A stretch of 64,000 nt of DNA from a virus (IMGVR_UViG_3300042567_001420); one strand, 5' to 3'. Shown: positions 1-64,000, numbered from the stretch's first letter. Notes: generated by a model not told the origin, from the sequence alone. Made by a program: numbers and translations.

Positions 1-29
1 TTCAATCATCTACAGCATTAAATAGCATT

Positions 30-37
30 TATAAATA
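30..37 (+). promoter_or_regulatory. T4 gp55-type late promoter motif TATAAATA
   Basis: Exact TATAAATA in the AT-rich non-coding 1-220 region; may be chance. Confidence 0.3.
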
Positions 38-179
38 GGCTCGATTTATCGTCGATTTATTCTCTATTATAGCATAGTTATACACAGGTTATCCCCCGAT
101 TTAGCCGCTCTATATAGAGTTCGTTATCGAGACGCAGTCGCTGGGTTTATCTTTTCGTATCTTAATGAGTCTATTGTAC

Positions 180-187
180 TATAAATA
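180..187 (+). promoter_or_regulatory. T4 gp55-type late promoter motif TATAAATA
   Basis: Exact motif 33 nt upstream of plus-strand ORF 221..574. Confidence 0.55.
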
Positions 188-220
188 CTATATCCCGAAT
201 GTATTAGATTAGGTTAATAG

Positions 221-574
221 ATGTATAATAACGATAATAACGATGATATTCAAGAGAAAATGTCCGGTCTACATAAAGCCGCGATTGCTTCCGCTCATCG
301 TGGAACGCGTCAATCTCCTGAAACTAAAAAGAAAATATCAAAATCATTATCCGGGCAGAAATCAAATCATTCTGGGAAGAAACACGATAATGACGCTAAG
401 AATCGTATAAGTAATGCCCGTGGTCATTATGATCCGATTAAAGGTCGATCGTGGGTTGTTAACGCTGATGACAAGACTTATCGCAAAGATCATGCTCCTC
501 AGGGTTTTAAGAAACATAAACGCAAATTCAACGAAGATTATATGTCTTTTCGAGAGTTTATCGAGCGAGATTAA
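221..574 (+). CDS. Basic protein with NUMOD3-like DNA-binding motif
   Basis: HRGTRQSPETKKKISKSLSG resembles NUMOD3; no nuclease motif; ends in SFREFIE. Confidence 0.55.
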   Translation: MYNNDNNDDIQEKMSGLHKAAIASAHRGTRQSPETKKKISKSLSGQKSNHSGKKHDNDAKNRISNARGHYDPIKGRSWVVNADDKTYRKDHAPQGFKKHKRKFNEDYMSFREFIERD

Positions 575-945
575 TCTCTATCTCGCATAGAATCTATCAT
601 GCTATTATCTGCCAATTGCTGAAGATTATGTGCATTATCTACGGTCGTTTCCAATGCTTTCCATCTATAATCTATTACGTGATTATTATCTAATGATTGT
701 ACTGGTTCTGCAGTATATTCCGTATTAGTTTTATTCTTGCTCATTCTTATAACTTCTTTAATCGTTTCTATATCAGATCTCTCGTTATAAGTACCAGTAA
801 AATATCCTTCTATATTCCGCATTCCTTTTAGATCTCTTGTGGAGTTGACATATAGATAAATTACGTTAATATCATCTTTATGCTTATCGAGAAATGCATA
901 ATATTCCCGCATATTACCCGCTACTACGAATTTTCTTTTAATCAT
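571..945 (-). CDS. Hypothetical protein
   Basis: 124-aa ORF continuing the chain of minus-strand genes. Confidence 0.6.
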   Translation of the reverse strand: MIKRKFVVAGNMREYYAFLDKHKDDINVIYLYVNSTRDLKGMRNIEGYFTGTYNERSDIETIKEVIRMSKNKTNTEYTAEPVQSLDNNHVIDYRWKALETTVDNAHNLQQLADNSMIDSMRDRD

Positions 946-1018
946 ATGGTGGACCTTTATCCGTGAGTACGATTGCTATTACCAGAATCATTAATACAAT
1001 AAACGCTAATTCTGGCAT
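938..1018 (-). CDS. Micro membrane peptide (26 aa, MPELAFIVLMILVIAIVLTDKGPPYD)
   Basis: Hand-translated; fills the gap; TAAATG junction with upstream ORF; single hydrophobic helix. Confidence 0.4.
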   Translation of the reverse strand: MPELAFIVLMILVIAIVLTDKGPPYD

Positions 1019-1138
1019 TTAGTCTTTACCCAGGAGGATTGCCATAGAACATGCGATCAATGACAGAATCAAATAGTAAACGTCGTTCGTGGATATTGCG
1101 TATGCTGAAAAGATTATAGCAATAACGTAGAATATCAT
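1019..1138 (-). CDS. Small membrane peptide (39 aa, MIFYVIAIIFSAYAISTNDVYYLILSLIACSMAILLGKD)
   Basis: Hand-translated; fills the gap exactly; two short hydrophobic segments. Confidence 0.45.
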   Translation of the reverse strand: MIFYVIAIIFSAYAISTNDVYYLILSLIACSMAILLGKD

Positions 1139-1139
1139 T

Positions 1140-1319
1140 TTAATCTATACCCAGATTGTGTTGCTTCTTATAATAGTTGTTTTGACCAAGATCGTGACGA
1201 GTCAGTTCAATTACTTTATTCGCGAATTCTTGCAGAATAACATCAGTTGATTCCGAATGATCTAAAGGATCTCGATCTAATATTGTGACATATTCGTCGA
1301 TCAGATTATCAAGATTCAT
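1140..1319 (-). CDS. Hypothetical protein (start revised to MNLDNL)
   Basis: Purine-rich RBS GAGGAAG precedes ATG at 1319. Confidence 0.55.
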   Translation of the reverse strand: MNLDNLIDEYVTILDRDPLDHSESTDVILQEFANKVIELTRHDLGQNNYYKKQHNLGID

Positions 1320-1497
1320 ATTCTTCCTCTTCCAGCATTGAGCAATAATCATTGTACATTACGTCGAGTCGAATTGGATCTAATTCTTTCAATGCATATC
1401 CAAAACTGTATTCAATGCCAGCTAGATTAACCGGCGGATATTCGTCGTTTAACATTTCTAAAAATTCGTATTTGCTCATATTATGGTCTGCTTTCAT
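1309..1497 (-). CDS. Hypothetical acidic small protein
   Basis: ORF overlapping neighbours in an operon-like chain. Confidence 0.55.
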   Translation of the reverse strand: MKADHNMSKYEFLEMLNDEYPPVNLAGIEYSFGYALKELDPIRLDVMYNDYCSMLEEEEYES

Positions 1498-1702
1498 AAA
1501 ATAGACATTCCCAAACTCGTTCGCGAACTACTGTATCTGTCGCTTCTTCGAAGCCTAAATCATTAGCCAATTGCTCTAATAATCCCTTTACTTGTGACCA
1601 GGTCAGATTGGCTCTTTTAGCTAAATCAACAATGCGATATACTTCGTAATCACCTTTTTCGGTGAACATTCCAAATTCTGGTACAACTATATTATTAACC
1701 AT
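1481..1702 (-). CDS. Hypothetical protein
   Basis: ORF in tight chain. Confidence 0.6.
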   Translation of the reverse strand: MVNNIVVPEFGMFTEKGDYEVYRIVDLAKRANLTWSQVKGLLEQLANDLGFEEATDTVVRERVWECLFYESRP

Positions 1703-1988
1703 AATGTTCCATTTCGTCTAAAAGATAAACACGTTTGACAAGCGAACTGATGCTTGATGCTGGGTGCCAGTAATGAGGCATATCTTCTACTGTTGCGTTA
1801 TATATCTCAAATGCTGTTGGTCTTGTAATAACGGTGCCGTGTGCTCCGAATACGTGTGCCATAGAATCCCAGCGTACGTTCACTCTGTGAATAGCATCTT
1901 CTGGCTGATGCTCTCTGGAAATAAAATAAGTCTCAGAACCATCTTGCCAGGTCTCTTTAACTACGTAATCTTTTCTATCGTCTCTCAT
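1695..1988 (-). CDS. Hypothetical protein
   Basis: ORF in tight chain. Confidence 0.6.
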   Translation of the reverse strand: MRDDRKDYVVKETWQDGSETYFISREHQPEDAIHRVNVRWDSMAHVFGAHGTVITRPTAFEIYNATVEDMPHYWHPASSISSLVKRVYLLDEMEHYG

Positions 1989-1989
1989 T

Positions 1990-2190
1990 TTAGCAATCCA
2001 ATTCCAGCATTTCTATGTTAGTTGCGATATCAGTAAGCCCGTCGTCATGCGACTCACGAATTAGATTCTGTTCTGCATTTTGTGCAAATTCCAGTGTGCT
2101 ATAAACGCCAGTGTTGTAAAATGCAAATTCGTTATCACCTAGACCCTGTGCTTGTAAAATGTATACTGTCATTTTGTTTTCCTTTTTCAT
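1990..2190 (-). CDS. Hypothetical early protein
   Basis: Immediately downstream of sigma70-like promoter; alternative start MTVY with AAGGAA RBS. Confidence 0.6.
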   Translation of the reverse strand: MKKENKMTVYILQAQGLGDNEFAFYNTGVYSTLEFAQNAEQNLIRESHDDGLTDIATNIEMLELDC

Positions 2191-2196
2191 GTCTTA

Positions 2197-2225
2197 ATTA
2201 TAGCACAATTTGGACAACCTGTCAA
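2197..2225 (-). promoter_or_regulatory. Sigma70-type early promoter TTGACA-N17-TATAAT
   Basis: Perfect consensus on minus strand: TTGACAggttgtccaaattgtgcTATAAT. Confidence 0.9.
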
Positions 2226-2249
2226 GCAAAAACCCTTTGGAAACTAGGG

Positions 2250-2552
2250 TTACTGCGAGTTCAATGTTGGTGAGTACTCACCAATTAACTGGCGTTCTAA
2301 AGCGTGAGCTGGAGCTTTGCCTCTGACGATCGCAAGTTCTTGTGCAACAAACGCTGAGACCCCGTAGGACCTGATAGCGTCGCATAGCGTCCAGGACTTG
2401 TGCTCAGTCAATGCCCGTCTAATGTGCTTTTGTACGCGGATTTTGAGGTCCTGCTTGCGAAAACCCTGAGTAATTCCGATGTAGAAATCTCCAGTTGCTA
2501 CATTTTGTAGCATGTAAACGATATGACGTCTGTCTGATCTTTTCTTTCTCAT
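2250..2552 (-). CDS. Small GIY-YIG-like nuclease-domain protein
   Basis: IVYMLQN...FYIGIT, downstream R in KIRVQKH, and LERQLI..Y.P.LN pattern. Confidence 0.65.
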   Translation of the reverse strand: MRKKRSDRRHIVYMLQNVATGDFYIGITQGFRKQDLKIRVQKHIRRALTEHKSWTLCDAIRSYGVSAFVAQELAIVRGKAPAHALERQLIGEYSPTLNSQ

Positions 2553-2558
2553 GCCCTA

Positions 2559-2587
2559 ATTATAGCACATTTTGGCTAAAAGGACAA
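2559..2587 (-). promoter_or_regulatory. Sigma70-type early promoter TTGTCC-N17-TATAAT
   Basis: Near-consensus; spacer similar to the 2197 and 4481 copies. Confidence 0.8.
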
Positions 2588-2614
2588 GCAATAACCCTTC
2601 AGACTTCTGGGGTA

Positions 2615-2643
2615 TTGACAAAACACTTAAAAGATGTTAAAAT
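2615..2643 (+). promoter_or_regulatory. Sigma70-type promoter TTGACA-N17-TAAAAT, facing antisense into ORF 2647..2928
   Basis: Near-perfect consensus; no credible plus-strand gene follows. Confidence 0.65.
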
Positions 2644-2646
2644 GCA

Positions 2647-2928
2647 CTACTTGACACCAAAGTAATCCTTGATATCTTTGCGTGCATTAGCCAGCGCAGA
2701 TACAACAACCGCCTGATCAAATGTCGTGAATGCAGATGATGTGCTGGCATTGGCAACGACACCTACCGCTTCATTAATCAAGTGATGCAAAAAGGCATCA
2801 AAGCATTTATTGTCAACTCCTTGCCAGTCCACATGTCCTGGCCCAGGTCCCCATGGCTCATCTTGCCACATAGGCATGTCTGCCTTTTCCATTATTCTTT
2901 TTATATTTTCATTCATGCTGTTATCCAT
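2647..2928 (-). CDS. Hypothetical protein
   Basis: 93-aa ORF; ends KDYFGVK. Confidence 0.6.
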   Translation of the reverse strand: MDNSMNENIKRIMEKADMPMWQDEPWGPGPGHVDWQGVDNKCFDAFLHHLINEAVGVVANASTSSAFTTFDQAVVVSALANARKDIKDYFGVK

Positions 2929-3224
2929 TTTTCTTGGTCTTTGAATATGATAGATTCTGCACCATCATACTCATCTATTATAAATTCTGTACCGACTGGT
3001 ACCCACACTACTGTGAGATCGCTAGCTCCGCCAAAATACTGATTGGGATACTTGGCCTCGCAATACAATTCAATTGTATCAGGCCTTGTACCATCGCCAA
3101 CCATTTGAACAATAGCTGGGTCAAATAGCAATTCTGGCACATCTCTATTCCAAGTAGACCAACCTGCACCGAAACCCGGCGATACCAGTACAGCAACTCT
3201 GCCGTCTCTAATTACTTTTTCCAT
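2913..3224 (-). CDS. Conserved phage hypothetical protein
   Basis: VAVLVSPGFGAGWSTWN ... IDEYDGAE pattern recalled from phage proteins of unknown function. Confidence 0.7.
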   Translation of the reverse strand: MEKVIRDGRVAVLVSPGFGAGWSTWNRDVPELLFDPAIVQMVGDGTRPDTIELYCEAKYPNQYFGGASDLTVVWVPVGTEFIIDEYDGAESIIFKDQEKWITA

Positions 3225-3230
3225 ATCAAA

Positions 3231-3782
3231 TCACTCCTCGATATTATCTTTTTCATACTGATACATATTATCGCTGATACCAAACTCGGCATCTAGCTCT
3301 TCGGGAATAGTGCGCTCGACATCTTCTGCTGACATTGTGCCGAGTTCATAGTAATCGTCTGAACCATTAGAATACATTCCAGCAAAGCACATACCGGACT
3401 CATAGTATTTTGCCTCAACCTGAAAACCCATACGTTCTAGCTTTTCATAAAACGGAACAGGTGGTGCCCATGCTGTATCAAATACTGCCTCAAGCGTATC
3501 TGGGTATTCTTCATAGGTATCAACGCTATGGCATTCTGTATCCCATTTCGTTCCCCATTCATTTACGCAAAAATCATACCAGGATGCGTAACCAAACTTC
3601 TCGATGTTTGACTTTGTCAATTTTTCGTCTGTTTCTGACGATGCAATTGATTCGGATAATCCTTTCGGTACTGGAACAAACTCATTAAAGAATGTACCAT
3701 TTGTCAAAGCGTCGCGCGCTCGAATAATCATAGCGGGGTCTTCATGAGTGAGGCGAACTGTATTACTGCACCAATTAGGCAT
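3231..3782 (-). CDS. DUF1281/YubB-like ferredoxin-fold protein
   Basis: MPNWCSN start, WYDF..NEWGTKWD and FDTAWAPP motifs. Confidence 0.75.
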   Translation of the reverse strand: MPNWCSNTVRLTHEDPAMIIRARDALTNGTFFNEFVPVPKGLSESIASSETDEKLTKSNIEKFGYASWYDFCVNEWGTKWDTECHSVDTYEEYPDTLEAVFDTAWAPPVPFYEKLERMGFQVEAKYYESGMCFAGMYSNGSDDYYELGTMSAEDVERTIPEELDAEFGISDNMYQYEKDNIEE

Positions 3783-3791
3783 ATCTATTCC

Positions 3792-4061
3792 TTAAATCAA
3801 ATCAATTTGTACTTGCTTAGCAATCTGAGTAGTATTCATACTCTTTATGCTAACCATCGTTGGTAATTCTTTGTTTGCTCTTTCAGCAAAATAGCGATCG
3901 CTACTCAAACGCAACAACCCATCCCATGCTGCCTGCTTCAAGCTGTGATGAGCATATACATTGAATATATTTCCGACCGTAGTATAGATTCCAAAGCCAT
4001 CTATAATGACTCGGATCTTTTGTGAATTCTTTAAACCGTCAACCAATGTCTTTGTACGCAT
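3792..4061 (-). CDS. Hypothetical protein
   Basis: ORF with AAGGAA RBS. Confidence 0.6.
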   Translation of the reverse strand: MRTKTLVDGLKNSQKIRVIIDGFGIYTTVGNIFNVYAHHSLKQAAWDGLLRLSSDRYFAERANKELPTMVSIKSMNTTQIAKQVQIDLI

Positions 4062-4070
4062 TATAATTCC

Positions 4071-4142
4071 TTAGTCAATATAAAAAAGATGTATTGCTAG
4101 ACCCAAACAAACACCAATACACATTCCTAATAAAATATTCAT
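4071..4142 (-). CDS. Micro membrane peptide (23 aa, MNILLGMCIGVCLGLAIHLFYID)
   Basis: Hand-translated; TAATG overlap with upstream stop; GxxxG helix. Confidence 0.45.
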   Translation of the reverse strand: MNILLGMCIGVCLGLAIHLFYID

Positions 4143-4456
4143 TACCATGCCAACTCCTTGACGGGGAAACGAATCTTGCCTTCGTAGTCAAGCTGTGACT
4201 GCTCGAACTCTGTCAAATAGTCGTCGCCGACAATGTTCCAGCTTAGGATATACTCACGATAGAACTCGTCGTCACTCTCAATCTTTGGACGTAAACAAAA
4301 GATTGCTTTGACAGCCTCTTCATCGCCACCTTTGAAGTTCTTAATAGCGTAATCGCTACCGCCTTTGGCTTTCCAGTATTGAGGACACTCGCCAGTACCA
4401 TCCCAATCGTGAGCACCATAATTTTCGTATACTTGAGTTGATATAACTAATTTCAT
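4142..4456 (-). CDS. Conserved phage hypothetical protein
   Basis: TQVYENYGAHDWDG.GECPQYWKAKGG motif; AAGGAA RBS; promoter upstream. Confidence 0.7.
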   Translation of the reverse strand: MKLVISTQVYENYGAHDWDGTGECPQYWKAKGGSDYAIKNFKGGDEEAVKAIFCLRPKIESDDEFYREYILSWNIVGDDYLTEFEQSQLDYEGKIRFPVKELAW

Positions 4457-4480
4457 ATATTTCCTTCTTACTATGCCTCA

Positions 4481-4509
4481 ATTATAGCACATTTTGGACA
4501 ACCTGTCAA
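4481..4509 (-). promoter_or_regulatory. Sigma70-type early promoter TTGACA-N17-TATAAT
   Basis: Perfect consensus; spacer differs by one base from the 2197 copy. Confidence 0.9.
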
Positions 4510-4546
4510 GCATTCCCGAGCAATTTGTATGGGTACTATAAAACGC

Positions 4547-4575
4547 TTGACAGAACACTTGAACGATGTTATAAT
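4547..4575 (+). promoter_or_regulatory. Sigma70-type promoter TTGACA-N17-TATAAT, facing antisense into ORF 4585..4872
   Basis: Perfect consensus; no credible plus-strand gene follows. Confidence 0.75.
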
Positions 4576-4584
4576 GCAAACCGA

Positions 4585-4872
4585 TTATTCACCTCGATAT
4601 ATTACCAGAGTTTTAACATTAACTTTAACTCCAGTATATATTGGTTCATATATTTGCTGTTCACCATCCCATTGATCTTGGTCAAAATCATTATGAGTTT
4701 CTTTAATAGGTTTAAATGTTATCTGATTATTAGTATGATGTGATTTGACATATACTGTATTAGGAAAGATAATCGAGCCAGCTATTTTCTCTGTAGAGAT
4801 AGTTAATCGTTTGGCTTTAGGATGATAAACACAATCTTTAGTGTTTAATACTAATTCTCTATTATACGTCAT
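4585..4872 (-). CDS. Hypothetical protein
   Basis: 95-aa ORF in chain. Confidence 0.6.
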   Translation of the reverse strand: MTYNRELVLNTKDCVYHPKAKRLTISTEKIAGSIIFPNTVYVKSHHTNNQITFKPIKETHNDFDQDQWDGEQQIYEPIYTGVKVNVKTLVIYRGE

Positions 4873-5116
4873 AATTGGTTAATCTTTTAATATCTTTGGG
4901 TTTGACAATAAGTATATGCTTGTATATTTCGTCTTCGATCTTGAAAGGTAAATCAAGATGAATAGTTACTGTGGGGCCTTGTTGTTCGTTGATAACCCTG
5001 TCATTACCCACAGAGCCTACCCACCTAACACCTTTGTACACTCCAGTAACTCTATCACCTAATTGATATTTACCAAAGTATCTAATAGATTCAAAATGAT
5101 CTTTTAGACTAGCCAT
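4862..5116 (-). CDS. Hypothetical protein, possibly SH3/KOW-like beta fold
   Basis: YQLGDRVTG start, beta-rich. Confidence 0.55.
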   Translation of the reverse strand: MASLKDHFESIRYFGKYQLGDRVTGVYKGVRWVGSVGNDRVINEQQGPTVTIHLDLPFKIEDEIYKHILIVKPKDIKRLTNYDV

Positions 5117-5345
5117 TCTTGAGTTTATTACCTAATGTGAATTTACTTAGAACATCTTTAGCAAGAGAGAAATCATCGACATCTTCTTCTAGATATATTT
5201 TCTCTTTTCTATATGCAGTAATCAATTCATTTGCATATGCAATATCATCAAAACTACAATTTTCAAGCCAGTGTCTAAATGTCTCATCGTCTGCTTTCAA
5301 TAAGAACATTAAATTTCCCATATCTCGGTCTGTCATATTAAGCAC
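5109..5345 (-). CDS. Hypothetical protein
   Basis: ORF overlapping neighbours. Confidence 0.6.
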   Translation of the reverse strand: MLNMTDRDMGNLMFLLKADDETFRHWLENCSFDDIAYANELITAYRKEKIYLEEDVDDFSLAKDVLSKFTLGNKLKNG

Positions 5346-6246
5346 CTTGTGTCAATACATACTTAGCCAATTGTTTCCAATCGCCACCTTCTGCACGAAT
5401 CTTTGTCGTTGAGATTAACGAACGCAAACTCAAGTTCTCAATGCTGTTGCCAATTGTCTTGATGAATGCAATTGCGTCAGCTTTATGTGATGTTGCAAAC
5501 TCTGGCATAAACTCTGAATCGCCAATCAACACTTCCATGCGCTCAATCTTTTGTGCTTGTGTCATGCTCAAGTCAACGCACATTGCACGACTCTTAACAG
5601 CTTGGTCTACACGATCAAGATCCATGTTCGAGATAAACACAATGCTACCTGTAAACTTGAAACTGCGGGGCAGATCGTCATCTTTCATATCTGCATTCCA
5701 GTTGATCCAGCGTTCGCCGTATGAGTCAAGTGCACCCTTGAGCAAGTTAAGAGCAACTGGGTCTTTGAGCACGCTATCGCAGTCATCAAATACTAATACT
5801 TGACCATTGCCTTCGAACAATGTGCGATACAGACCTTTAGCAGTACTGTAACCTTTTACAATGCGAAAACTCTTTTCACTATTAATGCGAGCACCTTCTT
5901 CGAACTGTGCTAAGTCTGTGGTGTCAATCAAGTTCTGTGCTTTGAGTGATTTCAAAACAGTATGTGTCTTACCCAAGCCACCTTGGCCTGTGATAATTGC
6001 CGATGCGATAGTCTTTTTAGCAACCATTGAGACCATTTGTGCAACAAAGTCAAAACGCTTGTTGATACCAAATTCGTCAACCTTGGGCTGGGTATTTACA
6101 GTACCGCTTACTGGTTCTACTTGCAAACCTAATTTAGCAATCTGGTCGCGCACATAAGATTCGTGACGTGATCTTGAGACCATTTTGCCATCAACAAAAC
6201 CTTCGAAACGATTCTTTGCTTTGTTGAAAATTACTTTTACACGCAT
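5338..6246 (-). CDS. AAA+ ATPase, T4 NrdC.10-like
   Basis: Walker A GQGGLGKT, Walker B VLVFDDCD, LNLLKGALD and F.F.GSIVFISN motifs; AGGAG RBS. Confidence 0.8.
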   Translation of the reverse strand: MRVKVIFNKAKNRFEGFVDGKMVSRSRHESYVRDQIAKLGLQVEPVSGTVNTQPKVDEFGINKRFDFVAQMVSMVAKKTIASAIITGQGGLGKTHTVLKSLKAQNLIDTTDLAQFEEGARINSEKSFRIVKGYSTAKGLYRTLFEGNGQVLVFDDCDSVLKDPVALNLLKGALDSYGERWINWNADMKDDDLPRSFKFTGSIVFISNMDLDRVDQAVKSRAMCVDLSMTQAQKIERMEVLIGDSEFMPEFATSHKADAIAFIKTIGNSIENLSLRSLISTTKIRAEGGDWKQLAKYVLTQGA

Positions 6247-6277
6247 ACTAACTCCTGTTTTTGTTTGCTATATATCT

Positions 6278-6306
6278 ATTATAATTGCTTTTGCACATTT
6301 GCACAA
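6278..6306 (-). promoter_or_regulatory. Sigma70-type promoter TTGTGC-N17-TATAAT
   Basis: Upstream of the ATPase; flanked by the CCC-N12-GGG element like the other cassettes. Confidence 0.7.
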
Positions 6307-6365
6307 GCAAAGACCCTTTTGGCTTTATGGGTTCTTTTGATTTGCACAAATTTACTTTTCATCAT
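6279..6365 (-). CDS. Possible leaderless basic micro-peptide (28 aa, MMKSKFVQIKRTHKAKRVFACANVQKQL)
   Basis: ATG at the predicted +1 of the 6372-6400 promoter; overlaps the next promoter. Confidence 0.25.
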   Translation of the reverse strand: MMKSKFVQIKRTHKAKRVFACANVQKQL

Positions 6366-6371
6366 GTCATA

Positions 6372-6400
6372 ATTATATGTGCATTTGCACAGTTTGTCAA
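6372..6400 (-). promoter_or_regulatory. Sigma70-type early promoter TTGACA-N17-TATAAT
   Basis: Perfect consensus on minus strand. Confidence 0.85.
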
Positions 6401-6443
6401 GCGTTTTTAGTCAAAAAGATTCGAATTTCTGCTAAAAAAGTGC

Positions 6444-6472
6444 TTGACAGGAGATCAAAAAGAATATATAAT
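6444..6472 (+). promoter_or_regulatory. Sigma70-type early promoter TTGACA-N17-TATAAT for the plus-strand operon 6507-7586
   Basis: Perfect consensus upstream of a plus-strand gene chain. Confidence 0.9.
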
Positions 6473-6506
6473 CGAGGTAATATTATCTACAATATAGGGA
6501 TTCTAC

Positions 6507-6674
6507 ATGGATATTCAGCCAAAAGACATAAGTAAAGGTCATTTTTATATCAGTTTGATTAAAAGTGGAATGCGAATTATAGCAGGTGCATACTTAATCA
6601 CGGGTGATTTTGTTATTGCCGGTCTATTGTTAATTACTGCAGAACTATTGGGCATTCTTGAGGAGTTGGTATGA
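6507..6674 (+). CDS. Small membrane protein (55 aa, MDIQPKDISKGHFYISLIKSGMRIIAG...AELLGILEELV)
   Basis: Hand-translated; ATGA overlap with the next ORF; hydrophobic core. Confidence 0.7.
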   Translation: MDIQPKDISKGHFYISLIKSGMRIIAGAYLITGDFVIAGLLLITAELLGILEELV

Positions 6675-6862
6675 ACAATAACGACACAACAAAACAACGC
6701 ATGGAAGAATTAATGGCTCCTGTAGAACAACAGATTTTGATGTGCGATAATAGAGAAGATATACTAATGATGGCATGTGCTATGATGCAACGTACTCATG
6801 AGATATTTGTAAATGAATTGGGTGAGGATGGTGCTAAAATAATGTATGAAGATTATGTATAA
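6671..6862 (+). CDS. Hypothetical protein
   Basis: GAGGAG RBS; in operon. Confidence 0.65.
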   Translation: MNNNDTTKQRMEELMAPVEQQILMCDNREDILMMACAMMQRTHEIFVNELGEDGAKIMYEDYV

Positions 6863-7022
6863 AGATTCTAAATTTAGATTGTGGGTTTTTAGATTATGGC
6901 ATGAAAATCTAGAAGAAAGATTCCTACACAAAGAAGAACAAATAACTATTCAAGAATATTGGGAAAAATATAAATGGTGGATAAAAAGAGAATATCGACA
7001 TCAAACACGAAAGAACAAATAA
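6855..7022 (+). CDS. Hypothetical Trp-rich small protein (55 aa, MYKDSKFRLWVFRLWHENLEER...)
   Basis: Hand-translated; fills the gap; TAATG coupling to the next gene. Confidence 0.6.
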   Translation: MYKDSKFRLWVFRLWHENLEERFLHKEEQITIQEYWEKYKWWIKREYRHQTRKNK

Positions 7023-7225
7023 TGAGTTTTAGAAATCAAATCATCGATGCAACCGCAGCACGATACACCGCAGATATTGAACAGTTACGAATTGACGCTG
7101 AAGTATTATTACAACATACTGTGGGTGTGCCAGGTTCATCTAGCACCTGTGCATCATTCGATGCCATAGTAACACAGATTGCTTATTTGGAATCGAAGCT
7201 CGCATCTTTGTCATTATTTAAATGA
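7022..7225 (+). CDS. Small helical hypothetical protein (start revised to MSFRNQ)
   Basis: Coupled start at 7022; resembles a small T4-like phage protein family. Confidence 0.65.
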   Translation: MSFRNQIIDATAARYTADIEQLRIDAEVLLQHTVGVPGSSSTCASFDAIVTQIAYLESKLASLSLFK

Positions 7226-7494
7226 AAATCAAAGACGGAGAGACATTTGAACAATGGTCTGAAAGAGTCAGACAATTTGAATTCGGTTATGCCATGCAAG
7301 CATTGGCACACGGAACGCCCGCTGACACAATACTAGAACAGATGTCTATTCGCATCACAAATAAAATGAAACATTATATTCTCATTTGCATCAAAGTACC
7401 TTACAGTTATGATGTGAATAAAAATAAACTTGAATACGAACAAATAATGAAACTGATATCTCCGGTTGCGGATCATGTCACTTGGGATAATTAA
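7222..7494 (+). CDS. Hypothetical protein
   Basis: ATGA overlap; ETFEQWSERV motif. Confidence 0.65.
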   Translation: MKIKDGETFEQWSERVRQFEFGYAMQALAHGTPADTILEQMSIRITNKMKHYILICIKVPYSYDVNKNKLEYEQIMKLISPVADHVTWDN

Positions 7495-7496
7495 AA

Positions 7497-7586
7497 ATGA
7501 AACACACAATTTATTACGTTTTAATCGTGGCAGTATCCACAGCTGCTGTCGCAGTGCAGATACTTTATAACTTACACAGAGTTTAG
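7497..7586 (+). CDS. Micro membrane peptide (29 aa, MKHTIYYVLIVAVSTAAVAVQILYNLHRV)
   Basis: Hand-translated; starts 2 nt after the previous stop; hydrophobic helix. Confidence 0.4.
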   Translation: MKHTIYYVLIVAVSTAAVAVQILYNLHRV

Positions 7587-7892
7587 GCCTTCTAACTCTC
7601 GATCTGATTCTGTTATTACCAGAGTCGTGTTGGGCATTATCTTTAGCAATGCCTTTTGTATCTCATCTAAAGACTTGCCTTGAATTAAAAATGCTTCAGG
7701 GTTCAGAGTCCATAAGTATACTTGATCTCCGTGATGCTCAACTCGGCATTCTATATACTTTTCCTGTTCACTGGGAGGAGTAATCATTTTATATTGTTGC
7801 ATGTCTTTATTAGTTACCGCTCTAATAAAGCCAATTGCATTCCAAATTATCCACGCATAAAATATGCATTCAAGTAGTTGTTGTATTGTCAT
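7572..7892 (-). CDS. Hypothetical protein with N-terminal TM segment
   Basis: Hydrophobic N-terminus; FLIQGKSLDEI motif. Confidence 0.6.
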   Translation of the reverse strand: MTIQQLLECIFYAWIIWNAIGFIRAVTNKDMQQYKMITPPSEQEKYIECRVEHHGDQVYLWTLNPEAFLIQGKSLDEIQKALLKIMPNTTLVITESDRELEGLNSV

Positions 7893-7898
7893 ATGATA

Positions 7899-9035
7899 TT
7901 AATCACTGATGGCCATGGTGTGTTGACCACCTGCATCAACCGTTGACCAAGTTGTTAAAGCGCCAACCTGTACTGGACTAGATACATATACAGTTGCGCT
8001 ATTACCTATACCTAATCGACCGGAGCTGCTGTTACCCCACGCCCACATGGTTCCATCTGTTTTAATAGCCATGTTGTGATAACTACCTGAAGCAATATTT
8101 AACCAATTAGTTAATGCGCCAACCTGTTTTGGGCTTGAATAGTTTGTGGTATTGCCTAATCCTAATTGCCCATTTGAATTGCGACCACCCAATCCCCACA
8201 TGGTACCATCTGTTTTAATGGCCATGCTATGATAACTACCTGAAGCAATTGTTAACCAAGTTGTTAGGGCACCAACCTGTACAGGACTAGATCTATATGT
8301 TAGATTGCCTAATCCTAATTGCCCATGTGGATTCATACCCCACGACCACATGGTACCATCGGTTTTGATGGCCAAGCTGTGATTATAACCTGCAGAAATT
8401 CGTAACCAAGTAGTTAAAGCACCAATCTGTACTGGACTAGATATATTTGTAGTATTTCCTAGACCCAGTTGTCCCTGTGCATTATATCCCCACGACCACA
8501 TAGTACCATCTGTTTTGACGGCCATGCTGTATTGAAAACCTGCATCAATTTTTGACCATGTGGTTAATGCACCAACCTGTACTGGACTAGATATATTTGT
8601 AGTATTTCCTAGACCTAATTTACCGCTGCTACCATTACCCCATGACCACATGGTGCCATCTGTTTTAATAGCCATGCTATGATAAGTGCCTCCAGCAATA
8701 CTTGACCAAGTTGTTAGGGCACCAACCTGTACTGGACTAGATATATCTGTAGTATTACCTAAACCTAATTGGCCGTTTCCGCCTGAACCCCATGACCACA
8801 AGGTACCATCTGTTTTGACTGCCATGGTGTGCTGGCTACCAGCAAAAACTGTTGACCATGTACCTAAAGCACCAACCTGTACTGGACTAGATATATCTGT
8901 AGTATTACCTAAACCCAATCTGCCATAGCTATTTCTACCCCATGACCACAAGTAAAATTCTGGTACAGGAACCGGAGGATCCCATGTCTGCACATTCATT
9001 CCACCAAGAGCAAAGTTAACATTTGTAATTTGCAT
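7899..9035 (-). CDS. RCC1/BLIP-II 7-blade beta-propeller protein (orphan copy)
   Basis: Seven ~50-aa repeats W(S/A)WGxNxxGxLGLGNTTxxSSPVQVGALTTW...AIKTDGT. Confidence 0.9.
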   Translation of the reverse strand: MQITNVNFALGGMNVQTWDPPVPVPEFYLWSWGRNSYGRLGLGNTTDISSPVQVGALGTWSTVFAGSQHTMAVKTDGTLWSWGSGGNGQLGLGNTTDISSPVQVGALTTWSSIAGGTYHSMAIKTDGTMWSWGNGSSGKLGLGNTTNISSPVQVGALTTWSKIDAGFQYSMAVKTDGTMWSWGYNAQGQLGLGNTTNISSPVQIGALTTWLRISAGYNHSLAIKTDGTMWSWGMNPHGQLGLGNLTYRSSPVQVGALTTWLTIASGSYHSMAIKTDGTMWGLGGRNSNGQLGLGNTTNYSSPKQVGALTNWLNIASGSYHNMAIKTDGTMWAWGNSSSGRLGIGNSATVYVSSPVQVGALTTWSTVDAGGQHTMAISD

Positions 9036-9047
9036 TTTAATTCTTTC

Positions 9048-9944
9048 TTATACGTTTGCTGTGTTTGTTGATGGGAATGCTCGACCGGATCCCCAAATAA
9101 TTCTTACTGCTCCAGTACCACCAGGGCCCGAGAAGTTAGGTCCATCTGTTGCGCCACCTGCACCCACTACCACAGTATAACTTTGACCTGGCACAACTTC
9201 AATATTATTTTTCCAACCAAGGCCACCGCCGCCGCCATTGATAGTATAGGTGCCTGAGCCACCACCACCATAGAAACCGCCAATCCCGCCATTAGTACCC
9301 GAACCATTTGGATATTGTACACCATTACCACCACCTGATCCGCCTCTAGCAAAACCGCTACCATTTACTGAACCAAGTGGCGACCCTATACCGCTTGTGC
9401 CTTGACCTAAGATGCCAACACCGCCTCCAGGTCCCCAAACACCTCCACCACCTCCACCGCCTTGGCCATCGCCACCTGCAATAGTAGCAGTAGGTGCGGC
9501 CGTACCTTTACCCGCATCGCCACCGTTTCCTGAATATCCGCCAGCGCCACCGCCACCATAAAAATCAGTACCTGACCCATTATAGCTATTACCACCATTG
9601 CCACCACCGTCACCTACATAACCACCACCAAAACCATAACCGGCACGCAGAGTACCCACTGCGCCACTATAAGCTCCGCCTCGACCACCGCCTAATCCTG
9701 CCACTGTTACTTGGCTTATAAAATAACTATTGCCGCCATTGGTCACACTTGCTGCAGTACTTGAAGAACGACACCCGCCACCCCCGCCACCAACCGCCAC
9801 AACTGCGACGCTATATACTCCAGGTGGGGCAGTCCAACTGAATGTGCCTGCAGTAGTAAATTGAGCTTGACCTGGCGGAGTCGGAGGAGGCGGAGTAGTA
9901 ATAATTTGCATTCCGCCCAATAACTCTAATCCCGATAATCGCAT
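9048..9944 (-). CDS. Glycine-rich putative adhesin/virion protein
   Basis: Short anchor + PPPPTPP; FTTAGTFSWTAP, VAVVAVGGGGGG, many GGxGG motifs, GAVRIIWG. Confidence 0.8.
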   Translation of the reverse strand: MRLSGLELLGGMQIITTPPPPTPPGQAQFTTAGTFSWTAPPGVYSVAVVAVGGGGGGCRSSSTAASVTNGGNSYFISQVTVAGLGGGRGGAYSGAVGTLRAGYGFGGGYVGDGGGNGGNSYNGSGTDFYGGGGAGGYSGNGGDAGKGTAAPTATIAGGDGQGGGGGGGVWGPGGGVGILGQGTSGIGSPLGSVNGSGFARGGSGGGNGVQYPNGSGTNGGIGGFYGGGGSGTYTINGGGGGLGWKNNIEVVPGQSYTVVVGAGGATDGPNFSGPGGTGAVRIIWGSGRAFPSTNTANV

Positions 9945-9945
9945 C

Positions 9946-10347
9946 TTATACCTTTAAATTCTTGATATGAGTTTTATGTACGCGGCATTGCACTTGGCCG
10001 TTGTAATAATCTTCTGTTTCTAAAACTCGTCTATCCATTTGTTCTCTTGCTTCTAAATAATTGCACAAACCTTTGTTTGGGCATATATGCAGTATCTCTC
10101 GTATAAACTTATCCGCACCATGCGTTTCAACATCAGCTTTAACTTCATCAGATGAAGACCAATAATCCCTCCAATCTGACTCAACCTTTAATCTTTTCTT
10201 CTTACCCTTAACTACCTTTGTTCTGCGAAACCAAAACAACTTTTTACCTATATACTTGCGATTCGTGGCAGTATTGGTAATCAAGTACACGTAACCATAC
10301 GCGTCGTCTGGAATAAGTTCTAAAGGGTTTCCGTTATATAGCCACAT
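9946..10347 (-). CDS. GIY-YIG family endonuclease
   Basis: YGYVYLITN...KYIGKK motif, DYWSSS, YYNG; a type common in T4-like phages. Confidence 0.85.
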   Translation of the reverse strand: MWLYNGNPLELIPDDAYGYVYLITNTATNRKYIGKKLFWFRRTKVVKGKKKRLKVESDWRDYWSSSDEVKADVETHGADKFIREILHICPNKGLCNYLEAREQMDRRVLETEDYYNGQVQCRVHKTHIKNLKV

Positions 10348-10369
10348 CTAAATACCAATATTAAATTAG

Positions 10370-10377
10370 TATTTATA
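10370..10377 (-). promoter_or_regulatory. T4-type late promoter TATAAATA
   Basis: Exact motif 22 nt upstream of the GIY-YIG start; could also drive the Gly-rich and RCC1 pair. Confidence 0.7.
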
Positions 10378-10732
10378 CGGTTTCCCAATAGTCGTTTCCG
10401 TCTGAAAAGTTATCACCATCATCCCTAGGTGGAACAAAGAAGTAATCGTCGGGATTTGTCATTATATCTTCGGCGTCTTCAGCTAATCCGCCGGTTCCCA
10501 TGATGCCGGCTCGTTGCAGCATTTGGGTTTGTATAGATTTCTTATATCTATGCTCTTCAGATTCTTCGCGTGCCATGTATGCCGCTTGCTTTTCTGAAAA
10601 GACTTTCTTTTGTTCCGCATTCCATTGTCTGGAATTGGCACAGGCGCGAGAACAGAACTTACCTGGTTTGGTATGCTCTGTGCTGCACTTAGGACAAGTC
10701 TTCGTCTTCGTACTCATCCTGTTGGTCTGCAT
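10373..10732 (-). CDS. Hypothetical protein with N-terminal Zn-ribbon (CPKC..FCSRAC)
   Basis: Four-Cys motif like the N-terminal modules of phage HNH proteins; no HNH core seen. Confidence 0.6.
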   Translation of the reverse strand: MQTNRMSTKTKTCPKCSTEHTKPGKFCSRACANSRQWNAEQKKVFSEKQAAYMAREESEEHRYKKSIQTQMLQRAGIMGTGGLAEDAEDIMTNPDDYFFVPPRDDGDNFSDGNDYWETV

Positions 10733-10795
10733 CCATATGTGCTCCGCAGAATGGACAAAACTCTACTTTATAATAGTCTTCGTCAAGATCAAAAT

Positions 10796-11290
10796 TTATC
10801 TTGAAGACGCCATCACATTCGACACATTCGTGGTGTTGTTTTCTTGCCATGATAATCCTCTCTTTTTAGTTTCTGCATCAAACACTCGTTGACGCAGGTC
10901 AGATGAACTAAAGAAATGATCTCGTTTATTGAAATACAATTCTATTCCTCTTTTCAAGCAAATGTCCTTGCCTGTATATTCTGTATCTTTATATTCTTCA
11001 CCTAAGATTCTTACATCAATTGGCAATGCCATAAAGATATCCTCGAGCTCTTTCTCCGTTGAATATACTATAATCTCATCAACATGCTTGCATGATGATA
11101 CCTGAATTTGTCTCTCAATGATTGACTGCACAGGTCTGTTTTTAGATTTTCTATCTATTGTGGGATCGATTTGAATCGCAGCAATTAGATAATCGCATTG
11201 ACGCTTTGCCTCTTCCAACATAATCACATGACCTGCATGGAACAGATCAAATGTGGAACACGTAATTCCAATTTTTTTGTTTACACTCAT
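10796..11290 (-). CDS. Cytidylyltransferase, TagD/glycerol-3-phosphate CTase-like
   Basis: FDLFHAGH (HIGH motif), RPVQSI.ER, RDHFFSSSDLR. Confidence 0.85.
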   Translation of the reverse strand: MSVNKKIGITCSTFDLFHAGHVIMLEEAKRQCDYLIAAIQIDPTIDRKSKNRPVQSIIERQIQVSSCKHVDEIIVYSTEKELEDIFMALPIDVRILGEEYKDTEYTGKDICLKRGIELYFNKRDHFFSSSDLRQRVFDAETKKRGLSWQENNTTNVSNVMASSR

Positions 11291-11757
11291 ATTTTCTCCA
11301 CTTCAATGTTACACTTATTTAAAAATTCTATACCTTCATCGCTTCTATATTGATTGCGATAAAACACTTTTTTAATCCCTGCTATATGTATAAGTTTAGC
11401 ACATTCAAAGCAAGGTGCATGAGTGATATACATCGTAGCCCCTGCACCTGATTCATTTGATTGTGCCAACTTGCCAATAGCATTCATTTCAGCATGAATA
11501 ACTTCTTTCTTTGTTTCATACTTATATGTTCCCATGGTATGCCATGGACCACCTTCGTCAATTATATATTGCGATTCTTCATATACTTCATTCTCACAAT
11601 TATTATCCCAGCCCCTGGGTGTGCCGTTATAACCGATAGATATAATTCTGTTATCTTTCTCAACAACAGCACCAACCTTTAATCGTTTAGCCGATGACAA
11701 TGTAGAATACGCCTCAGCAACAATCATATGCGTATTATCAAATTTACTCATTTCCAA
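11287..11757 (-). CDS. cd: dCMP deaminase
   Basis: IISIGYNGTP, HAEMNAI and PCFECAK zinc motifs. Confidence 0.92.
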   Translation of the reverse strand: MEMSKFDNTHMIVAEAYSTLSSAKRLKVGAVVEKDNRIISIGYNGTPRGWDNNCENEVYEESQYIIDEGGPWHTMGTYKYETKKEVIHAEMNAIGKLAQSNESGAGATMYITHAPCFECAKLIHIAGIKKVFYRNQYRSDEGIEFLNKCNIEVEKI

Positions 11758-12386
11758 CTCACCATTTTAAATCTTTCCTTAGGTACACCAAAGTATTTAC
11801 ATTTCCAATCACTTTGAGCAAAAAAGTCTAAATGATACCATTCATCTTTATGCTTAAGTATTTCTTTAGCAGCATTATCCCAATCTATAGTTGCAAACTC
11901 TGCTTGTACTAACAATTTACAGGCTTGCACTTCTTCACAATCAAACCCATCATATTCCCAATGTAATACTTCAAAGCAATTGCCGTGCCTATCAACATAA
12001 TCCATAGAGAAATCTAATCCCCATTTTGGACGTAATGATATAACTTTATGCACTAAAGGTAATTGTTTTGCCCAATATGTTAGTTCAGCTAATGCTTCAC
12101 CTTCATACCCTTTTCGTTCAAATAACAAACTATGGTTTAGAACTGCACCTTCTATCTTAGGATATTGTGTAAACCAATCTTCTTTTAATGCTGAACGATG
12201 TGGTCTATGTTTTTTATCTTTTTGCCTATTACTATAAGCATAATGTCTTTCCAATTCAGTTAGATCATAACCATTTTGGTCAAACAGTTCCACATCTTCC
12301 GGTGTGGGTGTGTATAATATTTTATCAATGGGTTTAGACCAATAACCATTTGTGTTAAAAGAATTATTGGTTAATTCAATTTTCAT
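11748..12386 (-). CDS. Conserved phage hypothetical protein
   Basis: 212-aa ORF; KWGLDFSMDY motif; no function assigned. Confidence 0.7.
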   Translation of the reverse strand: MKIELTNNSFNTNGYWSKPIDKILYTPTPEDVELFDQNGYDLTELERHYAYSNRQKDKKHRPHRSALKEDWFTQYPKIEGAVLNHSLLFERKGYEGEALAELTYWAKQLPLVHKVISLRPKWGLDFSMDYVDRHGNCFEVLHWEYDGFDCEEVQACKLLVQAEFATIDWDNAAKEILKHKDEWYHLDFFAQSDWKCKYFGVPKERFKMVSWK

Positions 12387-12552
12387 CCCATTTTCCTTCA
12401 GGGCATTTTGCTCCAGGTATCATAGTCTTTGCCCATATAGAGCATCCACATTTATCGCACACCTTAGCACCAATGATAGTAGTAAGATGTTCACACTTGT
12501 CGCAAATTTCTCTGCGTTTTAATGTGAAACTTATTTCATTATTACTATTCAT
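12376..12552 (-). CDS. Small Cys-rich protein, DUF6171-like (58 aa)
   Basis: Hand-translated: RREICDKCEH...VCDKCGCSIWAKT...AKCPEGKW. Confidence 0.75.
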   Translation of the reverse strand: MNSNNEISFTLKRREICDKCEHLTTIIGAKVCDKCGCSIWAKTMIPGAKCPEGKWDEN

Positions 12553-12553
12553 T

Positions 12554-12955
12554 TTATTTTATAATAGGTCCGCCTGTTATCCACAGTTCACAACTTCTAG
12601 TACCCGCACATTTAAAATGTAGTAAATTGCAATATCCTAAATCTGCAGATTCTCTAGTTTTCTCTGCTTCATATGCCTCTTTACCCATGCCGCCTTCTAT
12701 ACATTTATACATTGCGTCAGTTATATTGAACGCAGCGCAATTAGCACATTGCATAGTCTTGGCCGTTTTTTCACTAATACCCCATTGCTTAGCAGAAACT
12801 TTCCAGTAGTCTCCTGGTTCATCTGGATTAGCTGGTCCATAATGATGTTTATCTATAGCTATTTGTCTATTCTTAACATTGATGTCTAAATTTTGAGTAG
12901 CTATAGGGCATCCGTTTTTAGATGCCTCCGATAATAGTTCTTTAAAAGTTTTCAT
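12554..12955 (-). CDS. Cys-rich protein with N-terminal capsid-targeting-like sequence (start revised to MKTFKELLSE)
   Basis: ATGA overlap with nrdB stop; CANC and C.LLHFKC....SC motifs. Confidence 0.7.
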   Translation of the reverse strand: MKTFKELLSEASKNGCPIATQNLDINVKNRQIAIDKHHYGPANPDEPGDYWKVSAKQWGISEKTAKTMQCANCAAFNITDAMYKCIEGGMGKEAYEAEKTRESADLGYCNLLHFKCAGTRSCELWITGGPIIK

Positions 12956-13944
12956 TTTTGTTTTGCCCAAACATCTTCCCAGTTACCTGTATGTGCTGCC
13001 TTAGCATAATCGGTTGCTCTATTCTCAAAGAAGTTAGTGTGAATAGGTGCATTAATCATTTCTTCAACCCAAGGTAGCGGATTCTTTTTAACCTTCATGA
13101 TTCCCTTAAGACCAAGACTAATAAGGCGACGATCAGTAATATAACGGATATACTGTTTGACATCTGCAGCATTTAAATTTTCCATAGGACCCATGGCAAA
13201 TGCCAAATCAATAAAGCGTTCTTCGAGTAAGACCATTTGCTCAGCAATTGTATACAATTCACCTTTGAGTTCATCGTTCCAAATTTCGGGATTCTCTTGT
13301 ATATATGTTCTGAATAATTTGATCATGGCCTCACAATGCTGAGTCTCATCCACAATAGACCAAGTAACAATTTGTCCCATGCCCTTCATTTTACCATGAC
13401 GAGGAAAATTCAACAACATAATAAAAGAACTAAACAACTGCATACCTTCTGTAAATGCCGAGAAAATAGCAATATGTTTTGCTGTGTTTTCTTTTGTAGA
13501 GTTCTGTTGTGATATATCCAAGACATAATCATGCTTGGCTTTCATTTCTTCATAAGCCAAGAACTCATTATACATTGTCTCAGGCAATCCTAATGTCTCA
13601 ATTAAATGGGAATATGCTGCAATATGCAGAGCTTCACGCGCCGCAAAGCCCAATAACATCATTCGCACTTCAGGCTGTGGAAAGTATGGTAAGTAGTTAT
13701 TAACATACCCACCTGCAACATCAATATCACCTTGAGTAAAAAATCTAAAGATGTGTGTGAGAAATTGTTTTTCTTCAGCAGTTAGTTTCTTTTTCCAATC
13801 CTTAACATCTTCTACCATTGGTACTTCAGTATGAAGCCAATGTGATTGCTCATGCTTCAACCATGCATCATATGCCCATGGATAATTAAATGGCTTAAAT
13901 GAATCTCGGGTATCTGTAAGATTCGATTTTGTTTTTTTAATCAT
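12952..13944 (-). CDS. nrdB: Ribonucleotide reductase class I beta subunit
   Basis: FFTQGD, EALHIAAY, FTEGMQLFSSF, DETQH di-metal motifs; NFFE tail. Confidence 0.97.
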   Translation of the reverse strand: MIKKTKSNLTDTRDSFKPFNYPWAYDAWLKHEQSHWLHTEVPMVEDVKDWKKKLTAEEKQFLTHIFRFFTQGDIDVAGGYVNNYLPYFPQPEVRMMLLGFAAREALHIAAYSHLIETLGLPETMYNEFLAYEEMKAKHDYVLDISQQNSTKENTAKHIAIFSAFTEGMQLFSSFIMLLNFPRHGKMKGMGQIVTWSIVDETQHCEAMIKLFRTYIQENPEIWNDELKGELYTIAEQMVLLEERFIDLAFAMGPMENLNAADVKQYIRYITDRRLISLGLKGIMKVKKNPLPWVEEMINAPIHTNFFENRATDYAKAAHTGNWEDVWAKQK

Positions 13945-14191
13945 TGAGGAACTCTTCTACTAAATTTTTTGCTCTAACGCCTACTAGTCTACCAGCAACA
14001 TTGCCATTTTCATCTATCTTAACAAGTGTAGGTACACTTCTAATTCCAAATTCAATTGCAACTTCTTGATGCACATCAATGTCCACCACTTCAATAGGAA
14101 TATTCATAGTAGTATTAACTTCTTCAAGTATACTGGCCATTGCTTTACATGGTTGGCACCATGATGCTGTAAATCTTATTACTTTTTTCAT
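13937..14191 (-). CDS. Thioredoxin
   Basis: WCQPC active site, FGIRSVPT; between nrdA and nrdB. Confidence 0.93.
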   Translation of the reverse strand: MKKVIRFTASWCQPCKAMASILEEVNTTMNIPIEVVDIDVHQEVAIEFGIRSVPTLVKIDENGNVAGRLVGVRAKNLVEEFLND

Positions 14192-14193
14192 TT

Positions 14194-16005
14194 TTATCCT
14201 TCACACGCTAAACAAATGTCTTCGGTTGCTAATGCTTTCAAGTCAATCTCTTCCATGACTTGTCGCTCTATTTTCTTTGATATCTTATCTGCTTTACCAA
14301 TCTTTTCACTACGGCAATAGTACAATGTCTTTAGGCCTTGTTTCCATGCTTGAAAGTGAACCGCATGAATATATTTAATATTGCTATCTGGTCTAAAGAA
14401 TAGATTAACAGATTGTGCTTGATCTATATATTGCTGTCTGTCTGCAGAATGTTGTACTACCCAACGCTGGTCAATTTCCATAGATGTTTTAAATACATCT
14501 TTGGTCCAATCATCCATCCAGGTAAGGTGTTGCACCGAACCATCATTGGCAATAATGCTTGACCAAATTTCATTGTAATCATCTTGATTAACTATATCAC
14601 CTTCGCCTGAAAGATGTTTTTCAATAACTCTATTCAACCATTTATTTTTGTTGAGCATTGATCCCGATAAAGTATCTTGTCTATATGCGTTCGCACGAAG
14701 CGGCTCAATAGAAGGGGAAGTATTACCCATAATAATAGAAGAAGAAGCGTTTGGAGCAATAGCAAGCATATGAGAGAAGCGGCGTCCAGTACCTGTCGCA
14801 TCAGGTGCTTCACCTCGTTCTTTACCCAACTGAATGTTAGCATTATCTAGTTCCTTACGAATGTGTCCAAATATCTTATGGTTCAATCCGGTTGCCGATG
14901 CTGATTCCCACGGGAGGTTGTTCTTTTGTAAAAGAGCATGCCAACCGAGAGCACCAATACCAATAGACCGTTCGCGGCTAGCGCTAAATCGTGCGCGCGA
15001 TATGCTGTCAGGAGCATTATCAATGAAATACTGCAAGACGTTATCGAGCATCTCCGCAACGTCCCGAAGAAAAAGTTTGTCATCTTTCCAATCATCATAA
15101 TACTCCAAGTTCAAAGAAGATAAGCAACATACCGCAGTACGATCTTTATCCGTTGGTAAAATAATTTCACTGCACAAATTAGATTGTTTAATACTCAGTC
15201 CCAACTTCTTTTGGAACTCCGGCATAGCTCTATTGCTACTGTCAATAAAATGTAAATAAGGCTCGCCCGTTTGCATGCGCATATCTAAAATACGTTGCCA
15301 CAATTCTCTTGCTGATATTTTATCTTTGACTTCGCCGTTATGTGGATCTTTCAATTCCCAAGTATCATCCATCTCAGGATCAATCATAGCACGCTCGATT
15401 AGGTGCATAAAGTCATCGGTGATATTGATACCGTGATGCAAATTCAAACAACGCATATTGGGATCGCCCGTTGGCTTTCTCATCTCTAAAAAGATAAGAA
15501 TATCGGGATGAGATATATCAAGATAAGCAGCATAAGACCCCCGCCTTGTCCGCCCCTGTCTGTATGCCAAACTACTAGCGTCATAAGTACGAAGATGAGG
15601 CATAACCCCAACGCTTTTATCATCTGAAGATCGAATGCCAATTCCAATTCCAACTCCTCCGCCCATCATGGACAACCAGTTTACTTCGGCCAAACAATCG
15701 ACCAACCCTTCTGCACTATCATGTAGATAAGGTAGAAAACATGATATAGGAAGGCCACGCTTACTACGCCCAAAGCTGAGAATAGGAGTAGAATATGACA
15801 ACCAATGTCTACTGCTATATTCATACAACCTTTGCGAATGTTTTACATTAGTCCCGAACGTCTTGGAAACATAGGCAAACCTTTCCTGAGGAGACACTTC
15901 ATCCTCTTTCATGTAGCTTTCTTTTAATCTCTTAATACCTAACTCGTCGAATAGACTATCTCTAGTATAATCGACTTTAATCCCATGCACAATTTCTTGC
16001 GTCAT
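14194..16005 (-). CDS. nrdA: Ribonucleotide reductase class I alpha subunit, short form without ATP-cone (start revised to MTQEIV)
   Basis: PISCF, SNLCSEI, VCCLSS, AIAPNASSS, LYYCR, C-terminal CLAC; GGAG RBS before 16005. Confidence 0.97.
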   Translation of the reverse strand: MTQEIVHGIKVDYTRDSLFDELGIKRLKESYMKEDEVSPQERFAYVSKTFGTNVKHSQRLYEYSSRHWLSYSTPILSFGRSKRGLPISCFLPYLHDSAEGLVDCLAEVNWLSMMGGGVGIGIGIRSSDDKSVGVMPHLRTYDASSLAYRQGRTRRGSYAAYLDISHPDILIFLEMRKPTGDPNMRCLNLHHGINITDDFMHLIERAMIDPEMDDTWELKDPHNGEVKDKISARELWQRILDMRMQTGEPYLHFIDSSNRAMPEFQKKLGLSIKQSNLCSEIILPTDKDRTAVCCLSSLNLEYYDDWKDDKLFLRDVAEMLDNVLQYFIDNAPDSISRARFSASRERSIGIGALGWHALLQKNNLPWESASATGLNHKIFGHIRKELDNANIQLGKERGEAPDATGTGRRFSHMLAIAPNASSSIIMGNTSPSIEPLRANAYRQDTLSGSMLNKNKWLNRVIEKHLSGEGDIVNQDDYNEIWSSIIANDGSVQHLTWMDDWTKDVFKTSMEIDQRWVVQHSADRQQYIDQAQSVNLFFRPDSNIKYIHAVHFQAWKQGLKTLYYCRSEKIGKADKISKKIERQVMEEIDLKALATEDICLACEG

Positions 16006-16019
16006 CTTTACTCCAATTT

Positions 16020-16274
16020 TTATTTTACTGTTTCGAATATTTTCTTTTGTATCTGATACCATTCAATCCACGCATCCAATTTCACTCCACATTCGTAGTA
16101 TGTGGTATAATTTAATGTGACAGTCTTTGCAACATCACTCAATTTTGCGTCATCTTTTAATTGTGCTAGGTCAGGGCACTTAACCATGATTGCTTCCGGT
16201 GCTTCAGGAAATTTGGCAACAACTGGCACTGCCTTGCATCCTGTTAGTAACAATAATAGTAATAGGTATCTCAT
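16020..16274 (-). CDS. Outer-membrane spanin (Rz1-like lipoprotein)
   Basis: Lipobox LLLTGC, Pro-rich mature part, directly after a coiled-coil membrane protein. Confidence 0.8.
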   Translation of the reverse strand: MRYLLLLLLLTGCKAVPVVAKFPEAPEAIMVKCPDLAQLKDDAKLSDVAKTVTLNYTTYYECGVKLDAWIEWYQIQKKIFETVK

Positions 16275-16696
16275 TCTCTTTTCGCCGCTTTGTTGTGAGT
16301 ATCGATTACTTCTTTAGGTATGATGCAAGAATTATCATACTTAACTATTTCTCGATCTATATATCTCACAATGTCTTCGCCTTTTTCACGAATAACTTTT
16401 TCTTGTACTACAACCTTTTGTTGAATCTTAATAGTTTCTTTTTTGCCCGCAACTTCAGCTGCAGCAACTTTTGCTTCCATTTCTTTTACCTTGGCGACCC
16501 ATTGCTCTTCATTGGCAAGCCCGCCTTCAAAGTAAATACCAAATGTGAATACTACAAATCCAATTATTCTCATTGGGATATAATACTTATCCACAAATGG
16601 AATCTTCTTTAATACCATACTGCCAAGAACAGCAAGCAATCCTGCTATAACAATAGCATGAAAGAAAGCATTAGGTAATAGAGATAGATACCACAT
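16271..16696 (-). CDS. Inner-membrane spanin (Rz-like)
   Basis: N-terminal TM helices, coiled coil, C-terminal CIIP..VIDTHN; 4-nt overlap with o-spanin. Confidence 0.78.
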   Translation of the reverse strand: MWYLSLLPNAFFHAIVIAGLLAVLGSMVLKKIPFVDKYYIPMRIIGFVVFTFGIYFEGGLANEEQWVAKVKEMEAKVAAAEVAGKKETIKIQQKVVVQEKVIREKGEDIVRYIDREIVKYDNSCIIPKEVIDTHNKAAKRE

Positions 16697-16720
16697 TTTT
16701 ATTTGGGAAGTTTGTAATTA

Positions 16721-17410
16721 TCACTTGGGTTCATTTATCAAGTCTTTAGTCATTGGGAATATTTCCGCAATAACTTCAGCACAAGCCAGAGCAATCTCAG
16801 CATGTTCTTTCTGAGTTCCATTGCCGGCTCTTAGCATTATATAGTGGATGTAACTTCTTAAGGTTCCATTCATATAGAGTCTACTTACTGTCAATCCCTC
16901 AGGCAGCACTGCTCTTGCTTGTTCTTTGGCAATGCCTTTAGAAACAGCCCAAGTATACACGTCTCGAGTCTTATTAATTAGATCTCGTTGTAGATTCTGC
17001 CACTGATAAGCAATTTGTCGTTGTTCATCATTTTGCAAATCTATATCAACAGAATTTTGACGATTCTTTGTATCTTGTAAGCGTGCGTCACGAATAACAA
17101 AATCTAAATCCTGTGTAGGATCCGCATATCGTTGACTAAACTCTTGAAATGAAAAACTTCTATGACGAAGAATTTGCCTGGCAATATCTCTTGTTGTTTC
17201 AATCTCAACACAAACAGAAACCATTTCAAGCGGTGACCAGTGCTGATGCTTAATCAAATACTTAATCAACTTCTCGGATGTTTCTGTGTTATATTGATTT
17301 GCGGGATTTGAAACTCTCGCACAAAACGCTACTAGGTCCTGTACATCATACAATCCATCCGACACCAATTCGCGTGTGGGTTTGCTGTAACTAATTAATT
17401 TCACCTTCAT
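16721..17410 (-). CDS. thyX: Flavin-dependent thymidylate synthase
   Basis: RHRSFSFQEFSQRY signature, HWSPLE, ARAVLP. Confidence 0.97.
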   Translation of the reverse strand: MKVKLISYSKPTRELVSDGLYDVQDLVAFCARVSNPANQYNTETSEKLIKYLIKHQHWSPLEMVSVCVEIETTRDIARQILRHRSFSFQEFSQRYADPTQDLDFVIRDARLQDTKNRQNSVDIDLQNDEQRQIAYQWQNLQRDLINKTRDVYTWAVSKGIAKEQARAVLPEGLTVSRLYMNGTLRSYIHYIMLRAGNGTQKEHAEIALACAEVIAEIFPMTKDLINEPK

Positions 17411-17411
17411 G

Positions 17412-18428
17412 CTAACACCTTTTCCATGCAGTAAATTTCATTTTTGCTTCTAGACCATTATATATGTTCTTGGAAATAATCTTTGCTGGGTCTTTATCCG
17501 CTAGTATCATATCATTAATATCTTTTTCTTGTAGAGTTTGTGGCCAGATAACAACATTATAATTGCTATTTACCGCTTTGTCTATAATTTTTGAGACTTC
17601 TTTATTTCTAGGTTGATTGTCAAATATAACAACCAACTTGTCTTTTGGTATGCCTAAAGTATCAAGTTTACCAAATGCTGTACCTGCAACAGCAATACAA
17701 TTATCAATGAACAAACTATCAATAGGGCCTTCAACCACATATATCTTTTTATTACGATTAACTTTATCAAGACCAAATATAAATGGTCGGTCTTCCGATA
17801 TCTTAATAGTAACATAGCGCAATGATTCGCCACGCAATGCTCTACAAGTAACACCGGTTAATACGCCTTCAGCATCATAAAAAGGAATAACAAGTCTTGG
17901 TTCATCGGTCTTTAATGTACCTTTATACTTGTCAGATAATTGCTCGATCTTTCTAATGTCATCGATATAATATAATCCATCAAACTTTTCTCTTGGGATT
18001 TTTCTATCAAGGCAAAATTTAACTGCTTCATTATCATCCGGTAATTTATCTAAACGATTAAGCAACTCATCAAGAATGTTTTTCTTTTCAAATACAGGGG
18101 CTGCCATTTTAAATGCAGGCTCGGCTTTTTGATGAGGCTTATTCATTGGCATGCCTTCGCTATAACGCTCTAAGACATATTGACTGTACTGCAATGAATC
18201 TAATTGTTTTAAGAATGTACCAAAATGCATTGAAACATTACAGTTGTGACACTTGTAAAACAATTCATTTTTTACTGCATAGAAGTAGCCGCGGGTTTTA
18301 TTCTTCTTAACTGAAGAATCACCGCAGATAACACATCGGCAATTATATAAACGGTCATTCTTTTGTTTGAACAACGGTAAACGATTACTGATTAGTTTAA
18401 GATATTTAAGATCAACGAATAAAGACAT
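17412..18428 (-). CDS. 61: DNA primase (T4 gp61-like)
   Basis: CVICGDS...CHNC zinc finger, VVEGPIDSLF TOPRIM, FDN.PRN, KDINDM. Confidence 0.95.
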   Translation of the reverse strand: MSLFVDLKYLKLISNRLPLFKQKNDRLYNCRCVICGDSSVKKNKTRGYFYAVKNELFYKCHNCNVSMHFGTFLKQLDSLQYSQYVLERYSEGMPMNKPHQKAEPAFKMAAPVFEKKNILDELLNRLDKLPDDNEAVKFCLDRKIPREKFDGLYYIDDIRKIEQLSDKYKGTLKTDEPRLVIPFYDAEGVLTGVTCRALRGESLRYVTIKISEDRPFIFGLDKVNRNKKIYVVEGPIDSLFIDNCIAVAGTAFGKLDTLGIPKDKLVVIFDNQPRNKEVSKIIDKAVNSNYNVVIWPQTLQEKDINDMILADKDPAKIISKNIYNGLEAKMKFTAWKRC

Positions 18429-18431
18429 AAA

Positions 18432-18450
18432 AAGGCTCCAGGAGAGCCTT
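18432..18450 (-). terminator. Stem-loop with T5 tail that also contains the primase SD
   Basis: AAGGCTC-tcctg-GAGCCTT then TTATG (T5 in total); GGAG lies 7 nt before ATG. Confidence 0.6.
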
Positions 18451-18479
18451 ATTATAATATAGCTAGGCTATAAGGTCAA
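18451..18479 (-). promoter_or_regulatory. Sigma70-type promoter TTGACC-N17-TATAAT for primase/thyX
   Basis: Near-perfect consensus directly upstream of gp61. Confidence 0.8.
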
Positions 18480-18781
18480 TTAAAAAGATGAGCTATTTTA
18501 TCAATATGGCCAGATAGGAAGCCAATTACGGCTAACCCACCCCATGCCATATAAGTCCATTTATCTTTTATTTTTTCAATAGATTCGATTTTGTCGTTTA
18601 ATGCGGTATGCTGAGAGCAAGAAGCATCGTACATCTTATCGAGTTTAGCGCTAAGATCATCACGTGTTTTATCCAAACAGTCGTGCATCTCCTTAACATC
18701 AGCTTTTAAAGTATCCATTTTTTCATTGATACCCTCAACCCGGGTCTCTAAGACTCCGATTCTTTCTTGCGAAGTAGCCAT
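18476..18781 (-). CDS. Coiled-coil protein with C-terminal TM helix (possible XhlA/BhlA-like holin)
   Basis: Heptad-rich N-terminus, then WTYMAWGGLAVIGFL; holin role is a guess. Confidence 0.5.
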   Translation of the reverse strand: MATSQERIGVLETRVEGINEKMDTLKADVKEMHDCLDKTRDDLSAKLDKMYDASCSQHTALNDKIESIEKIKDKWTYMAWGGLAVIGFLSGHIDKIAHLFN

Positions 18782-19074
18782 TATTTTTTCTTCTTGGCTC
18801 GTGGAGTAGAAGATTTAACTTTAGCAACAGTTTGTGCAACTGCTTCTTTGGCGTCGTCTAAATCAACTTTACCATCTTTGTTGATATCTAATACGGTTGC
18901 AACTGTTACAGGCTCAGGTGCTTTTTCCTCAACAGGCTCAGGTGCTTTTTCAGCAACAGGAGTATCCGCGACAACCGCTGTTTCTTTCAAATCAGTAGTG
19001 CCAGTCTTAAAAAATCTCACGTAGCCATAATATAAAATTGCAACGATTGCAGCTAACCCTAAAAATATTTCCAT
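18781..19074 (-). CDS. Membrane-anchored protein with EF-hand-like loop
   Basis: N-terminal TM, EKAPEPV repeat, DINKDGKVDLDD, Lys-rich tail. Confidence 0.6.
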   Translation of the reverse strand: MEIFLGLAAIVAILYYGYVRFFKTGTTDLKETAVVADTPVAEKAPEPVEEKAPEPVTVATVLDINKDGKVDLDDAKEAVAQTVAKVKSSTPRAKKKK

Positions 19075-19628
19075 TATTTTCTCCTAATAATACTGTTTTT
19101 ATTTGTCCAACGTTTCTGTGCTTTTTTGCTAACAGGTGGTTCGCCGGTCAAACCCTTTATACCTAAAGTAACTGCGGCATTGTTTGCAGGTGCTGCTGCC
19201 GCCATTCCTTCGCCTTCTTCACTAAATTGTTTAAATGTAAACAACTTTTTCTCATACAGGAATTCTTCAACAATCATCATTTCAGATTGTAATTCCTCGT
19301 TTAATTTATTTATATACTGTGTTTCTAGGTCAATTGGCTCAATGTTTTGATCCAAATTTTCTTTAATAAGAGCATAGGCTGCAGCTAAAGACAACAATTT
19401 TTTGTTATCTATGGGCACTTTTTCAATGATTTTCTTCAATCTAAAAACTAAGCGATGCAATAAAGTATATGCATCTCTTTCGTTGACAGAATTTAAATCC
19501 TGCATTCTTTTTAACTCTTTGCCCTTTGCATCAATGATACCTAATTTATAAGCATCTGTTTGATCAAATGGTGTTACCAAGAGTTTTAAAATTCTATATG
19601 CGATAATGGAATCTACAAATTTTCCCAT
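19074..19628 (-). CDS. Conserved T4-like hypothetical (probable virion) protein
   Basis: AYRILKLLVTPFDQTDAYKLGIID motif; internal TFKQFSEE. Confidence 0.7.
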   Translation of the reverse strand: MGKFVDSIIAYRILKLLVTPFDQTDAYKLGIIDAKGKELKRMQDLNSVNERDAYTLLHRLVFRLKKIIEKVPIDNKKLLSLAAAYALIKENLDQNIEPIDLETQYINKLNEELQSEMMIVEEFLYEKKLFTFKQFSEEGEGMAAAAPANNAAVTLGIKGLTGEPPVSKKAQKRWTNKNSIIRRK

Positions 19629-19629
19629 T

Positions 19630-20019
19630 TTATACTTTTCTTAATACGTTTGCTATGGTTGAATCTATTGGAATATCGGCATCTAAAATAATTTGACTGC
19701 TTGATATAACAACCTTTTCAGGCATATAATTTAAAAATACCAAAAATGTTTTTAACTGAGGCCAGAATCTTTCTTCTGTTTTAAAGAACAACATCTTTGT
19801 TGCCGCCTCAACTCCAAACAAATTGTTTATGACAATGATATGATTAATTATCAATCTTTCTTTTAGGCCTTTATCACTATGATACTTGCCCAATAGACGT
19901 TTAATATATTTAAATCGTTTAATGTCATCTAAGAATTCTGCCATACCTTTACAGTAGGGGTTATCATAGTGTTTCATTGCATACATAATAAAACTTTCTT
20001 CAGTCAAATCAAAAACCAT
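19630..20019 (-). CDS. Conserved T4-like hypothetical protein
   Basis: YAMKHYDNP...FKYIKRL...ERLIINH...LKTFLVFLN family motif. Confidence 0.75.
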   Translation of the reverse strand: MVFDLTEESFIMYAMKHYDNPYCKGMAEFLDDIKRFKYIKRLLGKYHSDKGLKERLIINHIIVINNLFGVEAATKMLFFKTEERFWPQLKTFLVFLNYMPEKVVISSSQIILDADIPIDSTIANVLRKV

Positions 20020-20025
20020 TCTGTG

Positions 20026-20553
20026 TTATTCTAGTGGATTCGTCGGCCAAGTAACATCACTTATTGTTTTAATTTTAGTAGTGCCCTCAACATAACCATT
20101 CACATCTAGATCTCTAAGTGCTTGTCTGTATGCCAATACATCTGCGAATTGTTGATCTGTTAGTTTATGGGAAATATTTAACAAAGTCTCTTCTTGATGT
20201 CTTTGTAAAATGTAATCAGTATTATATATCAACATTTCTCGTTGAGCAGATGCAGGAACTCTTGCAGTATTCATTGCCAAGTCTGCAATAGCCGCCTGTT
20301 CGATATTTGCCAAGTGTTCTGCGATCCAAACAATTGCGGGCAAACTTGAACCGGAAGAAACGACACCATTTAGTTCTTCAACCGCATAAAGGTTTCTGTC
20401 TGGTTCATATGAAACTCTACGGACAGTATCTGTAAATGGAAAATTTGTGTGTTCTATAAACACAGATGGGGCAGAAAATAAATAACCCGTACCATTGAAT
20501 CTACAAGATACTGTTCCATTATAAAAATCTATTGAGACATAGTTATGTAACAT
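20026..20553 (-). CDS. Tail fiber assembly chaperone-like protein
   Basis: C-terminal YRQALRDL...WPTNP; directly follows a collar-type fiber gene. Confidence 0.65.
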   Translation of the reverse strand: MLHNYVSIDFYNGTVSCRFNGTGYLFSAPSVFIEHTNFPFTDTVRRVSYEPDRNLYAVEELNGVVSSGSSLPAIVWIAEHLANIEQAAIADLAMNTARVPASAQREMLIYNTDYILQRHQEETLLNISHKLTDQQFADVLAYRQALRDLDVNGYVEGTTKIKTISDVTWPTNPLE

Positions 20554-20565
20554 TATGTTTCCTTG

Positions 20566-21993
20566 TTATACTAATTGAATAAACGCAACACGATATGTTC
20601 CGGGGTCGTGTGTTGCTGTACCACCCGCAACCGTAACTGTGTGCGTATGACTTACGCCTACACTTTGATGGCCGGTTTGGGTTGTTCTAACTCCACTACC
20701 TACTACTTGCGCAGTAGCATGTTGGTGAACCCAATCCCCATACGCTCCGCTTGATGAAAAAGTAAGCGTATTCGAAGTCTCAACCGCTTGGTCCGACGCT
20801 GATGTGGAATATCCTAAAAAATATCCTCGCATGTCGACAGTATTATTCGCGCCATCACACAATTTCCAATAAGAAGGCAATTCAGATAATGTGCCGTCAT
20901 ACATAACCATAGTACTTCCAAATGCAGGATCTGCAGTTGCGGCCACCCACATTTTCATTAGTTTACCTTTTATTGAATCTGGGGTAAATGTGCATGTTAC
21001 ATCGTGGTTATGATTTTGTCCTGTTCCTGAAGCTACATTATTTACACCCGATCCGGCACTAGAAGAACTTCTTACTCCGCCCTGTATGTGATCGTGTTGA
21101 CCGTTTGTTCCCGTTGTCCCGGATACGCTCGCAGGAACTGCGGCCACCTCTGCCACCCCTGTAGAAACTCCGCGAACATATCGGTTATATGTTGTTCCAA
21201 GTTTCTGGGTCCAACCATTTTTATTTGAAGAATTAATATGTATTGTATTGGATGGGAATGTTGTTTGATTACTGGATGCTCTTAACAATGTAACATTGCC
21301 GGTATGTGGTCTGGCATTGGTAACAGTTGCGGGGGCAATCGTTAAATCATGACTATGTTCTCCTGCAGGATTAGCAGCTATACCGGTTATTGCCCCAGCA
21401 TTTATACTTGAATTAAATTCATACCCAGATGTTTGTGTATGTGACCCAGCTAGCCCCAATGAAAATGTATACGATACATTTGTAGCTGGGGAAGTACTTG
21501 TTCCTATTTCTGCTTGCGTAGTTGTACCTTGTAGATATAAATTATCTGCTGCGGAATATCTAGGCCATGACGCATTGCTTGGATCGGACCCATTGTATAA
21601 AATAATTGTGCCGGCAGGTATAGTTGGATTTAATGTTGTAACTTGATTACTCACAACTCCGGTTTTTGATCTACCTAATTTATTATATGAATAAACAGTA
21701 AAAGTATAAGTTGATGCTGGAGTTAAATTCTCCATAGTGATTGTTGCGCTTGCAATAGTTGTTACAATACTTACATTTGACCCAGTATTAGATGTTGCAG
21801 ATATTTCAAACCCTTCGGAGAAAGTATATCCGTCGATATTTGTAACACTATAACTTAAAACTACATTAGATAAAGCAGGCGAACTTGCAGTAATAGTACC
21901 AGTTATGCTAGGCAAACCAATCTCATTGGGATCACCCATTAACTGAGCTTTGCCCGTTATACTTATATTCGATGACGTAATTTGTAACGACAT
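20566..21993 (-). CDS. Tail fiber with FN3-like, tail-collar and HxH needle motifs
   Basis: LTPASTYTFTVYSYN (FN3), IPAGTIILYNG and WKLCDG...DMRGYF (collar), HSH/HDH/HNH/HQH/HTH. Confidence 0.8.
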   Translation of the reverse strand: MSLQITSSNISITGKAQLMGDPNEIGLPSITGTITASSPALSNVVLSYSVTNIDGYTFSEGFEISATSNTGSNVSIVTTIASATITMENLTPASTYTFTVYSYNKLGRSKTGVVSNQVTTLNPTIPAGTIILYNGSDPSNASWPRYSAADNLYLQGTTTQAEIGTSTSPATNVSYTFSLGLAGSHTQTSGYEFNSSINAGAITGIAANPAGEHSHDLTIAPATVTNARPHTGNVTLLRASSNQTTFPSNTIHINSSNKNGWTQKLGTTYNRYVRGVSTGVAEVAAVPASVSGTTGTNGQHDHIQGGVRSSSSAGSGVNNVASGTGQNHNHDVTCTFTPDSIKGKLMKMWVAATADPAFGSTMVMYDGTLSELPSYWKLCDGANNTVDMRGYFLGYSTSASDQAVETSNTLTFSSSGAYGDWVHQHATAQVVGSGVRTTQTGHQSVGVSHTHTVTVAGGTATHDPGTYRVAFIQLV

Positions 21994-22038
21994 TATTCTA
22001 TCTTTATTGTTTTCTAAAATTCATGAGTATAACAATTA

Positions 22039-22938
22039 TCATAACTTAGTTAATCGCACTGCACCCTGCGCCCAGGTTGTTACCAACGTGCCAGTATTTT
22101 CTCTCACAATATTAGATGCGATTGGATTAACATAAGAATTGGGTGAGCTGGTATTTAAACTATCGTATCCACCTGCAGGACCAACCGAATCATCTGTACC
22201 ATTTCCACCACCGAACCCACCATATGTGGTTTGGTTGTTATACCCTGCTCCCGTGCCATTTATACTTTGATTTTTCCAATTAGTATTGAATCCTGTTCCG
22301 ACTGTTCCATCTGCTGAGCTTGAAGCAGTTGCAGGAGTTGAAAATCTTCCTTCACGTTGTCCTAGACCGCCAGCTGCAACTAATAATGCTGTCATATCAC
22401 CAGCTGAAAAGGTCGAACTTCCGCTAGATGATTTTGCAACAACAGTAAATCCTCCGCCAGCCCCGCCCGCAAAATCCAAGCTACCCGAATTTCCACTTGC
22501 GCCCGCGCCTCCTATTGTTATCCAAAGTACATCTCCAGAGTTTAACGTAAAATCTCCTTGTACCGCAGATCCTACGACAGACGGTTTATCAGTCGGTCCC
22601 CCGGATCCACCTTGCGATTTTATACGCCAGGTACCGGTTTCTGGAATTGTAAAATATATGTAACCAGCCGCGGAAGGTATTTTAATATATGTGGCAGCAA
22701 CCATTGCATCATATGCTCCGGTTTGAGATGTTGAATTAAAATACCCATATATCTCTGCAGCAGTTTGTCCGGAAATAGGAGTAGTATCATTTGGACCGGA
22801 AGTTGTCCTACTTGAAGATACTGTTATTGGACTAGAATAAACGTATAAACCTGAGGGTGCAGGTGCTCCTGGCGGAGGCGTCTCACCGGAGGTTATTCTT
22901 CCGGAAAAACTAACATTATTTAAAGTAAATCTTGCCAT
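22039..22938 (-). CDS. Glycine-rich putative adhesin/virion protein
   Basis: Anchor-like N-terminus + PPP; FTIPETGTW.I...GGSGG; GGFGGG motifs; GAVRLTKL end. Confidence 0.75.
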   Translation of the reverse strand: MARFTLNNVSFSGRITSGETPPPGAPAPSGLYVYSSPITVSSSRTTSGPNDTTPISGQTAAEIYGYFNSTSQTGAYDAMVAATYIKIPSAAGYIYFTIPETGTWRIKSQGGSGGPTDKPSVVGSAVQGDFTLNSGDVLWITIGGAGASGNSGSLDFAGGAGGGFTVVAKSSSGSSTFSAGDMTALLVAAGGLGQREGRFSTPATASSSADGTVGTGFNTNWKNQSINGTGAGYNNQTTYGGFGGGNGTDDSVGPAGGYDSLNTSSPNSYVNPIASNIVRENTGTLVTTWAQGAVRLTKL

Positions 22939-22939
22939 G

Positions 22940-23380
22940 TTATGCTACCCGAGCAGTCCCGCCTATCATAAACCATTTGTTGTCGGTATACAATAATGTT
23001 GCGCTATCACCCACATTGCTAAAAATAATGTTTGCGTTGTTGGCAACATTGGTATTTAAAATAAACGAACCGTTGGCAGTGGATGTTGTTAACAATACTT
23101 TAACTTGACCATTGGCACCGTTGGGAATAGCTATAGTACTTTGAGAAGAACCTACTCCCAAGTATGTTATGGGAGTGGTTATGTTAACAGTGCTGGCAGA
23201 AGTCATATCCTGAGGAGTTCCGCCAAGTACAATATTACCTTTTATTGTGGGATCAGTAATCCCGGCAAATAAAATAGATGTGGTGACTTGTTTGCTTACA
23301 CCGCTTTGAACCAGATACATTGCATCGGGTTTGTTAACTTGTGTTGCTGCGGTTAATTCTGATAATTTTGATTTTGCCAT
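22940..23380 (-). CDS. Probable virion structural protein
   Basis: KLSELTAA..D..YLVQ..SKQV fiber-type N-terminal motif; late promoter upstream. Confidence 0.65.
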   Translation of the reverse strand: MAKSKLSELTAATQVNKPDAMYLVQSGVSKQVTTSILFAGITDPTIKGNIVLGGTPQDMTSASTVNITTPITYLGVGSSQSTIAIPNGANGQVKVLLTTSTANGSFILNTNVANNANIIFSNVGDSATLLYTDNKWFMIGGTARVA

Positions 23381-23405
23381 TCTGGTACCAATTGCGTCTG
23401 TTAGT

Positions 23406-23413
23406 TATTTATA
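23406..23413 (-). promoter_or_regulatory. T4-type late promoter TATAAATA
   Basis: Exact intergenic motif upstream of 23380. Confidence 0.75.
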
Positions 23414-23425
23414 ACGTGTAAAACA

Positions 23426-24217
23426 TTATTTAAGTCCCAATTCTTTACGAATCTTTGTGGCAGAGATTGAATGTGTGGCATCATCAAACACTTCTTGTTC
23501 AATTTTATATCCAACATCTCGACCATATGTAATGTTTACAATATTTGGAACAACCTGAATCTCATATTGTCCCTGATATAATGTATCAAGATCTCGTCTA
23601 ATGTAGCTCTTAACCTGTTCGATAGCAAAGGGATTGGAACCATTCCAACCTTGGCAATCTCTGATCTGAATAACAACCTGTCCGGTCTTGGCAATTGATC
23701 TTTCGAACAATGCTCGGTGTCCAGGGTGCCAAGGTTGCCAACGACCTAGCATCTGTACTGTTTCTTTTTGCCAGTCAAATACTGGTCTGCGTCTGTTATC
23801 ATAAATGTGAGCCACAATAAACTCTGCCCACTTCTCTGCATTTTGTTCTGTTATTCTAAAGTCATATACATCTGGCGGCACAAATGCCTTGTTGGTATCT
23901 TCAAAGCGGCCTTTTTCAATAGTATCAACCCAGACAGTCCAGTCTGCTTTGAAATTGTTTCGCATCTCGGCCAAAGGTGCAACGAAATCGCAAATAACAT
24001 AATCAGTTGTCATGCCATCAGCAAGTTCTCGCATACGCAAACTTTGACGAATACGACCTTCTCGACTGAAATCCCAATCATTGTATTTTTTACGAACATC
24101 ATCAGCATTGAGCCAAGAAACTGTTTTCTTTTCTCTTTGCAGGTATTCTAAAATATATTGGGAAAGATATGTCTTGCCCGCACCTGGTAAACCCATTACT
24201 AAAATTCTCTGTGTCAT
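23426..24217 (-). CDS. cysC: Adenylylsulfate (APS) kinase fused to HIGH-type nucleotidyltransferase
   Basis: GLPGAGKT P-loop, LNADDVR, W.F..EGR.RQ; C-terminal GRWQPWHPGH and ISATKIR. Confidence 0.8.
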   Translation of the reverse strand: MTQRILVMGLPGAGKTYLSQYILEYLQREKKTVSWLNADDVRKKYNDWDFSREGRIRQSLRMRELADGMTTDYVICDFVAPLAEMRNNFKADWTVWVDTIEKGRFEDTNKAFVPPDVYDFRITEQNAEKWAEFIVAHIYDNRRRPVFDWQKETVQMLGRWQPWHPGHRALFERSIAKTGQVVIQIRDCQGWNGSNPFAIEQVKSYIRRDLDTLYQGQYEIQVVPNIVNITYGRDVGYKIEQEVFDDATHSISATKIRKELGLK

Positions 24218-24248
24218 AATTTAATCACTCCATGTTAAAATTGTTTAT

Positions 24249-24256
24249 TATTTATT
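24249..24256 (-). promoter_or_regulatory. Late promoter variant AATAAATA
   Basis: One mismatch to TATAAATA; intergenic, upstream of the APS kinase fusion. Confidence 0.5.
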
Positions 24257-24277
24257 GCCTGTTAAAAACTAAAATTT

Positions 24278-25429
24278 TTAATTTGTAATAGATAGCATAT
24301 TTGCTCCGGCTGCAACACTGTACCATGTTGTAGACGAACCAACTTGTACTGGACTGGATCTATGTGTAGTATTGCCTAAACCAAGTGAGCCGGATCCATT
24401 TGCGCCCCATGTCCATAATGTACCATCGGTTTTGATTGCAGCACTAGTAAGATTACCAGCGGAAACCATTGACCAATTTGTTAGTGCGCCAACCTGTACT
24501 GGGCTAGATTTGCTGATAGTAGTGCCGTCACCTAAATTGCCGTAAGTAGTATTATATCCCCATGACCATAACGTTCCATCTGTTTTTATTGCTAAGGTAT
24601 AACCGTCACCACCATCAATACTTGACCACGTAGTCAATGCGCCAATTTGTACTGGACTGGATCTATATATAGTAGTGCCGTCACCTACATTGCCGTAATA
24701 ATTGTAGCCCCAGCTCCATAAGGTGCCGTCTGTTTTAATGGCCGCGCTGGTGGACGACGCCGCGGCTATCTTTGACCAAGTTGTTAGTGCACCAATTTGT
24801 TTTGGACTTGAATAATCTGTGGTATTACCCAAGCCTAATCGGCCAGAGCCACCACTACCCCAAGCCCACATGGTACCATCTGTTTTGACGGCTATGGTAT
24901 GCAGAGAGCCGCCAGCAATTTTTGACCATGTGGTTAAAGCACCAATCTGTACTGGACTTGATCTGAATGCGGTATCACCTAACCCCAATTGCCCCATGCC
25001 AGTGCCATAATTTCCGCCCCATGACCACAAGGTACCATCTGTTTTAATGGCCAGGCTGTGACTATAGCCTGCAGCAATACTCAACCAAGTAGTTAAAGCA
25101 CCAACTTGTACTGGGCTAGATACTCTACCAGATGGATATGTGCCAACTGGTTCGCCATTGCCCAATTGCCCAAATTGATTATATCCCCAGGTCCACAAGG
25201 TGCCATCAATTTTTGTTGCCATGCTGTACTGACCGCCTGTGGCAATCTGTGACCATGTGGTTAGTGCGCCAATCTGCACAGGACTAGATCTATCAATAGT
25301 AGATCCGTCACCAACTGCGCCGTAGGCATTATACCCCCATCCCTGTAGGTAATATACTGGCGGAATTGGAAAGACTGCTTGCGCGCTAACGTCGCCGACG
25401 AAATTTAAGCCTGAAAAAGTAAATGCCAT
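24278..25429 (-). CDS. RCC1/BLIP-II beta-propeller protein
   Basis: Seven repeats; MAFTFSG anchor + PIPP. Confidence 0.9.
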   Translation of the reverse strand: MAFTFSGLNFVGDVSAQAVFPIPPVYYLQGWGYNAYGAVGDGSTIDRSSPVQIGALTTWSQIATGGQYSMATKIDGTLWTWGYNQFGQLGNGEPVGTYPSGRVSSPVQVGALTTWLSIAAGYSHSLAIKTDGTLWSWGGNYGTGMGQLGLGDTAFRSSPVQIGALTTWSKIAGGSLHTIAVKTDGTMWAWGSGGSGRLGLGNTTDYSSPKQIGALTTWSKIAAASSTSAAIKTDGTLWSWGYNYYGNVGDGTTIYRSSPVQIGALTTWSSIDGGDGYTLAIKTDGTLWSWGYNTTYGNLGDGTTISKSSPVQVGALTNWSMVSAGNLTSAAIKTDGTLWTWGANGSGSLGLGNTTHRSSPVQVGSSTTWYSVAAGANMLSITN

Positions 25430-25441
25430 TTTGTTGTTCTT

Positions 25442-35469: not shown

Positions 35470-36241
35470 TTTTAATATCAAACTGTGAAAAATATTTACA
35501 TAAACTCTCACCAAGTACTTCTTGTGCAGAATCACTGGTCTTTTCTAATTTACCTCTGATTGTATGCAGATCTTTCAATCCCCATGCAGTATCTTTGGCT
35601 TCACCGCAAGTATTTGTGATACTATCGAACTTGTGGTCATATCTATTTATTTCCAAGAAATCGTATATCTTATTAATTGTGTCTTGAGGTGTTTGTACTA
35701 GATCATCATACTGCACAAAATATAAATTTTCTTTATAATTTTTCATGCCTATCTGTAAACTTTCCCACGGATCTCTAATATAGGATTCCCACAGTTCCAT
35801 TGCTCTTGTGTTTGTATTTATCGGCTTGCGCTTTTTTTTCAATGCTGCATCAATAAAATTGTTTGGATCTTTATTAAGTAGCTTGATGAAACTTGTGACA
35901 ACTTCCGCAACCGGTCTGTTGGTACAAATGACCTTGGGGTTTTCAGAAATGTGTAGCTTTGCTGGCATAACATTCCTTGCCCAAGCTCTGTGCTTGTCTA
36001 TAATATGAGGCTTCTTTATGCTCTCATAATATGCTTTGGGTAACGCAGTGTATATGGATGCAGATTGATTTTCAACATCAAAGGTATATTGCTGAGTAAC
36101 TCTATTGAGTGCCTCATTTTGCAGGCATAACAAATCCAATAAAGGACTTGTGGGGGAAACATATACCTCTGGATTTTGATTTAAAATTGATCCAAGCAAT
36201 GTTGAACCTGATCTAGGTAAGCCGCTTAAAAAGTATATCAT
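35459..36241 (-). CDS. Sulfotransferase family protein
   Basis: GLPRSGSTLL 5'-PSB loop, DKHRAW, NRP..EVVTSF 3'-PB, VQYDDLV..P. Confidence 0.85.
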   Translation of the reverse strand: MIYFLSGLPRSGSTLLGSILNQNPEVYVSPTSPLLDLLCLQNEALNRVTQQYTFDVENQSASIYTALPKAYYESIKKPHIIDKHRAWARNVMPAKLHISENPKVICTNRPVAEVVTSFIKLLNKDPNNFIDAALKKKRKPINTNTRAMELWESYIRDPWESLQIGMKNYKENLYFVQYDDLVQTPQDTINKIYDFLEINRYDHKFDSITNTCGEAKDTAWGLKDLHTIRGKLEKTSDSAQEVLGESLCKYFSQFDIKNGI

Positions 36242-37995
36242 TGTATATTCATTCCCAAAAGTTTTTCTCTAACTTTCACAAAAGGTGCTTCCCAATCTCC
36301 GTATTTTTCTTGGCGCATCAAGGTAAAGCAATCATAATAGGGAGTACGATCTCCATCTAATGCATATAAGAAGTATGGCATAATTGGAGTAACAACCCAG
36401 GTATCAACACCCATAGCACCAGCAAGGTGACTGACAGATGTGCATGAACTAATTACCAGATCACATTCGGCAACTGCTTTACGAGTATCTTCCCATGTAT
36501 TTAATGGAACTTTTCTAACCCAGAATGGACATTCATCTTCGCCCTCATCTCTTTGCAAGCTAATAAACTCTGCATTGATACCTCGAAGTGCCTCAAACAT
36601 TAATTCTGATGGGAACTTCTTATGATGCTCATGCTCAAATTGTGGGTTGCCTTGCCATCTCAATCCAATACGCATCTTTTTGCCTTTGATTGAGAATGGC
36701 TTTCTAATGTAAGGTGCGCCGGATATGTCGTCAAGTTCTAATCCCAACGGAACAGCTGCAGACATACCTGCTACCCAGAAATCATGATATACTCCATAGA
36801 TTGATTCGTGTTGCACAACTGCGGATACACCCTCAACATCTATAAACAAAGATGCCAACATACCAGTACAACATACCATGACTTTACATCCTCGATCTGC
36901 AATAACTTTTGCATAACGAACTTGGTGTATTTGATCTCCCAATCCACCTTCAAGGTATAGCATTACGATACCTTTTGTTTTTCCATCCCACATAGGCATA
37001 GGTGTATCTGGTCTACTGTTTCCAAACACACCAACAATCCGACCACGATCCATTAGGCTATAACCTTTTTGGATTTCACCTTGACGCAAATAATACCAAC
37101 CTCTGTTATAAGCTGCTCTATGGTTAAGTGGTTCAGCTGCTTCTATTTTTTGAGAAAGTCTCCAACCTTCATCGAAGTCTCCTCGGGTACTTGCTTCGAG
37201 TTGAAAATCAAGATCGTGTTTTTCTTGTACTGTTCTTGGAGTTTTTAACCAGAACTCACCCTGACAGAATGTGGGATAATGATGCTTTAATAATTCTCTC
37301 GGGTCTTGATTATGCTGACGCTGTAGTACAGGTTTAATATCATGCATACCTGCATACCCGTGAATGTTCTCATCGTCTTCTGATACTGTAGAACCATCAA
37401 TATTCCCAAAGTCATAATTAAAATCTGGTAGACCCAAGAACTCATGAATACGTTTTAGTTCTTTCTTGGGATCTTTAACTAAATCCTCATACTCAACAAA
37501 CAGGAAATTTTCTGGGGCAAATTTATACCCTTCTTGCAATGAGATATAAGCTGCCTTCAAGTGATCCATTAACTGACCTGAATAGATAAGTTGATCTAAG
37601 TCTGTGGGTTTTGCCACACGAACAAAAGATGCAGCACAATCGGGCACGGAACGAACCGTTGCAATAACTTTAGGTCTTCTTTCAAGAACCGCAGACATGG
37701 CTGCCATAATTTGTGGAATAGGCCATCCGCGAGATTTATCTATAACAACGGGCTTGTCTACATCTGAGTAAAACGCATCAATAGTCCCTCGCATTGTTGC
37801 CGCCAATTTAGAACGATCCGCATCGTTCTCATTTAATAACCCAGCACTATGCCAAGTATTTGCCAAGCCATCTAAGGCATGGACCAACCCAGATGTTGTA
37901 CTAACATGGGTCATTGGATTTTGATTTAAAATGGCTGCCAGAACTGTAGAACCAGAGCGGGGAATGCCTGCAAGAAAATGTAGTTGTTTATTCAT
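36238..37995 (-). CDS. Sulfotransferase-TPR-glycosyltransferase (GT9-like) fusion
   Basis: GIPRSGSTVL ST domain; TPR-like AAYNRGWYYL; EGGLGDQI, IGLRWQGNP, DLVISSCTSVSHLAGAMG. Confidence 0.8.
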   Translation of the reverse strand: MNKQLHFLAGIPRSGSTVLAAILNQNPMTHVSTTSGLVHALDGLANTWHSAGLLNENDADRSKLAATMRGTIDAFYSDVDKPVVIDKSRGWPIPQIMAAMSAVLERRPKVIATVRSVPDCAASFVRVAKPTDLDQLIYSGQLMDHLKAAYISLQEGYKFAPENFLFVEYEDLVKDPKKELKRIHEFLGLPDFNYDFGNIDGSTVSEDDENIHGYAGMHDIKPVLQRQHNQDPRELLKHHYPTFCQGEFWLKTPRTVQEKHDLDFQLEASTRGDFDEGWRLSQKIEAAEPLNHRAAYNRGWYYLRQGEIQKGYSLMDRGRIVGVFGNSRPDTPMPMWDGKTKGIVMLYLEGGLGDQIHQVRYAKVIADRGCKVMVCCTGMLASLFIDVEGVSAVVQHESIYGVYHDFWVAGMSAAVPLGLELDDISGAPYIRKPFSIKGKKMRIGLRWQGNPQFEHEHHKKFPSELMFEALRGINAEFISLQRDEGEDECPFWVRKVPLNTWEDTRKAVAECDLVISSCTSVSHLAGAMGVDTWVVTPIMPYFLYALDGDRTPYYDCFTLMRQEKYGDWEAPFVKVREKLLGMNIQ

Positions 37996-38052
37996 AAAAT
38001 CACCTAATTATTGTGGTATATACTAATATTTTATCGGATTTAAGATATTTTG

Positions 38053-38829
38053 TCAATACTTATCCCACCATTCTCTCCAATTTATAAATGGATCCTTTTC
38101 GGTATCGAATTGCATATGTAGTGCAAGACTTGGAATCGGTATAAGCAAAAAATATCCGCGTGTTTTAAACAACTGATTAATGGATTCATCTTCCATTGTT
38201 GGGGATACTTTACTTGTTCCCATTTTATAAAACAAATCCCATTCGTTTTTTATAATGCTAATGTGCGTCATAAAACAACTTGAAGTCAAGATGTTTGTTC
38301 TCCAATGTCTACCTGAAGATTGTACTACGTATGAGGGAATTTGTGTATTTACCGGAATGTAATGATAGGGATCATTGAATGGGAAAATACTAACAGGTTT
38401 ATTTAATCTGGTGCTGGCATCTACCCAGGTGTTGACCATATCACGAATTGCGTTTATTTCATATAGGTAATCATCTTGAACAAAGTATACTAGGTCTTTA
38501 CCAAATTGTTTGCCGTGTTCGTAACATCTAAGAATTGAGGGCATAATGCCTCTTGTTTCCAATTGCGTAATGTTATATGGTACATTGCATTTAGATGCAA
38601 TACTTATTAGTTTATCGAATGAAGCCTCATCCGAATGATCGTCAAATACTTGCAGGGAAATATCAACGTGCGGTAATAGATCAGATGCATAGTTAATCGA
38701 TTCAACAAGACTTGTAACGCATCTGCGCATAATTTCAGCTTTGTCTGTACCGCAGTATCTTTGTTTTGTAGTATCTCTGCTTTTTACGGAATGTGTCTGC
38801 AATACTACTAATAGATTCAATTTATTCAT
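38053..38829 (-). CDS. Glycosyltransferase, GT-A fold (GT2-like)
   Basis: VFDDHS, YFVQDDYLY DxD motif, LALH near the C-terminus. Confidence 0.75.
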   Translation of the reverse strand: MNKLNLLVVLQTHSVKSRDTTKQRYCGTDKAEIMRRCVTSLVESINYASDLLPHVDISLQVFDDHSDEASFDKLISIASKCNVPYNITQLETRGIMPSILRCYEHGKQFGKDLVYFVQDDYLYEINAIRDMVNTWVDASTRLNKPVSIFPFNDPYHYIPVNTQIPSYVVQSSGRHWRTNILTSSCFMTHISIIKNEWDLFYKMGTSKVSPTMEDESINQLFKTRGYFLLIPIPSLALHMQFDTEKDPFINWREWWDKY

Positions 38830-39371
38830 TCTTTAATTACCTTCAATTTAATATTAACTTCCATGATAATGTTATTGTGTTCTTGCACATATCTTTCAAC
38901 TTCTTCTTCGGGTCTGCCGTTGAATATTTTATAATATCTTTGATCAGGAATATTTTCCACTTCTGCAAGCTCAAAGTCTACATTGTAATAATGCGCCAAT
39001 CTAGAAGCAGATTCTCCTCGTTGTTTGCATAGATCATTGTATTTTTTACTAAAAAGCCCTAATCCTTCAGCAGTTATTGGTCTACGATGTGTTGGATCAT
39101 TTGCAAAATATTCATGTCTATGATGTGGTACTACAATATCAATTATAGCATCATGCTTACAAACACGATATAGTTCTTTGATTGCGTGAAAATACCCTTC
39201 GCCCATGTGCTCTAACACATGATGCGCAATTACTTCTTCTACGGAGTTATCTTCAAACGGCCATGTGTCGTTTTCGAGATCAAATTTAAAATCAGGATTA
39301 CAATTATCATCGTAATCACAATTTAAAAATCCATCATATTGTTTATCACCTGCTCCAATATTTAATTTCAT
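38826..39371 (-). CDS. SAM-dependent methyltransferase (type 11-like)
   Basis: KLNIGAG, DL...WPFEDNSVEEVIAHHVLEH, DPTH. Confidence 0.85.
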   Translation of the reverse strand: MKLNIGAGDKQYDGFLNCDYDDNCNPDFKFDLENDTWPFEDNSVEEVIAHHVLEHMGEGYFHAIKELYRVCKHDAIIDIVVPHHRHEYFANDPTHRRPITAEGLGLFSKKYNDLCKQRGESASRLAHYYNVDFELAEVENIPDQRYYKIFNGRPEEEVERYVQEHNNIIMEVNIKLKVIKE

Positions 39372-39386
39372 AATATTTCCAATAAT

Positions 39387-39878
39387 TTACTTTTCTATTA
39401 ATCTAAAAATTTGCACAATTCCACTATCAAATGAATGGAATAACCAAGGCCTGAAAAATACAGCTTGCCCCGGTTTCAACTGATGGTTAACCATTAGATC
39501 CCATTCAAATAAATTTCTATAATTGTGTTGGTATCCGTCTAATGCAGTTAATGCGCCGGATTTGTGTTCAAAGATGTTAAATGTAGATTGATCTATTGCG
39601 ACTACAAGTAACCATTCCTTTAAAGAATCAAATCCTTCGAAGTGTATCAGTAATTCGGGGAATCGAAACACGCCCGACTTTTCTCTATCAACTGTAACAT
39701 CTTTACCAAGTACGGTTGAGAATAGTTTATCTGCGTCTGCAGGGATGTGATTGAAATTTAATATTTCTTTACCAAACTCAGTTGATTGAAAGTTTAAACC
39801 TCTAACCACATTATGTAAATTGGTTGCGCTTTCTACATTATAAAATTCATCAACCGTCATTGTTTTAATTAATGCCAT
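39387..39878 (-). CDS. Degenerate DUF6445-like 2OG-Fe(II) oxygenase paralog
   Basis: VDEFYN, IHFEG, FRPWLFHS parallel the 34843 gene; the RLT segment is absent. Confidence 0.6.
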   Translation of the reverse strand: MALIKTMTVDEFYNVESATNLHNVVRGLNFQSTEFGKEILNFNHIPADADKLFSTVLGKDVTVDREKSGVFRFPELLIHFEGFDSLKEWLLVVAIDQSTFNIFEHKSGALTALDGYQHNYRNLFEWDLMVNHQLKPGQAVFFRPWLFHSFDSGIVQIFRLIEK

Positions 39879-39912
39879 ACTAAAATATTCCCGTTATAAT
39901 TTAATTATATAT

Positions 39913-39920
39913 TATTTATC
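39913..39920 (-). promoter_or_regulatory. Late promoter variant GATAAATA
   Basis: One mismatch; lies at the head of the modification-enzyme block. Confidence 0.5.
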
Positions 39921-41112
39921 ATCCTAATCCTATACTATGGCTGTATCCAGTAGCTACAGTAAGCCAATTTGTTAAGGATCCGACCTGGTTTGGCTCACTT
40001 CTACCAAAAGTATCTCCAAGACCAAGTTTACCGTTAAAGTTATCTCCCCAAGACCACAATGTACCGTCGGTTTTAGTTATTATGCACTGAGTGTTCAAAG
40101 CTCCAGTCCCAGCATTTGACCAAGTTGTTAATGCACCAACTTGTTTTGGACTAGAATAACTTGTGGTATTACCTAAACCCAATTGTCCAGATGATCCTCT
40201 ACCCCATGTCCACAATGTACCATCAGTTTTAATTGCCGCGCAGCTATTATACATCGCACGAATTTTTGACCAATTTGTTAATGCCCCAATTTGTACTGGG
40301 CTTGAAAAGTATGTAATATTACTTAGACCTAATTGACCATAACCATTATTTCCCCAGCTCCACATAGTACCATCAGTTTTAATAGCAATCGAAAAATTGG
40401 ATTGTCCCCCGCAACTACCACGTGCCCAAGTTGTTAATGCACCAATCTGTACTGGACTAGATCTATGCGCAGTATCGCCTAGTCCTAATTTGCCATGATG
40501 GTTCGCGCCCCATGACCACATAGTACCATCTGTTTTAATGGCTATGGAGTGATCAACACCGGAGGAAACACTTGACCAATTTGTTAATGCCCCAATTTGT
40601 ACTGGACTAGATATATTTGTAGTATTACCTAAACCAAGCTGACCTAAGTTATTTTTACCCCACGACCAAATAGTACCATCTGTTTTGATGGCCATGCTGC
40701 AACCGAAGCCTGAACTAACACGAGACCAAGTGGTTAATGCACCAATCTGCACTGGACTAGATCTATTTGTAGTATCACCTAAGCCCAATACGCCTTGATA
40801 ATTTTCACCCCATGCCCATAAGGTGCCGTCGGTTTTAATTGCTTGACTATTTGAGTATCCTGCACCTACAACAGACCAATTCAAAGACCCAACTTGTTTT
40901 GGACTTGAATAATTTGTCGTATTGCCTATACCTATTTGACCACTGCTACCGCTCCCCCATGAATATATTTTATATACTACCGGAGGCGCAGGCCAAATGC
41001 CTGCTCGTTTTGCCTGCATTTGATCTGCAGGATTAAAAATTCCAGAAGCAGATGAAGTATTAACTACTGTGGGTGTTGCAGATATTAATCCGCCGTAATA
41101 CTTTTTAACCAT
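39919..41112 (-). CDS. RCC1/BLIP-II beta-propeller protein, YYGGLISAT-type N-terminus
   Basis: Seven repeats after a 40-aa leader ending WPAPP. Confidence 0.9.
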   Translation of the reverse strand: MVKKYYGGLISATPTVVNTSSASGIFNPADQMQAKRAGIWPAPPVVYKIYSWGSGSSGQIGIGNTTNYSSPKQVGSLNWSVVGAGYSNSQAIKTDGTLWAWGENYQGVLGLGDTTNRSSPVQIGALTTWSRVSSGFGCSMAIKTDGTIWSWGKNNLGQLGLGNTTNISSPVQIGALTNWSSVSSGVDHSIAIKTDGTMWSWGANHHGKLGLGDTAHRSSPVQIGALTTWARGSCGGQSNFSIAIKTDGTMWSWGNNGYGQLGLSNITYFSSPVQIGALTNWSKIRAMYNSCAAIKTDGTLWTWGRGSSGQLGLGNTTSYSSPKQVGALTTWSNAGTGALNTQCIITKTDGTLWSWGDNFNGKLGLGDTFGRSEPNQVGSLTNWLTVATGYSHSIGLG

Positions 41113-41130
41113 ATTAATTTATATTGTTAT

Positions 41131-42342
41131 TTATTGCTTAGTAGCCAACACGAATCGATGGGAATTTCCTGCAACAACATCTATCCAGGTAGTCAACGAT
41201 CCAACTTGATTTGGACTAGTATTATTAAAAATATAGCCTTGTGCCAGGACTCCACCCTGATCACTTCCCCATGCCCATAATGTACCATTTGTTTTAATTG
41301 CGGTGGTGAAATAATTACCTGCAGAAACTTTTAACCAATTAGTTAAAGCTCCAACTTGGTTCCAAACGTATGTACTCGAAGTTCCGTTATTTCCCAGTTC
41401 TCCATATGAATTCTGGCCAATAGTCCATAATGTACCATCAGTTTTAGTTGCTGCATTGTGGTTGCGGTTAGCAGCAACCGACGCCCAATTTGTGCCTGAG
41501 CCAACTTGTGTTGGCTCAGATCTTTTTACAGTATCCCCAAATCCTAATCTGCCCTGAAAACCACTTCCATTAGTCCCCCAGGCATACAACGTACCATCTG
41601 TTTTAATTGCAAAACTTGTATTATAACCTGCAGAAATCTTTAGCCAAGTGGTTAGAGCACCAATCTGTTTTGGACTCGAATATGCTGTAGTATTACCTAA
41701 ACCCAATTGACCGTCATTAGCAGATCCCCAACTCCACAATGTACCATCGGTTTTAACTGCCAAACAATGAAATTGAACAACTGAAGTAGTTTTCCAATTG
41801 GTTAAAGCGCCAATTTGTTTAGGAGAAGAATAATAAGTACTATTACCTAGACCCAGTACTCCGGCGTTATTAGCACCACAACTCCACATCGTGCCATCGG
41901 TTTTAACTGCAATAAAGCATTGTAAACCTGCGCTAACACTTTCCCAATTAGCTAATGCACCTACTTGCGTTGGACTAGAAACTGGTGTGGTATTACCAAG
42001 ACCCAAACGACCATACCCATTTCTTCCCCAGGCCCAAAATGTTCCGTCAGTTTTAATAGAATATCCTGAGTGTCCTCCGGCTGCTATAGTTTTCCAATTG
42101 GTTAAAGATCCAACTTGTTTAGGTGAGGAATAAAGGTTAGTATTACCTAAGCCAAGGTTACCATATGAATTTTGCCCCCAAGACCAAAGATTGTATGGGA
42201 TAGGAGGTGCTGCAGGCGTAGGCCAATTGCCTGCTCGTTTTGCCTGCATTTGTTGAGTAGGATTGAATATTCCAGAAGCGGATGAAGTATTAACTACCGT
42301 TTTGGTGGCAGATATTAGTCCTCCATAATACCTTCTTTTCAT
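41131..42342 (-). CDS. RCC1/BLIP-II beta-propeller protein, YYGGLISAT-type N-terminus
   Basis: Seven repeats after a near-identical leader ending WPTPAAPP. Confidence 0.9.
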   Translation of the reverse strand: MKRRYYGGLISATKTVVNTSSASGIFNPTQQMQAKRAGNWPTPAAPPIPYNLWSWGQNSYGNLGLGNTNLYSSPKQVGSLTNWKTIAAGGHSGYSIKTDGTFWAWGRNGYGRLGLGNTTPVSSPTQVGALANWESVSAGLQCFIAVKTDGTMWSCGANNAGVLGLGNSTYYSSPKQIGALTNWKTTSVVQFHCLAVKTDGTLWSWGSANDGQLGLGNTTAYSSPKQIGALTTWLKISAGYNTSFAIKTDGTLYAWGTNGSGFQGRLGFGDTVKRSEPTQVGSGTNWASVAANRNHNAATKTDGTLWTIGQNSYGELGNNGTSSTYVWNQVGALTNWLKVSAGNYFTTAIKTNGTLWAWGSDQGGVLAQGYIFNNTSPNQVGSLTTWIDVVAGNSHRFVLATKQ

Positions 42343-42343
42343 A

Positions 42344-42715
42344 TTAGCTTATATCCTCATAACTGCAAGTTACGTGAAGAACATTTCCAGTATCTGCAGT
42401 TGCCCCTAAACTTGTATTTTCTTCCAAGTAATATTGACTGCTTTTATCTATAACATTTAATGTACTGTTTCCAGGAACCGTTGTCCGGCCAACAATATTA
42501 AATGCATTGCCACTCAAGCTAGCTGCAGAATAATAACTTATTGTTACATTTGCAGACGTTGAAGTGTAATTTGAAACGTTCAATACATTTATCTTTAAAC
42601 ATTTGCCAGAACTAGCGGCATTGTTTAGTATAGAAGTTGCAGTTATAGTTGTTAAGTTTGCTCCCGCTGTTTTACCATTGATTATTGTTGCGCCGATTAT
42701 GTTTGGTGCTGCCAT
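42344..42715 (-). CDS. Small fiber-associated protein (~120-aa paralog family)
   Basis: LNVSN.T...ANVTI, VP..STL.V, YLEE..SL, LHVTCSYEDIS; follows fiber 42717. Confidence 0.7.
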   Translation of the reverse strand: MAAPNIIGATIINGKTAGANLTTITATSILNNAASSGKCLKINVLNVSNYTSTSANVTISYYSAASLSGNAFNIVGRTTVPGNSTLNVIDKSSQYYLEENTSLGATADTGNVLHVTCSYEDIS

Positions 42716-42716
42716 G

Positions 42717-45700
42717 TTATCCTCCGAATATTAATGAATAGCCCACTGCTGCAGCTGCGCTTCCGCCTGCGCCTCCGCTACCAACAGTAGTCCAACCTGA
42801 TGAAGTGTATACAACCAACGCGTTTGCGGTTGTGTTATAAACTGTATCGCCTTGTAATGCAGTTGCTAAAGCATTAGTATTAGAATAATTTGCAAATCTT
42901 ATTGGCGTTGAAGCCTGTACTCTGCCGGTCGATTGTGGCGATAATAAAATATTACCAGATGTTGATATTGTTAAATCACCAAATCCATTAATAATTCCTG
43001 CAGTATTGCCAGAACTTAATGTTACAACAGATGAATTTGCACCTGTTGCAAGAATAATATTTCCGCCGGATGTAATATTAACATTACCCGCGGAGAAAAT
43101 TGTTCCACCAGCTGCGCCTGTACCATTGGCATAGAATGCGTTTGCTATTACGTTACCGGTGTTAATGTTGCCGGTATAAGTTATTAGGAACGCGGCAACA
43201 TTGGCATTGGCAAATTGACTACCTTGTGGGTTTGCTGCAAGATAAGCAATAACATTTGAAACAACTCTTGCATTTGTATAATATAAGTTACCACTTGAAG
43301 CAAGTTCTGCAACATTGGCAGTTGTTAAATTAGCCTGCGTAACTGACCCACCGGCTGATATACCAGTAACCGTTCCTCTAAATGTTATCGGACTGTTGAC
43401 AAAAATGTTACCGCCAGCCAAATTCAAATTACCTGTAGCACTTAACAATAAGTTACTAGATGTCGATAATTCTGCAGAGCCTGTACCTGTAGCAATAAAT
43501 GTATTTGCAATTATGTTTCCGCTTGCAAGAACATTTGAAGCTGTTAAATTAATGGTATTATTTTGAGCAATAATGTTCAAATTACCGGTTGAATTTAATG
43601 TGCCGGACGTTGCTGAAGGTGAAATAACTGTGTTAGCTATAACATTACCTGCGGAAATATTACCGGTATATGTTGTTAAGAATGCACTCACATTTGCATT
43701 ACTATAACTTCCGCTTGTAGGATTTGTTAATAGATATGCTGCAACATTGGCATTACCATATGTACCGCCTTGTGGGTTTGCCGCAAGATAAGCAATAACA
43801 TTTGAAACAACTCTTGCATTGGTGTAATATAGGTTGTTTAATTCTGTTACATTTGCCGTTGTTAAATTAGCCTGAGTAACCGATGCACTTGCAATACCCG
43901 TAACCGTTCCTCTGAATGTTATAGGGCTATTGACAAAAATGTTACCACCTGCCAAATTTAAATTGCCGGTCGCGCTTAATAACAAATTGCTTGAAGTTGA
44001 AAGTTCTGCGGAACCTGTACCTGTAGCAGTGAATGTGTTAGCAACAATATTGCCAGATGCAAGAACAGTATTTGCAGTTAAATTAATTGTGTCACCGGAA
44101 ACAATGTTCAAATTACCAGTTGAATTTAATGTGCCAGATGTTGCAAACGGTGAAATAACTGTGTTAGCAATAACATTGCCAGCATTAATATTGCCGGTAT
44201 ATGTTGTCAGGAATGCGCCGACATTAGCATTACCAAAATTACTTATTATTGGATTTGCCGTTAAATAAGCAGTAACATTAGATAACACACGAGCATTTGT
44301 GTAATATAAATTGCCACTTGCGGCATTTTCATTTACATTTGCAGTGTTTAAATTAGCAGTTAATGCATAAGATGATAGTACTCCAATAACATTAGAATAA
44401 ACTCTTGCATTTGTGTAGTATAGATTTGAACCTTCAGCAATACTAGAAGTCGTTAAGGTTAACCCTGTTAATCCTCCTCTTAATACCAGATTACCATTAA
44501 CAAAAACATTTGGAGCAGTTAAGTTCAAATTACCGGCTGCACTTAATAATAAATTACTTGTGGATACTATTTCACCGGAACCTGCACCTGCTGATATAAA
44601 TGTATTTGCAACAATGTTGCCTGATACCAATACGTTGGGCGTGGTTAAATTAATTGTACCCACCGCAGTAATATTTAAATTGCCAGTAGATGTTAGTGTA
44701 GCTGATGTTGCCGTAGGAGAAACAAAGCTGTTAGAAATTATATTTCCTGCAGAAAGATTGCCCGTATATGTTGTTAAGAATGAAGCAACATTGGCATTAC
44801 TAAATGATGAAGATGCTGTAGGAGCAGCCCAGAATAAATTGCCTGTGCCATTTGTTTGCAGTATATACCCGGTCACCCCATCGGTCTTTGGCCATGCTTG
44901 CCCATCTAATATAATTCTACCTGTGCCGTTTGCAACCAATTCTATGTTGGAATTTCCGGTAGTTGATATAGATAGAACACCCACGTTGTCTATTATGCCG
45001 CCGGTTAAAATTAAGTTACCTGCAGCAATGTTACCAGTGTATGTTGGCAATGCCGCTTCAATATTTGATAATACTCGAGCATTGGTATAATATAAGTTTG
45101 AACCTTCGGCAATGCTTGATGTTGTTAGTGTTAATCCAGTTATTCCGCCTCTTAGTACTAAATTGCCGTTAACAAAAACATTCGATGATGTTAAGTTAAG
45201 ATTACCGGCTGCACTTAATAACAAGTTACTTGTGGATGCAACTTCGCCTGAGCCTGCACCGGTCGATATAAAATTATTTGCTACAACATTACCTGACACC
45301 AATACGTTTGGTGTTGTTAAATTAATTGTTCCGGCCGCAGTAATATTCAAATTACCCGTTGATGTCAATGTTGCTGAAGTTGCGGTTGGCGATACAAAAC
45401 TATTGGCAATTACATTACCGGCACTTAGATTGCCAGTATAAGTTGTTAAGAAAGAACTCACATTGGCATTGCCAAAACTAACAGTCGCAGGATTTGCTGC
45501 TAAATATGCAATAACATTTGATACTACTCTGGCATTGGTATAATATAAGTTTGAACCTTCAGCAATGTTTGAAGTAGACAATGCTGATAATGCGCTTATA
45601 ACATTAGAGTAAACTCTTGCATTCGTGTAGTATAAGTTTGAACCTTCAGCAATGCTTGATGTTGTTAAAGTTAAGCCTGACAGAGCACCTCGTAATACTA

Positions 45701-48080
45701 AATTGCCATTAACAAATACATTTGAAGATGTTAAGTTTAAATTACCAGCTGCGCTTAATAATATATTGCTTGTGGATGTAAGTTCTGCAGAGCCTGAGCC
45801 GGTTGCAATAAATGTATTTGCTACAATATTGCCTGACACCAACACATTGGTTGTTGTTAAATTAATTGCACCTGCCGCAGTAATATTCAAATTGCCGGTA
45901 GATGTTATTGTTGCCGCTATTGCAGTAGGTGACAGAATTGTATTTGCAATTACATTACCTGCACTAATGTTACCGGTGTATGTTGTTAGGAATGAAGCAA
46001 CATTGGCATTGGCAAATGATGATGCAGGTGCTGCCCAAAATAAGTTGCCTGTACCATTTGTTTGTAGTACATAACCATTAATGCCATCGGTATGTGGCCA
46101 TGCCTGCCCATCTAATAAAATTCTGCCATTACCTGCCGCAGATAATTCTATGTTGGAATTTGAAGTGGTTGCAATTGTCAATACACCAACATTATCTATT
46201 ATTCCACCTGTCAATATTAAATTACCTGCAGCAAGATTGCCGGTGTATGTTGATAGGAATGATGCAACATTGGCGTTACTAAAACTACCACTTACCGGAT
46301 TTGCCGCAAGGTAAGCAGTAATATTTGATAAAACTCTGGCATTGGTATAGAAAATGCTATTGCCGGATTCAATTACGTTGGCCGTATATAGATTCAACCA
46401 AGTTGTTGCAGAAATATTACCCGCACTAATTAAATTGGCGCCTGTAAACGAACCACCGGAACCACTGCCTGTTATAATGTTATTGGCAACAATATTGCCC
46501 GATGCAATAACATTCGGAGATGTCAAATTAATTGCACCTAACGCAGTAATATTCAAATTACCTGTTGATGTTATTGTTGCAGCTATTGCTGTAGGTGAAA
46601 TAATTGTATTGGCAATAACATTGCCTGCAGTAATATTACCGGTGTATGTTGTTAGAAACGCACCTACATTTGCGTTACCATATGTACTAATTGCGGGATT
46701 TGCTGCCAAATATGCAATAACATTTGATACTACTCTGGCGTTGGTGTAATATAAATTGTTTAATTCCGCAACATTGGCTGTGGTTAAATCTACTACATTG
46801 GCTTTTAATCTTAAATTAGACTCAACTTGAGCATTAACTCTGGCATTTGTATAGAATAGATTGTTTGTACCTTCAGTAATACCATTTGTATTGCCTGAGA
46901 ATGATGATGCACCTACTCCCGTTAGAGAAGAACCATCACCAAAGAATTTTGTTGCGATTACATTACCAGATGCAATAACATTGCCGGAATTTAATGTAAT
47001 ATTTCCAGTGCCCGTGATATTAACATTACCGGTAGAAGATAATGTAGCAGAGCCTGTACCTACTGATATAAATGTATTTGCAATTAAATTACCGCTTGCA
47101 ATAACATTTGTGGAATTGATATTGACTGCACCTGCGGCAGTCATTGTAATGTTTCCAGTAGATGTAATCAACCCAGCAGATGCGCTTGCTGATATAAATC
47201 CATTTGCTATTACATTACCAGTAACATTTAGATTGCCTGTGATATTATTAACATTTACGGAAACGCCAGTCAAATTAGCAGAGATTTGACCATTAGCAGC
47301 GATAATAATGTTATTACCCTGTAATGACGGCATTAATGCTATAACATTGGATGCTACTCTGGCATTTGTATAGTATAAATTATTACCTTCAGCAACATTG
47401 GCAGTTGTTAAATCAACTACATTGGCCTTGGCAGCCAATAATGATACCACATTGGCAAAAACTCTGGCATTGGTAAAATAAAGATTACTTGCAGATTCTG
47501 TTACATTTGCAGTAAAAATTCCAGAATAACTATTTGCTGTTAAAGGTCCGTTAACAACAATACTTGATCCAGTTAAAGTAACGACGCCGGTTGCGGATAT
47601 TGATACGTTGCCGGTGGATGATAATAATCCAGAGCCTGGGCCGGTTGATATAAAAGTGTTGGCAATAACATTGCCAGTTGCGATAACATTTGTAGAGTTG
47701 ATATTGACTGCACCCGCAGCAGTCATGGTGATGTTGCCAGAGGATGAAATTAAGCCAGCAGAAGCACTTGTGGAAACGAAACCATTGGCAATTACATTGC
47801 CGCTAACATTCAAGTTGCCAGTAACAGAAGAAACACTTACCGCAGACAGGTTTGCTGAAATAAGACCATTTGCTGCAATAGAGATATTATCGCCGGCAAC
47901 AAGAGCGCCGATTGCCCTGGCGTTACTGAAATATACATTACCAGAACTTGTGTTTCCCGATTCAATAACATTACCGGTAAATATACTTTGGAAGGAAACA
48001 TTGCCGGTGTTGGCACCCAGCAATTGGCCGTTACTTCCTCCATTTCCACTGATTAAACTTACATCTATTTTGCGAGCCAT
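42717..48080 (-). CDS. Giant Asn/Thr/Gly-rich tail fiber (1787 aa)
   Basis: Repeated NLYYTNARV and FLTTYTGNISAGNV units; hydrophobic end AAVGYSLIFGG. Confidence 0.85.
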   Translation of the reverse strand: MARKIDVSLISGNGGSNGQLLGANTGNVSFQSIFTGNVIESGNTSSGNVYFSNARAIGALVAGDNISIAANGLISANLSAVSVSSVTGNLNVSGNVIANGFVSTSASAGLISSSGNITMTAAGAVNINSTNVIATGNVIANTFISTGPGSGLLSSTGNVSISATGVVTLTGSSIVVNGPLTANSYSGIFTANVTESASNLYFTNARVFANVVSLLAAKANVVDLTTANVAEGNNLYYTNARVASNVIALMPSLQGNNIIIAANGQISANLTGVSVNVNNITGNLNVTGNVIANGFISASASAGLITSTGNITMTAAGAVNINSTNVIASGNLIANTFISVGTGSATLSSTGNVNITGTGNITLNSGNVIASGNVIATKFFGDGSSLTGVGASSFSGNTNGITEGTNNLFYTNARVNAQVESNLRLKANVVDLTTANVAELNNLYYTNARVVSNVIAYLAANPAISTYGNANVGAFLTTYTGNITAGNVIANTIISPTAIAATITSTGNLNITALGAINLTSPNVIASGNIVANNIITGSGSGGSFTGANLISAGNISATTWLNLYTANVIESGNSIFYTNARVLSNITAYLAANPVSGSFSNANVASFLSTYTGNLAAGNLILTGGIIDNVGVLTIATTSNSNIELSAAGNGRILLDGQAWPHTDGINGYVLQTNGTGNLFWAAPASSFANANVASFLTTYTGNISAGNVIANTILSPTAIAATITSTGNLNITAAGAINLTTTNVLVSGNIVANTFIATGSGSAELTSTSNILLSAAGNLNLTSSNVFVNGNLVLRGALSGLTLTTSSIAEGSNLYYTNARVYSNVISALSALSTSNIAEGSNLYYTNARVVSNVIAYLAANPATVSFGNANVSSFLTTYTGNLSAGNVIANSFVSPTATSATLTSTGNLNITAAGTINLTTPNVLVSGNVVANNFISTGAGSGEVASTSNLLLSAAGNLNLTSSNVFVNGNLVLRGGITGLTLTTSSIAEGSNLYYTNARVLSNIEAALPTYTGNIAAGNLILTGGIIDNVGVLSISTTGNSNIELVANGTGRIILDGQAWPKTDGVTGYILQTNGTGNLFWAAPTASSSFSNANVASFLTTYTGNLSAGNIISNSFVSPTATSATLTSTGNLNITAVGTINLTTPNVLVSGNIVANTFISAGAGSGEIVSTSNLLLSAAGNLNLTAPNVFVNGNLVLRGGLTGLTLTTSSIAEGSNLYYTNARVYSNVIGVLSSYALTANLNTANVNENAASGNLYYTNARVLSNVTAYLTANPIISNFGNANVGAFLTTYTGNINAGNVIANTVISPFATSGTLNSTGNLNIVSGDTINLTANTVLASGNIVANTFTATGTGSAELSTSSNLLLSATGNLNLAGGNIFVNSPITFRGTVTGIASASVTQANLTTANVTELNNLYYTNARVVSNVIAYLAANPQGGTYGNANVAAYLLTNPTSGSYSNANVSAFLTTYTGNISAGNVIANTVISPSATSGTLNSTGNLNIIAQNNTINLTASNVLASGNIIANTFIATGTGSAELSTSSNLLLSATGNLNLAGGNIFVNSPITFRGTVTGISAGGSVTQANLTTANVAELASSGNLYYTNARVVSNVIAYLAANPQGSQFANANVAAFLITYTGNINTGNVIANAFYANGTGAAGGTIFSAGNVNITSGGNIILATGANSSVVTLSSGNTAGIINGFGDLTISTSGNILLSPQSTGRVQASTPIRFANYSNTNALATALQGDTVYNTTANALVVYTSSGWTTVGSGGAGGSAAAAVGYSLIFGG

Positions 48081-48108
48081 CTCTTGACCTTTTTATTGTT
48101 ATCTACTA

Positions 48109-48116
48109 TATTTATT
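48109..48116 (-). promoter_or_regulatory. Late promoter variant AATAAATA
   Basis: Intergenic, 28 nt upstream of the fiber start. Confidence 0.5.
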
Positions 48117-48133
48117 GCCAACGATTATTCTAC

Positions 48134-49126
48134 TTAAAACGTAATGGATCCTGAACTGGTCCATTGATATATTCTATATCCGCCGGATACTATTACGTTA
48201 GGTGACCCTGTTGTACTTGTTGCTGATGAAAATGTATCTGCATAGCGGATGATTACAGTACCAGAACCTCCGGAACCAGCTATACCAGTTGTCCATCCTA
48301 AACCTCCACCACCACCGCCGGTATTTACGTTGCCAGATGTTGCACTTGCTGTTCCACTAGCCGCCATAACGCCTGCACCACCACCTCCGGAACCACCATT
48401 TCCAGCAGTAGAGCCACCTTCACCGCCACCGCCACCGCCACCAGCATAATAAGTTGCAGTCCCGGTAATAGAACTAACTGCACCAATGCCGCCATTGCCA
48501 CCTGTTCCCGGAGAAGTACCATTTCCGTTTGCACCGACACCTCCCGCTCCGCCACCGCCACCAGCAACATAAATTGTATTAGGACTAGTTCCGCGTGTTC
48601 CCGAACCACCATTATTACCTTGTCCTGCAGTACCTGTTCCACCAGCAATAGTTGTAAAAGAAGCAGCAGAAGAACCACCGCCACCAGAACCGCCATTAGC
48701 GCCAACTGAAACATATGCGCCACCACCGCCGCCGCCTATTGCTGTTACCGTAGTAAATCCAGAACCAGATATACTTGAGTTAGCACCAGAAGCGGCTCGA
48801 TTATTTGTTTGAGTTTGTGTTCCTTGTATTCCAACACCACCTGCGCCAACTGTTATTGTGTATGTAACACTAACGGCTACGTTTGCCGTATTAGTTAGTA
48901 ATCCACCTGCTCCGCCGCCGCCTCCGTCTGCTGAACCTCCTGCTCCTCCGCCAGCAACTACTAGATATTCTACCGTTGAAGTTGGAACAGGTGGCGGGGG
49001 CGGTTCTCCTGCAACTAAAATATTAACACTGACTTTTTGTCTTGCAATGGCACGAAAATTGTTCGCAGATGCAGAAAACTTTTGTGTAGTACTAACTTTT
49101 GCAGCACTATACTTCCGTAAGGTCAT
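48134..49126 (-). CDS. Glycine-rich putative adhesin with distinct basic N-terminus
   Basis: MTLRKYS leader, EPPPPPVP linker, VEYLVVAGGG, GGYRIYQWTSSGSITF. Confidence 0.8.
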   Translation of the reverse strand: MTLRKYSAAKVSTTQKFSASANNFRAIARQKVSVNILVAGEPPPPPVPTSTVEYLVVAGGGAGGSADGGGGGAGGLLTNTANVAVSVTYTITVGAGGVGIQGTQTQTNNRAASGANSSISGSGFTTVTAIGGGGGGAYVSVGANGGSGGGGSSAASFTTIAGGTGTAGQGNNGGSGTRGTSPNTIYVAGGGGGAGGVGANGNGTSPGTGGNGGIGAVSSITGTATYYAGGGGGGGEGGSTAGNGGSGGGGAGVMAASGTASATSGNVNTGGGGGGLGWTTGIAGSGGSGTVIIRYADTFSSATSTTGSPNVIVSGGYRIYQWTSSGSITF

Positions 49127-49455
49127 TAGGTAACCTCAGTGCCGAACAGATTAAAACTAATATTTGTGGTATTTGCATATACTGTTACAACGTCTGTGGC
49201 AGCCAATGTTACACCGATTGTTAGCGATATTGAATCCAAAGCAGGAACAGTTGCATCAAAGGCAATATAATGTTTGTTTGCCAGCGTTTCACCTGCAGGT
49301 CTTACTGCAATGCGATATGCTGCTGCACTGGCATTTTGATTACAAACTGATATTGTAGAAGTAACTGCACTTGTGCCCGACGGAACAGTATACAGTGTAT
49401 TTGCTGTACCTGCTGAAGGACTGATCTGTCCCAATACTTTATATGTTATCGCCAT
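49126..49455 (-). CDS. Small fiber-associated protein (~110-aa paralog family)
   Basis: YKVLGQ..P......TLYTVP...AV.STISVCN...GVTLAATDVVTV...FGTE. Confidence 0.72.
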   Translation of the reverse strand: MAITYKVLGQISPSAGTANTLYTVPSGTSAVTSTISVCNQNASAAAYRIAVRPAGETLANKHYIAFDATVPALDSISLTIGVTLAATDVVTVYANTTNISFNLFGTEVT

Positions 49456-49464
49456 TTTTATCTC

Positions 49465-49824
49465 TTATTCTGTTGTTGTAACAACTTCTACCCAATTTTG
49501 AACTTCTTCGTTCCATGCATAAATTTTATCATCATCTGGTTTTGCTATAGGTGCTTCCCATAAGCAAGTATTTTCATTTAATACCCAAGAATTAAATGGT
49601 GTTGGTGGTATAAATGCATCTCTTGTTGCATCATACCTATAACCAATACCAGCATAATTTTTTCGTAATGGAGTACCCCCATTGATGTGAACGCCTGCAT
49701 GAGTGTTATAGCTTGTTTGTACCCAGCTTGCGGGATCACCAAACAAACCAGTATCAATTACATCTTGCTCGACAACGATAACCTGTGTAACGATACCGTT
49801 TTCTACTTTTGCGAAATGGCTCAT
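49465..49824 (-). CDS. Conserved tail-associated hypothetical protein
   Basis: MSHFAKVENGIVTQVIV, WVQTSYN, RKNYAGIGY.YD...DAFIPP, WEAP motifs; usually found next to Gly-rich genes. Confidence 0.75.
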   Translation of the reverse strand: MSHFAKVENGIVTQVIVVEQDVIDTGLFGDPASWVQTSYNTHAGVHINGGTPLRKNYAGIGYRYDATRDAFIPPTPFNSWVLNENTCLWEAPIAKPDDDKIYAWNEEVQNWVEVVTTTE

Positions 49825-49848
49825 TTTAAAAAACTCCTATTTTCCTGT

Positions 49849-49856
49849 TATTTATC
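49849..49856 (-). promoter_or_regulatory. Late promoter variant GATAAATA
   Basis: One mismatch; upstream of 49824. Confidence 0.45.
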
Positions 49857-50814
49857 AGAATGTTATTGAACCGGATGAGGTAAATTGATATATTCTATAT
49901 CCGCCAGATACTGTTACGTTAGGTGAACCTGTTGTAGCTGTTGCTGCATTATATGTATCTGCATAGCGAAGGATTACAATTCCAGAACCACCAGCACCGC
50001 CAGAAAATCTTGATCCTGAATAAGCACCGCCACCACCACCCCCACCTCCAGAATTAGTGCCGCCGGCGCCACCGGCGCCACCGGTTGTTCCACTTGCTCC
50101 TCCGTTACTTCCGCCTGCACCGGATAATCCTGAACCAGAAGAACCTCCCCCACCTCCCCCCCCACCGCCGCCGCCGCCAGCAGAAAGTCTATAACCGCTA
50201 CCGCCACCGCCGCCAGCATAATATGTTGCAGTTCCGGAAATATCAGTTGATGTACCGGAACCGCCGGTACCGCCAGTAGGGGATGCACTTGCAGGCCCCG
50301 CATTACCTCCAACAGTATTAGAGCCACCTCCACCTCCACCAGCACCATCGATAGAACCATTTAATCCACCTCCACCATTATTGCCTTGACTAGGTGATGT
50401 TGATGGCGTGTTTCCTGCACCGCCTGTTGTTGGTATAGTAGGAGATAAACCGTAACCTGTACCACCACCGGATCCACCAGAAGCGCCATTTAATCCAACT
50501 GAGGTAGTTCCATAACCCCCGCCAGTTGAGGTAATATCTCCAAATACAGAATTTGATCCCGAAATACCGTTGCCTCCGCCAGAGCCACCGGACCCACCAC
50601 CGCCAACGGTAACAGTAATAGCAGAACCAGATGTTACAGAGTAACCAGCCGCAGTTCTGTACCCACCAGCACCGCCACCGCCACCATCAGAGCCACCACC
50701 ACCTCCACCAGCAACTACTAGATATTCAACTGTTGGGGTAGGAGAAGGAGGAGGCGGAGTAATTGTTAGGGCTACCCCTGATCCGATTGAGATACCATTG
50801 AATGAAATTGCCAT
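49855..50814 (-). CDS. Glycine-rich putative adhesin
   Basis: MAISFNG anchor + PPPPSPTP; same core and C-terminus as 32331 and 48134. Confidence 0.8.
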   Translation of the reverse strand: MAISFNGISIGSGVALTITPPPPSPTPTVEYLVVAGGGGGGSDGGGGGAGGYRTAAGYSVTSGSAITVTVGGGGSGGSGGGNGISGSNSVFGDITSTGGGYGTTSVGLNGASGGSGGGTGYGLSPTIPTTGGAGNTPSTSPSQGNNGGGGLNGSIDGAGGGGGGSNTVGGNAGPASASPTGGTGGSGTSTDISGTATYYAGGGGGSGYRLSAGGGGGGGGGGGGSSGSGLSGAGGSNGGASGTTGGAGGAGGTNSGGGGGGGGAYSGSRFSGGAGGSGIVILRYADTYNAATATTGSPNVTVSGGYRIYQFTSSGSITF

Positions 50815-50829
50815 TTTTTTACTTTTAAT

Positions 50830-51948
50830 TTATGACGAGATTGCAGTTGAATGTCTATATCCTGCAGAAACATTCAACCAATTAGTTAAAGCACCAATTT
50901 GTACTGGACTAGATCTATTTGTGGTATTACCTTGACCTAATTGACCGTAGCTATTACCGCCCCATGACCACAGTGTACCGTCGGTTTTAACTGCCGTAGT
51001 ATGGAATTGTCCCGCATCAATTTTTGACCAAGTAGTCAATGCTCCAACTTGTACAGGGCTAAATATATCAGTAGTATTACCTAAACCCAATCGGCCTGTC
51101 TCGCCTGAACCCCAAGCCCATAATGTACCATCTGTTTTAATGGCTACATTATGCTGATATGCTGCTTCTATAATTGACCAATTGGTCAACGCACCAACTT
51201 GTGCTGGACTAGAACCACCGCCCGATCCTCCATCTTGTCCTGCATTGTTTCTACCCCAAGCCCACAATGTACCATTGGTTTTAATGGCAATCGTATGATG
51301 GTCTCCGCTAGTACAGCGCAACCAATTATTTAATGCGCCAACTTGCACAGGACTAGATCTATAAAATGTATTGCCCTGGCCCAACTGCCCATAAAAATTA
51401 TTTCCCCATGACCACAGGGTACCATCGGTTTTTACGGCAAACGACGATGAACCGCCGGTGCCAATACTCGCCCACGTGGTTAATGCGCCAACTTGTTTGG
51501 GACTTGAATATGCTGTAGTATTACCGAAGCCAAGTTGTCCCGAGCCATTGGTTCCCCATGCCCACATGGTGCCATCTGTTTTTATAGCCAAACTATGCTC
51601 GCGGCCGCTGGCCAGACTACTCCAACCGGTTAATGCGCCAACTTGTACTGGACTAGATCTTGCGGTTGTAGTATTATCCCCCAATTGTCCACTGGCGTTA
51701 TTACCCCAACTCCATAATGTACCATCTGTTTTTATAGCTGTATTATGATACCCACCGCCAGCAACACTTAACCAATTACCCAGGGCACCAATTTGCGTGG
51801 GGCTCGATCTATTTGTGGTATCTCCCACGCCCAATCTCCCGTGGTAATTTACTCCCCATGACCATAAGTAAAATTCTGGTGGCGGAGGCAGATCAGGTGT
51901 CTCGTATGAAAATGTTCCACCAAATGTTAGATTTTGAAATGTGATCAT
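50830..51948 (-). CDS. RCC1/BLIP-II beta-propeller protein
   Basis: Seven repeats; MITFQN anchor + PPPPEF. Confidence 0.9.
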   Translation of the reverse strand: MITFQNLTFGGTFSYETPDLPPPPEFYLWSWGVNYHGRLGVGDTTNRSSPTQIGALGNWLSVAGGGYHNTAIKTDGTLWSWGNNASGQLGDNTTTARSSPVQVGALTGWSSLASGREHSLAIKTDGTMWAWGTNGSGQLGFGNTTAYSSPKQVGALTTWASIGTGGSSSFAVKTDGTLWSWGNNFYGQLGQGNTFYRSSPVQVGALNNWLRCTSGDHHTIAIKTNGTLWAWGRNNAGQDGGSGGGSSPAQVGALTNWSIIEAAYQHNVAIKTDGTLWAWGSGETGRLGLGNTTDIFSPVQVGALTTWSKIDAGQFHTTAVKTDGTLWSWGGNSYGQLGQGNTTNRSSPVQIGALTNWLNVSAGYRHSTAISS

Positions 51949-51957
51949 GTTTTTATA

Positions 51958-52287
51958 TTACTTATTCTCTGATCCAAATACGCTGAAACTAACATTGGAT
52001 GTATTTGCAGAAACTGTTACCACATCCGTTGCAGCTAAAGTTATACCAGCAGTAATGCCCAATGATTCATTTCCGGCAAGTGAAGTATTGAATGAGAAAT
52101 AATGTTTGGAAGCCAGGGTCTCGCCAGCGGGTCTTATGGCAATACTAAATGTTGCAGACGAGGTTGAATAGTTGCAAACATTTAGAGTAGATATTACTGC
52201 ACTGGTATCAGAGGGAACCGAATACAATGTGGTATTTGTATTCCCTGCTGGATTTGATTGACCAAGAACTTTAAATTGTAAAGCCAT
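51958..52287 (-). CDS. Small fiber-associated protein (~110-aa paralog family)
   Basis: Close paralog of 49126..49455; follows fiber 52298. Confidence 0.72.
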   Translation of the reverse strand: MALQFKVLGQSNPAGNTNTTLYSVPSDTSAVISTLNVCNYSTSSATFSIAIRPAGETLASKHYFSFNTSLAGNESLGITAGITLAATDVVTVSANTSNVSFSVFGSENK

Positions 52288-52297
52288 ATTTTTATTC

Positions 52298-55200
52298 TCA
52301 CAATCCTGCTAATAAGAACGGATTAAACGTCTGTGTTGTTATTGCCTCATTACCGAAGAATTTAACTTCAATTGTAGAGTTTGGTGATGGAGTGGGAATC
52401 AATGTTAATATTGTTCCTGATACTGTGTAGTCCGTAGTAGGAATCTGAACCAATCCGTCTATGGTAACAATGATACGTCTTGCTAACGATACAGAAGTGC
52501 CCAATGTTATATTTGCATTACCACCTGCGAATGTTTGACTATCTGTAATAGCATGTACGCCACCGCTGATTAAACCATTGGCTGCAAGAGTTATACCTTC
52601 ACCTGCGGTCAACGCAGATACCACACGGGCATTTGTGAAATATAAGTTACTACCAACTTCTGCAACATTGGCAGTTGTCAGCCCAACAATAGCTGTTGCG
52701 AATACTGTTGCACTTACGTTGGCTGAAATTCTACCGTTCGCTTCAATTGTAATATTGTTTCCAGCCAATGTTGGTAACAATGCAATAACATTAGAGTAAA
52801 CTCTGGTGTTTGTGTAATATAAATTATTTGTGCCTTCAGTAATACCATTTGTATTACCTGTAAATGATGATGCACCTACACCCGTTAAAGATGAACCATC
52901 ACCAAAGAATTTTGTTGCAGTTACATTGCCAGTTGCTACAATATTGCTTGAATTTAAATTAATATTGGCCGCAGTTATGCTAACATTGCTTGCTGCATTG
53001 ATATTAAAATTACTGGTAGACGTTATCGAACCTGTACCTGTAGCAGTTGATATGAATGTATTAGAATATACGTTGCCCGTTAATATAATATTTCCACCAG
53101 AAACAATATTAAAGTCACCGGTTGCCGTTAATGTACCTGTACCGGTTGCTGCAGCAATAAAGCTATTGGCAATAACGTTGCCTGCATTAATGTTACCGGT
53201 ATATGTTGTTAGGAATGCACCTACATTTGCGTTACCATATGTGCTAATTACTGGATTGGCCGCAAGATACGCAATAACATTAGATACCACGCGAGCATTT
53301 GAGTAATATAAATTGCCGCCAAATTCATTTACGTTGGCTGTGTTTAAGCCTGTAACCGAACTTGCGTTCAATGTCGTTGTAGATGAAATCTGACCATTTC
53401 CGCTGATTGATATACCAGAACCTGCGGACAATGCAGAAACAACTCTTGCATTTGTAAAATATAAATTACCGCTTGTTTCAATAACATTAGCAGTATATAA
53501 ACCAACCCAGTTTACAGCTGTAATGGTATTTGTGCTAATTAGGTTAGCCTCCGTAATAGAGCCACCTGTTCCGCCACCTACAATAGTGTTCGCAAAAATA
53601 ACGCTAGCAGAAATATTATTTGCGCTAATTAAATTAGCACCCGTAATAGAACCGCCTAAGCCTTGGCCTGCAATAATCGCATTAGCATTAATATTGCCCG
53701 CATTAATATTGCCGGTATACGTTGTTAGGAATGCACCTACATTGGCATTACCAAATGTTCCGCCCTGTGGATTTGCTGCAAGATATGCCGTAACATTTGA
53801 TAATACTCTGGCATTTGTGTAATATAAATTACTATTTGATTCGGATACGTTAGCAGTGGTCAAGCCAACAATGGATAAAACATTTACTGTTGCACTAGCT
53901 GTAGCAGAAATTCTACCATTTGCGGCAATTGTAATATTATCGCCGGCCAAGGATGGTAAGAATCCTATAACATTTGATTGAACTCTTGCATTTGTAAAAT
54001 ATAAATTACCACTTGTTTCAATTACGTTGGCTGTGTATAAACCAATCCAATTTACTGAAGAAATGTTATTTGTGCTGATCAAATTAGCACCAGTAACAGA
54101 ACCTCCAGAGCCACCACCAATAATGGTGTTTGCAGTAATAACACTTGCAGAAATATTATTTGCGCTAATTAAATTAGCACCAGTAATAGAACCACCTAAA
54201 CCAGTTCCCGAAATAATCGCATTAGCAATTACATTGCCTGCACTAATGTTACCAGTATATGTTGTTAGGAAAGCCCCAACATTGGCATTGCCATAAGTAC
54301 TAATTACCGGATTTGCTGCAAGGTAAGCGGTAACATTTGACAATACTCTGGCATTTGAATAATATAAATTGCCACCAAATTCATTTACGTTGGCTGTGTT
54401 TAAGCCTGTAACAGAACTTGCGTTTACTGTTGCTGTAGATGATATTTGGCCGTTTGCAGATAATGAAATACCTGAGCCTGCGGACAATGCAGAAACAACT
54501 CTGGCATTTGTAAAATATAAATTACCACTGGTTTCAATAACATTCGCAGTATATAAATTGTGCCATGTTGTTGATGAAATTCTTCCCGCAGTAACATTTC
54601 CAGTTGTTACGATATTGTTTGAATTTAAATTAATGTTACTTGCTGTTATATTAACATTGCCGGCAGCATTAATATTAAAGTCGGATGTTGATGCAATTGA
54701 TCCAGAGCCTGTTGCGGTAGATATAAATGTATTGGCAAAAACATTACCTGTTAATCTAATGTTGCCGCCGGAAACAATATTAAAATCGCCAGTGGCGTTT
54801 AATGTACCTGTACCTGGTGCAGTAGATATAAAACTATTTGCAATTACATTACCAGCACTAATATTACCGGTATACGTTGTTAGGAAAGCGCTCACATTAG
54901 CTGTGCCAAATGTGCCAACTTGCGGATTTGCTTCAAGATATGCAGTAACATTCGATAACACACGAGCATTTGTATAATATAAATTGCTATTTGATTCTGA
55001 TACGTTAGCTGTGTTCAAACCTACAACTGAACTTGCGTTTACTGTTGTTGTGGATGAAATTTGTCCGTTACCGCTAATTGCAATACCGGAACCAGCTGAC
55101 AATGCAGAAACAACTCTGGCATTTGTAAAATACAAATTACCACTGGTTTCAATTACATTTGCTGTGTATAGTCCAAGCCAATTTACAGATGAAATATTAT

Positions 55201-57046
55201 TTGTACTAATTAGGTTAGCACCTGTAAACGAACCGCCTGTTCCTGAACCAGTAATAATTGTGTTAGCAATTACATTACCAGCACTAATGTTACCTGTATA
55301 TGCAGATAACAGTGCAATAACATTAGCATATACTCTTGCGTTTGTATAATATAAATTGCCTGCAACTTCTGTTACGTTTGCAGTAGATAAATTGTTAACA
55401 GTTGTTTCAATTGTTGCTGTTACATTTGCCGTTGCACGAATCGTACCTGTAGCCGGGTCATAGATAATTGTAGAGTCGCCAGCGCTTAATGCCGCTCTTG
55501 CAAGAGCATTACTAAAATACTTGTTAGTGCCTTCGGTTAAATTACTTGTGGTGAAGTTGCTTAATGTTGATACTGTACCTTGTACATTACCAAATAATGT
55601 GGTAGCCGATAAATTTGCCAATCTAAATGACGCGTGCGCAGTATTGATAAAGATGTTTGCATCGGGTGCAGGATCGTAGTTATCAAATACTTTAAATGTT
55701 CCGTCGGTTGCATCTCTAAAGAAACCGGCATTATGATATACGCCATCGTTATAGTTAAATGCAATACCTAGATCCGGATTTGCAGATGGTGAACCATTGT
55801 TCAAATAAATCATATTGTCCGATATGGACAAATTATTTGAGCTGTGAGTTGTTACATTACCGTAAAAATTTACAGGCCCGGTAACATTTAATCCACCAAA
55901 TGTAACATTTGAAGATGTGGATACATTTTGACCAATTGAAATACCGCCGGTTGTGTTATCATATGATACGCCAGTATCGCCAGATAATGCAGATCTTACA
56001 CGAGAATTTGTATAATAAAGATTGTTTAGTTCTGTAACATTGGCAGTTGTAATATTTGCTGTTAAAGGACCGTTAATAACAACGCCATCACTACCGCTTA
56101 AAGTAACAATGCCGATCGCAGATACTGTTACGTTGCCAGTAGATGATATTAATCCTGAGCCTGGACCGGTTGATACAAAATTATTTGCAATTACATTGCC
56201 GCTAACATTCAAATTACCAACAACACTATTAACAGCTACCGCTAATAAATTAGCAGAAATTCTACCATTTGCAGCAATAATAATATTATCGCCGGCTAAT
56301 GTGGGTAACAACGCAATAACATTAGATGCTACTCTTGCATTGGTATAATATAAATTGTTTAATTCTACAACATTTGCAGTAGTAAGGTCCGTAACATTTG
56401 CTTTAAGATTTAATAGCGGAGTAACATTAGATACTACTCTTGCATTGGTGTAATATAAATTGTTTAATTCTACAACATTTGCGGTTGTTAAATCTGTAAC
56501 ATTTGCTTTAAGATTTAATAGCGGAGTAACATTCGCCAATACTCTTGCATTGGTAAAGTATAAATTTGTACCTTCTGCTAAATCAGCAGTTGTAAAATTA
56601 CTTAATGTTAAAACAGTATTTGCAACATTAGCAGTTAATGCAATATTTGCAAAATTAGCATTTGCAGCAAAAAATGCAGTATTAGCAACAAGCGAACTTT
56701 GAACTATTCCCAATATGGTATTGGCTACATTCGATAATTCGGTGGACGAAACAGTAATTATATTAGGAACCCAATTTGTTCCGTCCCATATTAAACCATA
56801 TCCAAGACCAGGGGCAAGCGTTACAGTATCTACATCTGCTAACGCATTAATACTTATTGCTGATAAATTTGCCGTAGGTAAAATCCAAGCTCGGTTACCA
56901 TCTACATTCGCAGTTAATACATAACCATTGGCAGCAGGCAAGCCTAAGTCTGGTTCAGTTTCCTCTAGACGTATAAATTCATAACGACTAGCGCTTACAT
57001 TGGCGCTAGGTGTCTTTTTTACTCTACCCGATATTAGTTTAGTCAT
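52298..57046 (-). CDS. Giant Asn/Thr-rich tail fiber (1582 aa)
   Basis: NLYYTNARV repeats, RDATDG knob, C-terminal V.IDGLVQ.P..DY beta domain, end FNPFLLAGL. Confidence 0.85.
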   Translation of the reverse strand: MTKLISGRVKKTPSANVSASRYEFIRLEETEPDLGLPAANGYVLTANVDGNRAWILPTANLSAISINALADVDTVTLAPGLGYGLIWDGTNWVPNIITVSSTELSNVANTILGIVQSSLVANTAFFAANANFANIALTANVANTVLTLSNFTTADLAEGTNLYFTNARVLANVTPLLNLKANVTDLTTANVVELNNLYYTNARVVSNVTPLLNLKANVTDLTTANVVELNNLYYTNARVASNVIALLPTLAGDNIIIAANGRISANLLAVAVNSVVGNLNVSGNVIANNFVSTGPGSGLISSTGNVTVSAIGIVTLSGSDGVVINGPLTANITTANVTELNNLYYTNSRVRSALSGDTGVSYDNTTGGISIGQNVSTSSNVTFGGLNVTGPVNFYGNVTTHSSNNLSISDNMIYLNNGSPSANPDLGIAFNYNDGVYHNAGFFRDATDGTFKVFDNYDPAPDANIFINTAHASFRLANLSATTLFGNVQGTVSTLSNFTTSNLTEGTNKYFSNALARAALSAGDSTIIYDPATGTIRATANVTATIETTVNNLSTANVTEVAGNLYYTNARVYANVIALLSAYTGNISAGNVIANTIITGSGTGGSFTGANLISTNNISSVNWLGLYTANVIETSGNLYFTNARVVSALSAGSGIAISGNGQISSTTTVNASSVVGLNTANVSESNSNLYYTNARVLSNVTAYLEANPQVGTFGTANVSAFLTTYTGNISAGNVIANSFISTAPGTGTLNATGDFNIVSGGNIRLTGNVFANTFISTATGSGSIASTSDFNINAAGNVNITASNINLNSNNIVTTGNVTAGRISSTTWHNLYTANVIETSGNLYFTNARVVSALSAGSGISLSANGQISSTATVNASSVTGLNTANVNEFGGNLYYSNARVLSNVTAYLAANPVISTYGNANVGAFLTTYTGNISAGNVIANAIISGTGLGGSITGANLISANNISASVITANTIIGGGSGGSVTGANLISTNNISSVNWIGLYTANVIETSGNLYFTNARVQSNVIGFLPSLAGDNITIAANGRISATASATVNVLSIVGLTTANVSESNSNLYYTNARVLSNVTAYLAANPQGGTFGNANVGAFLTTYTGNINAGNINANAIIAGQGLGGSITGANLISANNISASVIFANTIVGGGTGGSITEANLISTNTITAVNWVGLYTANVIETSGNLYFTNARVVSALSAGSGISISGNGQISSTTTLNASSVTGLNTANVNEFGGNLYYSNARVVSNVIAYLAANPVISTYGNANVGAFLTTYTGNINAGNVIANSFIAAATGTGTLTATGDFNIVSGGNIILTGNVYSNTFISTATGTGSITSTSNFNINAASNVSITAANINLNSSNIVATGNVTATKFFGDGSSLTGVGASSFTGNTNGITEGTNNLYYTNTRVYSNVIALLPTLAGNNITIEANGRISANVSATVFATAIVGLTTANVAEVGSNLYFTNARVVSALTAGEGITLAANGLISGGVHAITDSQTFAGGNANITLGTSVSLARRIIVTIDGLVQIPTTDYTVSGTILTLIPTPSPNSTIEVKFFGNEAITTQTFNPFLLAGL

Positions 57047-57374
57047 TTGCTGTTTCTAATAAACTCATAACTAATTTTAGTGCGGTGTTTGCACTGGCAA
57101 AAGCTACCACCTTTTGTCCCGTCTCTAATACAAGCTTACCTGTTAAAACACTTGCAGAATCCTTTGTGGGAATCTCAAAATCTTTGGCCAATTCAATTTG
57201 TTGATTTGTTGCCGTACTATGTAATAGAGTAGTTGATACCGTATTATTACTCACATTAGTTACTTGCAAAGATAAGATAATAGATGTTTTTAACGCAGGT
57301 GCGGTATAAATTACATTAGATTGTGTTGTAAGATTTGATGTTATTGTTTTAAATACGTTTAATGCTGTTGCCAT
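57039..57374 (-). CDS. Small fiber-associated protein (~110-aa paralog family)
   Basis: VIYTAP...SIILSLQVTN, KLVLETG, KLVMSLLET; follows the 848-aa protein. Confidence 0.72.
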   Translation of the reverse strand: MATALNVFKTITSNLTTQSNVIYTAPALKTSIILSLQVTNVSNNTVSTTLLHSTATNQQIELAKDFEIPTKDSASVLTGKLVLETGQKVVAFASANTALKLVMSLLETAND

Positions 57375-57377
57375 TTA

Positions 57378-59924
57378 TTATCCTTCGATTGCTAGTATAT
57401 ACGGTGTCATAACTGCAAACAATGCCTTATTGAATGTTCTACCTGTAATTGTGCCGTCAACTCTATTTATAACCAATCCTGTACCAATTCTAAAATCGCC
57501 AAGCTGGTCGGTACTAGTAAAGTATACTTTTCCTCCGCGCAATTCGGTAACTTCATTTTCCTGTATTGGTACGCCACCTAAAGACGGTAAAGCGGTTGCA
57601 ATACTATTGCCTGCGCCAACATATTCAAATGTGTGTCCGCTTGATGAAATATAACTTCCTTGGTGGAATGAAACTCTTGAATTAGCTAATAAAGACTCAT
57701 TAACTACCTCTAGGAATGTAACTGTACTTGTGTTACCAACTAATTCAGTTGCACCTCTAACGGTATAGAATGTGCCAGATCCATTACTAATATTTGCCCA
57801 ATTTTGATTTACAAATTCCAATACTTCAGCTTTAATAAAATCTCTGTTTGCTAATACTAATTTTGTAGCATTAATTACATTAGTATTTGAACTCGGTGTA
57901 AAGGTAATTGGTACTTTTGTCGGCGCAACATTTGGACCGTTAGTAACAATATTTGCAATCAACCTTACATCTGTTAACAGTATATTTGCTTCTGTACTAG
58001 TTGCAAATGATGCAGCTGTTGTATTTTGTGTTACTGCATTTTGATAAACATTGGCAATTACGTTGCCGGTTACAATTTTTTCAACAAGGTTGCCAATAAA
58101 ATAATAAGCAGCGCCTGTTTGAACAACCTGATTATTAATTTGCGTGTCTGTAGCATCATATTGGTAATAAAAAGTACCAGAATTAACTGATTGTCTATTT
58201 CCACCGTGTCTTAAATCAAAGGTGACACTTTCTAAAATATATCCAACATCTCTAGAACATTTTGTTGTTGCATTTGCACTATCAAGGAATGCAGTGTTTG
58301 CCCAGAAACCTGGGTATGTTGTATCAATGTAACCAATAACTTCTGCGGCAATAAATGATTTATTAGCAATAACTAAATTTGCAGCATTGCTAACATTTAC
58401 GTTTGTATTTGCAGGATACTGATTAGGCACAATAATATCGGTTACACCTACTGTGCCGTTTTGAATTATATTTGTAACAACATTAAAATTATCTTGTAAT
58501 CTTGCAGATTCTACTGCAGTGCCGCCTGTTCCATTTGAAGGTGATACGTTTGCCTGATATACTTGACTAACAGTTGTACCTTGTGCAAATTGAACTGCAA
58601 TTTGCGCTGCAACATTAATTGCATTAATTGTTTCAATAGATTGATTAGGTATCGCCGATGTAGGTTGTGCCCAATACTGAAGACCAGCAAATGTTGCTTG
58701 TGTATTGCTACCATATGCCAAATCAAATGCCAAAGAGTCAACGATTAGACCAGTATCTCTTGAACACTTTTCTTGATTATAACTTGCAAATAAAGCAGAA
58801 TCGCCATAATTTGGTTTAATAGGCAAGTTATAAATTACAACTTCGTTTGTTGCTTCTGTTATAGCATTTGCAACTTTGCCATAATACAATGGTTCGCTAA
58901 CGCCGTCAGCCCATAAACCGTATGTGCCAAATGATGCATTAGAGTTTGTAACAGAACAGAATCCGCCATTTTCACATTTAATAGCAATATTACAACAAAT
59001 TGTAAACACAGATACCAACTGAGTGTATCCTTTGTTTAACATATGGATACCTATACCGCCTTCATTCGTTTGGGTATAAGCATCGCACACCATTGATCTT
59101 AATCCAGAAACATAACGACCATCTACACGCATACCTGTACCGGTAGTTGTAATAGAAGAACAATTCTGTATATATGGACTGGTTACAATAGTACCAGCAG
59201 ATCCATTTGGATTATATGAGAATGCGGCCGCAGGCGATACGTGGTCTCTGAATGTAATACCTGTTACATAAGAAGCATTCTCAACATAGAACATATCAAC
59301 CGATGGTTGCGTTGGTCTAATTGTAGTTGTTCTTAGATTATCCCCTACTAATGCAACACGTCTAGGTATTGTTACTGGTTGATTGTGTAGTCTGTAATCT
59401 CCGCTTCTTAAGAATACGGTTGTCCACTCTGTGGCCGCAGCCAATGCCACGTGGATATTGGCAAATGCGTTACCCGTTGTTTTGCCATCATTTGCATCGT
59501 TACCATTTTGTGCAACGTATAATACGTTAGAATTAAATCTTGAAACTAATGCTCTTAATTCCGCAACAGTTGGTTGAATTGCGGCCTCAACTCTTGCATT
59601 TGTGTAATATAAATTACTTGCAGATTCTTGCACATTAGCAGTTGTTAAATCTGTAACATTTGCTTTTGCGTTTAATAAACTAATTACATTAGCATAAACT
59701 TTTGCATTTGTAAAATATTGATTAGTGCCTTCTGCAAGATTTGATGTTGTTTGATTTGATAAACTGCTTACAGTACCAGTTACATTACCAACAAGTGAAC
59801 CATTGACAGTTAAATTGCCAAAGATACCATTATAGGTTACATTTATATTGTTTGCGGTCAGGTAATCTACGCCATAGACGTTACCTGAAACTCTTAACCC
59901 TGATTTTACTCTAAAATCTTGCAT
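57378..59924 (-). CDS. Virion protein with probable right-handed beta-helix (pectin lyase-like)
   Basis: DFRVKSGL start; VLYVAQNGNDANDG...AFANI..AL, GDNLRTT.IRP, SPYIQNCSS motifs. Confidence 0.7.
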   Translation of the reverse strand: MQDFRVKSGLRVSGNVYGVDYLTANNINVTYNGIFGNLTVNGSLVGNVTGTVSSLSNQTTSNLAEGTNQYFTNAKVYANVISLLNAKANVTDLTTANVQESASNLYYTNARVEAAIQPTVAELRALVSRFNSNVLYVAQNGNDANDGKTTGNAFANIHVALAAATEWTTVFLRSGDYRLHNQPVTIPRRVALVGDNLRTTTIRPTQPSVDMFYVENASYVTGITFRDHVSPAAAFSYNPNGSAGTIVTSPYIQNCSSITTTGTGMRVDGRYVSGLRSMVCDAYTQTNEGGIGIHMLNKGYTQLVSVFTICCNIAIKCENGGFCSVTNSNASFGTYGLWADGVSEPLYYGKVANAITEATNEVVIYNLPIKPNYGDSALFASYNQEKCSRDTGLIVDSLAFDLAYGSNTQATFAGLQYWAQPTSAIPNQSIETINAINVAAQIAVQFAQGTTVSQVYQANVSPSNGTGGTAVESARLQDNFNVVTNIIQNGTVGVTDIIVPNQYPANTNVNVSNAANLVIANKSFIAAEVIGYIDTTYPGFWANTAFLDSANATTKCSRDVGYILESVTFDLRHGGNRQSVNSGTFYYQYDATDTQINNQVVQTGAAYYFIGNLVEKIVTGNVIANVYQNAVTQNTTAASFATSTEANILLTDVRLIANIVTNGPNVAPTKVPITFTPSSNTNVINATKLVLANRDFIKAEVLEFVNQNWANISNGSGTFYTVRGATELVGNTSTVTFLEVVNESLLANSRVSFHQGSYISSSGHTFEYVGAGNSIATALPSLGGVPIQENEVTELRGGKVYFTSTDQLGDFRIGTGLVINRVDGTITGRTFNKALFAVMTPYILAIEG

Positions 59925-59953
59925 TACTAATCCTGTTGTATGCCATTATTTTT

Positions 59954-62900
59954 TTATTTTTCGGTATATGTAGCGCCTGTCAATTTTACCGTAACTTGTA
60001 TTGCTGGATCTGAAACATTACCATAAATTATAACATTACCAGTATTTATGTCTACCTGGAATGATAATAGATCTAAATTATTATCATTTGACAACATGGC
60101 ATATTGAGTTATAAAACTACTAGTATCATCATGCATTACTAACAATTCACCTGAATTATATTTACCGGTGTATCCCGCACTTGTACCTTTTGCAGTATAC
60201 ACGTATTTTGCAGTTGAATATGTAGAAGTACTAAATCTTGTTATCTCTACATTTCCAGTTGTTGTAATATTTGCAACTATTGCGTTGGATTGCCCAGCAT
60301 TAGCTTTAATGAATTTTGTTCCATCCCATACCAATGTATCATTTGGTTGTATATTTGAAATATCAACATCTGCAAACACATTAATGCTCATTTGTGCTAC
60401 ATTGGATAGTACGCGAGCATTAGAATAATAAAGATTATTTAATTCTACAACATTAGCAGTAGTTAAATCTACTACGTTAGCTTTTAATGCTAAATTCGGT
60501 GCTATTTGTGCGTTAACTCTTGCATTAGTATAGTAAAGATTGTTTAATTCTACAACATTTGCAGTGGTTAAATCTGTAACATTAGCTTTTAATCTTAAAT
60601 TGGATTCAACTTGCGCATTAACTCTTGCATTTGTGTAGTAAAGATAATGAGGTCTTTCAATTATAGTAATTGTACCTACCATTGAACCGTGGAATTGGCA
60701 TATGTAATAATATGTTCCAGGAGCAATACCTGCAGTATCCCAGACTACCGTACCGATTTGCGCGCCATTATTAGTTACACCGGTAGTTACTGCGGATCCT
60801 GTGCCAGTTGTTGCAACAGTCTTTATCCAAAACGGATGCCCTGATGCATTAACATTAAATGTTAAAACAGTCCCAGCTTCAGCTGTAATAGCTATATTAT
60901 TTCCAGAACTGTACCCCGTAAACACATAGGCGCTGGAACCCGAAGCAGTTACACCATATGTTCTGTCTGTTAAAGTAGAAAGACTTTCTATAACATTAGC
61001 AGTTGTTAAATCTGTAACATTAGCTTTTAACACTAAATTAGGTGCTACTTGTGCATTTACTCTTGCATTAGTGTAATATAGATTAGTACCTTCTGCTAAA
61101 TTGCTTGTAGTGAAGTTACTAATTGATAACACAGTATTTGCTACATTAGCAGTACCGGCAACATTAGCTGTACCAGCAACATTTGCAAAATTAGCAACTA
61201 ATGCAACATTAGCGGTTTCGGCAACATTTGCAAAATTAGCGCTGGTTGCTGGTGGAGTTGCCCCCGCAACAAAAGATGTTCCATTCCAAATTAATATACC
61301 AGTGTTTGTAATGCCTGTTATATCAACATCCGCAAACACATTAATGCTCATCTGTGCTACATTGGATAGTACGCGAGCATTAGAATAATATAATGCAGAT
61401 TGTGATTCAATTACATTTGCGCTGTATAACCCTTGCCAATTTGTAGCAGAAATATTATTTGCACTAATTAAATTAGCACCGATAATAGAACCACCTGTAC
61501 CTGAACCAATTGTTACGTTGCCCGCACCAACATTACCAGTATAGCTTGGCAACGATGATATTACATTGGAATAAACTCTTGCATTGGTATAATATAAGTT
61601 GTTACCTTCAACAAGATTACTGGTTGTAAAATTGCTAATTGATAATACTGTATTTGCTACATTAGCAGTTCCTGAAACATTTGCAAAATTAGCAACCAAT
61701 GCTATATTAGATATAGCAGCAACTAATGCTACATTAGCAGTTTCTGAAACATTTGCAAAATTCGCGCTGGTTGCTGGTGGAGTTGCCCCCGCAACAAAAG
61801 CTGTCCCATTCCAAATTAATATGCCAGTGTTTGCAATGCCAGAAATATCAACATCTGCAAATACGTTAATGCTCATTTGCGCTACGTTAGATAATACGCG
61901 AGCATTTGAATAATATAAATTATTGCCTTCTGTTAAATTAGAAGTTGTAAAATTACTTAATGTTAAAACAGTATTTGCAACATTAGCGGTTTCAGCAACA
62001 TTTGCAAAATTAGTTACCAATGCAACATTAGCGGTTCCAGCAACATTTGCAAAATTAGCTTCAGTTGCTGTCGAAGGGGCCCCTGCAACAAAAGATGTTC
62101 CATTCCAAATTAATATGCCATTGTTTCCAATGCCAGAAATATCAACATCTGCAAAAACATTAATACTCATCTGTGCTACATTAGATATAACACGCGCATT
62201 AGTATAATATAAGTTATTTAATTCTACAACATTTGCAGTAGTTAAATCTACTACATTGGCTTTTAAAGCTAAATTAGATTCTACTTGAGCATTAACTCTG
62301 GCATTGGTGTAATATAAATTGTTTAGCTCTACTACATTTGCAGTAGTTAACTTTGGATCAACATGCGAGTCAACTCTTGCATTTGTATAATATAATTGAG
62401 TTCCTTCTACTAAATTAGTAGTACTAAAATTACTAATTGTAGATACAAATCCAGTTACATTACCAACAACATTACCTTCATATGTGGTGGCTACAACATT
62501 TGCTAAACGGAATCCAGCATTTGTAGTATCAACAGTGGCTGCGTTAGGATCGCCCGGAAGGTTATCAAAGAACTTAAATTTCTTATCAGTTGCGTCTCTA
62601 AATATTCCCGCAAGTTTTTGGGTACCATCGTTATAATGTCCAATTAATCCCAGATCAATAGAATCTGAAGGATTGCCGTAACCCAATTGAATTAATGGAT
62701 CAGTTATAATTAATGTATTTGCATAAAATCCAACTACATTTCCAACAACATTTAAGTTGCCGGTCAACGTCATATTATTGAATGTTACGTTAGATATTGT
62801 ATCTACATTTTGGCCGATGCTTATAACGCCGGTTGTATTATCGTAATAAACACCAGTCCCATTTGATAATGTTGATCTTACACGGGCATTGGTATAATAT

Positions 62901-64000
62901 AGGTTGCCATTAGTCTCAAGTACATTAGCCGTATAGAGGTTATTCCATATATTCGACGTAATCGATTTTGTAGTAACATTTGAGTTTGATGCAAGAGCTT
63001 GAACTGATAATGCGCCACCTGCACCAGATGTAATCCTTGTAGAACCAAGTGTTATTGAGAACCCAGATAGATATAGATCTTTCCATTTTTTATCTGGCGC
63101 GCCTAAATCATGCGCTTCATCTGTATCAGGAACAAGATTTGTATTAATAGATGCAAATCTGTCAGTAACATTTGCAAAAACTCTTGTGTTCGTGTAGTAT
63201 AAATTGTTTAATTCTGCAACATTGGCAGTAGTTAAATCAACTACATTAGCTTTTAATCTTAAATTAGGTTCAACTTGAGCGTTGACTCTTGCATTCGTGT
63301 AGTATAAATTATTTAATTCTACAACATTTGCAGTAGTTAACTTTGGATCAACATGCGAGTCAACTCTTGCATTCGTGTAGTATAAATTATTTAATTCTAC
63401 AACATTTGCAGTAGTTAACTTTGGATTAACATAAGATTCAACTCTTACATTGGTATAATATAGGTTGGTTAGTTCAACAATATTTGCAGTAGTTAAATCA
63501 ACTACATTGGCTTTTAAAGCTAAATTAGATTCAACTTGAGCATTGACTCTGGCATTGGTATAATATAAGTTTGATCCTTCAGCAAGATTACTTGTTGTAA
63601 AATTACTAATTGATAATACTGTATTTGCTACAGTCGCTGTATTAGCATTTGATGCTGAAACAGAAGTTGGAATCCAAGCTGTCCCATTCCAACCCAATGC
63701 TTGTCCTGCAGATGGAGGAGTTGTTAATGTATCAACATCTGCAAGAACATTAATACTAGCAAGTGTTAAATTAGAAAATACTCTGGCATTGGTATAGTAA
63801 AGATATTGAGGTCTCTCAACTACAGTTATTGTACCTACCATTGAACCATGGATTTGACATATGTAATAATATGTTCCAGGAGCAATACCTGCAGTATCCC
63901 AGACTACCGTACCGATTGCAGCACCGTTATTGGTTACACCGGTAGTTACTGCGGATCCTGTGCCAGTTACTGGGGCAGTCTTTATCCAAAACGGGTGACC
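59954..64000 (-). CDS. Giant tail fiber, 5'-truncated by the window edge, with two cupredoxin-like modules
   Basis: The frame stays open from 63841 to 64000 (GHPFWIK...YYYICQIHGSM), so the listed Met is internal; NLYYTNARV repeats. Confidence 0.85.
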   Translation of the reverse strand, partial: GHPFWIKTAPVTGTGSAVTTGVTNNGAAIGTVVWDTAGIAPGTYYYICQIHGSMVGTITVVERPQYLYYTNARVFSNLTLASINVLADVDTLTTPPSAGQALGWNGTAWIPTSVSASNANTATVANTVLSISNFTTSNLAEGSNLYYTNARVNAQVESNLALKANVVDLTTANIVELTNLYYTNVRVESYVNPKLTTANVVELNNLYYTNARVDSHVDPKLTTANVVELNNLYYTNARVNAQVEPNLRLKANVVDLTTANVAELNNLYYTNTRVFANVTDRFASINTNLVPDTDEAHDLGAPDKKWKDLYLSGFSITLGSTRITSGAGGALSVQALASNSNVTTKSITSNIWNNLYTANVLETNGNLYYTNARVRSTLSNGTGVYYDNTTGVISIGQNVDTISNVTFNNMTLTGNLNVVGNVVGFYANTLIITDPLIQLGYGNPSDSIDLGLIGHYNDGTQKLAGIFRDATDKKFKFFDNLPGDPNAATVDTTNAGFRLANVVATTYEGNVVGNVTGFVSTISNFSTTNLVEGTQLYYTNARVDSHVDPKLTTANVVELNNLYYTNARVNAQVESNLALKANVVDLTTANVVELNNLYYTNARVISNVAQMSINVFADVDISGIGNNGILIWNGTSFVAGAPSTATEANFANVAGTANVALVTNFANVAETANVANTVLTLSNFTTSNLTEGNNLYYSNARVLSNVAQMSINVFADVDISGIANTGILIWNGTAFVAGATPPATSANFANVSETANVALVAAISNIALVANFANVSGTANVANTVLSISNFTTSNLVEGNNLYYTNARVYSNVISSLPSYTGNVGAGNVTIGSGTGGSIIGANLISANNISATNWQGLYSANVIESQSALYYSNARVLSNVAQMSINVFADVDITGITNTGILIWNGTSFVAGATPPATSANFANVAETANVALVANFANVAGTANVAGTANVANTVLSISNFTTSNLAEGTNLYYTNARVNAQVAPNLVLKANVTDLTTANVIESLSTLTDRTYGVTASGSSAYVFTGYSSGNNIAITAEAGTVLTFNVNASGHPFWIKTVATTGTGSAVTTGVTNNGAQIGTVVWDTAGIAPGTYYYICQFHGSMVGTITIIERPHYLYYTNARVNAQVESNLRLKANVTDLTTANVVELNNLYYTNARVNAQIAPNLALKANVVDLTTANVVELNNLYYSNARVLSNVAQMSINVFADVDISNIQPNDTLVWDGTKFIKANAGQSNAIVANITTTGNVEITRFSTSTYSTAKYVYTAKGTSAGYTGKYNSGELLVMHDDTSSFITQYAMLSNDNNLDLLSFQVDINTGNVIIYGNVSDPAIQVTVKLTGATYTEK
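63285..63428. repeat. 78-nt tandem repeat (26 aa RVDSHVDPKLTTANVVELNNLYYTNA) in the fiber
   Basis: Identical run starting at 63285 and at 63363; similar unit near 62320-62390. Confidence 0.85.

Follow-up and report, generated by a model that had tools for sequence, protein, structure and literature searches.

Fourteen genes in the tail-fibre region of an uncultured freshwater T4-like phage encode proteins built in two parts, a short N-terminal anchor peptide with a proline run and, behind it, a compact head. We consider it fairly likely that these are two-part virion adhesins, the anchor docking exchangeable heads on the particle; it would then probably act as a uniform plug on which different host-binding heads can be mounted. 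Sequence comparisons support the view that the peptide and proline run form a portable module, behind which heads of unrelated fold have been swapped in both directions. The genes lie in a window of 64,000 nt (the whole stretch of DNA that was analysed).

All 14 genes that the sequence-only reading had listed as starting with a beta-like peptide of ~20 aa and a proline run were found on the minus strand, with starts as described, by sequence reading and translation. The anchor peptide is 15-21 aa long, with alternating hydrophobic and polar residues and Gly at about positions 7 and 12, and on direct reading it has no signal-peptide or membrane-anchor character. The proline run follows at residues 15-21 in the 14 genes. 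Ten of the anchors precede RCC1 propellers and four precede Gly-rich heads:

33226..34368, minus strand: slot 1 (g33226), class A anchor MALTISGFTITGNLNAVHI with PPPPPP and a 7-bladed RCC1 head (Pfam RCC1, E 2e-78)
32331..33209, minus strand: slot 2 (g32331), class A anchor MALTISGVRINGALTAVHI with PTPPVTP and a Gly_rich_2 head, TNF-like plus polyglycine lattice (Pfam, E 3e-20)
31195..32301, minus strand: slot 3 (g31195), short class A anchor MDLIGITILGGVNIQ with PPPPPP and an RCC1 head (RCC1 protein alignment)
24278..31176, minus strand: slots 4-9, six genes with class A anchor and RCC1 head (Pfam, alignment), at 30043-31176, 28897-30027, 27756-28883, 26580-27728, 25442-26563 and 24278-25429
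50830..51948, minus strand: g50830, class A anchor MITFQNLTFGGTFSYETPDL with PPPP and an RCC1 head, directly downstream of the jelly-roll gene 51958-52287 (Pfam)
49855..50814, minus strand: g49855, class A anchor MAISFNGISIGSGVALTIT with PPPPSPTP and a Gly_rich_2 head (Pfam, E 3e-11)
7899..9035, minus strand: g7899, outlying gene with class A anchor and RCC1 head (Pfam RCC1, E 4.5e-87)
9048..9944, minus strand: g9048, short anchor MRLSGLELLGGMQIITT with PPPPTPP and a Gly-rich head of the subtype FT..G...W.AP.GV..V.V...GGGG (phrog_4474, E 5e-29)
22039..22938, minus strand: g22039, weakly anchor-like N-terminus MARFTLNNVSFSGRITSGET with PPPGAPAP and an ALK/LTK-GRD-like Gly-rich head (Pfam ALK_LTK_GRD, E 1e-3)

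For the gene listed as 27756..28937, the true start is almost certainly an internal ATG, at 28883 (MAFTFSG...), so that a 41-nt overlap with the upstream gene disappears.

The relationship among the anchors was assessed with an HMM built from the ten RCC1-borne anchors only, with the proline run excluded, and scored against all 766 ATG-started 25-mers in the window. Directly below the training set ranked two anchors of Gly-rich proteins, g49855 (E 7e-4) and g32331 (E 1e-3); g9048 came at rank 16 (E 0.39), and g22039 was absent from the top 30 of the 766 25-mers. The anchor of g7899 scored 31 bits, but is itself a training member. A reciprocal HMM, made from anchors borne by Gly-rich proteins on other contigs, retrieved the window RCC1 anchors of g50830 (E 1.6e-3), g30043 (8e-3) and g31195 (0.02). 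Anchor similarity across folds is modest and reproducible in both directions, at E about 1e-3 (766 decoys). The mutual similarity on which the sequence-only reading had staked its proposal is present for g49855 and g32331, while 2 of the 14 anchors, g9048 and g22039, are statistically weak.

The neighbours g33226 and g32331 do share MALTISG, as had been pointed out, and a codon comparison of this motif found 6/6 third-codon positions to differ. The motif is therefore conserved as protein and not through recent gene conversion; synonymous divergence beneath an identical peptide shows that selection acts on the peptide itself. Paralogous anchors share only about 30-48% identity with one another, so that the single socket envisaged earlier is not implied.

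Exchange of heads was followed in three syntenic relatives (L139, L141 and L137) whose flanking proteins are 97-100% identical to those of the window. Here anchor identity is 79-100%, whereas the heads either reach only 54-62% or have a different fold. Between the window and its near-identical relatives, identity over the first 60 nt of each gene is 85-100%. Across 10 orthologous slot pairs, mean nucleotide identity stays at 0.96-0.98 over nt 0-44 and 0.91 over nt 45-59, then drops to 0.54 over nt 60-74 and, ungapped, to about 0.3 further on; ahead of -15 the figure is 0.45-0.55. This profile delimits a conserved island comprising the ribosome-binding site and the anchor, and homology between relatives stops at the proline run.

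The same pattern recurs slot by slot. Slot 1 in L139 has a 100% identical anchor and a 59% identical head, the corresponding values for slots 4-9 in L139 being 79-95% and 58-60%, and those for the g50830 ortholog in L137 100% and 54%. The slot 2 anchor, Gly-rich in the window, carries RCC1 heads in L139, L244, L255 and L268, and that of g49855 sits on RCC1 heads in L137, P0007 and P0118. Slot 3, which holds an RCC1 head in the window, carries in L139 a 234-aa Lcl_C/DUF1566-like head, with nucleotide homology confined to 32312-32243 of the window; this is a third head type. Up to four different heads, two folds among them, are found behind one anchor. The reverse swap is seen in P0004, where the head of g33226 follows a different anchor: the head is 86% identical overall and the switch falls exactly at PPPPPPIYYLWSFG. 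Of the earlier idea that a docking peptide plugs in interchangeable heads, what stands is a portable and separable module, with unrelated folds exchanged behind it and breakpoints at the proline run; docking is carried forward as a conditional proposal.

Three further head genes carry N-terminal modules other than class A: g39919 and g41131 (RCC1) and g48134 (Gly-rich).

39919..42342, minus strand: two RCC1 genes with a class D 45-aa N-terminal module, M.K.YYGGLISAT...SASGIFNP..QMQAKRAG.WP.PP
48134..49126, minus strand: g48134, Gly_rich_2 head with a class E N-terminal module of 45 aa, then PPPPP (Pfam, E 1.8e-22)

The class D module also heads Gly-rich proteins in metagenomes (e.g. P0281 and P0346), and the short N-terminal classes A, B, D and SGxWxL are each found on RCC1 and on Gly-rich heads. 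The start of g48134 and the stop codon region of the jelly-roll gene 49126-49455 overlap, as they also do in L137 and L136; in L137 its head is 63% identical and the neighbouring genes are 100% identical. More distantly, L053 has eight class-A-like Gly-rich genes directly behind a giant fibre. Its anchors, like those of metagenome proteins, keep the hydrophobic/Gly periodicity and the proline run on unrelated DNA.

The RCC1 assignment is solid for 10/10 genes, as claimed from the outset. These heads comprise 7 repeats (six in g50830), with Pfam E-values of 1e-62 to 1e-87 (PF00415/PF25390; 1e-70 to 1e-87, at 7 repeats, for those of the ten that were tested) and WD40_RLD scores of 228-361 bits against a cut-off of 150, and all ten class A RCC1 proteins align at 53-61% identity. 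The four Gly-rich heads form a more mixed group than had been supposed. Against the Pfam gathering cut-off of 24.3 bits for Gly_rich_2 (PF21722), g32331 scores 73.6, g49855 44.1 and g48134 80.9 bits, and g9048 falls below it at 21.3 bits. No match of g22039 to Gly_rich_2 was found by hhalign; its head resembles viral ALK/LTK-GRD proteins, with atlas neighbours at 0.95.

The AF2 model of g32331 has a head at pLDDT 89 and a predicted short hairpin at residues 1-20, at 63-66. Its best structural match is the Bxb1 tail tip (9D93_Qb, Z 13.9), and tail fibre gp24 of Pam3 (7YPX_A) aligns at Z 12.7, rmsd 3.1 Å and 30% identity over 168 residues. These two matches have 30-33% identity over about 170 residues, ALK/LTK reaching only Z 5-6. 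Structural alignment starts at residues 23-25, which places the anchor outside the head fold in the model. On this modelling the Gly-rich head is folded like the receptor-binding tip of the Pam3 tail fibre, and the window Gly-rich heads have their TNF-like plus polyglycine-lattice fold in common with Pam3 gp24 (7YPX/7YFW) and the Bxb1 tail tip Gly-rich protein (9D93, chains Qa/Qb). In the published description of gp24, receptor recognition falls to the TNF-like and Gly-rich domains and docking to the baseplate to a distinct N-terminal domain (PMC9608196). That domain is alpha-helical and 95 residues long in a single-copy protein, whereas the window has a 20-aa beta-type peptide with a proline run, and the same peptide occurs on RCC1 heads too. 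A Pam3-type helical docking domain is absent from g32331, whose model contains no helix and in which only the 20-aa peptide and the proline run precede the head.

More distant kin of the Gly-rich head are S16/T-even gp38, linked only indirectly via the Pam3 paper (PMC9608196), and the ALK/LTK GRD. In T-even/S16 gp38, a monomeric fibre-tip adhesin, an N-terminal domain of about 90 aa binds the gp37 tip; behind it comes a polyglycine sandwich whose loops are hypervariable. Among the structural matches listed for g32331 gp38 does not appear; a polyglycine-type head is present and a gp38-like attachment domain absent. As a precedent, gp38 holds only loosely, Pam3 gp24 (fold), KP32 RBP2 (mechanism) and the MLPF-tag arrays of jumbo coliphages being closer.

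The docking-peptide principle is already known from RBP2 of the Klebsiella phage KP32: experiments showed that without its conserved 29-aa peptide RBP2 is no longer used by the virion, and that a foreign head can be mounted on this peptide (PMC13352976). In the branched RBP systems of the KP32/K11/KP34 podophages this peptide is conserved over different C-terminal domains (PMC13352976). Both cases have a short N-terminal peptide conserved among proteins that differ in the remainder. KP32 has one RBP2 per phage with trimeric beta-helix depolymerase heads, against 14 genes with propeller or Gly-rich heads here; its socket is the T4gp10-like branching domain of RBP1, whereas that of the window would be a predicted fibre or baseplate protein. 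The KP32 system lacks a proline-run joint and any sequence similarity to the window anchors. CBA120 TSP1-4, RaK2/phiK64-1 and SP6/K1-5 combine conserved N-terminal attachment with exchanged C-terminal specificity and several RBPs per virion, as proposed here. There the anchor is a folded domain of 100-300 aa carried by a trimeric spike, in contrast to an anchor of about 20 aa on small single-domain heads of three or four unrelated folds.

The genomic surroundings are structural and supply candidate partners for the anchor:

51958..52287, minus strand: 109-aa single jelly-roll protein, candidate adaptor (AF2 pLDDT 95, 8 strands)
49126-49455, 42344-42715 and 57039-57374: jelly-roll paralogs, each immediately preceding a gene whose N-terminal module is distinct
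42717..63841, minus strand: giant fibre and baseplate-type structural genes framing the head genes (PHROGs), at 42717-48080, 52298-57046, 57378-59924, 59954-63841 and beyond
34389..34775, minus strand: g34389, 128-aa conserved protein heading the 10-gene array (95 homologous viral loci)
49465..49824, minus strand: g49465, 119-aa phrog_7759 protein following Gly-rich genes, candidate fibre chaperone (phrog_7759, E 5e-34)

The giant genes match the PHROGs tail fiber protein (E 2.6e-83), baseplate wedge subunit, baseplate wedge tail fiber connector and structural protein; the two wedge categories are matched by g57378 and g59954, and the baseplate module lies mostly outside the window. In Foldseek the jelly-roll protein at 51958..52287 matches viral jelly rolls at TM about 0.5, the trimeric cement protein of KHP40 among them. 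Its family (2149 representatives) is elsewhere fused N-terminally to Gly-rich, TIG+RCC1 and collagen-like parts. In L053 no jelly-roll gene was found within the 16 kb examined and the fibre C-terminus has no jelly-roll homology, so that a jelly-roll adaptor would not be general. A late-promoter-like TATAAATA lies at 34810-34817, by g34389. A homolog of g49465 occupies the same position in L137 and follows the 8-gene Gly-rich array of L053, and a Tfa-like chaperone gene (g20026) is nearby.

Such small chaperone-like genes accompanying the arrays, together with the short hairpin predicted for the anchor, would suit an oligomerisation or assembly tag, either foldon-like and trimerising the heads or recognised by a chaperone (g49465, g34389 or g20026), with virion attachment through another surface. 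Pam3 gp24, the solved relative of the Gly-rich head, is indeed a trimer assembled with a separate chaperone (PMC9608196). We nevertheless regard this reading as unlikely: a tag shared by three unrelated folds is more readily explained by a common external partner than by assembly specific to each fold, and no attachment element other than the ~20 residues and spacer is visible. RCC1 propellers, moreover, are normally monomeric.

The proteins might instead act outside the virion, as soluble late proteins, for instance decoys or proteins that bind host envelope or debris, or as partners of the neighbouring sulfation enzymes, the anchor targeting or regulating them inside the infected cell. RCC1 genes do lie beside sulfotransferase/APS-kinase genes, both in the window (35459-37995 and 23426-24217) and at about 95 other viral loci, where g34389 homologs always adjoin RCC1, sulfotransferase and APS-kinase genes, on either side of the RCC1 genes. 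Many other phage contigs have their RCC1 genes inside such a module and not near any obvious fibre gene, so some RCC1 proteins could have a non-structural role. For the set as a whole this reading is improbable, given the anchor's lack of signal-peptide or membrane-anchor character and the combination of a hypervariable head with a constant N-terminus, a signature of receptor-binding proteins. The head families also occur at fibre tips or fused to fibre modules, RCC1 and Gly-rich heads of other phages being covalently joined to fibre shafts, TIG, fn3, jelly-roll or collagen-like segments. Analogous RCC1-like array proteins were found by MS in virions of phAPEC6 (PMC7247149). The jumbo coliphage fEgEco12 and the phAPEC6/121Q group have tandem RCC1 "DNA condensation proteins" and an interspersed Gly-rich protein with a shared tag, MLPFxRMxKYGN; a sequence check found one 12-aa tag common to RCC1 and Gly-rich proteins in fEgEco12. 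The likeness is architectural only: the tag is not found in the window anchors, which differ in sequence and length and have a proline run where those arrays lack a proline spacer. Lineage and habitat differ as well, the published interpretation is DNA condensation, and head swapping at the joint is shown in the clade of this window and not in the MLPF-tag arrays.

That the island is kept for a nucleic-acid function (translation initiation, or a homology arm for cassettes), its peptide having no role of its own, is very improbable: although conservation spans -15 to +60 with the ribosome-binding region and the island does bound exchanged cassettes, paralogous anchors keep their residue pattern with other codons (the 6/6 synonymous differences in MALTISG), and L053 and metagenome anchors keep periodicity and proline run on unrelated DNA.

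In the docking reading preferred here, residues 1 to about 20 would form an amphipathic, Gly-punctuated peptide of beta-hairpin type that is separate from the head and unable to fold alone, and that may dock onto a fibre or baseplate structural protein by beta-strand addition. The proline run would act as a rigid polyproline spacer and, at the same time, serve as the joint for recombinational exchange of the C-terminal head. The heads, RCC1 propellers, TNF-like plus polyglycine Gly-rich domains and, in relatives, Lcl_C-like domains, would be the host-facing, ligand-binding parts. Incorporation into the virion, the identity and number of the sockets, and binding of glycans or the host by the heads are what we infer for this arrangement. 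Since anchors stay constant and heads are reassorted among co-circulating phages, the phage population would possess an extensive library of adhesins, all built on a single invariant scaffold.

The sequence-only reading that fourteen genes open with a common peptide followed by a proline run is confirmed. This peptide, here called the class A anchor, comprises 15-21 residues and follows the pattern M-A-(F/L/I/V)-T-(F/L/I)-S-G, h-x-h-x-G, x-h-x-h, then prolines. Genes are named by g and their lower window coordinate; for the gene listed at 27756..28937, the start should be 28883. The C-terminal domains, or heads, were assigned to ten RCC1 and four Gly-rich proteins. The ten RCC1 heads stand, as seven-bladed propellers, while among the four Gly-rich heads only those of g32331 and g49855 are clear Gly_rich_2 domains. 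The head of g9048 is sub-threshold for this family, and g22039 was ruled out as a member by hhalign and groups with ALK/LTK-GRD-like proteins.

A shared N-terminus within the ten RCC1 genes is trivial because they are paralogs, and the meaningful test lies across folds. An HMM trained on the anchors of the ten RCC1 genes, minus the proline run, was run against all 766 ATG-started 25-mers in the window. The anchors of g49855 (E 7e-4) and g32331 (E 1e-3) rank directly after the training set, a modest similarity across folds; those of g9048 and g22039 score weakly. Reciprocally, a second HMM, trained solely on anchors that precede Gly-rich heads in other contigs, retrieves the RCC1 anchors of g50830, g30043 and g31195 (E 0.0016-0.02). 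The neighbors g33226 and g32331 do share MALTISG, with third bases that differ at all six degenerate codons. Selection therefore acts on the peptide, and this is not recently copied DNA. Searched against every PDB sequence, a profile of the anchors matched solved structures no better than chance (E above 1). The possibility that the anchor is the velcro strand of the propeller is dismissed, as the anchor also occurs ahead of folds other than propellers and is set apart from the head by the proline run. A T4-type capsid-targeting sequence was also rejected, since by reading the anchors carry no L/I-x-E cleavage motif. A 475-aa fn3-containing protein (20566-21993), which begins MSLQITSSNISITGKAQL, is weakly anchor-like (E 0.1) without a proline run and may be a fifteenth, degenerate member.

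Syntenic contigs were obtained through exact-protein look-ups of close homologs: L139-L141 come from lake metagenomes, and L137/L138 belong to an assembly of 211 kb. The 211-kb contig JBFDMA010005255.1 represents a relative with a complete genome. Flanking proteins of these relatives are 97-100% identical to those of the window, and the giant fibers 94-95%. Matched by array position, or slot, the anchors retain 79-100% amino acid identity and 85-100% identity over their first 60 nt, while the heads of the same slots are only 54-62% identical, which is as distant as paralogs are from one another. Three slots show a change of fold. At the g32331 slot, Gly-rich in the window, L139, L141 and another contig, L244, have an RCC1 propeller instead; the Gly-rich g49855 slot holds an RCC1 propeller in L137; and the RCC1 slot of g31195 holds a 234-aa Lcl_C/DUF1566-like head in L139, a third head type. 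Ten slot pairs together show a mean nucleotide identity of 0.96-0.98 at nt 0-44 and 0.91 at nt 45-59, then 0.54 at nt 60-74, the proline run, with background further on. Upstream of -15, where the preceding variable head ends, it is 0.45-0.55. Identity drops on both sides, and thus each anchor is a conserved island between variable cassettes. An 88.8% HSP with L141 crosses a non-orthologous RCC1 head (62% protein identity), so that its sole meaningful point is its end at the g32331 proline run.

Among metagenome proteins, up to four distinct heads occur on one anchor. Conversely, the protein P0004 pairs the g33226 head (overall identity 86%) with the anchor of a different slot, the switch falling exactly at the shared PPPPPPIYYLWSFG. 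One anchor with many heads, together with one head on another anchor, indicates two-way reassortment at the proline joint. With anchors kept, heads and folds swapped and the joint placed at the proline run, comparative genomics strongly supports the proposal that the anchor is a portable module with interchangeable heads.

The AlphaFold2 model of g32331 has a pLDDT of 89, with just 63-66 over residues 1-20, and its structural matches all start at residue 23-25. The closest are the Gly-rich protein from the tail tip of mycobacteriophage Bxb1 (Z 13.9) and the tail fiber gp24 of freshwater cyanophage Pam3 (Z 12.7, rmsd 3.1 Å over 168 residues, 30% identity); ALK/LTK GRDs fall far below these (Z 5-6). 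In Pam3, the TNF-like and Gly-rich domains are described as the tip that recognizes the receptor, with baseplate docking left to a distinct helical domain at the N-terminus (PMC9608196). The 20-aa peptide and proline spacer of the window stand where Pam3 has this docking domain. Elsewhere in phages, RCC1 and Gly-rich heads are fused to fiber shafts, TIG, fn3, collagen-like segments or a 110-aa domain. The last ~45 residues of the Gly-rich heads (GSGIVIIRY ... GGYRIYKWTSSGSITF; window 32331-32470 in g32331) show 70-80% identity in over 100 viral contigs (L002-L081), unlike the variable remainder of the head. One locus, L278, instead places a small GGY..Y.FTSSG.F hairpin between anchor and Gly-rich domain.

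Several known systems resemble this arrangement. RBP2 of Klebsiella phage has a conserved docking peptide that experiments show to be necessary for virion use and able to bear a foreign head (PMC13352976), and we propose the same docking mechanism for the window anchors. In mycobacteriophage Mysterious, short Gly/Ser/aliphatic N-terminal beta-segments anchor accessory fibers to the baseplate, as seen by cryo-EM (preprint PMC13252515). RCC1-like proteins are present in the virion proteome of phAPEC6 (PMC7247149), and in jumbo coliphage fEgEco12 a tag, MLPFxRMxKYGN, is common to an array of RCC1-like and Gly-rich proteins. The window contrasts with these jumbo-coliphage arrays in lineage, in gene number (14 plus 3) and in its plug, a beta-type peptide with polyproline; two-way head exchange at the joint is directly demonstrated for the window system. 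A literature search found no paper describing its anchor and polyproline head-exchange system.

Physical docking of the anchor, and a single socket for it, are inferred. An attractive candidate adaptor is a protein of 109-123 aa present in four paralogs in the window:

51958-52287, jelly-roll paralog
49126-49455, jelly-roll paralog
42344-42715, jelly-roll paralog
57039-57374, jelly-roll paralog

Each lies just upstream of a different N-terminal module type (class A, class D of two RCC1 genes, class E of a Gly-rich gene, and a giant fiber). The protein is predicted to fold as one jelly roll (pLDDT 95); its closest solved structures are jelly rolls of viruses, among them a trimeric cement protein of a phage. 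Its family, which has no Pfam entry, numbers 2149 representatives at 50% identity, mostly stand-alone, with tandem doubles of ~215-230 aa. In other phages it is found N-terminal to the same Gly-rich and TIG+RCC1 heads via a short Pro-containing linker, and also fused before collagen-like and other heads. A complex prediction of three copies of g51958 (alignment A2) with three of the 32-aa g49855 anchor (alignment A4) scored 0.01 against a mark of 0.32, a result that counts neither for nor against binding. In L053, eight class-A-like Gly-rich genes directly follow a giant fiber with no jelly-roll gene in the 16 kb covered, and hhalign found no hidden jelly-roll domain in the C-termini of the L053 fiber and g52298 (probability <1%). 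Candidate sockets are therefore the jelly-roll adaptor, the shaft or the tip of a fiber, or a baseplate component encoded beyond the window. The small protein g34389 is not specific to class A because its homologs lie before or after RCC1 genes and occur with other anchor classes; it was ruled out as socket on these grounds. Another small protein, of phrog_7759 (116-119 aa, MSHFAKVENGIVTQVIV...; window 49465-49824, L053:11939-12289, L137:12303-12656), always comes after Gly-rich or RCC1 genes in this sub-cluster and may have a chaperone role like that of Pam3 gp25.

Searches for further anchors extended to IMG/VR and JGI metagenomes. A degenerate DNA pattern for MAFTFSG gave 54 matches in IMG/VR, about the estimated chance number and essentially none genuine. 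A gapped pattern with the proline run gave one match in IMG/VR and 58 in JGI metagenomes, ~14 of them true class A genes, all RCC1-headed but one Gly-rich; no additional head type appeared in either collection. Among other short N-terminal modules, classes B, D and SGxWxL are each found on both RCC1 and Gly-rich heads; in the window, class D precedes two RCC1 heads and class E a single Gly-rich head. A 40-50-aa module, SASG(I/V)(W/F)..(Q)......G.WP.PP (window 39919-42342 and metagenome proteins P0061, P0081, P0281, P0346 and others), tops RCC1 as well as Gly-rich proteins across many contigs of aquatic phages; its short form YSGIWTLQQV.AAIAAGTWP was the commonest N-terminus among phage RCC1 proteins in a protein search. 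The eight consecutive Gly-rich genes of L053 (IMGVR_UViG_3300034082_002205, 2233-11888), three with two Gly-rich domains, each begin with a 15-aa MII.SG....G.GV-type anchor and sit between a giant repeat-rich fiber gene and nrdA/nrdB.

The window is from an uncultured phage. The anchor-bearing genes are all on the minus strand, amid giant proteins placed in tail fiber and baseplate families by PHROGs. The nearest relatives of the RCC1 proteins are from freshwater cyanomyophages such as S-SRM01, where they adjoin baseplate-wedge and long-tail-fiber genes. GenBank phages gave no megablast match to window 30000-42000 and no tblastn match to the Gly-rich head; two apparent literature matches for RCC1 and phage were false, being Roscoff culture numbers and rcc locus tags. 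Other features lie nearby:

9946-10347, gene for a SegE-like homing endonuclease of the GIY-YIG type (Pfam E 1.4e-37), immediately downstream of the outlying head-gene pair 7899-9944
34810-34817, minus strand, T4-late-promoter-like TATAAATA, ~35 nt upstream of g34389, first of a 10-gene array
23406-23413, minus strand, T4-late-promoter-like TATAAATA, upstream of g22940
23426-24217 and 35459-37995, two sulfotransferase genes and an APS-kinase gene, which repeatedly adjoin RCC1 genes (also in loci L142-L221)

The endonuclease position is compatible with mobile-element-assisted gene exchange. The TATAAATA motif is not enriched across the window (9 found, 10 expected). This grouping of RCC1 genes with sulfotransferase and APS-kinase genes, seen in the window and in ~95 viral contigs from several types of phage, is a conserved sulfation module that might act on the virion, on the heads or on a host glycan.

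A broader reading is possible, though we hold it tentatively and consider it rather unlikely. Freshwater T4-like and wider aquatic phages may use a combinatorial kit of a handful of short plugs (class A beta-peptide with polyproline, B, D, E and SGxWxL) plus free-standing jelly-roll adaptors, in which any plug could bear RCC1, Gly-rich or Lcl_C-like folds. One virion would then carry a dozen or more different heads on giant fibers, as a "bottle-brush" or multi-tip array, and the plug-proline joints would double as recombination sites for gene-by-gene reshuffling by populations. On the narrower point, if the plug is genuine, the minimal attachment module would be ~25 residues (20 aa and a polyproline spacer), and RCC1 propellers, routinely annotated as "chromosome condensation regulators" in phage genomes, would be host-binding heads. 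A genuine plug would also bring the docking peptide of KP32, the Gly-rich tip of Pam3 and the RCC1 arrays of jumbo phages, described separately so far, under one design principle, and it would account for the hypervariable islands in abundant lake phages as cassettes exchanged at defined joints.
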